Below are positions 1 to 64,000 of a stretch of 64,000 nt of DNA, piece by piece. Below the pieces are notes generated by a model. That model had not been told where the DNA came from and did no database searches. It saw nothing but the letters and a program-made list of their open reading frames with translations. The position numbers and the translations under genes were made by a program. The stretch's first letter is position 1. Every line of letters starts with the position of its first letter. The DNA comes from Octopus vulgaris (taxonomy: Eukaryota): contig OX597834.1 in NCBI GenBank assembly GCA_951406725.2, positions 12,400,001-12,464,000 on the forward strand. The letters run 5' to 3'.

Positions 1-638
1 GGAATTGGTATCATGTACATCGTTTGTATCGTAAAAGATGGGTTACACTAAATACTTTGCCCAGTACCACAAATTTGCTCGTCAATTGTTTGACCATAAC
101 CACCTAAGCATCATTGACATCATGTGAATTTCTGAACACGAGAAGTAGAGGTGAAGGATCATAGCTGTGTTGAGAGGGAATATTTGGTGTTTGAATAATT
201 CATCTCTGGAAGCAGGGGTGTTACGACCAATATCCTTAAACAACCTTAATACAGAACCCTTTTGACATAGATTGGATACTCGATTGGAAGAAAATTCTGT
301 CTGGATTCCACCTGCAAGATAATACGTTGTTTATTATGATCTGAGATCACCATGTCGCTGTGTGCTGGCAGATCTGTGTGCACGCCGGGCAATATGCTAG
401 CGGCATTCCGTTTGTGTTCAAATTTCACTGAGATCAACTTTACCTTTCGGGGTCGATAAAATAAGTCACAGTTGATCACTGGGATCGCCCTCTTGTGCCA
501 AAATTATCATTATTATTATTATTATTATAATTCACGTGTCTTGTGTACTTTTGTTAGACGTGTAGTCATGATGGGTACACTAGGCTTCGTATATTTTTAC
601 AGAAGTGTCACTTTGATCACACGAGCTGCCCTCTCACT

Positions 639-838
639 CAATAATAATAATAATAAAAATAATAATAGTAATAATAATAATAGTAATAATTTTAATAGTA
701 ATAATAGTAATAATAATAATAGTAATAATAATAATAGTAATAATAATAATAATAATAGTAATAATAATAATAATAATAGTAGTAATAATAATAATAATAG
801 TAATAATAATAGTAGTAATAATAATAATAATTATAGTA

Positions 839-872
<34 letters not shown>

Positions 873-924
873 GAATAAGAATAATAATAGTAGTAGTAGT
901 AGTAATAATAATAATAATAATAAT
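639..924. repeat. (AAT)n/(AGT) trinucleotide microsatellite
   Basis: Directly visible; explains the poly-N and poly-Y ORFs. Confidence 0.97.
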
Positions 925-1953
925 CGTCAGAGGCCCAAGTCAAGGTTATACAAAATGCTACCTGCATGCGCAAATATATATCTGCCCCCTTCGTTATGAC
1001 CCCTTCGTAAAGTACAATTTTAGCGTAATAGCTCGAAGCCAACAGCTGAACCAAAAGTGATTTCCTTTTACATAACGAATGAACAACCTCGACATGTTCC
1101 TTGGAATTCCTCTTCTATCAACGACACGTGAACAAATAATTGACTACTGATTAGTCCACTGACGCTGTAAGAGTGTAATGGAAAGATCAAGCGGTTCACT
1201 GAACATCTGGCATGCTTGATGGCGTGATTCGGTAACTGTCTATAATCTGATTAACGTGCAAATGATCCTTTAAGTAATGACAGTACCTGCTAGAATTAAG
1301 ACGGGAAAGCTATCACGAATCTCATAGTAACGCATATTGTTTATGCAAAAAATCCCTGGAAAAAGTTTCTCAAATCATATTTTGTGAAAATAACCAGGGC
1401 TGGAAGAGGCTTCGTGGCAGGCCTCGTGGCAAGTCTTGTGACGGGCCCCGCACTGTGTGGCTGGACGTGATCGGGGAAACATCTCCAGAGGTACGACGTT
1501 ACCTTAAAGGATGCAGAGGGGCCGACACAGGACCAAGGAAATGAGGGAAGGTAAAGTCGACCTTGGTGGAATTTGAACTCAGTACGTAGTGATGGGCCAA
1601 ATGCCGCTAAGAATTTCGCCCGGCATTCTAGAGGGCGGGTGGACGTAGTCGGCTGTACTCTGGGACCTCTAACTGGGAATGACTCGAGCACCCCAGTCAC
1701 AACAAACAAGAGCATGAAACGAAGACACCAGTCTAAGCCTTCAATGAATTTTACTCCTATCTCTATGATGTTGTTCACGTTTAAAAACCGTGAGGCTATT
1801 ACCAGTCACGATTTTTCTGTGGATTTGAACTCACGATCTCATTACCATCGTTTTGATTCACAAATCGAGCAGTGATCAGGGTTTTTGAATAAAACAGGAG
1901 GGTCAGTTAATTATGATTTTATGGTTTTATTCCACATATTCCCGGGTTGGACG

Positions 1954-2090
1954 GTTTGACCAGGGTCTGGGAAGCCAGGAGGCTGCACCAGGCTCCCAGT
2001 CTGATCTGGCAGTGCATCCAGCTGTAGAAACACTGCCAGATCAGACTGGAGGCTGGGGCAGCCTCCTGGCTTCCCAGACCCTGGTCAAAC
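1954..2090. repeat. Near-perfect inverted repeat (about 60-bp arms, 16-nt loop), probably a fold-back of a SINE segment
   Basis: 1954-2014 is the reverse complement of 2031-2090 with 2 mismatches and 1 indel. Confidence 0.9.
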
Positions 2091-2321
2091 TGGTTAAATT
2101 CATAGTGCCATTTCGCTCCACTGAAAGTGAACACCAATAACAGCAGGTAGATTAAACGTGCAAAAGATAACGGTTCAATTCAAGCGAGACTATTGTGCCC
2201 TCGGTCGCTTTATACACCATGGAAATCTCGGTTTAATGAGACTCTAGCTTCATGACAAGCTTAATTTCTTTGAAAATTAGGTTTAATAAATCTTAAACAT
2301 ATCCGGAAGTGCTACCACTCG

Positions 2322-2990
2322 CTGGATGGATCCCGCTGTCAATAATCACATAGACAAAACGTGGAGTTTCCATGGCTGGATCCCGGTGTCAATAATCGCA
2401 TAAACAAAACATGGAGTTTCCCAGGATAGATCCCGGTGTCAATAAAACACATGGACTTTCTGGAAAAGTAGAGACATCAGACTCGCTACCAAATGCAGAT
2501 TGGTGAATGCAATTGTCTTCCCAATAGAAACATATGGATGCGAGACCTGGACACTAAAGAAAGCTGACCAGAAGAGAATTAATGCATTCGAGCTTTGGTG
2601 TTGGAGAAGATTTTTGCGGATTCCATGGACAGCGAGGCTCACCAACGGAGACGTTCTTAACCAGATAAGGCCGAAAATGTCGCTAGAAGCTGGGATCAGC
2701 AAGCATAGATTAGCATATTTCGGTCATATTATGCGGAGAGAATCCCTGGAGAAGGACATCATGCTTGGAATGGTCAGTAGCAAGAGAGGAAGAGGCCGAC
2801 CAAGAACCCGCTGGCTTGACACCATCAAGAGTGATATCGGAATGGACATAGCCAATCTGAAAGAAGCGGCCAAAGATAGAACTGACTGAAGGACACTGAT
2901 CCAACGAGTGACCGAGAGTCGACTTCGACTGAGAAGAGAGAGAGAGGACTTTCCCTAGATGAATACCGCTGTCAATAAACGCATAAACCA
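2322..2990. repeat. About 50-bp minisatellite (ggatcccggtgtcaataatcgcataaacaaaacatggagtttcc) interrupted by an RTE LINE
   Basis: Units near 2327, 2378 and 2428; the pattern resumes at 2946-2990. Confidence 0.8.
2461..2945 (+). mobile_element. 5'-truncated RTE-clade (BovB-like) LINE, C-terminal part of the RT ORF
   Basis: ORF 2500-2889 has YGCETWTL, FELWCWRR.LRIPW, YFGHIMRR and RGRGRPRTRWLD motifs; (GA)n tail; 8-bp TSD ggactttc at 2453-2460 and 2946-2953. Confidence 0.93.
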
Positions 2991-3037
2991 ACTCATACGT
3001 TATGTAAGAATGAGTTACATTAACACAGCATTATAAC

Positions 3038-3470
3038 AAGGTGGTGAGATGGCAGAATTGCTAGAACGCCGGACAAAATTCTTTGTGGCATTTGGCCCAT
3101 CTTCACGTTCTGAGTTCAAATTCCACGGAGGTCGACTTTGACGTTCATCATTTCGTTGCTGATAACATAAGTATCAGTTGAACACTGCAGATGTAATCGA
3201 CTCATCTCCTTTCCTAAAATGACTGCCCTTGTGGCAAAATTTGAAACCATTATGAGAAGTCCTTACAATATTGTAAGCTGGCAGCATAGTTAGCACGCCG
3301 GGTAAAAAGGCGTAGCGAATTTTGTCCATCACGTTCTGAGTTCACATCCCACCGAGGTCGGCTTTGTGTTTCTTCCTTTCAAGGTTGATAAAATAACAAG
3401 TGAACGTTACAGCTGATGAAATTGGCTGACCCACTCCCTATAAATTGCTGGTTTGTGCCTAAATTCGGGG
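3038..3470 (+). mobile_element. Two decayed family-B SINEs (Meta-domain-like core)
   Basis: ctggcagaa..ttagcacgccgg head and ttctgagttcaaattcc..gaggtcgactttg core shared with many copies in the window. Confidence 0.75.
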
Positions 3471-3513
3471 TCATTATAAGAGCTGCTTCTAATTCAAAAT
3501 TTAAATAAGTACA

Positions 3514-3723
3514 TACTCTTACTCTTTTACTTGTTTCAGTCATTTGACTGTGGCCATGCTGGAGCACCGCCTTTAGTCGAGCAAATCTACCCCCAGGAAT
3601 TATTCTCTGCAAGCCTATCACTTATTCGATCGGTATCTTTTGCCGTATCGCTAAGCTACAGAGACGTAAACACACCAGCATCGGTTGTCAAGTGATGTTG
3701 GGAGGACACAGACACATATGCAT

Positions 3724-3769
<46 letters not shown>

Positions 3770-3868
3770 TTTCCGTCTTCCAAATCCAGTCACAAGTCTT
3801 TGGTCGGACCGAGGCTATAATAGAAGACATTTGCCCGAGGTACCACGTAATGGGACTGAACCCGGAAC
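3514..3868 (-). mobile_element. Family-A tRNA-derived SINE (CORE-like) with internal (TA/CA)n
   Basis: Reverse complement of the copies at 5619-6017 and 51435-51842. Confidence 0.85.
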
Positions 3869-4147
3869 ATAAGTAATTTTTCTTTGCTTATTTGACTTTT
3901 TTCCTATTAAAAATGAGTTACTTTCTAAAATAGCATTTTGTAATATAATCTTTGAAAATAATTACCAAAGAAAAAGTCTGTAAAGTCATAATATCTACGC
4001 ATGCGATAATGCTGTGTTCATGGGAGTGCTCAGTCGGAGTTTATCCTGGGTCAAGCTTAACAAGAGCGAAAACAAATTTTTCAAAATTTTACCATTTGAC
4101 AATAATGAATAGTTTTAATATTTTGGCTAAGCAAAATGTGGCGATCC

Positions 4148-4575
4148 GCAAGAATCGTTAGCGCGCCGGGCAGAATTCTTAATGGTACTTTACCCGCCTT
4201 TACGTTCTGAGTTCAGATGCCGCCAAGGTCGACTTTCCCTTTCATCCTTCCAGGGTTCAATAAATTAAGTACCGATTGAACTGGGGTCGATGTAATCGAC
4301 TAGCACCACCTACCAAAATTCCTGGCTTTGAGCCAAAATTTGAAAGCAATATTTTGGCTAGGCAAAAGGCTACGAGCCGCTGGAATCGTTAGCTCTCCGG
4401 ACAGAATGCGCAGCGGTACTTCGTACGTCTTTACGTTGGGAGTTCAAATGCTGCCGGGGTTCACTTAGCCTGTCATCCTTTCGGCGGTCGATAAATTAAG
4501 TACCAGTTGAACACTAGAGTCGATATAACGGAATTAGCCCCACCCTCAAACTTGCTGGCCGAGTGCCAAAAAATT
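4148..4575 (+). mobile_element. Two decayed family-B SINEs
   Basis: Same head and core motifs as other family-B copies. Confidence 0.7.
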
Positions 4576-5211
4576 GACACCCATATTTCGGCACAAGAAT
4601 TCTAAAATTATGTACTGGAATATGGATGCCCTGAAGGATCATTGTATTTATAATTTAAAATCTGAATTATCTACCATACAGCTCTCTCTCCCTCTCTCTG
4701 TCTATCTCTCATTCTCTCTTTCATGCTATTTTGAAGAGACTTTTCTCATTAACTGTACAGTGAGGTCAATGATCGCTATTTTCCTCATAAATTTTTGATT
4801 TTTATTTTCTGTCATTTTCATCCGAGTAATGTTAGCTTTCTAATCTTAATATACAGTATTAAATTTCTGTATTTTCTCGAGTCATATCGCATTTCAAAGT
4901 AATGATTAATTTTGTGGATAATAGCTCGGGGAAAAATAGAGGTTCTGTGTAAACACTAAACAAGTTATATCACACCATTGTATTTCTCTAAAAACAACAG
5001 AAATACAAAGAGTTTTTACACACATCCAGGTGTATATCTAACAAAAAAGAAAAATACAAATTTAAAAAAAAATAGAAATGACAGACAAACACGGACATCA
5101 TAGTTTTACAGCATGATTTCATATATCCATGCACGGCAGGATTAAGATAAATATTTTAATGGCTTGACTGTAGTGAGAGATACAAAAAGTTTACTAATAT
5201 TGGTCTCAAAT

Positions 5212-5560
5212 TAACTCCGCCGAGGTCGACTTCACCTTTCATCCATTCGGAGTTGATAAATTAAGTACCAGTTCGTACTAGGATTGATCTAATCGACTGG
5301 ACCCCTCTCGCTAAATTCCAGGCCTTATGCCTAGAGTAGAAAAGAATATTGGTCTCAGATTTTGGTACAAGGGCAGAAAGTTCGGGCTGGAGGTAAATCG
5401 ATTTCATCGAAGCCAGTGTTCAGCTGGTACCTACGTAATCGACTTCAAAAAGATGAAAGGTAAATCAACAAAGGGCAAATTTAAACCCAGGACTTAAAAC
5501 TGACGAAATGCCACTAAGCATAACTGTCAGGCGCGCCAAAGATTCTGACAGCTCACCACC
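5212..5560. mobile_element. Tail-to-tail family-B SINE fragments (+ then -)
   Basis: Core ccgaggtcgac..aagtaccag on + at about 5220-5340, and its reverse complement at about 5360-5560. Confidence 0.65.
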
Positions 5561-5618
5561 TAAACAAACAAAAAATATTTTACTAATATTATAAATATAG
5601 TTTAAAATATTATAGAAT

Positions 5619-6017
5619 AGGAGTAGGAGTGAATGTGTGGTAAGTAGCTTGCTTACCAACCACATGGTTGAGGGTTCTTTCCCACCTTGGGCAAATATCT
5701 TCTATAGCCTCGGGTCGACCAAAGCCTTGTGAGTGGATTTGGTAGACGGAAACTGAAAGAAGCCCGTCGCATATATGTATGTATATATATATGTGTGTGT
5801 GTGTATGTATATGTTTGTGTGTCTGTGTTTGTCCCCGCAACATCGCTTGACAACCGATGCTGGTGTGTTTACGTCACCGTAACTTAGCGGTTCGGCAAAA
5901 GAGAACGATAGAATAGGTACTAGGCTTACAAAGAATAAGTCCCGGGGTCGGGTTGCTCGACTAAAGGCGGTGCTCCAGCATGGCCGCAGTCAAATGACTG
6001 AAACAAGTAAAAGAGTA
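5619..6017 (+). mobile_element. Family-A SINE, near full length
   Basis: A-box-like gtgtggtaag head, CORE-like caccttgggcaa, internal microsatellite, aaacaagtaaaagag end. Confidence 0.9.
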
Positions 6018-6079
6018 AATAGTTAAGGGGGGCGAGCTGGCAGAATGGTTAGCATGCCGGGTAAAATACGGAGCAGTAT

Positions 6080-6870
6080 TGGCCTTCACTTGTCGCACTT
6101 TCTTGGACCGTGTGATGACATGGAATGCTTCCATTGACTTGATTGCTGATTCTTCTCTAGGTTGTAGCCGTGGCACCACCTTACAACACCAGTGGTTTCC
6201 TTGGCAGAAAGGTCCGTATCATCTTCTGACATTCTTTCAGTTCACGACGCTCATTCAGCCGTGATTTCTTTCTATCCTTCGTCAGCAAGCGCGGCACATA
6301 TTTTGCTACCCTTTTCATTCGCAATTCCTCGCTCAAAATTCGTTGGAAGGCGCTCCAGGACACACCATTCATGTCAGCAATTTTGTCAATTGTTCGGTGA
6401 CGGTCCACCAAGATCAATTCATGAAGTTTCCTGATGTTTTCATTCGTTCGGATGATCCACGGTCGTCCTGAACAAGATTGGTATTCAAGCGACAATTGAC
6501 CATTCCTAAAACGTGGAAGCCACTCGTAAACTTCTATTTTGCTTCTGTCAGCGTTTTTGCAAGATGTCTGAAGCACGACAACTATTTTGGCCGCCGTTTT
6601 TCCCATCAGAATTTCATGGACGCACGCTGCTCCATCTTTTCTTGGAAGCACGCTCTTCCTTCTTTTCAGCGATCGCAAAAATCGACAAAGAGGAGAGCAG
6701 CACTGCAAAGCAATGATGCATCACGTAGCAGTACGACCACAGAAGACGACACCGGTCGGTAGACTGATGCCCAACAGCCGCGTCAAGTGGCTTCTAGTGA
6801 CGGAAGACTAAACTTTAACTAGCTTGTCCCACAGAGCACGTTTCCGGCCACTTTCAGGTACACCCTCGTA
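6080..6870 (-). mobile_element. Decayed mariner transposon (transposase pseudogene)
   Basis: Minus ORF 6181-6708 has EVYEW..RF, SGRP and RVAKYVPRLLT (WVPHEL-equivalent) motifs; terminus reads TA-CGAGGGTGTACCTGAAAGT at 6870. Confidence 0.88.
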
Positions 6871-7369
6871 CTTGGTTCAATAAATTGATCTAAAAATACT
6901 TCAAGTTGGTGGCCCAGCATGGCCGCAGTCAAATGAAACAAGTAAAACAAGTAAGAAAGAAAAGTTAACGTTATCCGGTAAAGACGATTTACCACTATGT
7001 TTTTCAATTGCTCATATCTTACTAATTCTTTAAAGATTACTGAATGCTTTTTTTACGGCTAACTTCACTGCAAATTGAACCACTTTAGTGAGGTTTCTTC
7101 GTTGGTTAATTCCATCCAGAGTGCTTGGATGACTTTGTACAGTTACAATATGTTGGCTTCAATATGTCCATCGGAATAATAGAATTAAAGAATAGGGAAA
7201 ATGCTGTGAAGTGGATTGATAAATGAGCAAGTTTTATGGATTGCTTGTTAAGTAGCTTCGTATTTAACTGATTAATGGGATTGATGAATGAATAGGAGGC
7301 AGGATGGAAGAACATTGGCAAATTTTGATAAATCGTCCAATGAATACTTGAACAGATGTTTGTGCGTAT

Positions 7370-7573
7370 TGATAGATAGATAGATAGATACGCAGATAGA
7401 TAGGTAGATAAACAGGTAGGTAGATAGATATATAGATATGTAGATAGATCGATAGATAGATAGATAGATAGGTAGTTAGGTAGGTAGGTAGATAGATAGA
7501 TAGGTATAGATAGATATATAGATAGGTAGGTAGATAGATAGATAGATATATAGATAGATAGATATGGATAGGT

Positions 7574-7639
<66 letters not shown>

Positions 7640-7640
7640 G
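7370..7640. repeat. (GATA/GGTA)n plus (TA)n microsatellite
   Basis: Directly visible. Confidence 0.95.
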
Positions 7641-7931
7641 AACGAATGCATGTGTGTATGTGAATATATGCATGTATAGATGTGTGTAATTGTATATGAT
7701 TATCCTATGAAAGAAGGCCTATTGTTTTCAATGGAAGTGGTTTCCGGGTGGAATTTGGTACTCTGTGGAGTGAAATTAGCTGATATGATTTACACCCCAT
7801 TAGCTATTCCTCCCCTGCATGTAACCAATCAATGTTTCATCGAGAAACCATTTATGGAATTGATACATGCCTGAAATTAATTCAAAATTTATACGTGTGT
7901 TTCACTAATTTTCCTTTCGAACCGCAGCTTC

Positions 7932-8384
7932 CTGACTTAACATGACGTATGTTTAGCCAGTCGGCATGATATAATTTTTAATTTCGCTTCTTCATTTCTG
8001 CTACCATTTACTCAAAAAAAGGCGCATATCTGCCTTAATTCAAAGACAAGATACCCAGAGAACTTCTTTTACCGTAAAGTATACTAGCCATCTGAATGTG
8101 GCTAGCCACAGGGGGTGGGTATTACTGACGCTTTTAGCCCCAGGAGATCGTCGTCTCCAGCTGACTTAACATGTATGTTTAGCCAGTCGGCATGATATAA
8201 TTTTTAATTCGCTTCTTCATTTCTGCTACCATTTACTCAAAAAAGGCGCATATCTGCCTTAATTCAAAGACAAGATACCCAGAGAACTTCTTTTACCGTA
8301 AAGTATACTAGCCATCTGAATGTGGCTAGCCACAGGGGGTGGGTGTTACTGACGCTTTTAGCCCCAGGAGATCGTCGTCTCCAG
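7932..8384. repeat. Tandem duplication of about 229 bp (flank plus left arm of the fold-back element)
   Basis: ctgacttaacatg... begins at 7932 and again at 8161; the copies are nearly identical. Confidence 0.93.
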
Positions 8385-8676
8385 CTGGCTTTAGACACAA
8401 CTTCTGATATTTGCAAAGGGAGGTCATACCCTCTCGAAAACCTAAGTGATACATACGGACTATAGTTTCGAGGTTTTTGCCTCTCGTCAACGTATGGTAA
8501 ACACCGGTTTTCGATAAAGGAGACCTGTTTGCAAAGCCAGCTGGAGACGACGATCTCCGGGGGCTAAAAGCGTCAGTAACACCCACCCCCAGTGGCTAGC
8601 CACATTCAGATGGCTAGTACACTTTACGTTGTCGAGCGGTTACTGTTTACATCTCGTTCGGAGATTTATTAATGCT
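8298..8676. mobile_element. Fold-back element family H1, copy 1: about 95-bp inverted arms, central hammerhead, about 50-bp one-sided tail
   Basis: Arms 8298-8392 and 8533-8627; 10-bp TSD ttcttttacc at 8288-8297 and 8677-8686; homologous to 57093-57528. Confidence 0.9.
8452..8496 (-). ncRNA. Minimal type I hammerhead ribozyme motif
   Basis: Minus strand: CATACG-TTGACGA-GAGG caaaaa CCTC-GAAA-CTATAG-TC-CGTATG; helix III ACTATAGT is palindromic; C3 is U. Confidence 0.8.
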
Positions 8677-9211
8677 TTCTTTTACCATGTTTGTATTAAC
8701 TGCAATTATTTTAAAGCATGGTTTTAATTACGTGGAAGTACGTATATCCCTTTAAGCTAACTCCATTGAATACGACATCACGTTATAAATATACATAACT
8801 GTGTACGTATACATGTTGTGCATATACATGTGTGTGATTGTGTGTGTTTATATACTAGTAAGGTGAATTTATGTTATAATTTCTGAAAGTTTATCTCTTG
8901 GAAAGGAGCTGATATTTACAACAGAATCAAAACTCCATCGCTGGAAATTAAAGAACAAAATCGATATTTTTTACATGTTGAACTTTAGATAACCGCTTCA
9001 TAATATCACTATTCTGATTACAGCTATTTCTAAGTGCACGTTAGGTGATTACTTTTTTATTGCCAGCTTTTCAAAATCACGACTTAGACATTTATTAACG
9101 TAACCAGGTACGCCAACATCATTTCTGATATTGATATATACAGGTAAGTATTACACTTCGGAGAAGATACCCAATAAAATATGTTTCCGCACTGATTGCA
9201 TTTTTTTTTTT

Positions 9212-9600
9212 TTTTACTTGTTTCAGTCACGTGACTGTGGCCATGCTGGAGCACCGCCTTTAGTCGAGCAACTCGAACCCCGGGACTTATTCTTTTGTAA
9301 GCCCAGTACTTATTCTATCGGTCTCTTTTGCCGAACCGCTAAGTGACGGGGACGTAAACACACCAACATCGGTTTTCAAGCAATGCTAGAGGGACAAACA
9401 CAGACACACAAACACACATATATATATATAAATACATATATACGACGGGCTTCTTTCAGTTTCCGTCTACCAAATCCACTCACAAGGCATTGGTCGACCC
9501 GGGGCTATAGCAGAAGACACTTGCCCAAGATGCCACGCAGTGGGACTGAACCCGGAACCATGTGGTTGGTAAGCAAGCTACTTACCACACAGCCACTCCT
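9212..9600 (-). mobile_element. Family-A SINE, full length
   Basis: High similarity to other family-A copies. Confidence 0.92.
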
Positions 9601-10049
9601 TTGTATACCTATAAGTTTTTAGTCACACAAGTGGATAGTTAATCATAGTTATGATTATATTTCTACATTTTTGTGTATGTACTTATTAAATTCTAATATT
9701 CTGAAATACCTGACATATTTTCACATTGCTTTTAATAGCATGAAGCAGAAAATTTCTTAACAAGACGTAGTCGTACTTGTTATCTTAGGCCCACTTTCTC
9801 AGCGTTGGTGCTGCGAAACCTAATTAAGTATAACGTAATTAAATGCTTGCAATAATTATAGTTAAGAATCTAAAGCTTCAGTGATTGTGGAGTAAATGCA
9901 GGATTCTCATTAGTACTCTATAGATAAATTTTGTACGCATTTACCCACTTAGACATTTATCTGCAAATATATAGATACGCACATACATGCATATATACGT
10001 ACATGTATATAGATAAATATACACAAATGCATTCATACATATACACACA

Positions 10050-10083
<34 letters not shown>

Positions 10084-10223
10084 TCCATACATAACATACA
10101 TATACACATATTATATATATACATCTATACATATGCATTCATATATAACATACATATATTATATATACACATATACACATTCATATATATAACATACATA
10201 TATTATATATACATTCATATATA

Positions 10224-10259
<36 letters not shown>

Positions 10260-10264
10260 CATAC

Positions 10265-10305
<41 letters not shown>

Positions 10306-10310
10306 TATAT

Positions 10311-10485
10311 GTAGAAAAATACAAACTGGGACAAGAACGTAAAACATTTAGAAGACGATGCAAAAAACACGGACGGGACATTCGAAACCTTCAATCTTCA
10401 GTCAAGAACAAGATCATCCTAACAATTTCGGCTGATTAATCTTGAGATCGCTCCGATCCGGCCAGCCCTAAGGAAAAACTAATCT
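10311..10485. mobile_element. Short non-repetitive insert within a (TA)n tract, probable TA-targeting repeat fragment
   Basis: Complex sequence bounded on both sides by TA/TC microsatellite. Confidence 0.4.
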
Positions 10486-11278
10486 CTCTCTCTATATATA
10501 TATATATATTTATACACATATGCATTCTTACATAACATGCATATATATATATATACACGTATAAATATGCAAATATGTGTGTATAAATATGCAAATATGT
10601 GTGTATATTTATATATATATATATATTCATATACAGATATATACATGTATGTTTATATACCTTTCTATCTCTTACACCTTCTTTCTCTCCGTCTGTGTGT
10701 GTATACATATACATGTATGTATGTGTGTATGTGTTTGTGACTGTGTGTGTGTGTGTACATAGGGATTAAATAATCAAAAGGATAGTTAATAACAGACAAT
10801 GTACGGCCGATTGTATAGATAGACTGATTATAACAGAGATGATTGCTCCTATGGATAGCTACAATATTTGCTACGGAGTCGGTTGTATGAAAAACAAAGA
10901 AGCGGGCTCAGCAATGGAAGAATTACGTAAACATATTGTAATCAATAAGGAAATGGATTGAAGGATTGTAATTTTCCTACTTTACGTGCCCGTCGGTTTG
11001 TTTTCTGTATCAATGGAACAAGAGATGATTACACTCACACAGAAACACACACATACACCAACATGCATATGCACGCATATATATGTATGTATATAATAGT
11101 TGACCGTATTGTATGATTTTCTAAATGTATGTACACACACGCACACACATACGTATATACATGTATACACACACACACACACACATACAAAGCGAGAGGG
11201 TGAAAGAGAAAATTATAGACATACATATATATGTGTGTTTGTGTGTGTGTGTGTGTGTGTGTCTATATGCGTACTTAC

Positions 11279-11326
<48 letters not shown>

Positions 11327-11888
11327 TTAAATTGATAGATAGATAGATAGATAGATATATAGATAGATATATAGATAGATAGATAAATAGATATAAGCAT
11401 ATACATGTGTGTTTATTTATACACACACAAACACAGATAAATACAAATGACATATAAAGAAGAATATCTCATAAAAGTGAATGGTTAAATGTTAGAAATG
11501 GGCGGACGGACGGACAGACGGACAGATGAATGGATGGATGGATTGGCAGCCGTATAAAAGCATGAATGAAGTAATAAATGGATGCATGGTGGTACGATGG
11601 TACTGAAAGAATTATGGCTGTGCATATATGCATATCCATGAACAGGAAAAGAAAAGCAGAGCAGAAGTTATATTGGTAAAGAGTGAGAGTTCGATAATCG
11701 ATAGACGCATGTAGGGGTTACGTGATGTCAGTATGAATAACATTCACACACTAGGTCAATAAGAATTGAATAAAGAAATCTTTTTATGGATTACTGCTTT
11801 TGTTGGTTGTGTTTAATTCCACGTTAGACCTGGCTGAGACGATGTTTGGTGCAAGACATTCTAATCATTAAGACGTGTTTATCTAGGC

Positions 11889-12023
11889 CAGTGCTTCCCA
11901 ACATGGGGGTGGGGGTGGAACCCGATATAAAGAATATAGAATGGGTTCCGTGGGAAAACGTATTTAAATACAAAGGATGGGAACCTCTGTTGCAAAGCAC
12001 AGTGGAAAGATTGGGAACCACTG
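11889..12023. mobile_element. hAT (Charlie-like) MITE
   Basis: TIRs CAGTGCTTCCCAA / TTGGGAACCACTG; 8-bp TSD atctaggc / atcaaggc. Confidence 0.8.
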
Positions 12024-12244
12024 ATCAAGGCTGTCCCCTATTTCAATCGTAGCCATTCGTCTTTATAAAAAGCGTTTTATGATCTATAGGAGATCATAGA
12101 ATTTGAACATCCACCATCAATCCTGCTCTGCATGTTAGCACATAAAACCAATACTTTTGATATATTACCATATTTACATACACACACACACACACACACA
12201 CATATGTGTGTGTGTGTGTGTGTATAGTGGCACACATATAACAA

Positions 12245-12418
12245 TCTCCATGATAGATCGGTAGCCACTACACACATTTTTCTTCTCTCCTTGTTTCTTT
12301 TTCTGTGTCCCTTTCTGTTGAAGAGCGTAGGCTCGAAACGTAAAATCCTTTTTCAGTTCCTGAGCGTTATACTAATATTTCTCTTTGTTTTCTACTCCAC
12401 CTGTCTTCGTCTTTTGTA
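12245..12418 (+). mobile_element. Family H5 short repeat with hammerhead-like motif (12311-12345)
   Basis: CTTT-CTGTTGA-A-GAGC gtag GCTC-GAAA-CG-TA-AAA; reverse-complement copies at 42634-42813 and 47478-47650. Confidence 0.7.
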
Positions 12419-12486
12419 ACAGCTTTTGTTATATTTTAAGCGGCTTTTAAATAAAGCATATAACTATGTCTGGTTTTTGAGTACTA

Positions 12487-12870
12487 GTGGAGGCGCAATG
12501 GCCCAGTGGTTGGGCAGCGGACTCGCGGTCATAGGATCGCGGTTTCGATTCCCAGACCGGGCGTTGTGAGTGTTTATTGAGCGAAAACACCTAAAGCTCC
12601 ACGAGGCTCCGGCAGGGGGTGGTGGTGATCCCTGCTGTACTCTTTCACCACAACTTTATCTCACTCTTACTTCCTGTTTCTGTTGTACCTTGTATTTCAA
12701 AGGGCCGGCCTTGTCACTCTCTGTGTCACGCTGAATATCCCCGAGAACTACGTTAAGGGTACACGTGTCTGTGGAGTGCTCAGCCACTTACACGTTAATT
12801 TCACGAGCAGGCTGTTCCGTTGATTCGGATCAACCGGAACCCTCGTCGTCGTAACCGACGGAGTGCTTCC
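12487..12870 (+). mobile_element. Family-C tRNA-derived SINE, full length
   Basis: A box tggcccagtgg, B box gtttcgattcc; near-identical copies at 51968-52350 and 58097-58467. Confidence 0.92.
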
Positions 12871-12927
12871 ATCCATCATTTGAGTACTCTTTCTTCCACC
12901 TTGTTTCACATTCATGAGCCTACTCCA

Positions 12928-12993
<66 letters not shown>

Positions 12994-13526
12994 GTAAGGG
13001 TCGCTTAGGAACAAAGTAAAGTTAAATTTTAATATCCATCGAGATTTTCCGATAGTACTTCAGAGATTCAATTTCTCATCAATTAATATTAATCTAAAGT
13101 TTTAATTTACATTTCTCCTTATTAGATTTCTTCATTATATTCTATGGCCTTGTGTTACGTGACGTATTTTTTTCATCTTCCATTCTACTCATCGCATCCA
13201 ATCGCCCACAAACTTCTCTCTCTCTCTTTGTTTCTGTCATTCTCAGCCTCTTTCTCGCCATTTCTTTCACTCTCATTTCATCTATACTTGAATCATCAAG
13301 TTTCGTAATATTGCATCTTTTTATTCTATTAATTTTCTATGGTTTTTTTATCGACTTCGTGTTTTTCACTTACATTTTGTGTATCAAATAACTTTAGGAG
13401 CAGGTAATTAGAACTGCATTAGGTTTCTTGTGTACATATTTGGTATTTGGTGACAGAAAAACATTATACAGCACTTGAATGAACATATGTGTGTATATAT
13501 AATTGTATATAATGATGTATATATTT

Positions 13527-13905
13527 ATAATGTACATGTATGTATATATATAATGCATATGTATGTATGTATGTATATATATATATATATAATGCATATG
13601 TATGTATATATATATATATATATATAATGCATATGTATGTATATATATATATATATATATATATAATGCATATGTATATATATATATATATAATGCATAT
13701 GTATGTATATATATAATGCATATGTATGTATATATATAATGCATATGTATGTATATATATATATATATAATGCATATGTATGTATATATATATAATGCAT
13801 ATGTATGTATATATATATATATAATAATGCATATGTATGTATATATATATATAATGCATATATATATATATATATATATATAATGCATATGTATGTATAT
13901 ATATA
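13527..13905. repeat. Compound minisatellite (TA)n-ATGCATATGTATG
   Basis: Repeated taatgcatatgtatg units separated by variable TA runs. Confidence 0.9.
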
Positions 13906-14245
13906 TACATAAATATGCATTTATATATGTATATATATATATGCATTTATATATGTATATATATATATATATATATAAATATGTATGTATATTAGTGTGT
14001 TTGTCCGTATATATGCATATATGTACACATAGTTACATGCATATATATACCTATGTATGTAAATCTTTATATAATTCATACGCATACACATGCATACACA
14101 TTCACAGACGCAAAATCCTACATACGCATATTTGCATTTCATGCATTAAACTTAGAGAAAATATCTTTGACACGCCCCCTCTCGTGTCCTCATTTCATTA
14201 AGAGAATGTTTGTTGTGTACATGTATAGATACATGTATGCATATG

Positions 14246-14279
<34 letters not shown>

Positions 14280-14926
14280 CTGGCTTAAAAGTCGTCCCAC
14301 GGGGCGGCCTAATATTAAATTTGACCAATATTTTTAAAGCAATGAACAATTTTCGTCAAACAATGATAAAATATGTGGACTTGGGAATTATGCCAAAGTT
14401 TCATGATAAACAATTTTTTTCTTCCCATTCGGGGATCAGTACAATATTTTTTTGTCTAACCTCTTTTCTCTCTACTTCTCTCTTTCTGTTGATTGCTTTC
14501 AACCATCACCAGTATCACCACCATCGCCACTACAACTGCCATTCGCACAACATACACATTTCTCATGCCTCCACCATCAATACATTTGACTTCGCCACTT
14601 TCTCCTCCAACATCATCACCACTGTCTTTCACATCCCTTATTATCACCGTCACGTTTGACCGCCTCAGCTACCATCACAACCAGTCACCACCATCGTCTT
14701 GGCCTCCCCAGCAAGAGGAGTAGAAGAAGTATCATTCAGAGAGGCGGGCGGGGTTAAAGTGTGACACACTGACACACAGAATTTCATCTTGGCACTTATG
14801 ATCTATATATATATATATACATACATAGAGAGAAAGGTTCATAGATACATAGGTAGACACACACATATATATATATATATATATACACATAGAGAGAGAG
14901 AAAGATTCATAGATACATAGGTAGAC

Positions 14927-14977
<51 letters not shown>

Positions 14978-15052
14978 TATATAGATATAGATTCATAGGT
15001 AGACATATCTAGATATACATACATATATTATATATATATATATGCACAAACA

Positions 15053-15102
<50 letters not shown>

Positions 15103-15873
15103 TGTCCATATTCTATATATGTATGTGTGTGTATAGGCGTACACATATATTTACAAATACGTGTAAACGTATATACCTGCACATATAGGTTTTAATTATT
15201 TATTTGAAGTATTACTAAGAGGAGTTGTCTGGAATGTTTTCAACAAGTACACCAATGCAACTCTTGTTGTTCATGAAACATATATAATAAGGAATAATGT
15301 CATTGGCCGGATTATGTAATTAATCTGCAAAACGTATCTTCTAGTACTTAACACTTTTGTCCACTATTTTCAAATCTCATATAAATAATAAATAATAGCA
15401 TCTTCACAGCACCGGAATAAACATATATGCTTCATGGAGACACACCTTGGATTATAAGCCCCATCTACACACATACATACTCAGAGAAACACGTACACAC
15501 AACCAACGACTCACACTTATTCACACACACATACACTCACACACACAGAAACATGTATACACTCACAAACACTGATTCACACATACATACACACACTTAT
15601 ACTCTCACACGCACAAACATGCAAGTATATAGACACGCAAGCACATAGACACACATACACATATATATACACATATACACGCATACACATATATATACAT
15701 ATATACGCACACACATATATATACACATATATATACATATATACGCACACATATATATATATATACACACACACATATATACACACATACACAGACACAC
15801 ATATATACACACATACACACATATATATACACACACACACACACACATATATATATACACACACACATATACT

Positions 15874-15908
<35 letters not shown>

Positions 15909-17132
15909 TTATACGACTGGCTTCTTTCAGTTACCATCTACCAAATCTACTCAGATGTCTTCGATTGATCCCAGTCTATATAGAAAGTACTTCTTACCAT
16001 ACATATAGACAGAGAGATAGAAAAGGGTGAGACTGAGAGAACGAGAGAGTGAGAGAGAGTGTGTGTGTGAGAAAGTGATTCAGATAGTGACAGAGTTTAA
16101 AGTGGCAAAGTAGTTTGCTAAAGGAAATGTCTGTTACAGACAAATGCTTTTCAATGTTTTATTTATACCGCTCAAAACGATATAGATCATAAGAAATAAT
16201 ACAATCAATGTTTTGTTAACCTTTAAATTGTATTTCTATATTTTGGGTTTAGCATATCTTCTCATTCGGAGACTTTGTTATCTGACAAAGAAGTCAGCTA
16301 AAAACACTAGTTCTCCGAAAATGTCCTGACGAAGAGAGCCTAACCACGATATATCAAAATACAGGATAAATGTATGAACACGCGTCATAAATGAACAAAA
16401 GAATGAAACCATTTTTATACACATAAATATATATCAGCCTTCCTTTAGTTTTTGTGTACCGAATCTACTTACAGAGTTCTGGTCGGCCCGATGATATAGT
16501 TGAAGACACTTACCCAAGGTGACACGCTGTGGCATTGAACCCGGAGCCAAGTGATCGGGGAAAAGTTTTCATGCCACCCCAGTATGAAAAGACTGGAGCA
16601 ACGTAAAATGCAGCATTTTGCTCGCAAAAGTCAACACGCAGAGGGTCTTGGAATCGAAACCGAGATGTAGCATTCGTGAGTGCAACGCGCTTAACCACTA
16701 TACCACGAGCTTTCACTCATAAGCACACACGGTTTTATACATGACCGTATATACGTTTGTACTTATGGCTTATTCATGTTGAAACGCCGCTCTATCGCTA
16801 ACCATTAACAAATCAATAAGCACAGTAGAATATCTCTGTTAATGTGTTACTAATAACTTAACAGTTGCGAAAGTTAACACCAATTTACAAATTCCCTCGT
16901 ATTCATTTGATCTCGCAAATACATTTTGAATGGCCCTCTTATTTATTCATCTTGCGTAACTCTAAGCCTTTCCTGGCATATAATTGCAAATAATTGGAGA
17001 AATGTGGATTCGCTATCTACGACGTGTTATTAAAATATTGGTGCATATTTGTCTCCGACTTGGTTTTGTACATCTCTTTCGTTCGAAGAAGCTATATTTC
17101 TGGTATCAACTGAATTCTTTGTTCATGAATTA

Positions 17133-17345
17133 TGTTTCTTTACTACCCACAAGGGGGCTAAACATAGAGGGGACAAACAAGGACAGAGAAACGAATTAAG
17201 ACGATTACATCGACCTCAGTGCTTAACTGGTACTTAATTTATCGACCCCGAAAGGATGAAAGGCAAAGTCGACCTCAGAACGTAACGGCAGACGAAATAC
17301 GGCTACGCATTTCGCCCGGCGTGCTAACGTTTCTGCCAGATCGCT
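17133..17345 (-). mobile_element. Family-B SINE with small internal deletion
   Basis: Matches the 26.5-27.4 kb array unit plus head. Confidence 0.85.
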
Positions 17346-17749
17346 ACCTGTATACTTTGTTCATGAATTAGCGTAGAACTTACCGAGCATTTCACAAATG
17401 CATGCACCATTAACAGAATTCAGCATGATACAGTGTGTGAGAAGGCTGCAACGAATAATCTCTCAGTATTTTATACAGATTAAATTTCCCCTGTTATTTA
17501 CCGAGAAAATCGATTAGAACTTTTTCTAATGGAATTTCTCTCTTTCTTCTACCATTAAAACAGCCAGTGGTTTAGAAGCTGTTTTCTGACGGGGTGGGGT
17601 GAGGAAATTTCCATATAGTTGGAGGCTCCTATAGAAAACGGGGACCTGAAATGATCAGGTTGATAAACGCTGGTATAGATTATGCCTAACCGAAAACGAT
17701 CACAGAAACATCATCCAAATAGACCGCGTGAAACCGGGATTAGCTGCTA

Positions 17750-17799
<50 letters not shown>

Positions 17800-17939
17800 A
17801 TATATATATATATATTATAATATTAGGGAGTAAATCCAAACTTACAGGGAAAAATTAGATTTAGGATTAAATCAAATTTCACAGTATAAAGATAAATTAA
17901 ATTAGAGATAAAACCACTATTAGGCAAAAATATACATAT

Positions 17940-18103
17940 ATACGATGGGCTTCTTTCAGTTTCCGTTTACCAAATCCACTCACAAGTCTTTGGTTGACCC
18001 GAGGCTATAGCATAAGACATTTGCCCAAGGCGCCATGCAGTGGGACTGAACCTGGAACCATGTGGTTGGTAAGCAAGCTACTTACCACACAGCCACTCAT
18101 GCG

Positions 18104-18106
<3 letters not shown>
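17940..18106 (-). mobile_element. Family-A SINE, 5' half
   Basis: Matches 9440-9600. Confidence 0.85.
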
Positions 18107-18161
<55 letters not shown>

Positions 18162-18629
18162 CATACAAATAAAGGTCGATAAGCATACTAACAAGTAGAC
18201 GATGGGGTAGTTGGAGGCGCAGCGGCATCAGGAGGAGTAGGAGGAGAGGGAGAACAACAGCAGCAGCAGCCGCATTGGTGGTCGTTTTCGGATGTTCTAG
18301 AATATACCAATTTTTACAAAACTTGTTCTGAAGTTTTAAATTCCAGTCCCTAAGATTTGGGAGTACGAAACCCTTAACAGTCGTCGTTATTATGTACGTT
18401 GCCAAGACATAACTTGAAACCTGAGGAATCAGGCCAATATCTAAATGCATTATAGCAATCACCATGCAACCGTATTAATATGCATAGATCGCTAACACTC
18501 TAAAGCATTGGCAACTAATGCATTTAACAGAGGGTGAGAGGAGAGAGAGACAGATAGAGAGAGCGAGATAGACAGACAGATAAAGAGGGGGGATATTCAA
18601 AAGAGAGATTTGTTGATGTTTTAATCGCG

Positions 18630-18850
18630 CTAGCATAGATTGGCATATTTTGGTCATATTATGAGGAGAAGGACATCATGCTTGGAATGGTCAGCGACAA
18701 GAGAGGAAGAGGCCGACCAAGAACCCGCTGTCTTCACACCATCAAGAGTAATACCGGAATGGACATAGCCAATCTGAAAGAAGCGGCCCAGGATAGAACT
18801 GACTGGAGGACACTGATCCATCGAGTAACCGAGAGTCGACTTCGACTGAG

Positions 18851-18853
<3 letters not shown>
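18630..18853 (+). mobile_element. RTE LINE 3' fragment followed by (TA)n
   Basis: Highly similar to 2700-2932; MLGMVSDKRGRGRPRTR. Confidence 0.9.
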
Positions 18854-18903
<50 letters not shown>

Positions 18904-18904
<1 letters not shown>

Positions 18905-19195
18905 TTCTTAAGCAGATCAGGCCGAAAATATCGCTAGAAGCTAGGATCACCAAGCATAGATTGGCTATGCGGAGAAAATCTCTGGAGAAGGACATCAAGC
19001 TCGGATGGTCAGTGGCAAGAGAGGAAGAGTCCGACCAAGAACCCGCTGGCTTGACACCATCAAGAGTGATACCGTAATGGACATAACCAGTCTGAAAGAA
19101 GCGGCCCAGGGTAGAACTGACTGGAGGACACTGATCCATCGAGTAACCGAGAGTCGACTTCGACTGAGCGGATAGATAGATAGATAGATAGATAG
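18904..19195 (+). mobile_element. RTE LINE 3' fragment with (GATA)n tail
   Basis: Highly similar to 2653-2932. Confidence 0.9.
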
Positions 19196-19199
19196 CATG

Positions 19200-19391
19200 T
19201 ACGAGGCAGTGCAGAAGAGTACCTCCTGGTTTTGGGTAAAAAATAAAATCCAGGAGGATCATTTAATTATGATTTTATTCAACAAATTCTCCTCTCAGAT
19301 TTACACATGTATTTCAGTAGCCCTTGAGATTTTTTGTTATTTTTCTAACCCCTGTAAAAGAACTCGGAACTTTTCAGCCCCCACCCTCGTA
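19200..19391. mobile_element. Mariner-derived MITE
   Basis: Ends TA-CGAGG ... CCTCG-TA, the same terminus as the mariner at 6870. Confidence 0.65.
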
Positions 19392-20198
19392 AATATGTGC
19401 ATCTACGCCATGTTTTGCTTCTGTAAATGATTGGCAATTAAATGAGAAGTACTCATCACATACAAAGGACTTGTGTCAAACATGGGAACGGACATTATTA
19501 TCTTTTATCAGTATAATATAGTGAAGCGCGTGCTCTTAATAGTCATTCTGTTACATCAAATTATGTTTAAATAGACAGCATTAATTGTCTCCAGAGCGTG
19601 AATTTATGGCTACAAATTTGCTTTGCAGTCATGTGGATCAAAGATTTGTTCGTTTCATTGATAAATTCCAGAAGCCAGTAAAACCATAGGCGTATGCAGA
19701 TACAATATTCAGTGTGAGAACATGTTGGCAAAAGTTGTAAGAAAGCCCATCACATATTCATACTTGATTTAGCGGGTTATACATAATAAGGGGCACAATT
19801 CAACAACATCTGGAAGTAAAGAGCCCTTAGGAAATTCGTGTTATAAATAACCGCGGCGAAAATCTTGATATGATGCTCTTGTGATATTTCTCACACTGGC
19901 CAAGCAGACTCTCTCTCTCTCTCTCGCTCTCTCGATCGATCGATCGAAATTTCGGGGTAGTGCGGAAGTCAATTACATCCACCCCAGTGTTCAACCGGTA
20001 TTTATTTTCTCGAACCCGAAATCTTGAAACGCAAAATGAACGTCGGCGTAATTTGAACTCACAGTATAAAAACGGATGAAATGTCGATGAGCATTTTGCC
20101 TCTGGATAGCCTCACCACCTAATGTCAAACCCAGGACACACACACACATAAATGCAAACGCACATAAGTACAAACACAGACACACACACACACATATG

Positions 20199-20253
<55 letters not shown>

Positions 20254-20256
<3 letters not shown>

Positions 20257-20700
20257 TCGCCATATTAATATGGCAGTCTATAAATATAAGACTACAGCTG
20301 TCGCTGATTAGCTCCAAGAGGCCATCGCCTCTAGCTAGCTATATGACACACGAACCGGCGTCCATTACAACCTTCGAACAGGGGAGGTCAGCCGCTTCAC
20401 CTTGCTAGTCAGACATCTGCAGACATGTTTCAAGGTTGTTGCCCTTTATCAATGCAGCGTAGTCAGAACCAGCAGGTGTCGCTACTGACCGTCTGTTCGA
20501 AGATTTTATTTACCTGTTTGAAGGTTATAATGGACGCAGGTTCGGGTGTCATATAGCTAGCTAGAGGCGATGGCCTCTTGGAGCTAATAAGCGACAGCTT
20601 TAGTCTTATATTTATAGACTGCCATATTAGTATGGTGATAACTATTAATATCCAGTAACGCTGCCGTAATCTCCTTTAGAGAGACTTAGAAATTTTAATA
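20254..20700. mobile_element. Fold-back element family H2: about 129-bp inverted arms, central hammerhead, one-sided tail
   Basis: Arms 20254-20382 and 20513-20641; imperfect inner stem; lies between (TA)n tracts. Confidence 0.88.
20417..20457 (-). ncRNA. Minimal type I hammerhead motif, U3-A8 variant
   Basis: Minus strand: CTGCA-TTGATAA-AGGG caacaa CCTT-GAAA-CATG-TC-TGCAG; helix III ACATGT is palindromic. Confidence 0.75.
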
Positions 20701-20711
20701 TTTCCATTATA

Positions 20712-20754
<43 letters not shown>

Positions 20755-21129
20755 TGTTGTGTCTGGGGAGAGTCATTCTCTTTTAGTGCCTTATTATTTG
20801 ACACACTCACCGGTAAAATTTTCACTTATTTCTTTTTTTTTTTCTAAAATTTTCATTGCGTCTTGCAACCTTTTCACTGACCGACACACATGCGCACAAA
20901 CAAACAAACGGGAACGCAGTGTAAATAACGGACAGAGTCAAAACTATTGAAAAGGTTGCAAGATGCAACGAAAATTTTAGAAAATAAAAATAAGAAATAA
21001 GTGGAAATTTTACCGGTGAGCGTGTTAAATTATAAGGCACTAAAAGAGAATAACTCTCCCCAGACACAACAGAATATGCTTCAACACACGAACTCATATA
21101 AAGAATCTTGCAAACCAAATCCAAAAACG

Positions 21130-21133
<4 letters not shown>
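20755..21133. mobile_element. Fold-back element family H3: about 123-bp inverted arms plus about 60-bp tail, within (TA)n
   Basis: Arms 20755-20877 and about 20948-21072; internally deleted copy at 48066-48193; hammerhead-like motif at 20944-20980. Confidence 0.85.
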
Positions 21134-21178
<45 letters not shown>

Positions 21179-21989
21179 GGGGTGTTTGTGTGTGCAAGCG
21201 TTTATGCATACATATTTATATATGAATATATAATGGCTTTTCTTAAACATTATCGATTAAGTTCCCCTGAATACTTCTTTTTATCATGATACTTTTTCGA
21301 GTGAGAAATCGATGAATTCAAATACGTCTGTTGTAACAGTGTTACGGAGTGAAACCAAGAAATTATTGAATTTCAAATTAAGTTATTCAGTGTTCAGGTT
21401 TACGTGGAAGGAGAGCAGACGTTTGAAGGTGAATAATAAAAAGATGAAGGAATCGAGATATTTCTTTCACAGTCCACTCTCTCCACCTGTTTTCAAATAT
21501 TGAGCTCTATTTCTTCAGAAAAGAAATTATCTTTTTACACTGGCATATTACCAAAGTCTTGCTTATTTAAAGTCAAACTAACACATGATGTACACTATAT
21601 ATGTATGGATGTGTGGAATGTAGTCTCTCGTCCGTTAAATACAGTTCTGGAATTTCTTGGAGACCAACCTAAACAGATGATTTATTTAAAGCAATAAAAT
21701 GTATGGAATGTACGTTAGCTCATACCATCCATCAAATCGCCATTGGCTGTGCAGGTCAGGGGTCGATGTTATCTTAAAACAGCGTGAGATGAAGTGTTTT
21801 TTCTCAAGACCAGAATTCAACACCTGGTCCACAATTTAGAAGCACGCGACCGTTGAGTAAGCCAGTCACCCTCATACACACAGACACTCATAGAGACAGA
21901 CACAAATACACTCGGACAAAATCCACATATACAAACACACACTCATATACACACAAGCACACACAGACATTATATATATATATATATAT

Positions 21990-22282
21990 CTGTAAAATAA
22001 TACGTGACAAATATTCGGTAGCCATGATAAAACTTCAAGTTTCGGATGTCGGGGTGAAAACCCACACCACCACCTCTTCAGTTATCCGGCCATCGTAAAA
22101 ATGCTATGAAAAATGACCATTAAACAAAAGGAAATTACTGTGTGATTGACCGTTATTAAGACAAAAGAGCTATCAGAATGTCCGCTAATTGAGGGGAGGG
22201 AGAATGCTTACGCGAATATTATGAATTTTTTTACCCCCTTACTTTTATTCCCTCTCCTCACCTAGCGGTCATTCTGATAGCC
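21990..22282. mobile_element. TA-embedded element with hammerhead and terminal hairpin
   Basis: Bounded by TA runs; gctatcagaatgtccgcta (about 22168) pairs with tagcggtcattctgatagc (ending 22281). Confidence 0.65.
22026..22086 (-). ncRNA. Type I hammerhead motif with extended helix II region
   Basis: Minus strand: GATAA-CTGAAGA-GG(27 nt)CC-GAAA-CTTGAAG-TT-TTATC; canonical core, 5-bp helix I. Confidence 0.7.
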
Positions 22283-22699
22283 TATATATATATATATATC
22301 CTGTTCAGTATTTGACGAAAGAAAGGTTATCTTTATATAGATTTGATTTGGTGGATATCTTCGAGAATGCATTGGGAATAGACAGAGAGACAAAGAATTT
22401 CATATGTAAAGATTAACCAAACAGAATTTTTAAGAACTGCTAATTTAATGGAAATTGCTACAATAATTATTATAGATAAATTTCTTAATATACATATTAA
22501 ACACATGTATTAAATACATAGCGAGATAGATAGACAGCTACTTAGATACATATAAATATATAATTATAAACAAGGGCAAAAGAAAGAAGATTTCTATGTC
22601 AATATGCTGAGAATAGACTTTAAATCGTTAGACACCACATTACAATATACATTCACCATGAATACACGTCGTGCTGAAATCGAAGAAGGCAAGCTAACA

Positions 22700-22748
<49 letters not shown>

Positions 22749-23159
22749 TATTATTTGAGGGAATAAAATCAAAACTTACCTATTATATACGTTATTATTA
22801 TTTTTTTGCAATTTACTTAATCTTTGACATTTTATTATTTCAATTTAAATTTTTCTATAATATGTAATTTTCTAGATGGTGCTATTTAATTGCTCATCTT
22901 GAATTGATAAAAGGTGGTTTTTTTTCTAATTTTATATATATATACACACAAACATACACATATATGTATACATACATAGATACGCACATATGTATATGTA
23001 CGTGTGTGTGTACGTCAATGAGAATAATGTTGACGTCATAAGTATTATATAAACTTTCGACAGAACGTGAAATCATTGATCTTTTGATATGGGAAACGTA
23101 AGTTCAATACTTCTTATCTGTAGATTCGTCACTTCCGTTCTCGTCAGTATTTATAAGCC

Positions 23160-23760
23160 TAAGAATCGTTAGCATGCTGGGCGAAATGCTTAGCGAATTT
23201 TCACACATCGCTGAGTTCCGAATTAAAATTCCGCCGAGGTCGACATTGCCTTTCATCCTTTGGCGTCGATAAATTAAGTACCAGTTGCGTACTGAGGTTG
23301 ATGTAATCTACAGCCTCCCTTTCCCCGAAATTTCAGGCCTTGTGGCAATATTAGAAAGGATTATTTATAAACCTATAGCAGAATCGTTAGCACACCGGGC
23401 GAAATGATTAGCAGTAGTTCAGCAGCCGCTACGTTCTGAGTTCAAATTCCGCCGAGGTCGACTTTGCCTGTCGATTAAATAAGTTCCAGTTACGCACTGG
23501 GGTCGATGTAATCGACTTAATCCGTGTGTCTGCCCTTGTTTGTCCCGTCTGTATTTAGCCCCTTGTGGGTAGTAAAGAAATAGGTATTTCACCCATCGCT
23601 ACATTCTGAGTTCAAATTCTGCTAGGGTCGACTTCGTCTTTTATCCTTTTGGGGTCGATAAATTAAGTACCAGTTTAACACGTGGATTAATGTAATCGAT
23701 TAGTCCCTCTACTCTAGAATTTCAGGCCTTTTGCGTATAGTAGAAAGTATTATTGATAAT
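23160..23760 (+). mobile_element. Cluster/tandem of three family-B SINE units
   Basis: Three successive gagttc..ggtcgac..cagtt cores. Confidence 0.8.
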
Positions 23761-23922
23761 CCTAAACATTTCCGTATGTAGATTTTCGATCAAACTCTCA
23801 GTCACCACACTTCGAAACATTGGAGAGCATAATTGATGCGAACTGAGAGCCTATAGAATTAGTCAATATACCTAGAAATTCTATGCATAACAGTATAGAA
23901 TCTTTCTATGTTTTTCAAAACG

Positions 23923-23955
<33 letters not shown>

Positions 23956-24874
23956 CGAGCGAGCGCAAGAAAAAATGTTCGAGAGACAACCGATGTTTAC
24001 ATACCGGTAAATTAGCGTTTCGGCATATGGGGCCGATAAATAAAAACCAGGTTTACAAGGAATGAGTACCAGGCTTAAAAGTCCTGAGGACGACTTGTTC
24101 GACTTAAGGCGGTGCTGAAGCATGGCCGCAGTCAAATGACTGAAACAGTTAAAAGAATTTGACAGGATTAATATAGGACTTTTGTACCAGAGAAACAGGG
24201 AGCTCTCGTGTGTGTTGGTACCAAAAGGGTTTGTCTTATCCCAAACACGACTCAAATTTCCGCAAAAGATCCTTTTGTTTCATCAGAAAGCTCAGATGGC
24301 ATGAGGTGAATAAAGCGCGTAAATATGTGGGTTTCTATTTAGAGAAAAATATATATATAAAAAAATATAAAACCATTCCTCGATGTGAAGAAGTTCACGC
24401 TGCAGTGAACATCTATCAGTTTTGCTCGCATTTGGTGTCATGTGAGGCGTATAATTACCAAAATCCTTTGACGTTTTAATGCTGTCACTGATCAAGTGTT
24501 ACATATGTATCACGTGACGTGGGATATCGATAAAATCATTTCCTTTCCTGGTATAGATTTCAAACTACAGGAAAGGACTTAACATCCCAGTGACACACAG
24601 AGAGGAAAAAAAAATTACGGTTAAATCTGGATCAATAAATATCTAAGAATGTCTGTCCTCATTTAGTCCAACAGATGCTGTCTGTGAGGAGGAGAAAACA
24701 GTACCAAATGCAGTGAGTATAATCATAGAAGGTATGATTAGATACAGGAACACGTGCGTGCTGACACACATACACACACATCCATATACTAACACACAAA
24801 TTACAGTTCAATATAAAATTGGCTATATTCACATCTTGACATAAAAGCAAACATCGATATATATATATATATAT

Positions 24875-24946
24875 AATTTAATAAACAAAATATATGCATA
24901 CATACATACATATATGTACGTACCTACATCTACATGTATATATACA

Positions 24947-24994
<48 letters not shown>

Positions 24995-25063
24995 ATTTAA
25001 TAAACAAAATATATGCATACCTACATATATGTACGTACCTATATCTACATGTATATATATACA

Positions 25064-25111
<48 letters not shown>

Positions 25112-25176
25112 AATAAACAAAATATATGCATACCTACATATATGTACGTACCTATATCTACATGTATATATATACA

Positions 25177-25222
<46 letters not shown>
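24875..25222. repeat. Three tandem units of about 115 bp (75-bp core plus TA run)
   Basis: aatttaataaacaaaatatatgcatac... starts at 24875, 24994 and 25106. Confidence 0.9.
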
Positions 25223-25226
<4 letters not shown>

Positions 25227-25676
25227 TACAGGACACCACAAATAAACGTAGAACTCAACGAGAAACGAAAACATAAAAATAAACTAGGAAACGGAATTTG
25301 TTTTAAGAACGAAACAACAGAGTACAAGACAAACAATACAAGGAATATTCCCTCCATCAGCTGTCCCTGGTTCGACTCAATGCGTGTTTCGAAGGTAAGG
25401 ACAGAACACGATCCATCGACCCAGTCCTTCCTGCAAAAGAATTAAATAAAATTCCTCTGCAGAAGGGTAAAAACAAGGAAAGAAAAAAATGTGACAAGAG
25501 CAGGACGTAAAAGCAATACAAATAAAAATACAAATACAAGGGGAATATTCCTTGTATTGTTTGTCTTGTATGTCTTGTATGCTGTTTTTTTTCGTTGTTA
25601 AAAAAAACCCGTTTCCTAGTTTGTTTTTATGTTTTTGTTTCTCGTTGAGTTCTATGTTTATTTGTGGTGTCCTGTA

Positions 25677-25681
<5 letters not shown>
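25223..25681. mobile_element. Fold-back element with about 125-140-bp inverted arms in (TA)n
   Basis: atgagtacaggacacc...gaatattccc (to about 25347) versus gggaatattcc...cctgtactcat (about 25541-25681); partial inverted copy at 36275-36437. Confidence 0.85.
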
Positions 25682-25740
<59 letters not shown>

Positions 25741-25889
25741 AGGTGCATGACCCAGTGTTTAGGGTTTTGCACTCACGATTGCGAGATCATTGTTTCGACA
25801 TTTGATCAGTAAGGAAAAATCATCTTTGTGGCTGTTCGGCAATAAATTGCTAAACATTCATACGTTGTCTAACGACGGGAGAGTTGATG

Positions 25890-25947
<58 letters not shown>

Positions 25948-26265
25948 CAGAATTCTGGTATAAGAATAATAAATTTGTACTCTACAAACGTATAGGGTAA
26001 CCCAGTAGATAAATAACTTTGGGTATTATAACTGGACAGAAAAATAAATATTAATATACATGTATTGATCTGCTGTCTGTCAGATGAGTGATATATAAGA
26101 TTCCCTTGAATGCAGTTATTTTTCATCTCCAAAGTATTAAATTGTAAAGCAGTATTCCTAGATAGCACAAATTATACAGGTTTAATAAATTTTTTTTAAA
26201 TTAGAAAATATCTAAATAAGAAATATGTGCTTGCGTATGCATGTCATAATATACGTAGCTGATAT

Positions 26266-27455
26266 AAGGCGGCGAGCTGGCAGAAACGTTGCGTTCTGAG
26301 TTCAAATTCCGCCGTGGTCGACTTTGCCTTTCATCCATTCGGGGTCGATAAATAAAGTACCAGTTACGCAGTAGGGTCAATGTAATCGACTTAATCCCTT
26401 TGTCTGTTCTTGTTTTGCCTGTTTATGTTTAATAAAAAAATAAGAAACGTTAACTCAGAACGTTCTGAATTTGAACTCAGAACGTAACGGCAGACGAAAT
26501 ACCTATTTCTTTACTAACCACAAGGGGCTGAACACAGAGAGGACAAACAAGGAGAGACAAACGGATTAAGTCGATTATATCGACCGCATTGCGTAACTGG
26601 TAGTTATTTAAACGACCCCGAAAGGATGAAAGGCAAAGTCGACGTCGGCGGAATTTGAACTCAGAACGTAACCGCAGACGAAATACCTATTTCTTTACTA
26701 ACCACAAGGGGCTAAACACAGAGAGGACAAACAAGGAGAGACAAACGGATTAAGTCGATTATATCGACCCCCAGTGCGTAACTGGTACTTATTTAATCGA
26801 CCCCGAAAGGATGACAGGCAAAGTCGACCTCGGCGGAATTTGAACTCAGAACGTAACGGCAGACGAAATACCTATTTCGCTAAACACGGAGAGGACAAAC
26901 AAGGAGAGACAAACGGATTAAGTCGATTATATCGACCCCAGTGCGTAACTGGTACTTATTTAATCGACCCCGAAAGGATGACAGGCAAAGTCGACCTGGG
27001 CGGAATTTGAACTCAGAACGTAACCGCAGACGAAATACCTATTTCTTTACTACCCACAGGGGGCTAAACACGGAGAGGATAAAAAAGGAGAGACAAACGG
27101 ATTAAGTCGATTATATCGACCCCAGTGCGTAACTGGTACTTATTTAATCGACCCCGAAAGGATGAAAGGCAAAGTCGACCTCGGCGGAATTTGAACTCAG
27201 AACGTAGCGGCAGACGAACTACCTATTTCTTTACTACCCACAAGGGGCTAAACACAGAGAGGACAAACAAGGAGAGACAAACGGATTAAGTCGATTATAT
27301 TGACCCCAGTGCGTAACTGGTACTTATTTAACCGACCCCGAAAAGATGACAGGCAAAGTCGACCTCGGCGGAATTTGAACTCAGAACGTAACGGCAGACG
27401 AAATACCGCTAAACATTTTATCTGGTGTGCTAATGATTCTGCCAGCTCGCCGCCT
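26266..27455 (-). mobile_element. Tandem array of about 5.5 family-B SINE units (about 184 bp) on -, abutting a + copy at 26266-26450
   Basis: gaactcagaacg recurs at 26473, 26657, 26842, 27009, 27193 and 27377; a single head at about 27400-27455. Confidence 0.93.
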
Positions 27456-27654
27456 CAACGTTTTAATATTTGCGCAGTCAACTTGATATCCAGCTTGCAT
27501 ACTCTTAAGTAGAATAAAGAAAGCTTTAATCCTTGTCAAGAGTAGAAATTTTGATATATGTGAATGTTGTCGATATAACAGCTTATTCTAAATCCTTCTG
27601 ATCAAACAGACTTTAGAGCAAAGATTTTCTAGTTGTGCCTATCATGTCTTGCGC

Positions 27655-28216
27655 TCTTACTCTTTACTCTGTTTTACTTGTTTCAGCCATTTCAGTGCGG
27701 CTATGCGGGAGCACCGCCTTCAAACGAGCAAATCGACCCCAGGACTTATGCTTTGTAAGCCTAGTACTTATTCTATCAGTCTCTTTTACCGAACTGCTAA
27801 GTTACGGGGACGTAAACACACCAGCATCGCTTGACAACCGATACTGGGAGACAGACACAGATATATATATATATATATATATATATGTAGATATATATAT
27901 ACAAATATTAGCCTGCTCGCTTAGCCAGCGGGACGGCGTCATTTGAAGGCTAAAATAATGCGAAGCGCATTGTGACCAGCGATGTGTAGCAACATCTGAT
28001 AGTCTGGTCGGTCATGGTGATCACGGTGGTATATAAAAATGTATATATACGACGGGTTTCTTTTGGTTTCCGTCTACCAAATCCACTCACAAGGTTTTGG
28101 TTGGCCCGAGGCTATAGCAGAAATCACTTGCCCAAGGTGCCACGCAGTGGGACTGAACCTGGGACCTTGTGGTTGGTAAGCAAGGTACATACCACACAAC
28201 CACTCCTGCGCCTATA
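27655..28216 (-). mobile_element. Family-A SINE with an about 130-bp foreign insert (about 27905-28030) in its TA tract
   Basis: Both SINE halves are recognisable on either side of the insert. Confidence 0.8.
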
Positions 28217-29498
28217 TTAGTTATGTAATCTTCTCACTCTTCACTGTCTCCCCACCCTTGTCGTTTTCACTTATACCTACACCAACGCCAAGACAAAAAC
28301 ACACACACGTTTAACCAGAAGTCTGCAACAGAAAACCAATAATTCAATAGAATATTCGGCATAATGAGACAATTTGCTTCTTGAGCAGTTTGACATTACT
28401 ACGTTCTGTTGTATATATTTTTAAGCAGTCGGTTTTGATTTCGAAAATATTTGTTTGTTAATTCTATCATATCAAACAATATGGATACTTTAGTTTGCGT
28501 TCAAAGTCCGTCGTGGTTGACTTTGCCTTTCACCTCTTTCGGGTTCTATAAAATAAGTACCAGTAGAGCACTGGGGTCGATGTAATTCACTTACCCCCTC
28601 TACCGAAATAGCTGGTCCTTTGCCAATATTTAAAACTAATATGAATACTCCAGTTAAGGCGGCGAAATGGCATACTGTTATATATGCGTATGTATATACG
28701 GATGTATACCTGTACGCATGCTCGCTCCGCAGGCACACCCACAAACATATATATATGCATGCATGATATATACATATATATATATATATGCATGATATGC
28801 ATTTAATGTCAGTATATGCACAAAAGTATGTATATCTATATTTATATGTATATTTAACCATAGATATATATGTGTATATATGTGTGTATATGTATGTATA
28901 TATACGTGTGTATTTATATGTGTATTCATATACACATGAGCGTGTGTATATTTGTATGTATGTATACTTAGAGTATATGTATCTTTTGGAGTAAGTATTA
29001 CGTCCGTTCTTCCTCTTCTGTGATACAAGTGAATATACCTTAGCAAACGTGATGTCTTTAACAGCTTGATTCACCCCGTCCACCCCGCCATTCCTGTTCC
29101 CTCTTTGCTCTATTTCTCTCGACACTCTTTTCGTATTCCTACTTTCACTTTCATATCTTTCATGATGTCGTTTGTTACTCCGCCTCAAACATTTTCCTCT
29201 TCTCTCCAACTTTCGCATTTCCCCATTAATACACATCCGCTTCACGTTTATTTTTCTTCTTTCTTCCTAAAATTCTACCTCTTACACTTCATCTCCGTTC
29301 GCCTTTCTCCATCACGTTTCACTTTTCCCTCCACTTTCCTATTTAACTATCAATCTATGTATCGTCGAATCGATCTCACCGTCTGCTTACTCGTCTCTGC
29401 CTCTCTCTCTCTCCCTCCCCCTCTCTCTCTATCTGTCTTTCTTTCTCTCTATCTATCTCAAAGTACATATATATGTGTATATATAACATATGTATGTA

Positions 29499-29537
<39 letters not shown>

Positions 29538-30137
29538 TTATGTATGTATATGCATAGTGTGTGTGTATGTATTTGCATATATGTATATATATATATACGT
29601 ATTTATGTATGTATATGTATAGTGTGTGTGTCTGTGTGTATTTGTATCTATATATATATATATATGTATGCATATATATATAAGTATATAGATATATGTA
29701 TATCTATATATATATATGTGTGCCAGTGTGTGCGTCTGTGTATGTGAATCTGTGTGTGTTTGTGAGATTGAGTGAGTAGGCATTTGCATCTGTATGTTTA
29801 AGTGGTGTGTTGGCAGAAATCTTGCAGCGTCGGTTACAATGATTGATGTGTTCGTTTTGGCTCACAGCACTCAGATTCTAAATCTGCCCAGAGTTAAGTT
29901 TTCTATTTCCTCCTCCCGAGATCATTCCCACTCTCCCCTCTGAGAATATGCTTGAGCTTAGGCCAGGAGTGCAACGGGCTTCCCCAGATTTAAATTGCCG
30001 GAGACTGCGAAACCACACGTTGGCGCCTCAAGGACTCGATTAGCATTTTACTTCAAGAAAGGAAGAAATAAATGGGGCAGAAAAGACAGATGAATATTAA
30101 AATATATGTATAGGCCAACTCTGCGTAGATTTCTAGC

Positions 30138-30430
30138 TTAGCTTTCACGTTTAATCATCCTGTTTTAGCTGTAACACATTTGTATTCTTTAGTGTACAAT
30201 CAAAAACCTATACTGAAGAAATAATATATCCGAAACGTCATGTCAATGGTAGTTAACAAAGGAAAATATAAATGATCAAAAAATTGAAGGATATTAAAAA
30301 AATATGTACAAGCTGTGCTTCACGTTTTCATGTTATATCATTCTGTTTTAGCTGTAAGTCATTGTTATTCATGAATGTGCAAACTTATACTGAAGAAAGA
30401 CATTATCCGAAAAGTTATGTTAAATGTGCT
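30138..30430 (+). repeat. Diverged direct repeat (about 180-bp period), each unit with a decayed hammerhead-like CTGAAGA..TCCGAAA motif
   Basis: ttcacgttt..ctgttttagctgtaa..tatactgaagaaa..atccgaaa occurs twice. Confidence 0.55.
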
Positions 30431-30649
30431 TAATATTTTTTCCATTTCTCCCCAAAGGTATATACCTATGTCTATACACAGAAATACACAGATACATACA
30501 CACGTATAAACATGTGTATATATGTATGTATATGTATGTACGAATTCAATAACCATACATATCTTACATCTATTTTCTTTCCTTCACTTCACTTCACTTT
30601 ATTTGTATCACCCCGAAACTAACTATGACTTAATTTTGCCTCTCACACC

Positions 30650-30701
30650 GTCTCCGATGAAGGGATATTATTAATCAATATCCTAGAAACAGCTGTAAGA
30701 C
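30650..30701 (+). ncRNA. Type I hammerhead motif
   Basis: GTCT-CCGATGA-A-GGGATATT attaatc AATATCCT-A-GAAA-CAGCTG-TA-AGAC; helix III ACAGCTGT is palindromic; U4 is C. Confidence 0.72.
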
Positions 30702-30881
30702 CTATCTATAAATGCTCTAATATATATACAGCCTATGTTTTTATCGCATTAGGCAAAAAATTCATATATATATATATAGTTAATCCAAACATGAAAACAC
30801 AAAGAGAAAACACAACAATGCGAGGACGTGGAACAAGTATAGCGTTATTGGACGCTCAGGCAATGAAAGAAAGAAGGAAGA

Positions 30882-30914
30882 TTTAACGTTTCGAGCGGAG
30901 CTCTTCGTCAGAAA
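30882..30914 (-). ncRNA. Minimal type I hammerhead motif in TA-flanked element 30779-30992
   Basis: Minus strand: TTT-CTGACGA-A-GAGC tcc GCTC-GAAA-CG-TT-AAA; canonical core; helix III ACGT. Confidence 0.75.
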
Positions 30915-30990
30915 CATAGGAAAAGGAAAGATCCAAAGAAGGGAAGACGGAGGAGAAAAAAATCGCCAACGGTACACACGCGGTCACATT

Positions 30991-31027
<37 letters not shown>

Positions 31028-31585
31028 GTGTATGTGCGTACATGTATGGATATCGTTTTACGTAATTATGTATGTGTGAAATATATTTCTCTGACAATCT
31101 CTTTCTTACCAACGGTTAGCATCTATAGATTCTATTCTCTATGTAATTTTTTTTTACACAACTCCTTAAGTTAATTACACGCTAATGAACAACGAAGCCT
31201 ACTTAAATCAAGAGTACCGCATTTATACGTACACATGTTGTGTATTACGCCGCTTAAAACACGGAAATCATGAAATACATTCGTATATACACCAACTCTA
31301 TATTTTCCATGAAGAAAATTTTTTCCTTCCTCTCTCTCTCGTTTGACATTGACTTTCCTTCTCACTTTATCTTTTTCTCCCTCTATTTATTTCCCCACCT
31401 CTTGCTTATGTCTTCTTGCTTTCATATATTTTTGGGGGAGTTGGTTGGTGGGGGAGGTGGATTATCGAGGTGGGGGGGGGTTGAGTGGGGTGGTGAAAGT
31501 TCCCAAAAGAGTTTGGACATACATTTGCGACCACGCCGATAAGATTAAACGGCAAGTGGTGACAACGACGACGAAGAGGACACCG

Positions 31586-32000
31586 ATGATGGTGATGATG
31601 ATGATGATGACGATGGTGATGGTGATGATGACGATGGTGATGATGACGATGGTGATGATGACGATGGTGATGATGACGATGGTGATGATGACGACGGTGA
31701 TGATGACGACGGTGATGATGACGACGGTGATGATGACGACGGTGATGATGACGACGGTGATGATGACGACGGTGATGATGACGACGGTGATGATGACGAC
31801 GGTGATGATGACGACGGTGATGATGACGACGGTGATGATGACGACGGTGATGATGACGACGGTGATGATGACGACGGTGATGATGACGACGGTGATGATG
31901 ACGACGGTGATGATGACGACGGTGATGATGACGACGGTGATGATGACGACGGTGATGATGACGGTGATGATGACGATGGTGATGATGACGATGGTGATGT
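31586..32000. repeat. 15-bp tandem repeat (GGTGATGATGACGAC)n
   Basis: Directly visible, very homogeneous in its centre. Confidence 0.97.
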
Positions 32001-32099
32001 TGGTGGTAAGGATGACAGTGGAGATGGTGATGAGACTGAAAAAGCGGGTAAAAGTAAGTATAAGCATCGAATGTACATGAAAAGCGGTAGTAGATGTAC

Positions 32100-33033
32100 T
32101 ACTACAGCAAATATCACTACTACTGTTACTACAACTACTGCCAGTGGTAGTTGTAGAAGTAGTAATAGTGAAATGTTGGTGGTGGTGGTAGTAGTAGTAA
32201 TATTAGTAGTAGCAGTAGTAGTATAGTAGTAGTAGTAGTAGTGGTGGTGATGCTGATGGTGGTAGTAATAGTAGTAGTCGTATTAGTAGCAGTAGCAAAA
32301 GTAGTAGTAGTAGTAGTAGTAATATTCGTATTAGTAGCAGTAGTAATAGTAGTAGTAGTGGTGGTGGTGATGCTGGCGGTGGTAGTAGTGATAGTAGTAA
32401 TAGTAGTAGCAGCAGTAATAGTAGCAGTCGTATTAGTAGCAGTAGTAATAGCAGCAGCAGTCGTAGTAGTAGTGGTAATGATGCTGGTATTATTAATTAT
32501 TATTATTGTTACTATTATTATTATTATTATTATTATTATTAGTAGTAGTAGTAGTAGAGGAAGAGCGTTCGATTGTACGTCGATATGTAGTAGAGAGAAA
32601 CCCGGCATGCAGAGGTGGTGGTGGAGGAGGGTTCTGCTCTGGCAGCGGGAGCATCTCACATCGCTACACACAGCCACTAGTGTGCTGCGCTGGTAGTAGA
32701 TTCTGCTGCTGCTAAAACCGATGCTGCCACCATCACTTCCATCATCATCATCACCACCAACACTACTACTAAGAATACTACTACTACTACTAAGAATACT
32801 ACTACTACTACTACTAAGAATACTACTACTACTACTACTGCTGCTGCTGCTGTTGTTATGAATACATAAAAATGTAAGAAATTAAGATTATATCAGTCCA
32901 ATACTAATTTCTGCAGCAATATCCTCAACAGCAGCATTAGTTGTAGTACAAGCAGCAGTAGTTGTAGTGGTGGTAGTGGTGGTGGTAGTGTATGTGGTAA
33001 CAGTAGTACAAGCAACAACAGCTGCAGCAGTAA

Positions 33034-33078
<45 letters not shown>

Positions 33079-33183
33079 CAGTTGTGGTGGTGGTGGTAGT
33101 GATGTATGTGGTAACAGTAGCAGCAACAGTAGTATTAATAATAGTAGTAGTAATAGTAGTAGCAGTAATAGTAGTAGCATTAA

Positions 33184-33218
<35 letters not shown>

Positions 33219-33440
33219 TAGTGGTAATAGTAGTAGTAGTAATAGTAGTAGTAGTGTTAGTAGCTTTTGCTGGTACTAGTAGAACAGCAATATGAACAAC
33301 CAAAAAGTAGTAGTAGTAGTAGTGGTGGTGGTGATCGTCGTGGTAGTGGTTTTGGTAGTAGTACTGGTAGTGGTATTAGAAATGGTGAAGATAGTAACAG
33401 TGGGAATATTGTAGTAGTAGTAGTAGTAGTAGTAGTAAAT
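32100..33440. repeat. Degenerate (TAG/TGG/CAG/TAA)n trinucleotide block
   Basis: Directly visible. Confidence 0.93.
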
Positions 33441-33789
33441 GGATTAACAGTATAAGATATATTACAAAAAGATAATTCAACCAAGTTAGTGGATTGACAG
33501 TTTTTTCTGTTTTTGTTTTTTTTTTCGGATTACAAGTTTCACGAAATATGAACCACCGTATATAACTGGTATTAATATGACGCGCTGCAACAGTGCAAAT
33601 GCCATAGAAAGTTATGTCTACTTGAGATGAGAACTGAGTGAATAAAAATGATAAATTTTTCGAAGAATTTCAATCGGTATTCTTTAATTTTGGTACATTG
33701 GGAATGGTTATAAGGGTTAAGGAGGAAGCAGGGATATAAGGAAAGGGGAAAAGGGCCAAAACGAGAAAAAGAGAAAAAAAAACAGATAG

Positions 33790-33885
33790 GTGGTTGTTAT
33801 GATGATAACTATGCTGCTAATAGTGGTGATGATGTTGATGACGATGATGATGGTTATAATGATGATGATGATGATAATGACGATA

Positions 33886-33916
<31 letters not shown>

Positions 33917-34522
33917 CGATAATGATGATGACGATAATGATGATGACGATAATGATGTCGATAGTGATGATGACGATAATGATGTCGATAGTGATGATGA
34001 CGATAATGATGTCGATAGTGATGATGACGATAATGATGATGACGATAATGATGATGACGATAATGATGATGATAATGATAATAATGATGATGATGATAAT
34101 GATGATGATGATAATGATGATGATGATGATTATAATGATGATGATTATAATGATGATGATTATAATGATGATTATAATGATGATGATGGTGGTGATGATA
34201 ATTATGACGATGATGATAATGAAGATAATGATGATATGGATGACGACAGCGACAATGATTTTGTCAAAATGCTAGTGATAATGATCATGGTGATGATGAT
34301 GTTGGTAGTGATGATGACAACGACGACGACGGCGGTGGTGGTGGTGGTGATTGTGATGATGATGACGACGATGGTGATGATGACGACTAAGATGTTGATA
34401 ATGATGACGATTTCGGTGGAGGTGGATCTGGTAGTGTTACTGATGATGATGATGATGATCGGGATAATATTAATAATGATGATAACGACGATGATGATGA
34501 CGAGGATGATGATGACGACGAT
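33790..34522. repeat. (GAT/AAT/GAC)n trinucleotide block
   Basis: Directly visible. Confidence 0.93.
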
Positions 34523-34523
34523 C

Positions 34524-34712
34524 GGAATTTGAACTTACTGCCGTTACGTTGTGAGATCAAATTCCGCCGAGGTCGACTTTGCCTTTCATCCTTTCGGGGT
34601 CGATAAATTAAGTACCAATTACGCACTGGGGTTGATATAATCAACTTAATACCTATGTCTGTCCTTGTTTGTCCCCTCTGTGTTTGGCCCCTTGTGGGTA
34701 ATAAAGAAATAG
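34524..34712 (+). mobile_element. Family-B SINE 3' unit
   Basis: Reverse complement of the array unit. Confidence 0.85.
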
Positions 34713-35002
34713 ATAATAATGTGAACAGTGAGACTTATCAGTATAGGGTGGGAGCATGAAATGTTTTTATAAAAAAAAAAACGAAAAATAAATAAACAAA
34801 GGAAAAAAAATGATAATTCCGCTTTGGTTGAAGACCAGCAACTATCTGAAAAGTAGATGAAAGATGATAAAAGTGAAGATGAAAGGAAGAAGAGAATGCA
34901 GATGAAAGTGAATGAGAGAAAGAGAGAGGAAACCGATAAGACAGAAGAAAATAGGGGTACAATAGAACGAAGCCGGGAAGGACAAGAAAGAGGGATAAGA
35001 AA

Positions 35003-35004
35003 TA

Positions 35005-35046
<42 letters not shown>

Positions 35047-35354
35047 CTTTTCCTGGTACTAGAACATGAGAAGCAGAGGTGGTGGTGGTGGTTTTAGTAG
35101 TAGTACTGGTAGTGGTATTAGAAGTGGTTACGATAGTAAAAGTAGTAGTAGTTGTAATAGTAGCTTTTCCTGGTACTAAAACATGAGAAGCAGAAGTAGT
35201 AGTAGTAGTGGTGGTGGTTTTAGTAGTAGTACTGGTAGTGGTATTAGAAGTGGTTACGATAGTAGCAGCAGCAGTAGTAGTAGAAGAAGAAAAGGAAAGA
35301 AGAAGAACAAGAAGAGGAAGTAAAAGAAAGAAAAACAAGAGGAAGGTAAGGAAA

Positions 35355-35390
<36 letters not shown>

Positions 35391-35408
35391 GAATAATAAT
35401 AATAATAA

Positions 35409-35439
<31 letters not shown>

Positions 35440-35472
35440 AAGGAGAAATTAAGAAGCAGAAGAAGAAGAAGA
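35003..35472. repeat. (TAG)n, (TAA)n and (GAA)n tracts with an internal duplication of about 120 bp
   Basis: gcttttcctggtacta..acatgagaagcaga occurs at about 35046 and 35163, with a similar motif at about 33263. Confidence 0.88.
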
Positions 35473-35639
35473 GAGGCAACCACCGCAATAACAAAAACAT
35501 CGAAAGAAAAACAAATACTCTATCAACGCAAACAACAACAATAACAACAAGAACATAAATAACAGGAAGAATGAGAGACAAGATGAAGAAAAAACAGCGG
35601 CGAACGGAAAGAGAAGAAATAACAATTAAAGGATGAGTA

Positions 35640-36060
35640 AGATGGTTGAGGGGTGGGGCTGGGGCTCGGGGGGTGTTGATGCAGTATGGAGGTGGTGGAG
35701 AGGGGTGGGTGGGGGCGAGCTGTAGTTGAAGAGAATGGAGAGCGAAAGGCGAGGCAGAAGAATTTTTAAAACAAGGTGGAGAAGACGGCAGACGCCGAGC
35801 CACAAGTGAGTAGCGAGCTACTGTGTGTGAATACCGGCACCACATCGCATCTTCGTTCCAACACAGCAGCCTCCTCTTTACCCGTCTCCCCTTTTCCCAT
35901 CTATTTCTCTCCTTCTCTGTCGTTATCTTTCACTCTCTCTCTCTCTCGTAATCTTTCTGTCTTTCATTCTCTCTGAATGGCTTTGTCTGTCTCTCCGTCT
36001 TGTTTTGTCTCTTGGTCTCTCGATCTCTCTGTCTCTTCCTATCGCCTCGCTCACCCTGTC
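35640..36060. promoter_or_regulatory. Possible promoter / first-exon region (GC- and CpG-enriched unique island)
   Basis: Non-repetitive GC-richer stretch between purine-rich and pyrimidine-rich tracts; donor-like CAA/GTGAGT near 35806. Composition only. Confidence 0.3.
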
Positions 36061-36239
36061 TCTATTAAAGCTCAACATTTCGTAGTATTAAAGAAGTCAG
36101 GAAACCAATATACAAAACCTGCAGATAAGTAAAAAGACACACACACACACACGCACACACACACACTCTAAAAGTGTAATGCTACAAAATTGCATCAACA
36201 ATAACAAATCCCACCCCTCAGAAAATGAGAATACTCGGC

Positions 36240-36275
<36 letters not shown>

Positions 36276-36517
36276 ATTGAGTCGAAACAGGGGCAGCTGA
36301 AGAAGGGGAATATTCCTTGTATTGTTTGTCTTGTACTCTGTTTTTTTGTTGTTGTTAAAAAAAGTCCGTTTCCTTGTTTGATTTTATGTTTTCGTTTCTC
36401 GTTGTGTTCTACGTATATTTGTGGTGTCCTGTACTCATATATGCATGTATATATACATATAGATGTAGGTATGTACATATATGTATGTATGTATTCATAT
36501 GTTTTATTTATTAAATT

Positions 36518-36559
<42 letters not shown>

Positions 36560-38069
36560 CGCGTGTGTGTGATATCACCGTTAGGTCATCTACTATTTCC
36601 CCTCGTATTTTGCTTTAAAAAAATTTTTTTTTTACTCTTTCTCACATTTTCAGTCCGTAAGTCCAGTCGAAGTATTATTTATCGTTATTAAAATGCTGTT
36701 CATTGCTTGTTTCGATGTTAATTTCTGAGTTCTAGACCTGGCGAAGTCGGCTATGCCAGTTATCATTTCGCAGTCGATAAATTATGAAAGAAACGGCCGA
36801 ATACCGAGGACCAAGGCCTCCGTATCTGCCCCTATACTCAATACTGGACTGGCAGGCTCTGTGTATCTAATTGGTAGAGTTATTAGCGCGTGGGTCACAC
36901 AATTCTTAACGGTATTTCTATCATCTCTTTATATTCAGAGTCAGAAATGTCTTTCTTACATTTGAGATGGATAAGATAAGTGCTATTTCTGACTGGTATC
37001 GATGCAACCAAAATAACCCCTCCCCTCAAAATCTCTGCCTTTGTGCTAAAATTTTTAATAATTATTAGTATTATTATTTTATTTATTATCTTTTTTAACC
37101 ATTGTTTTACTATTTATGTTTCCCTTCTTGTTTTATTGTATACCGTGTACACTCCTTTTTATGCCTATTTAGTTTATTGTTCCATTATATGTAAACCCCC
37201 ACACTTTATGACTTGTTTTGTATTGTCCTCAAAATATTTCGCCCTGCTGGCAAATACATGAAATCATCATCATTTTAATCATTATTATTATTATTATTAT
37301 TATTATATAGCACGCTGGACGAAATGCTTAGTGATATTTCGCTCGTCGCTACGTTCTGAGTTCAAATTTCGCTGAGGTCGACTGTTGCTTTTCATCCTTT
37401 CGGGATCGATAAAATTAGCATCAGTTACGCACTGGGGTCGATGTAATCGACTAGCCCCTTGCCCCCCAACAGACTTGCAAGGCTTTGTGCCTAAAGTAGC
37501 AATAATATTATTCTTATTCTTATTGGGAACATCCGAAAGGTTTAAGACAAATGTGTGCGCTGTGCATGGTTTCGCTTCGAACAGTGATGAATACAAACTA
37601 TGCGTGTACAAGTGTTTTCTTGGTGGAAAAAGGTATTTCTGTTTCGACTCATATAAAGCATACACAATATTCTACTCATCCACTCGCAACATATTTATAT
37701 ACATACATACAGCTTTACACGTACAGGCACGCACAACGATTTGTTTGCACAAAAGCATACCCAACTAAATGCACAATACGTATACACAAACACGCATACA
37801 CATTCGTACATATATACACACACATTCGTACATATATCTACACAAACACTCCTACATATATATATATATACACACACACGCACACTCGTACATATATATA
37901 TATATATACACACACATATATACACACACATATACACACACACATATATATACTCACACATATATACACACACATACACACACATACACACACATATATA
38001 CACACACATACACACACATACACATATATACACACACACATACACACATATATACACACATACACACAC

Positions 38070-38118
<49 letters not shown>

Positions 38119-39778
38119 CACATATACATACAAGTGCATATACATACTCTTATACCACACTTCACACATATAACAAAAAGGAAGGCAGCTGTACCATACA
38201 AACACAATACTTTATGTAACACATATGCAATCAGCTCTAATATCGATTTCAAATTTTGGCACAAGGCCAGCAGTTTTAGGGGTAAGACTTAGTATATTAC
38301 ATCGACCCCATTGTTCAAATGGTATATATTCTATCGAACCCCAAATGATGAAAGGAAAAGCCGGCTGCGGCGGTATTTGAAATGCCGCCCGGCGTGCTGG
38401 TAATTCTGCCTGTTCGCCGCCTTAATGCAGTTAATAATATTGGAATAGACAAGTGGTTTAGAAATTTACAGGCGAAGGGTGTCTGTGTTGGTAGTCAGTG
38501 GTGGCCCGCACGAAGCTAACTTTCACGTGTAAATATACGTGTTCACATTCGGCTAACGTGAAGCGAAGAAGAAGAATGCGAGTAAACACAAACGAGTGAG
38601 TACGCACGCATACATACATACACACACACACACTTACACGCACACACACACACATACACACACACATACACACACAGACATTCTCACACACACACACACA
38701 CACTCTCACACACACACACACTCACTCTCACACACACTCACACACACACACACACACACACGCTCACACAAATACACGCTCACATACAGACAGACAGACA
38801 CACACACACACGTACATATTTACGTATGAAAAGATAAGGAGTATGGTGGGGAGGAAGACAAAAGGAAAAGTACAAATTAAACGTATCTTTTCTCTTGTTT
38901 CCGGTATTCGAACGCGGCCATGCTGGGGCATATGCCGATCATTTTACATTAAAAATTTCTCTTCTGGAAATCAAAAATGTATTTCTTTAATTACCGATAG
39001 TGAAATTTCGAACACAGACGCTAAAGCACAAATGAAGATGAAATATCACAAATAATTAATTGAAAAACCAAGAAAAAAATATATCGCTGTAACCTTCATC
39101 AGATAAAGAACAATTACATTAATAATAATAACGTTAATAGAAATAACAATTGGGATGTTACATAGCTTTTTTATATAAAATCTAACAATAGTAATAATAA
39201 TAATAATAATAGTAATAATAATAATATAATAGTAATAATAATAATAGTAATAATGATAATATAATAATAATAATATAATAATAATAATGATAATATAATA
39301 ATAATAATATAACAAAATAAGTGATCAATAAAAAAGTCAATGGTGATTGTAAAAAAAATTATTGTGTATTTATGTGTAAGTGTACGAATGTGTGTGTGTG
39401 TGTGTATGTATATATATATATGTACGTATGTATGTGTGTGTGTGTGTGTATGTCTGTATTTAGGTATGTATGTATGATTCAGTCATTAGACCAGGCCATA
39501 CTACAACAGCGCCTTGAAGGGTTTAGTAGACGAAATACTTATTTTTTAGACCGGTACTAATTTTATCGTACAATTTTTGCCGATCCGCTAAGTTACCGGG
39601 ACGTAAACAAACCAGTGCCGGTTGTCAAGCGTTGATAGACGATATATATATATATATACATAAGTACATGTATTTACATGAATGTGTCTGTGTGTGAGTG
39701 TGTGAACGTGTGTATAAGTATACATAAGTGTACATCAATATATGTAAATATGTGTTTTTTTGAGTGCGTCTATATGTG

Positions 39779-39821
<43 letters not shown>

Positions 39822-40258
39822 TTGTCTGCAAAAGAGGAGTAAATTGAAATAGAGTTAACCAAACAGGGTACCGCACCTTCTTCGTGTAAATAACCAGACA
39901 GCCACGGCGACTCCGGTATAGACTCCAGGCCCCAATATATATATATATATGTACAAATATCAAAATCAAGACATGATTTTTCGACGGAATTCGCAAATAA
40001 TTTACGGACGTCGAGACTAGAAGAAGAAAAGACAAACCCACTGCGATGGATAATGGGATATGAGTAATGTTATGTATGCACGTATGAATATGTTCTGCTG
40101 TATGTATACAGTGTGTATGTGTATACGCATAGGAGACTACATGCATATACACACATAAGTCACACGCGCATATACAGAGACGCACACGCACACATGAATG
40201 TGTATACGTATATATGAGTGTATATGCAAGTGTTTATGGCTGTGTGTATGTATATATT

Positions 40259-40298
<40 letters not shown>

Positions 40299-40300
40299 TT

Positions 40301-40334
<34 letters not shown>

Positions 40335-40792
40335 CACGAAAATGTGTGTGTTTATCAATGTGAATTTTTATACGTATTTTTATGTGTTGAGTATGATTTT
40401 GTGCAGGACATATCGAACAGTTATTTCTCTATAGCTCTGTCGGTCTATTTAATTCTCTCTATCTCTCTATCTATCTACCTGTCTATATACCTAATTATCT
40501 ACCTATTTATCTATTTGTATATCTATCTATCTACCTACCCGTCTGTCTATCTACCTACCCGTCTGTCTATCTACCTACCCATCTGTCTATCTATCTACCT
40601 ACCCGTCTGTCTATCTACCTACCCATCTGTCTATCTACCTACCCGTCTGTCTATCTACCTACCCATCTGTCTATCTATCTACCTACCCATCTGTCTATCT
40701 ATCTATCTACCTACCCATCTGTCTATCTACCTAACTATCTACCTACCCATCTGTCTGTCTATCTACCTAACTATCTACCTATCTACACACAC

Positions 40793-40877
<85 letters not shown>

Positions 40878-41254
40878 ATGATTGAGTGAGAGGGTGAAAG
40901 AACGAGACAGAGAGTCAGAGAGCTGCATAGATATACATACATACATACATACATACATAGCAGCGTACATATGTGCATACGTACACCTGCATAAACACAC
41001 ATACACATAGGAATTCGTCGAACCATTCACAAAATACAGGTAAGCATTCGTTCAGGCTATTAGGTCCTTCCGATAGATCCCTGAACAAGGAGCCTTCCGC
41101 AAATCGCCGGGTACATAGTCTATAAAGGCAGTGAGTCACTGACTACCGACATAAGTAAACTTTCTTCATATGTTCTCCACTCTACCTACAATACAGTATA
41201 TATCTCAAAACGCTGAAGTTAGGGTATTTACATAGACGTATCCCTTTCTCTTTT

Positions 41255-42200
41255 CTCTTTTACTTGTTTCAGTCATTTGACTGCGGCCATGCTGGAGCAC
41301 CGCCTTTTAGTCGAGCAACACATATATACATATATTCGACAGGCTTCTTTCAGTGTCCGTCTACCAAATCCACTCACAAGGCATTGGTCGGCCTGGTGCT
41401 ACAGCAGAAGACACTTGCCCAAGATGCCACGCAGTGGGCCTGAACCAAGAACCATGTCGTTGGTTAGCAAGCTACTTACCATACAGCCACTCATTTTTTT
41501 ATTCATGTACTTACTTCAGGTGGTTTCCGCTTGTAAGACTGTATATAATAAGTGTGTATGTATACGTATGTATTTCTGTAAATATATTCAATGAAAATGT
41601 GAACAGAATTTACAATCACGTCAGAAAGGCTAGTTATAGCTGTTATTGATTGATAAATAGATCTTCTATGTTGAAACTTCAGCAGAGAAAAATATACGAA
41701 GAAAATCCCGTTCTAAAATCCCTTACATAATATATAATACAATATAGCATAATATGATATATTATATACATACATATCTATCAATCTGTGTGTATATATA
41801 TTTATATATATACACACACAGATAGATACATACATACATACATACATAGACAGTTAGACAGATAGACAGAGACAGGTGCCTGTGGGGTAAGAAGCTTACT
41901 TCCCTATCGCATGTTTCCAGTTTCAATTCCACTGCGTGGAAACTTGGGCGAGGGTCTTCCACTATAGCCCACTATAGCCGACCAAAGCCTTGTGAGTGGA
42001 TTTGGTAGACGGAAACTGAAAGAAGCACGTTGTGTGTGTGTGTGTGTATATATATAAATATATATATATATATATAAATATATGTGCATGTGTGTGTGCC
42101 TTGAACATCGCGTGACAACCGATGTTGGCGCGTTTACGTCCCCGTAACTTAGCGATGCTACAGCATGGCCACAGTCAAATGACTGAATCAAGTAAAAGAA
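41255..42200. mobile_element. Two internally deleted family-A SINEs in divergent orientation (41255-41492 -, 41875-42200 +)
   Basis: Family-A motifs. Confidence 0.78.
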
Positions 42201-42591
42201 TGTATATATGCACATACACAAAGACACACCCACACTCACATAGCAGGTTCATTCACTCATCATTAACCAAGTCAAAGCTCTTGTAGAGTGGATTACAGTG
42301 GCACCAAAAACATGTGGTTACTAAGCGATCTTCTAAACAACAACAATATATATAGACACACACACACAAAGATACACACACGAGAGGCTCTTTTCAGTTT
42401 TCGCCCGTCAAATGCAGTCACAAGGTTTTGGTCGGCTATAGTGGAAACTGCCCAATGAGCAACACAGTGGGTCTGAAACCCGGAACCATGTGGCTGAGAA
42501 CCAAGCTTAGCACACAGTCACGCCTGTGCCGCTATGTATATATATATATATATATATATACATACACGCGCAGATACACACACATACCCAC

Positions 42592-42633
<42 letters not shown>

Positions 42634-42637
<4 letters not shown>

Positions 42638-42810
42638 AGAGTTTACGAAAAAAACAAAAGACGAAGACAGGTTGTGTACAAATTAAAAACAGATATATTA
42701 GTATAACGCTCATGAATAGAAAACGTCTTTTACGTTTCGAGCCTACGCTCTTCTACAAAAAGGGACACAGAAAAACAAGGAGAGAAAAAGCATGTGTGTA
42801 GTGGCTAACG

Positions 42811-42813
<3 letters not shown>
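42634..42813 (-). mobile_element. Family H5 repeat within (TA)n, hammerhead-like motif at 42727-42762
   Basis: Homologous to 47478-47650 and 12245-12418. Confidence 0.75.
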
Positions 42814-42846
<33 letters not shown>

Positions 42847-43009
42847 AGAGTGAGAAATTATATACTAATTTAATTAACATCGATTTCATACCACTGGTCT
42901 GGCATTAAAGAACTGAAGGTTCAGTATATATATATATATATATAATAAACCTTTACATAAATAAATAACGTGAAATACACGAAGGGACGAACAAAAAGAC
43001 AAACGGGTC

Positions 43010-43056
<47 letters not shown>

Positions 43057-44000
43057 GGGCGTGGCTGTATGGTAAGAAACTTGCTTCCCAACCACATGGG
43101 CAAGTGTTTTCTACTATATCATCGGGACGTCCGTTGTCTTGTGAGTGGATTAGATAGATGGAAACTGAAAGAAGCCCGTCGTGTCTATGTGGATACATTC
43201 GCATAATTGTGTTTTTGTCTTTATCTGTGCCCCTCTACCGCTGTTGGTGTGCATATGTCCCCGTCACTTAGCAGTTCTGGGAAACGGTATATCGATAGAA
43301 TTATCATAAAAGCTTGAAGAAATTTCAGTACTGGGGTCGATAGGTTCGACTATAAATTCTTGAAGGCACTGCCCTCGTATGGCTGCCATCTAATGACTGA
43401 AACCAGTAAAAGATAAAAGTATGAAAGATATATAGAGAGAGATAGAGAGAGAGAGAGAGAAAGAGACAGATAGCCACCAGATTGATAGATATGCAAATGC
43501 ACACGAATACATACACACATGTACATACGCATACATACACATACATCCACGTACATACGTACGTACATATATGCATGCCTACATATAGCTGGATAGCTAG
43601 ACAAATGTAGATATAATAGCGTTTGTACAGTGAGTTGTGTGGTTGAGCAATGTGCGAACACGTCTCAGGAAGAATGAGTGAAACTAAAAGAAATTTAGAA
43701 AAAATATGGAAGGATGGTTGTGTTTATTAGATGCGAACGAATAAGTACGGTGTACGATAGGAGCAACAACTATTCAGACATTCTCACACAAACACTGTAA
43801 TATAGAGGTGGGTAGAGGCGCTTACGTTATGGGTCTTTTGCACACGAATACATACATTTGTCCCTCGATATATGGAGGTTCACCTATAGAGATTTATTAT
43901 TTAAGCATTGGTCAATTCCTCCGTGGTGTTGTTATCCATTTATAATAATAATATATATATATATATACACATAAAAATTACAAAAGTAATATATATGCAT

Positions 44001-44811
44001 ATAGGCACAGGAGTGGCTGTGTGGTAAGTAGCTTGCTTAACAACCACATGGTTCCGGGTTCAGTCCCATCTGACATAAGGCACATCTTGCTCCTATAGAA
44101 GTAGTGTCGATTTAACGGAGGGAATAACCTTATGTGAACGCAAACATTTGATCACTGTAAAGAAATTATCATATGCGTAAGAGTTCATGCGTGGCACCTT
44201 GGGCAAGTGTCTTCTACTATAGCCTCGGGCAGACCAAAGCCTTGTGAGTGGATTTGGTAGACGGAAACTGAAAGAAGCATGTCGTATATATGTGTATATG
44301 TGTGTGCGATTGTCTTCTGTGTTTGTCCCCCCCTCCTCCAACATCTCTTGGCAATCGATACTGGTGTGTTTACGTCCCCCTAACTTAGCGGCTCGGCAAA
44401 AAGAAACCGATAGAATAAGTACTAAACTTACAACGAATAAGTTCTGGGGTCGATTTGCTCGACTAAAGGTGGTGCTCCAGCATGACCTCAGTCAGATGAC
44501 TGAAACAAGTAAAAGAGTAAATGAGTATAGCCGCAAAAGTGGCTGTGTGGCAAGTAGCTTGCTTACCAACTACATGGTTCCGGTTTCAGTCCCACTACGT
44601 GGCACCATGGGCAAGTAAGTGTCTTCTACTATAGCCTCGAGTAGACCAAAGCCTTGTGAGTAGATTTGGTAGACGGAAATTTAGATTCAGGTGAATTAGG
44701 TATCCAAGTTGAGACCCAGAATTCAGTACGGTATTATCCATACAGTTTCAAAACAAGGTGATTAAAATTAAAATAAACAACTTATAACCTGTTGCTTGAT
44801 TTGATTTATAG

Positions 44812-44852
<41 letters not shown>

Positions 44853-45068
44853 TATATGTTTGTGTATCTGTGTTTGTCCTCCCAGCATCCCTTGACAACC
44901 GTTGTTGGTGTGTTTACGTCTCCGTAACTTAGCAGTTCGGCAAAAGACACCGATAGAATAAGTACTAGGCTTACAGAGAACAAGCCCTGTGGTCAATTTG
45001 CTCGACTAAAGGTGGTGCTCCAGCATCGCCGCAGTCAAATTACTGAAGCAAGCAAAAGAATGAAAGAA
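44001..45068 (+). mobile_element. Tandem family-A SINEs; the first has an about 120-bp insert (44070-44188), the second is split
   Basis: Heads at about 44005 and 44538; 3' ends at about 44520 and 45068. Confidence 0.85.
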
Positions 45069-45111
45069 TACAGTACAGTACTGTTTCTACTTCACTGATT
45101 GCAGGGGTTTT

Positions 45112-45630
45112 TAATAATAATAATAATAATAATAATGAAATTATTGCATTCAGTGCTCAGGTGCACCACAACTTGTCAAAAGTGCGTATAAAGCTTATGC
45201 AGTAAAGTACAAATGTCTGGAAAGTGAACAATGTCTGAGTCAGATACATGCTTGTGTGTGTATGAAGGAGAGAAAATCAGGTGTAGTGTTGGCGAATCTC
45301 AGGAAGCATGGAAGTTTTGAAGGATGCAGTGCTCCGACAACTAACAATTGATGCCGGTAGTTTGTTCCATGCTTCAGCAACTTTTAGTGTGAAAAAATGT
45401 TTCCGAAAGTCATGGGAGCTGTGCTGTTTTCTGACTTTGTAAACATGTCCACGGGTGTTAGACAGGTGGAGTTTGAAAAGGTGCTCAGAGTTATTGTTAG
45501 TAAGATGGTTAATAATTTTATGGGTGTCTGCCAAGTCAGCTGCCAGACGTCGGAGTTTCAATGTATCCATACCCAGGGAAGTAAGGCGTTCAGAATATGG
45601 CAAATGTCTGATGGAGGGTATTCTCTTGGA
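45112..45630 (-). mobile_element. 5'-truncated CR1-group LINE 3' end with (TTA)n tail
   Basis: ORF 45277-45639 has LPYSERL..L...L.LRRL..DL, TRGH..K and FF..V..WN.LP motifs; tail at 45112-45135. Confidence 0.88.
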
Positions 45631-47437
45631 CTGCAACACCCACGATAGTCAAGGGATTACTCTGTATACAGATACAGAGCGATCCCTTGAATACCGCGGG
45701 TGCTATGGATTGATTTAAGGATCTATTGTTTACAATACTATCACGTGGCAAAGCATGCGTAAAGAAATACGGTAAGGTAAAAAAATTATTAATTGATAAT
45801 TAAGTGTGATACAAGTACCACCAGTACGCTAGAAATAGCAGTTGAAAGACGACTACAATTAGAAATTTTCACTGTTCCACATTAACTGAAATCGGGGGGG
45901 AATGTGCAGAAATTCTAAGCCCCCCGTACTAATAACGAAAAGAACCGTGAAAATTAGTGAAAATTGGTGGTTGCAGTCGTCTTCTGGCTGCTATTTTTAG
46001 CATTCGGGTGCTATTTGTTGCTCAATTCATTATTTATACAGATAGATATGTTTGTGAGTGCGTGTATGTGTGAGAGAAAGTGTGTGTGTGTGTGTGTGTG
46101 TGTTTCTGTGTCTAGATCTATTTTTGTATGTAAACATGAATAAACGTAAATGTCTATCTTAATATATATGTGCGTGTGTCTATCACGTATATCGCTTATA
46201 TATATATACATATGTGTGTGTGTATATATATATATATATTTTGTCGCGTATATATATGTGTGCCTGTATGTGTATATACATATATGTATATTTATATGAG
46301 TGTGTGTGTGTGTTTCTGTGTCTATATTTGTTTTTGTATGTAAACATGAATAAACGTATCTGTGTCTACCTCAGTATATATATGCGTGTGTGTATCACGT
46401 ATATATCCCACGTGTATGTGTGTGTGTGTATATATATGTGTGTATGTGTTTATATATATTTTTATCGCGTATATATGTGCCTGTATGTGTACATATGTGT
46501 ATATACATACATGTATATGTATACATGAGTGTGTGTGTGTGTGTGCGTATGTGCATACACCCACGGTTATACACCCGCATACTCACACACCTGCACGCAG
46601 TTAATTTTGTAGCCAAGTCTGTTCGTATCTTAATTGACTAAGTGCTCAGAAGTTGTACACAATGATATATGTATTTGAATATGCGTGTATGCGTATACAT
46701 TCATATTTGTAGCGATGTATATTTCTTCGTATGTTTGTATTTATTGCGTTAGAATTTATGTATAAACATGTTTACATACTTTATATATATTTTAAAAATA
46801 AATATATATATATATATACAAGTATACATACACTCACATATGTATATATATATGTAAGTATATATGCATAAAAGCATGTATGTATCTATGTATGTGCATA
46901 TGTGTGTAAATGTTGAAATTCTTTGATTAGTTGTAATGTCTAGACAAAACTAGACAATTTCCAAATTGTTCTTCAGATAGGTGAATATTCTGCAATTGGA
47001 GAAGTTCAAGGGAAACGCCCGAATCAGATACCGGCCAATTACTTCCGGCTAATTTGTTTTGGATGCAATTCCGAAAACTGTTGGAACTACGCGGATAATA
47101 AATGAAGGTAATCTTTCGCAAATGATGTTTCGTGGATATAGTTTCGCTCCACGAATTCCTCTTTAGCAACTGATTCCTTCAACGATAAAGCAGAAATTCA
47201 TACGAGGAAATTAAATTGATGGGCATGTACTTTTTTTTTTTTTTATGTGAAAGGTGGCCATGCGGCAAGATTTCTTCCCATACACATGGTTTCGGATTTA
47301 GTTCTCCTGCGCAGCATTTTGAGCAACTATCTTCTATAAGCCTCGAAGGGTGTATGAAATGCTTTGAGCCTTGTACTTTCATCAGAAGTCGTGTACCATG
47401 CTTTGTTATTTTGAGGCTCAAGATGTTTCATACACCT

Positions 47438-47477
<40 letters not shown>

Positions 47478-47479
<2 letters not shown>

Positions 47480-47650
47480 GAGAGTTTATGAAAAAAAACA
47501 ATAGATGAAAACAGGTGGTGTACAAAATAAACAGATGTATTAGTATAACGCTCAGGAATAGAAAAAGTCTTTTACGTTTCGAGCCTACGCTCTTCTACAG
47601 AAAGGGACACAGAAAAAACAAGGAGAGAAAAAAAAGGAGAGAAAAAAAGA
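47478..47650 (-). mobile_element. Family H5 repeat, hammerhead-like motif at 47569-47604
   Basis: Minus strand: CTTT-CTGTAGA-A-GAGC gtag GCTC-GAAA-CG-TA-AAAG. Confidence 0.75.
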
Positions 47651-48065
47651 AGAGTTTGTATGTATGTGTATATATATATATATATATATGTATTTGTGTG
47701 TGTGTGTCTTTGCGCCTGTGTTTCTTTCCCACCACCGCTTGATAATGGACGTTGGTGTGTCGACGTTTCCGTATCTAGCAGTTCAGCAAACCAGTACGAC
47801 ACAATTTCAACTGATATGCTGGAATAATTTCATACGCACGTTTCAGGTCTGCGTATTGAATACTACGAAATGCACAAATTTACGTAGTACGTAAGATCTT
47901 CCTCAGTAAATAACATATACGATCGGCTTCTCTCAGTTGATGAGATACACAATAGCAGTCAGTTATTGACTTTTATTCGTCTTTGCGAGTGTGATAAGTG
48001 TGTGCGTGGCGTGAGTGTTTGTTTGTATGTGCGTGTTTGTGTATATATATATATATATATATCTT

Positions 48066-48193
48066 CTGTTGAGTCTGGGAGAGTCATTCTCTTTTAGTGC
48101 CTTATTATTTAACACACTCAGCGGTAAAATTTCCACTTATTTCTTATTTTTATACTCATAAAGAATCTTGCAAACCAAATCCAAAAATGAAAT
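48066..48193. mobile_element. Internally deleted H3 element (left arm joined to tail)
   Basis: Matches 20755-20840, then 21092-21133. Confidence 0.8.
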
Positions 48194-48279
48194 AATATAT
48201 ATATAAACACACACACACACATATATATATACACACATATATAGATACATATATACATATGCAGATATATATATATATT

Positions 48280-48362
<83 letters not shown>

Positions 48363-49709
48363 GGATATGTGCATGTTATCTTATGTTTTATTTTCTTATT
48401 TTTCACTATAAAATAGGTGTTCTGTGAGTCCTTAGGCTAAATAACAAAATACTTGCTCAAGGTAAACGCAGTGGGACTGAACACAGGATTATGTGCTTCA
48501 AAAGCCATCTTCTTACCACACTCCCACCCTGCATAGATGCCAGAGACGTTGTAGAAAAAAGTGCTGTATGGTCACGGATGTAGGCTTTGCTTATAAAATG
48601 TGGCATTCAGTTTTCAGTTGTGGTTCACCTGAGTCTAAACAATGACGGCAATCGACAAGAAAAGCGAAGGAGTCAATAAAATGCCGTGATGTGGCGGGTC
48701 TATTTGGTACAAAAAAATTACTAATAATCTTCAGTTACAATCTATATGCGCAAGTAACAAATAATTCATTGAGAAATTTCGTCATTGCTTTCCATAAACT
48801 ACATTATTTTCGCTGGTGGACAAGCCTTTCGTCACTAGCTTGATTTCTTTTAAAGTAGCAACAACAGCGCCACTTAAAAAAAACATAAATGTGTCTGAAG
48901 TATTATGTACTGTACTACCATTCTCTGTGTGAAATAAATATTGTTTTACGTCTCATAATAAGAGTTGAAGCTTACTGATTTTTATTTCATTAAGAATAAC
49001 ATATTTCACGATGGGGAAACTTAAAAACTGATTGGGAAATAATTACGCGGTAGGGAAAAAAAATTACTAAAAAACAAAAAAAAAAATGACTATTAGCGAC
49101 GGAAGCAGTATTAGTGCCAAAGGGAAATCTTTATAGCCAACTTAACGTGGCTGTCTTCTTCGACAAGACAACCACGTTAAATTAGATATGAAGATTACAT
49201 TTCTTCCGTCGCGGATAATTAATCTTTAATGAGCTTGCTTGGCTATTTGCGATATCAGTGACTGAAAAGAGACTGAATTTCTGTATATTATGGCAACTTG
49301 TTGAAGAGGAGTTGAAGAATGATAGAAGTAGAAGAGGAATGTGATACGGGCTTCTGAGATACTCTGAGCTATTTAACAGTCAAGAGAGACTCTTGCTGTC
49401 CCCACCGAGAAAACAAAGAATTCATAGTCCCCAATACTCATCTTTTACCGCAGTGTTTCTCAAACAAAGATCCTAGTGATGTCCCCGGGGGGCGGGGGGG
49501 CTGCCATTGAGGATGTGTACTAAACTGAGGTAGCGTTTTTTGGAAGTTCCGACACCTACAACAGACGATTCTCCGCTGCTATGATTTATTTCTGTTTCCA
49601 TGCACCATGCGACTATACGACAGGACGACTCAGGGTTAAAAGCAACATTCAGCGTTCTAACGAGTCGTTAGATATAAAAATATTAATTATTATTATTTTG
49701 ATTACATCT

Positions 49710-50246
49710 AAGGCAACGAGCTAGCAGAATCGTTAGCACGCTGGACAAAATGCTTTGCAGTATTTCGCTTGTTGTTACGTTCTGAGTTCAAATTCCGCAG
49801 AGGTCGACTTTGTCTTTCATCTTTTTTGGGGCCGATAAATTAAGTACACGTATTGGGGTCGATATGATAGCCTTAACCCCTCCCCGCAATTTTCAGGTCT
49901 TGTGCTTATAGTAGCAAGTATTATTTTAATTAGATCTTTAACAAAAGGATGACGGTTGTCTGTGAAATATAGCCATAACGAAAGATACTCAAGAATTAGT
50001 AATGGGAGAATCATTATATATTTCTTTACTACTCCACAAGGGTCTAAACACAGAGGGGACAAACAAGGACAGAGAAACGGATTAATTTGATTACATCGAC
50101 ACCAGTGTGTAACTGGTACTTAATTTATCGACCCCGAAAGGATGAAAGGCAAAGTCGACCGCGGCGAAATTTGAACTCGGAACGTAACGACATACGAAAT
50201 ACGGCTACGCATTTCGCCCGGCGTGCTAACGTTTCTGCCAGCTCGC
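49710..50246. mobile_element. Convergent pair of family-B SINEs (49710-49920 +, 50020-50246 -)
   Basis: Family-B motifs in both orientations. Confidence 0.85.
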
Positions 50247-51434
50247 AACATGCATACGAGCGGCCTTATTTTCGTAAAGTGCTCTACTGTTGTATGTATC
50301 TATTTATTTATTTATTTATTTTGAATGAGAAAAAGTTGGCTGTCCCTCTCTCGAAATTTCATTTTCTATATAAAATGAAAGAAAAACGCTCACAATGCCC
50401 CACCGTAGTTTTGTTTTCAGAGCAACGGAAGAGATTCCGACAGATTTAAGCACACACACAGACACACAAACACAAGCACACATTCGCAAAGAAAAACAAA
50501 TGTCAATAATTGAATGTTATTGTTTATCGACCTTGATAAGATAAAAAGCAAAGCATACATCGTTACAGGTTGAACTACCAGCGAAAAGAACCAGCGAAAT
50601 ACAACGTAAAGCAATCTGGGACTTCTGTTCTCGTAGGCGAAGAAAAACAAGAATGTTTTGATAATAAATTAGACGGAAATACGATCATTAAGTGAGTATT
50701 AAAACAAAAACGCATGCTTTTGCAACTTTTAATTCCGACTTCTATTTTTAACAGGTTAAAAGGTGGGAGATTGTACAGCTCTTTGACAAGTTTTAAAGAT
50801 TTCGAGACGAGTGCTAAGAATGAAGTTGTTCTGAAATCGGAGATATGTCACGAATTTTTTACGAAAGAATAAAAATCTCTTATTTCAGAAATGATCAACC
50901 GTGATGTTAAATATTCCCACGATTCTAGTTTACCATTAATTCTTCTTAATTTTCACTAAAGGCACAAGTGCTGTTGTAGTTTACCATTAATGAAAAGAAA
51001 TACAATTTCATTCAAGCTTTCCAAGCTGTTTCCATGTTTCACAATTTTGCCCAGAACGGTTTTCGCAGCTAGAACTATAGTATAAAACATTAGTTTCTAA
51101 TTTTGTCACAAAGCCAGCAATTTCGGGAGAGGGCTCAAGTCATTTAAATCACCCCCCCGTGTTTAAGAGGTATTTATGTTATCGATGCCGAAAGGATAAA
51201 AAGCAATGTCAACTTCGGTGTCCATTTTCTGAGTCCCCGAAGACGGACGAAATGCCGCTATGCTTTTTGTTCGCTATGCTCACCGCCTTAATATGGTATG
51301 GCACAGTGGCATGAATTATTTGCTCAATATGCCGATTAGTAAAATCGAACTACGCACCATTTGTCTCTGAGGTGAAGCCGTTTACCACTTAGCTATGCTT
51401 ATACCAACAAAAAAAGAAAATGAAAAAATGTTAG

Positions 51435-51598
51435 TGGTGGCTGTGTGGTAAGTAGCTTGATTACCAACCACATGGTTCCGGGTTCATTCCCACTTCATGG
51501 CACCTTGGGTAAATGTCTTCTACTATAGCCTCGGGCCGACCAAAGCCTTGGGAGTGGATTTGGTAGACGGAAACTGAAAGAAGCCCGTCGTATATATG

Positions 51599-51634
<36 letters not shown>

Positions 51635-51842
51635 CGTGTTTGTGTGTCTGTGTTTGTCCCCCTAGCATTTCTTGACAACCGATGCTGGTGTGTTTACGTC
51701 CCCGTAACTTAGCGGTTCGGTAAAAGAGACCGATAGAATAAGTACTAGGCTTACAAAGAATAAGTCCTGGGGTCGATTTTCTCGACTAAAAGATGGTGCT
51801 CCAGCATGGTCACAGTCAAATGACTGATACAAGTAAAAGAAT
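51435..51842 (+). mobile_element. Family-A SINE, full length
   Basis: A box tggctgtgtgg, B box ggttcattcc, CORE-like caccttgggtaa. Confidence 0.92.
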
Positions 51843-51967
51843 AATAGTTGTCTTTATATTTTGTTTAGTTTTATGGTTATTTTTAATGTGAAGATGGACA
51901 TCTCCATATCAAAGTGTGAGGCGTGAACCTCTTTCATTCGTTGTCTTGTCATATTTCAGTAGTAGTA

Positions 51968-52350
51968 GAAGCACTCCGTCGGTTACGACGACGAGGGTTC
52001 CGGTTGATCCGATCAACGGAACAGCCCGCTCGTGAAATTAACGTCTAAGTGGCTGAGCACTCCACAGACACGTGTACTCTTAACGCAGTTCTCGGGGATA
52101 TTCAGCGTGACACAGAGAGTGACAAGGCCGGCCCTTTGAAATACAGGTACAACAGAAACAGGAAGTAAGAGTGAGAGAAAGTTGTGGTGAAAGTGTACAG
52201 CAGGGATCGCCACCATCCCCTGCCGGTGCCTCGTGGAGCTTTAGGTGTTTTCGCTCAATAAACACTCACAACGCCCGGTCTGGGAATCGAAATCGCGATC
52301 CTACGACCGCGAGTCCGCTGCCCTAACCACTGGGCCATTGCGCCTCCACT
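51968..52350 (-). mobile_element. Family-C SINE, full length
   Basis: Reverse complement of 12487-12870. Confidence 0.92.
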
Positions 52351-52843
52351 GTCATATTTTATTTTCTTATTAAAAAGATAAATGCGCCCTTTTGTTTCCT
52401 TTCCCATTTCAACCATAAACATCTCATATGTTATGATATTCCGCCGTGGTCGACTTTGCCTTTCATCCTTTCGGGGTCGATTAAATAAGTACCAGTTATT
52501 CACTGGAGTCGGTAAAATCGACTTAATCCGCTTGTCTGTCTTTGTTTGTCCTCTCTGTGTTTAGCCCCTTTTGTGTAGTAAAGAAATAGAAATAGATATT
52601 GTTCTATGTATACTACAGTACAGGTGTGCGTTAGCTTTTGTAGACAGGATAGATGCCGTTCAAAGTAAATATTTATCTCAACATCTTAATATAGTATAGT
52701 CGCAGGCGTGGAAGTGTGATAAGAAGTTCGCTTCTCAACCATATGCTTCCCGGTTCAGTCCATGGAGTTGACTCATCACCTTGGGCCGACGACAGTGTTG
52801 TTAGTGGATTTGGTCGACGGAAACTGAAAGAAACCTGTGTTTG

Positions 52844-52868
<25 letters not shown>

Positions 52869-52874
<6 letters not shown>

Positions 52875-53168
52875 AAGAATGGGATATCTGACTCGCTAGA
52901 AAGAGCAGTTAAAACTCTAAGCCACCAATTGCAGGGTCTAGGATTAAGGTAAAATTTTTTATTTTCCAATCACTTTCGGAATTACAACAATTGGTGGCTT
53001 TGAGTTTTAACTGCTCTTTCTAGCGAGTCAGATATCCTATTCTTCGGGTATCTCTGTGTTTCAATGCACACTGTATTCTTCTCTGAATAATGTATTGTCT
53101 ATTGACTGGTAACTAAGAATTTTTCGATGAATATTCTTGCTACCATAAGATTTTAATTAATGATAATA
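52869..53168. mobile_element. Fold-back element (about 63-bp arms plus about 115-bp tail) inside the TA tract of a family-A SINE
   Basis: Arms 52869-52931 and 52988-53050; SINE halves at about 52703-52840 and 53200-53325. Confidence 0.8.
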
Positions 53169-53986
53169 TATATATTATATACTATACATACACGTAACTG
53201 TGTGTCTGTGTGTACTGTATCTGAATTTGTTTCCCAGTACCGCTTGCCAACAGGTATTTCTGTGTTTAAGTCCACGTACTTAGCGGTTCGGCAAAAGAAA
53301 CCAATTGTATAACTACTAGACTTAAAAAACAAAAATTAATGACTTGATGGAACACGACAAATAGGTAAGACGAACTATGTTCAAGTACTGTCTGCCTCTG
53401 TATGTGTTATGGGCGAATCTTGTACAACCCCACGTGACCGAAAGAGGGCGAACGGATTTCGATAAAGAACTCTGTTGTGAACTATCGAGGGTATTGGACA
53501 GTGTTAATCGACTGTTTTGTCCACTGTGTAAGTTCAACGTGTGTTGGTTTAATATCGTACGTACGCTGGAGTAGTACGGAATAAGTTCTGTGTGAACATA
53601 ATAATTCTGCGATCGGTTATTTTAAATAAACCACAATCTAAATCTATATTTGTGTGAAGCTAATTTACACCCGACGTGTACACCCACGTTATAACAGTAT
53701 ATACATATGTGTGTATGTGTTTTGCGCTTTGTTGCCCGCAACAGCTTGACAGAGTTGTTTTGTGTACGTCTTCGTAGCCTAGCATTTCGAAATTACAGAC
53801 AGTATATGCACCCGACTGTAAACTATTTAAATACTGAGTCCCTTCATTCGACAATTTTAATTGAGTGGTTATTGCATTAAGATTAAGAGTGATTCTCTAT
53901 CTGTAATATATAGCTGGCTATTCGCCCTCAGGTCATAGCTTATTGACTCTGAAACAAAAAAATGACGCAGGAATCACGCAATAATA

Positions 53987-54542
53987 CAGGGTCAGGCAAA
54001 ATGATCTGACACATTTGTAGGTTAAATAAAAGGCATTGTTTTTCGTTTCTTTTTCAGTTGCTGCCATGAATTGGACTGGTGAGCATCGCGCTTTCATTGT
54101 GGAAACGCTTATCAAAACAAACGATTCTGTAACTGCAACACAAAGAGCGTTCCGTTTGCACTTCAATCTTGGTAGACATGATCCCGTACCAGCTCGAAAC
54201 ACGATCTTGTTATGGGTTACCAACTTCAGAGCTACTGGATCTGCATTGAAACGAAAATCAACCGGCCGACCTCGCACCGCCAGAACTTAAAGATGCAATT
54301 CGTCAAGAAATTACTGCCATTCCACATGAAATGACCCGCCGAGTTATTGACAACTTTCGTGAACGCCTTCGACAGTGTGTGGACAATAATGGATCCCATT
54401 TGACTGATTTAATTTTTAAAACATAATGAAACAAAATGGCATTATATGTACTTTTCAAAATTAAAAACACTTTTTTGTTTCTTTACTTCATTTGCCTTTT
54501 ATTTAACCTACAAATGTGTCAGATCATTTTGTCTGACGCTTG
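53987..54542 (+). mobile_element. Internally deleted Tc1/mariner-superfamily element
   Basis: About 50-bp TIRs (CAGGGTCAGGCAAAATGATCTGACACATTTGTAGG...) preceded by TA; N-terminal HTH (MNWTGEHRAFIVE...TGRPRT) joined out of frame to the C-terminus (ELKDAIRQEI...RLRQCVDNNGSHL); DDE domain missing. Confidence 0.88.
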
Positions 54543-54788
54543 TCCTCCAAAAATGACAAAAAGTGTCACGGCTGGACTAAATCTGAATATAGAAGTACTA
54601 GATCAAGGCTATTTTTGACTTAAACAATTTACCATATAATTTACCACAAGGAATTCGAACTGGTAACTAATTTTAGTCGCTAGGCAACACATTACTCATA
54701 GGTTACGACATCATATATCATAGCTGTTATTCAGTGAGTTGTAACAATTTCTTATCTATTGCCAAGACGCTAGGGATTAACAATTCAT

Positions 54789-54820
<32 letters not shown>

Positions 54821-55059
54821 GATATATATGTAAAATGAAAATCCTGCCTAGGTGATAAGAGACTGGTCAGTCATGTTGAAAGTGGTGATGAAATGTCGGA
54901 TATGGCCAAACATCAAAGCGGAATAGTCTTATCAACCATATTTGATAAACTACCTTGTTGCATCCTTACAATCAAAGGTTAAATGAAGACACTACTTATA
55001 ATATATACACATTTCCATATAGATTAATACTGACATGATATTAGACGCTTTATGTGTGC

Positions 55060-55097
<38 letters not shown>

Positions 55098-55214
55098 GTA
55101 CAGCTTCACACATTGAAAACTCACATGTGCACACTCTTGCATAGAAACACACAGGTGCATAAGCATGCCATGTACATACATGCACACACATATATATCAT
55201 TATTAGTGTGTGTG

Positions 55215-55282
<68 letters not shown>

Positions 55283-56789
55283 TGTATAAAAAACACATAC
55301 ATACACACAAAGTACGTAACAGACACGCATACATATATGCTTGTCAGTAGCGTAAAATAGTTGCAAGGCATCTTTTGGTAGTTTACTCTATGTATACATA
55401 TTCAGGTGTATAGATATCAACCTATATATGTCGATATGAATGTATGTGTGTATAAACATACATATATGCACATTCATAACGCCGTATTTCATGTCTAGAA
55501 ACGATTGTCTAGATATTTAAAAGTACATGTAATAAAGTATGAAACTTTTCCCCATAACTAGTCTCAGCTATCGCAATTTCGATCTCAGAGAACATTCTGT
55601 TACTTTATTAGAAATAACAACAAATTCTAAACCATGTCTCATCTCACAGTCTTCGAAGTAGAGAACACTCTTCTTTGTGTAATCCAAGATAGACTACGCA
55701 AAAGCACAAAATGATAGAACAGTATGATTAGATTATAGGTATGGTCCTTCAGGGCAGACCTAATAATAGGAACAGGGGTACATTGAATCGTGTGTTTCTG
55801 GTCAGGAAGAGATTTGGGGGTCGTAGATGAATTGTCAAGTTGATCAGACATTGAAGGAGCATGGCTTGGTGGTTAGGGAATTCGTCTCAAGATTGTAAAG
55901 TCGTGATTTCGATTCCCGGCGGCACAATGTCTCCTTGAGCAAGACACTTTATTTCAAATTGGTCCAGCTCACTCAACTGGCAATAATGAGATGTACCTGT
56001 AATTCAAAGGGCCAAAATTATTACATTCTGTGTCACGCAGAATCTCCCCGAGATCTCAGTGTTTTCAGTTTTGCTGAAGATACAAGACTGCGAGCTGGCA
56101 GAATCGATAGCACACCGGGCAAAATTCTTAGCAGCATTTTGTTAGTATATGTTTGGAGTTGAAATTGCACCGAGTTCGACTTTGTCTTTCATACATTCAA
56201 GGTCAATAAAGTAAGTACCAGTTGAGTTCTGATGTCAATGTAATCGAATTACTCGTTCCCCCAAATTTGCTGGCCTTGTGCCAAAATTTGCAACCATTGT
56301 TTGCTGAAAATATAAAGGTGAGTACTTCTCCAACTCTAATGACAAATGCTTGACAAGGAAACGAGACATACACAATATGTGTAAAGACTGGTTTACCGAT
56401 ATAAAATAGGTCTCTGATAAAGAGATTTGCATGCACGTGCTACCAGCAATGATTCCATTGCACGGAGCCTTGAACATGTGCCTTCTACTCTTGTGCCTGC
56501 CTGAGCAACGAGACATGATTCCCAAACTCTTTAAGTAGGAGTCCGTTGGTATAAGCAAGGCTAAGTGATTAACGGCTTCACCTCAGAGACAAATGGGACC
56601 TGGTTCGATTTTACTAAACGGCATATTGAGCAAATAATTCATGCCACTGTGCCATACCATAGTAAGGCGGTGAGCATAGCGAGCAAAAATCATAGCGGCA
56701 TTTCGTCCGTCTTCAGGGACCATGCATGAATATGCGTGTATATAAAACACGCACTTCCACTATTTCTGTTTGTGTGTGTGTGTGATCGA

Positions 56790-57095
56790 ACGACAAACCT
56801 ATCAATTAACCGATTGAAAGAACCACCGTTCAAAGTCGATGTTCATTTAAACGAACCCAACAGCAGAATAAAGGACAATTAATTCATTTTAAATTTTATT
56901 GCATAATTTATTGACTTTGAGCACCATCGGGGTCAGAATTGAAAATGTTGACGAGGACCAATCGCGACCTGGGCTAAATTTAACTAACCCCCTACACTCA
57001 CGACTATTAGCCTCTCTCTTAACTTTGCAACAATTATTTATTTCACTTGCTAATAGTTTATAGGGCAATTAATATATAATATTATTGATGTTGTA
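56790..57095 (+). repeat. Old local direct duplication with 60745-61150
   Basis: gacaaacctatcaa..aaaggacaatta..aggaccaatcgcgacctgg..tttcacttgcta are collinear in both copies. Confidence 0.85.
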
Positions 57096-57528
57096 AAGTG
57101 TACTAGCCATCTGAATGTGGCTAGCCACTGGGGGTGGGGTGTTACTGACGCTTTTAGCCCCAGGAGATCGACGTCTCCAGCTGGCCTTAGACACAATTTC
57201 AGTTGCTGGGAAAAACGTTAAATATTATTTGCAAAGGTCTCCTTCATCGAAAACCAGTGTTTACCATGCGATGACGAGAGGCAATTACCTTGAAACTATA
57301 GTCCGTATGTATCACTTAGGTTTTCGAGGGAGGATGACCTCCCTTTGCAAATAACACAAGGGCACTGAAATTGTGTCTAAGGCCAGCTGGAGACGTCGAT
57401 TTCCTGGGGCTAAAAGTGTCAGTAACAACCCACCCCCAGTGGCTAGCCACATTCAGATGGCTAGTACACTTTACGTTGTCGAGCGGTTACTGTTTATATC
57501 TCGTTCGGAGATTTATTAATGCTCCTAA
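57093..57528. mobile_element. Fold-back element family H1, copy 2 (central cassette inverted relative to copy 1)
   Basis: Arms 57093-57203 and 57364-57474; 13-bp TSD tattgatgttgta at 57083-57095 and 57529-57541. Confidence 0.9.
57265..57309 (+). ncRNA. Minimal type I hammerhead motif (degenerate at position 3)
   Basis: CATGCG-ATGACGA-GAGG caatta CCTT-GAAA-CTATAG-TC-CGTATG. Confidence 0.7.
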
Positions 57529-57911
57529 TATTGATGTTGTATAGCAGTAAGTCATACCACATAACTTAGGCCTTCCATTAACATTTCCCGGAACACACGA
57601 CAGCCTGCGGACTTTCATGACAGCATCCGATATGTTTGTGTGTTAGTGAATGTATGTTCGCGCGATTGAATATGTATCTACATATGTATAAATTTATAAC
57701 TTTTCAAATTCATTCTGTCATTGAAAATGTTTCTTAATTTCTTTTTTTATTTTTCATATTTTCCCAGCGGTTGCTGAAGAAACTTCGAATTTACAACGGG
57801 CATATGGCGCAGTGGTTAAGAGCGCGGGCTACTAACCCCAATATTCCAAGTTCGATTTCAAGCAGTGACCTGAACAACAACAACAACAATAATAATAATA
57901 ATAATAATAAA

Positions 57912-58521
57912 TGCGCTCTTTTAAAGCCTAGCCAGGCTCATGGGCTCGGTTTCCCGGTTTCTATGGCGTATGTGTTCCCCAGCTGGACGGGACACCAGTC
58001 CATCGCAGAGTTATTCATTTTTGCCAGCTGAGTGGACTGGAGCAACGTGAAATGAAATGTTTTGCTCAAGAACACAACGAATCGAAACCTGGACTGGAAG
58101 CACTCCGTCGGTTACGACGACGAGAATTCCGGTTGATCCGAATCAACGGAACAGCCTTCTCGTGAAATTAATGTGTAAGTGGCTGAGCACTCCACAGACA
58201 CGTGACCCTTAACGCAGTTCTCTGGGATGTTCAGCGTGACACAGAGAGTGACAAGGCCGGCCCTTTGAAATACAGGTACAACAGAAACAGGAAGTAAGAG
58301 TGAGAGAGAAAGTTGTGGTGAATGAGTACAGCAGGGATTACCACCATCCCCTGTCGGAGCCTCGTGGAGCTTTAGGTGTTTTCGCTCAATAAACACTCAC
58401 AACGCCCGGTCTGGGAATCGAAACCGCGATCCTATGACCGCGAGTCCGCTGCCCTAACCACTGGGCCACAATCTTACGATCATGATGCTGACGCACTAAC
58501 CACTAAGCCACGTGCCTCCAC
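57912..58521 (-). mobile_element. Family-D tRNA SINE (V-domain-like ctgcgatggactgg..ccgtccag) with a family-C SINE nested at 58097-58467
   Basis: Minus-strand head gtggaggcacgtggcttagtgg starts at 58521; its B-box region is split by the insertion. Confidence 0.75.
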
Positions 58522-58584
58522 AGAAATAATAACAACATCTAAAAATACCTTAGAAATGAGAACCCAGGTTCGAAATTTCCCCAA

Positions 58585-58630
58585 AACACCTGATGAAGGC
58601 TGGTTGGTATATCAGCCGAAAAGTTGTGTT
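58585..58630 (+). ncRNA. Minimal type I hammerhead motif
   Basis: AACAC-CTGATGA-A-GGCTG(10 nt)CAGCC-GAAA-AG-TT-GTGTT; canonical core, perfect 5-bp helices I and II. Confidence 0.8.
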
Positions 58631-58954
58631 AACAACAAACAAGATGAGGACAAATATCCGTCAAATTTAAATAATGTAAATAATATTACCATCTCCTTGT
58701 ATTGTTGTTAAATAAAATATTTAGAGTCTACTCAAGTGTTGACTATTTTTTTTTTCATTCAGTCTTTCAACGTTGATTAAATTTTAATTTAAAATCACTC
58801 ATAAATATGAGACAGAAGCTGGTGTCATCTGTAAGTGATGGCATATACTTGCATCACTAGTATATTAATAGTGTATGTGTATGTGTGTATATGGGTATTT
58901 GCGCGTATATACGTGTGCATCAGATTGTGTGTATACGTGTGTGTGCATGTATGA

Positions 58955-59265
58955 ATCTGTCTGTCTGTCTGTCTGTCTGTCCGTGTGTCTCTACCTACCT
59001 ACCTACCTATCCATTCATTTATTTCTTTATCTGTGTCTGTGTATCTATCTATCTATCTATCTCTCTCCATCTATTTCTTTATCTGTCTGTCTATCTATCT
59101 ATTTCTTTATCTGTCTATCTATCTATTTATCTGTCTATCTATCTATCTATCTCTTTATCTGTCTATCTATCTATTTATCTGTCTATCTATCTATCTATCT
59201 CTTTATCTGTCTATCTATCTATCTATCTATCTCTTTATCTGTCTATCTATCTATGTATTTATCTG

Positions 59266-59296
<31 letters not shown>

Positions 59297-59395
59297 CTCC
59301 ATTCATCTATTTCTTTATCTTTCTGTATCTATCTATCTATCTATTTATCTGTCTATCTGTGTATCTATCTATCCATCCATCTCTCCATCTATCTA
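58955..59395. repeat. (TATC/TGTC)n microsatellite
   Basis: Directly visible. Confidence 0.95.
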
Positions 59396-59984
59396 TGATG
59401 CGCTCTTTCCTCAGTATTAATAACTTCTATTTCTGCTTTAAAAAATGCAGACTCTGCGTTATATTTTTCATTCACAGGGCACTCATTCTAAACCTTAGAG
59501 TGATATCCTGTCTCTGTCTGCGGTTTAGGGTTATCAACTAATATCTCAACTCCAGATATGCAAGTGAAGATATGAGATATCCTTGAGATATATCTGTTGA
59601 ATATTTTCCTGCATATAATATACATCCACTAAACTGAGGAAGCCGAAGTCATGCAGGTTAAGAGATAAGATGAGGAGCAATGCAGAAGATTTGGTAGCGG
59701 TGATCTTTTATTGTGGGTTTAACCAGTTCTTCTACTGTAAGTGTAAAATTCGACTACTGTCTCAATTTCTTTCCTGTCAACTTCTCTTTTGAACTAAGAA
59801 TTTGCCTCTCATCCTTTCGAGGTCGGTAAATGAAGTCCAGTTGCGTACTGGGGTTGATCTAACAGACTGCCCCACGCTTCCCAACAATTTCGGGCCTTGT
59901 GCCTACAGTATAAAATATATATGTATGTATGTATGTGCGTGTGTATATGTATATGTGTCTATAGATGTGTATATATATATATAA

Positions 59985-60316
59985 TTAATAATATCAGGGT
60001 AAAAAAAATTTTGAAATTCTTTCTACCAATGGCGCCTACCGTGTAGAAAAATTAGTAAATAGACTATATATTATTCATATAAATTCAGTGTACATTTAAA
60101 CACATAAAAGGTATCAATCATAGTATACCTGGCACGCTAGAAGGAATAGCCAAATTTAAAGTCAGAAACCGTGGTCCAGGAAATAAATGGTAACTGTTTT
60201 TTTTATTTTTCGTTCCCTTAGAAATTTATCCCTAATAGTGGTTTGGATTTTGGCTAACCCATCTCGCATGCCAAGTATCCTATAATTGATACCTCTTATG
60301 TGTTTAACTGTACACT
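59985..60316. mobile_element. Older fold-back element (about 70-bp diverged arms plus left tail) in (TA)n
   Basis: agtgtaca.ttaaacacataa.aggtatcaat (from 60088) pairs with attgatacct.ttatgtgtttaa.tgtacact (to 60316). Confidence 0.75.
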
Positions 60317-60545
60317 ATATATATATATATATATATACCTATGTACCTATGTCTACATGAATATATGTATATATATATATAATATATACGAAAGAAGGTT
60401 TGAAAATGCAATTTAAATGATGTTTATTTACTTTACCGGTTTCACTCTTTGGAAAAAATTGTCAAAAGTAACATGTAGAAGTTTGGTTGCGTTAATTATT
60501 GGTTGTTGCAAATTGCTACATTACATATATACAGTCTTTGGTAAC

Positions 60546-60610
<65 letters not shown>

Positions 60611-62343
60611 TGAGTGTGTGATATGTGGGCGTCTGTGGTTCATATTTTAGTTCAGTCAAACCAACTATTGTAAATTATAAACCAGCATATTCAGCGTATA
60701 TTTGCTATCCTACAAACCAAACTACCAGCCAAGAGATCGATTGGACGACAAACCTATCAACTAACCGATCGACAGAATAACAGTTCTGAGTCGTTGATGA
60801 ATTAATCGAACCTAACAATCGGATAAAGGACAATTAGTTGATTTTAAATTTTATTGCATAATTTATTGATTTTGAACACCACCGAGGTCAGATTTTAAAA
60901 TCTCTTCCAGATCAAAATCGTCTTTCATCGCTGTGAGGTCGATAAATTAAAGGACCAATCGCGACCTGGACTAGATCTAATCGACTAACCCCCTACACAC
61001 CTTATTGCTCTCCTTTCGCTTAATTTAGAAGCAGTTATTTATTTCACTTGCTAGTAGATTATAGGGTAATTACTATACAATAAATGTTGGTGTTGTACAC
61101 AAATGTTGTTGCGGGTCATGCCAGGTTTCTTGGGTCCTTCATTAACGGCGTATGATGGTACGCACGACAGTATACAGGCACTCATGACAGCAAGCAAAGT
61201 ATACTTTAGTGAATATACTAACGGACACTGACCTATAAATATACTGCTTCGTCGCTGTGCTTCTTCTGTTGCTACTAAAATAGACTGTGCTCGAGAGAGT
61301 TGCTTGTTTTTGCACCAATTTCATTAAAACTTCCGTATCCATTCATTGCATCAGTATCAGGTCCCGACCAAGTCTTCCTTCTGTCTGTGTTCCCAGAACC
61401 TCGGCCCGTTCTTATATCCTTCGTTCGCTCGATTTTCCTTTGGCCGTCGACTTCTAGTACTTGAAGTGGTATATTAATGTAATCAGCCTCTCTCCTCTCA
61501 GACAAGCCAAGCACGACAAGGTTAAGTCCATTCTTATAGAAGACACTCATAAATAAATAATCAGAAATTTATTTTCGGCTGCCATCTACAATTTAAGATT
61601 TGAGAACCCGGAACCTGCTATGATGTGTAATAATTTGACAGGGATCCTTGTCTGAGAAACACTCGTAAAAGCTGAGCAGGGTGGACTGTGTATTCTTTGT
61701 TTTCTCGTTGGGGACAGCAAGGGCCTCTCTTGACTGTTCATATAGCTCAGAGTATCTCAGAAGCCCGTATCAAATTCTTCTACTTCTCAACTAGAGTACT
61801 ATTTGAGTGGTAACTACTAAAAAAAACTTATCAAACGCATTGTTTTATCATAAGCAAATGGAAAACAGAATCTATTTGAATAACATTAAACTTCTTTTAG
61901 TTGTAGTGTTCTGATGTACTGTTGGGAAATCTGAAATGTCTTAAATTACTGCCCTCAACAGGAAAAAAAGGCAATTAATTCGTGAATAGGAACTATTTTC
62001 TCACAGCGCAAATTTTCCATTTGATTTAATGACTACACTGACATATGCGTGCAGGGAAACAAAATTAGGAATCACAAAAGAGAATTTAGTAAGATTTCCT
62101 GGAAGGGTGCAAGAAACCTCGTCCTTTTTTCCTTTTTCAATTAACGTATTCGAAACAGAAGTAAAGAAACACTGAATAACGTATGATGTTTGGCAAGGCC
62201 ACAATGTAGCTAATTTATCATATTTCCTAAAGAAATTTGAATCGCGAATTGGTTCCATTTAGAAATATTTTCGAACGTATATTAAGTTATCTAATAAGAT
62301 ATATGTTAGCAAGTTTATGAGCCTAGGTTTAAGGATTAGCTTT

Positions 62344-62390
<47 letters not shown>

Positions 62391-62397
62391 ATACGCA

Positions 62398-62437
<40 letters not shown>

Positions 62438-63034
62438 CATGCGTATACACACATACATATATACACTCTATATTTACCTTTTATGTTTTAGCTGATTTAA
62501 CTGGGTGGCGGGTATGCTGGGGAAGCGAGTTAAAGTCTTTAATCGCGTAAGTTGTTTCCATTACTTATGTTTGATTCGATTACTCGAGGTAAGGATTTCT
62601 TTTTGCGGAACAGCTAGGGACGTAAATATTTCAACGTCGCTTGTCAAACGGTAATGAGGGCAAAGACACACACACACACATATATACATATACGATGGAT
62701 TTCCCAAAGGTTTCTCTCAAAGAAATTCACTCAGAGAGCATCTATCGACTCGGTGCTATAGCAGATTTCGTTTGCCCAAGATCTTGCGCAACGGCACTGA
62801 ACCCAGACATACGTATTTGCAATGCAGGCTCCTTAACCACACATCAATGCCTGCATCCTTCAACGAAATATTTTGCACAAAACAACGACATCATTGTGTC
62901 CACAGCAAACAAACCTATTCGAAGTTTGTGTTTGATAAAAACTGTACAATCAAAAACGGGTTGCATTGTTTGTGTATATCCCCCAATGGAAAGTAAAGCG
63001 TCAATGGTTAACGCAATAACCTTTCTACTGGAAA

Positions 63035-63570
63035 CACAGGGCCTGAAATTTGGAGGAAATTTGCTTAACTGGTACCTATGTTATCGACCCCAAAAGGATA
63101 AAAGGTGAAGTCGACCTTGGCGGAATTTGAACTCAAAACGTAACGGCAGACGAAATACCTATTTCTTTACTACCCACAAGGGGCTAAACACAGAGGAGAC
63201 AGACAAGGACAGACAAACGGATTAAGTCGAATACATCGACCCAGTGCGTAACTGGTACTCATTTAATCGACCCCAAAAGGATGAAAGGCAAAGTCGACCT
63301 CGGCGAAATTTGAACTCAGAACATAAAGGCAGACGAAATACCTATTTCCTTACTACCCACAAGGGGCTAAACACAGAGGAGACAGACGAGGACAGACAAA
63401 CGGATTAAGTCGATTATATCGACCCCAGTGCGTAACTGGTACTTAATTTATCGATCCCGAAAGGATGAAAGGCAAAGTCGACCTCGGCGGAATTTGAACT
63501 CAGATCGTAGCGGCAGACGAAATACCGCTAAGCATTTCGCCCGGCGTGCTAACGATTCTGCCAGCTCACC
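63035..63570 (-). mobile_element. Tandem array of about 3 family-B SINE units
   Basis: gaactca recurs at 63129, 63312 and 63496; single head at about 63520-63570. Confidence 0.92.
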
Positions 63571-64000
63571 ACGTAAATGGTTAGCGTAATAACGGTGACA
63601 ATTTAAATGCGGTTTCACGGTCTACGGATGATGTTCAATACCCGAAGAAGAAAGCAAGACGTAACAGCATTGACATTTTAAATGCGGCCTCAAGTTCTAT
63701 GGACGTTATTTTTCTATGCTCCAAATAGAAAGCAAACCGTTGAAGGTTAACGTAATAACATCGACAATTAAAATACGGTTCCAAGTTTAAAAGTGACGCT
63801 GTCTTGAACAGGGGAAGACCACATCCGGTGAAACGCGAGCAAATAATTTTCCCGCTTCAGAGAGAGAGAGAGAGTAAAAACAACAAAAAACGAATCTGAA
63901 GTACATTGCTTGTAATTAATGACTTAACATAGTGCATTGCTGTCGTACTAAGCGCTGTTGCTATTTCTTGTGAAGTGTAAATATATATACAACGTTAGTT

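What the first reader, a model, noticed from the sequence alone, without database searches (positions are those of the whole stretch)
8298..57528. Hammerhead-capped fold-back element present as flip and flop isomers
Seen: the copies at 8298-8676 and 57093-57528 share long inverted arms and the same one-sided tail (gttgtcgagcggttactg...attaatgct) on the right. The about 120-bp centre between two TTTGCAAA palindromes is inverted between them, so the hammerhead is on - in one and on + in the other. The centre is itself an imperfect stem (TCGAAAACC/GGTTTTCGA, AGTG/CACT), so the element folds into one rod with the ribozyme at its tip. TSDs are 10 and 13 bp, which fits target-primed insertion rather than a DNA-transposon MITE. 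Established: minimal hammerheads and inverted terminal structures occur in Penelope-like elements, and flip/flop ends mark hairpin-transfer replication. Inference: this is a non-coding, ribozyme-processed hairpin retroelement whose copying produces both isomers.
Basis: partly seen in the sequence, partly recalled or inferred. Interest (0 to 1): 0.9.

Follow-up and report, generated by a model that had tools for sequence, protein, structure and literature searches.

The report
Penelope-type hammerhead retrozyme, head-to-head insertions
The two copies belong to a family of 353-base non-coding repeats with a predicted hammerhead ribozyme, likely copied by Penelope-type retrotransposon enzymes; they are back-to-back pairs of truncated copies joined at variable points, not two flip/flop forms of one hairpin.

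Summary
The sequence observation is largely right, but the flip/flop reading is wrong. Both copies derive from a ~353-bp tandem unit that carries a type I hammerhead; an 18-mer of it has 409 exact genomic hits (control 0). Each "fold-back" is two 5'-truncated copies joined head to head. In 124 mapped insertions, 58 are inverted and 66 direct or tandem. Junctions scatter along the whole unit: 9 of 120 ends lie near the TTTGCAAA palindromes, 11.9 expected. In 21 of 50 single-tail inversions both arms carry a hammerhead. Fixed 3' ends, a one-sided ~44-50 bp tail, 9-14 bp TSDs (mode 12) and AT-rich targets match the published Penelope-like element (PLE) signature. Unit size, GC and ribozyme fit non-LTR retrozymes. 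Sister sub-families (58-72% alike) keep the stems by compensatory changes. One result goes beyond classification: 50 of 58 inverted insertions have exactly one tail and none has two, and in 26 of 52 neither arm contains the other. This favours two coordinated primings over a single fold-back. No autonomous partner was found. Cleavage is untested, and this sub-family has U (copy 2: A) at core position 3.

The parts
8288..8297 (+). Copy 1 left TSD (10 bp)
8298..8535 (-). Copy 1 long arm: 5'-truncated unit (positions ~107-353), carries the centre and hammerhead, no tail
   Evidence: L061
8452..8496 (-). Copy 1 type I hammerhead, U at core position 3; predicted cut between 8458 and 8457
8536..8627 (+). 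Copy 1 short arm: unit positions 261-353; junction with the long arm at 8535/8536 with 2-3 nt microhomology
8628..8676 (+). Copy 1 tail = first ~49 nt of the next tandem unit (to 8679 if the TSD overlap is counted)
8677..8686 (+). Copy 1 right TSD (first 3 nt also match the tail)
7940..8167 (+). Local tandem duplication (~228 bp, left edge approximate) of the left flank plus the first ~92 bp of copy 1; likely post-insertion
   Evidence: (8026-8167 matches at 98.6%)
57083..57095 (+). Copy 2 left TSD (13 bp; last 3 nt overlap the element)
57093..57203 (-). Copy 2 short arm: unit positions 243-353, no hammerhead, no tail
   Evidence: L001
57202..57474 (+). Copy 2 long arm: unit positions 81-353, carries the centre; 2 nt overlap at the junction
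57265..57309 (+). Copy 2 type I hammerhead, A at core position 3 (likely dead); predicted cut after 57303
57475..57523 (+). Copy 2 tail (unit positions 1-49)
57529..57541 (+). Copy 2 right TSD, preceded by 5 non-family bases
20244..20710 (.). Third, distantly related insertion in the window: head-to-head arms, one tail (right), hammerhead on - at about 20418-20458 with the U3-A8 core, between TA repeats
   Evidence: (E 6e-7)

Best explanation
This is a dispersed family of ~353-bp non-coding tandem units with a predicted type I hammerhead (a non-LTR retrozyme), likely copied into AT-rich DNA by the reverse transcriptase-endonuclease of a Penelope-like element, and the two window copies are head-to-head pairs of 5'-truncated units whose junctions fall at different places. 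Shown: unit structure, two preferred 3' end sites (unit end and tail end), scattered 5' ends, TSDs, one tail per inversion, and arms more alike within than between insertions. Inferred: the endonuclease makes a staggered cut about 12 nt apart. Each DNA 3' end primes its own cDNA on a multimeric or circular RNA, one from the unit-end start site and the other from the tail-end site ~44-50 nt downstream. The two cDNAs stop at random and are joined 5'-to-5', often with 1-3 nt microhomology. Whichever arm runs further carries the hammerhead, which gives the apparent flip or flop. The hammerhead would cut mainly as a dimer of tandem units, through its palindromic stem III.
For: Unit of 353 nt in tandem arrays; 47 arms exceed one unit plus tail. 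Of 182 outer 3' ends, 100 stop at the unit end and 66 at a tail end; tail ends peak at 44 and 49-50. 5' ends spread over positions 1-325. Junction ends near palindromes: 9 of 120 against 11.9 expected, both near in 1 of 60. Hammerhead on the tail arm only 11, other arm only 17, both 21, neither complete 1, of 50. One tail in 50 of 58 inversions, two tails in 0; P = 8e-9 against independent arms. Sister sub-families: 23 of 24 simple inversions have one tail, 0 have two. Neither arm nested in the other in 26 of 52, copy 1 included. Arms of one insertion differ by a median 2.2% against 7.2% between insertions, closer in 45 of 45. Non-simple TSDs of 9 bp or more in 28 of 130 insertions, 27 of them 9-14 bp, mode 12; null 3 of 400. 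19 sequences from the sub-families: 95% of cells paired, 7 of 19 pairs with double changes, stem III palindrome kept in 19 of 19. Literature: PLE inverted 5'-truncated copies and one-sided tail (PMC8557442, PMC3846280); two internal RT start sites, both strands cut and extended (PMC11167929); 350-390 bp mussel retrozymes (PMC7229834).
Against: No autonomous PLE sharing these ends was found in 66 loci (65 around GIY-YIG hits) or in 8 more loci of another PLE clade. The one promising hit (L187) is a separate small insertion about 600 bp beyond the PLE's end. The core has U3 opposite G8 in 131 of 151 copies, C3 in 3, and the first pair of stem II is unpaired in 10 of 19 sequences, so activity may be weak. 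5' ends do not cluster at the cut site. Arm similarity could also come from later gene conversion between arms. In 21 of 52 inversions the tailless arm is nested in the tail arm, which a fold-back would also give. The sample was chosen by the presence of the hammerhead region, and the sister sub-family loci were partly hand-picked for multiple hits.
Confidence: 0.8

Rival explanations
1. Same family, but the inverted form arises when one cDNA folds back or self-primes and copies itself (a hairpin intermediate), as proposed for PLEs on an antisense template.
For: Arms of one insertion are closely alike. 21 of 52 tailless arms are nested in the tail arm and 2 the other way round. Self-priming is proposed in PMC3846280 (passages).
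Against: In 26 of 52 inversions, copy 1 among them, each arm holds sequence that the other lacks, so one arm cannot be a plain copy of the other. It would need an extra template switch back to RNA.
Confidence: 0.12
2. One reading: one hairpin element whose centre flips between two TTTGCAAA palindromes by hairpin-transfer replication, giving two isomers.
For: The two window copies have opposite centres with the tail on the same side, and copy 1's junction does fall at a palindrome.
Against: Junctions are not enriched at the palindromes. 66 of 124 insertions are direct or tandem, and 21 of 50 have a hammerhead on both arms. The 5' palindrome varies within the family and differs in sister sub-families.
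Confidence: 0.02
3. A foldback or MITE-type DNA transposon that happens to contain a hammerhead-like sequence.
For: Long inverted arms in the window copies; TSD lengths cluster at 12.
Against: Arms vary from tens to about 1,000 bp and are truncated copies of one unit. There is a one-sided tail, and tandem arrays occur. The stems covary on the RNA strand.
Confidence: 0.02
4. The units are solo pseudo-LTRs shed from an autonomous PLE not yet sampled, rather than a self-standing retrozyme lineage.
For: Retrozymes are reported to be related to PLE pLTRs in Xenopus (10.64898/2026.07.22.740005, passages). The genome holds PLE ORFs with RT and GIY-YIG domains.
Against: Tail runs seamlessly into the next unit in the tandem arrays. 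No shared longer 5' extension was seen among 69 direct insertions apart from one segmental repeat. Sub-families 58-72% alike are collinear over the whole ~353 nt.
Confidence: 0.04

Closest known systems
Metazoan non-LTR retrozymes (PMC7229834; mussel 350-390 bp, axolotl 331/353 bp)
   Same: 150-450 bp non-coding unit, type I hammerhead with short palindromic stem III, GC 0.41-0.47, tandem copies, TSD longer than 4 bp, highly paired predicted RNA.
   Different: Here arrays are short (1-3 units per arm) and dispersed, and about half of the sampled insertions are head-to-head inversions with a PLE tail. 'inverted' has 0 hits in that paper's main text. U3-G8 core in this sub-family. Circular RNA not shown here.
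EN+ Penelope-like elements (Penelope/Poseidon; PMC8557442, PMC3846280, PMC11167929)
   Same: 5' truncation, partial tandems, inverted 5'-truncated copy, tail at one end, 8-10 bp TSDs reported, AT-rich or microsatellite targets, hammerhead in the terminal repeat.
   Different: No ORF. The tail is ~44-50 bp rather than 30-40 bp and the TSD mode is 12. No sequence match to the sampled autonomous PLEs of this genome.
L1 twin-priming inversions (name and mechanism recalled; only the search listing of PMC2837659 seen)
   Same: Two primings from the two target ends, joined internally with microhomology, TSD-flanked.
   Different: In L1 the two parts are non-overlapping stretches of one RNA. Here both arms include the same 3' end, so they form long inverted repeats.
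Flip/flop terminal hairpins of parvoviruses (recalled, no call)
   Same: An internal segment is seen in both orientations between inverted arms.
   Different: Flip/flop has two fixed isomers with fixed boundaries; here the boundaries are scattered and many more arrangements occur.

Membership tests
non-LTR retrozyme | 150-450 bp repeat unit with a type I hammerhead | tested here: met
   352-359 nt in 19 of 21 cut-to-cut units; structure counts
non-LTR retrozyme | Tandem head-to-tail copies | tested here: met
   47 arms longer than one unit plus tail
non-LTR retrozyme | Non-coding, GC below 50% | tested here: met
   GC 0.41-0.47; none of the 61 window ORFs of 120 codons or more overlaps either copy
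non-LTR retrozyme | TSD longer than 4 bp | tested here: met
   9-14 bp in 27 of 28 non-simple TSDs, from 130 insertions
non-LTR retrozyme | Self-cleavage in vitro | not testable with these tools
   U3 in 131 of 151 copies leaves activity open
non-LTR retrozyme | Expressed as unit-length linear and circular RNA | not testable with these tools
   only assembled contigs of runs of unconfirmed type were available
type I hammerhead | Stems I, II, III around the conserved core | tested here: met
   stem I 99%, stem II 87%, stem III 100% of cells paired; slid controls 20-52%
type I hammerhead | C3-G8 (or U3-A8) core pair | tested here: not met
   this sub-family U3-G8, copy 2 A3; sister sub-families have C3-G8, and the distant one U3-A8
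PLE-mobilised element | 5'-truncated, partial tandem and head-to-head inverted insertions | tested here: met
PLE-mobilised element | Optional tail at one end only | tested here: met
   66 tails among 182 outer 3' ends; 50 of 58 inversions with one, 0 with two
PLE-mobilised element | Ends shared with an autonomous PLE | tested here: inconclusive
   none in 74 sampled loci; 150 of 6,136 and 150 of 17,178 candidates were scored
autonomous PLE | ORF with RT and GIY-YIG endonuclease | tested here: not met
   353-nt non-coding unit
flip/flop hairpin element | Two isomers with fixed inversion boundaries | tested here: not met
MITE / foldback DNA transposon | Constant terminal inverted repeats with symmetric ends | tested here: not met
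   asymmetric ends, 66 of 124 without inversion

The most novel reading that the evidence does not exclude
A retrozyme clade that inserts with the complete Penelope signature, in which every inverted insertion is made by a coordinated pair of primings: one target strand always starts at the unit-end site and the other at the tail-end site of the same RNA species. This one-tail rule (73 of 82 simple inversions with one tail, none with two) would be genomic evidence for how a PLE dimer uses its two RT start sites, and direct evidence that retrozymes move by PLE machinery.
Probability: 0.5. Interest if true: 0.6.

Novelty: new member of a known kind. Interest (0 to 1): 0.4.

Why it matters
The flip/flop system does not exist, but the family is useful. 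How PLEs make their inverted ends and one-sided tail is described as undefined (PMC8557442), and the PLE-retrozyme link rests on co-occurrence and pLTR similarity (10.64898/2026.07.22.740005). These short elements give many complete insertions in which both ends, the junction and the TSD can be read at once. A near-identical young sub-family with a canonical core offers a ready substrate for cleavage, circularisation and trans-mobilisation assays.

Tried and rejected
Rfam scan of the window: 0 matches. L187 as autonomous partner: rejected, the 69-83% match is a separate insertion in a TA repeat beyond the PLE's own inverted end. Profile search of PLE loci: only separate small insertions, none in 9 loci of a second clade. 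Shared 5' flanks among 69 direct insertions: only one ~1,385-bp segmental repeat. Expression: no RNA holder listed; four runs guessed to be RNA were contigs only and cannot show ends, strand or level, so they are not used as evidence. One search had stem I mis-registered by one column and is superseded. The junction positions of about five inversions (L004, L044, L070, L094, L122) are unreliable because short fragments were missed. Six segmental duplicates were dropped before the final counts (130 to 124); searches dropped only one of them for the inversion counts, and one search dropped none. No tally of stem III variants over the 2,137 pattern hits was made, so the palindrome evidence rests on 19 sequences. 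Insertions of the distant sub-family were not mapped beyond the window copy and L189. Earlier-findings look-ups returned nothing. Repbase and Dfam were not available, and paper supplements were not read, so the family may already sit in a repeat library.
Full report
OBSERVATION. Both copies are present. Arms, shared right tail, opposite centres and TSDs of 10 and 13 bp check out, each TSD with 3 nt that could belong to the element. The centre folds as a rod on the ribozyme strand (z -6.2 and -5.9); it is the extended stem I of a type I hammerhead. The flipped segment is not bounded by the two TTTGCAAA sites: copy 1 joins at 8535/8536 and copy 2 at 57202-57203. The genome is 2.8 Gb in 227 contigs. 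It looks octopus-like to me from recall of size and repeat content; no call named it.

THE REAL UNIT. An 18-mer of the hammerhead has 409 exact hits, control 0. Mapping 150 fetched loci on one genomic unit (L027, 353 nt) shows tandem units in which the 'tail' is simply the first ~44-50 nt of the next unit. These gave 130 insertions, 124 after dropping six segmental duplicates: 66 direct or tandem and 58 head-to-head. Loci came from best hits to the two centres and from the first 100 of the 409 pattern hits, so all were selected for holding the hammerhead region. Of 182 outer 3' ends, 100 stop at the unit end, 66 at a tail end and 16 elsewhere; the 182 5' ends spread over positions 1-325. Copies diverge from the family majority by a median 4.5% (184 segments).

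FLIP/FLOP TEST. Junction ends near either palindrome: 9 of 120 against 11.9 expected; both ends near in 1 of 60. Among 50 single-tail inversions the hammerhead is on the tail arm only in 11 (like copy 2), on the other arm only in 17 (like copy 1), on both in 21 and complete on neither in 1. Orientation therefore depends only on which arm is long enough. Two fixed isomers do not exist.

INSERTION SIGNATURE. Non-simple TSDs of 9 bp or more were found in 28 of 130 insertions (9: 4, 10: 4, 11: 3, 12: 11, 13: 3, 14: 2, 19: 1), against 3 of 400 shuffled flank pairs. Many other insertions sit in TA repeats, where a TSD cannot be measured. PLEs are described with partial tandems, an adjacent inverted 5'-truncated copy and a 30-40 bp tail often at one end only (PMC8557442, passages). 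Rotifer PLEs show this with 8-10 bp TSDs (PMC3846280, passages). A purified PLE protein cuts and extends both strands of AT-rich DNA and starts at two internal RNA sites that bracket the tail; hammerhead cleavage was not needed for insertion (PMC11167929, parts 1-2 of 4).

MECHANISM OF THE INVERSION. Exactly one tail in 50 of 58 inversions, none in 8, two in 0; independent arms could give at most 50% single tails (P = 8e-9). In sister sub-families, 23 of 24 simple inversions have one tail and none has two, among 49 loci tallied, partly hand-picked. Arms of one insertion are closer to each other than to other arms in 45 of 45 (2.2% against 7.2%); this fits one template species, though gene conversion is not excluded. 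In 26 of 52 neither arm contains the other, 21 have the tailless arm nested, 2 the reverse and 3 are unclear. A plain fold-back of one cDNA cannot make the 26. Two primings, one from each target end at different start sites, make all of them. That step is inference. The template must be multimeric or circular: 171 of 323 segments cross the cut site, and only 3 of 182 5' ends lie near it (6.2 expected).

RIBOZYME. A generalised pattern gives 2,137 hits, control 1. At least four sub-families are collinear over ~353 nt; three of them were compared pairwise at about 58-76% identity, and the fourth matches at 69-74%. One is 98-100% uniform and has a canonical core. Over 19 sequences, 95% of cells pair, 7 of 19 pairs show double changes, and the stem III palindrome is kept in all 19; slid controls give 20-52% (related sequences can beat the shuffle control, so the slid control matters more). 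A palindromic short stem III is the described mark of dimer-acting hammerheads (PMC4209133, parts 1-2 of 4). Against activity: U3 opposite G8 in 131 of 151 copies and A3 in copy 2. The section read in PMC3088659 reports U3-A8 as the natural covariant and does not mention U3-G8. A full unit folds with z -4.4.

PARTNER. The genome has intact-looking PLE ORFs (781-residue frames; RT and GIY-YIG by Pfam), some with their own hammerhead-like motifs and inverted ends. None of 74 sampled loci shares ends with the small elements. The partner is unidentified.

KNOWN OR NEW. Unit size, GC, hammerhead type, tandem copies and TSD fit non-LTR retrozymes (PMC7229834, passages and parts 2-3 of 6). A 2026 preprint argues that these derive from PLEs (10.64898/2026.07.22.740005, part 1 of 5 and passages; 'tail' 0 hits). 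Opposite-strand hammerhead pairs 100-700 bp apart were already noted in Schistosoma (PMC4209133). An octopus repeat annotation has 0 hits for 'ribozyme' in its main text (PMC13282606, passages; supplements not seen). Six searches listed no paper on this family or with a tail-per-inversion count. The library is incomplete and repeat databases were not searchable.

VERDICT. New member of a known kind: a retrozyme that works like a non-autonomous PLE; cleavage, circular RNA and partner are untested or not found. Flip/flop is refuted. Interest 0.4, carried mainly by the one-tail rule.

Noticed in passing
window 20244-20710; L189:1440-1990: Distant ~360-bp sub-family with a U3-A8 hammerhead; the window copy is also head-to-head with one (longer) tail. 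3,054 first-look candidates in the genome.
   Followed up: partly
window ~7940-8167: Tandem duplication of ~228 bp that copies the left flank and the first ~92 bp of copy 1, with short microhomology at the joint.
   Followed up: partly
L226-L230, L241-L244: Very young sub-family (units 98-100% alike, canonical core, arrays of up to three units), the best candidate for current activity of these small elements.
   Followed up: partly
L181-L186, L195 (e.g. L183:2042-4384; L184:768-2204): Young PLE family with many 781-residue RT-GIY-YIG frames; in L184 an upstream 479-residue frame overlaps it, suggesting a two-ORF or frameshift arrangement. A U3-A8 minimal hammerhead lies near its 3' end.
   Followed up: no
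L187:1826-4975: 5'-truncated PLE with its own 3' end inverted upstream, inside a TA repeat: the same head-to-head architecture in a coding element.
   Followed up: partly
L267:~320-400 (minus strand): Second PLE clade (17,178 first-look candidates, frames up to ~1,090 residues) with a canonical-core hammerhead, very long stem II and palindromic stem III about 45 nt from its 3' end.
   Followed up: no
L150 (G000:C1:94320500-94329000): Four ~1,385-bp tandem segments, each holding the same truncated copy with identical flank: a segmental repeat, not four insertions.
   Followed up: yes
window 26401-27420, 23470-23699, 63057-63539: A ~184-bp tandem repeat family present in several places and both orientations; also a 15-bp minisatellite at about 31440-32144.
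   Followed up: no
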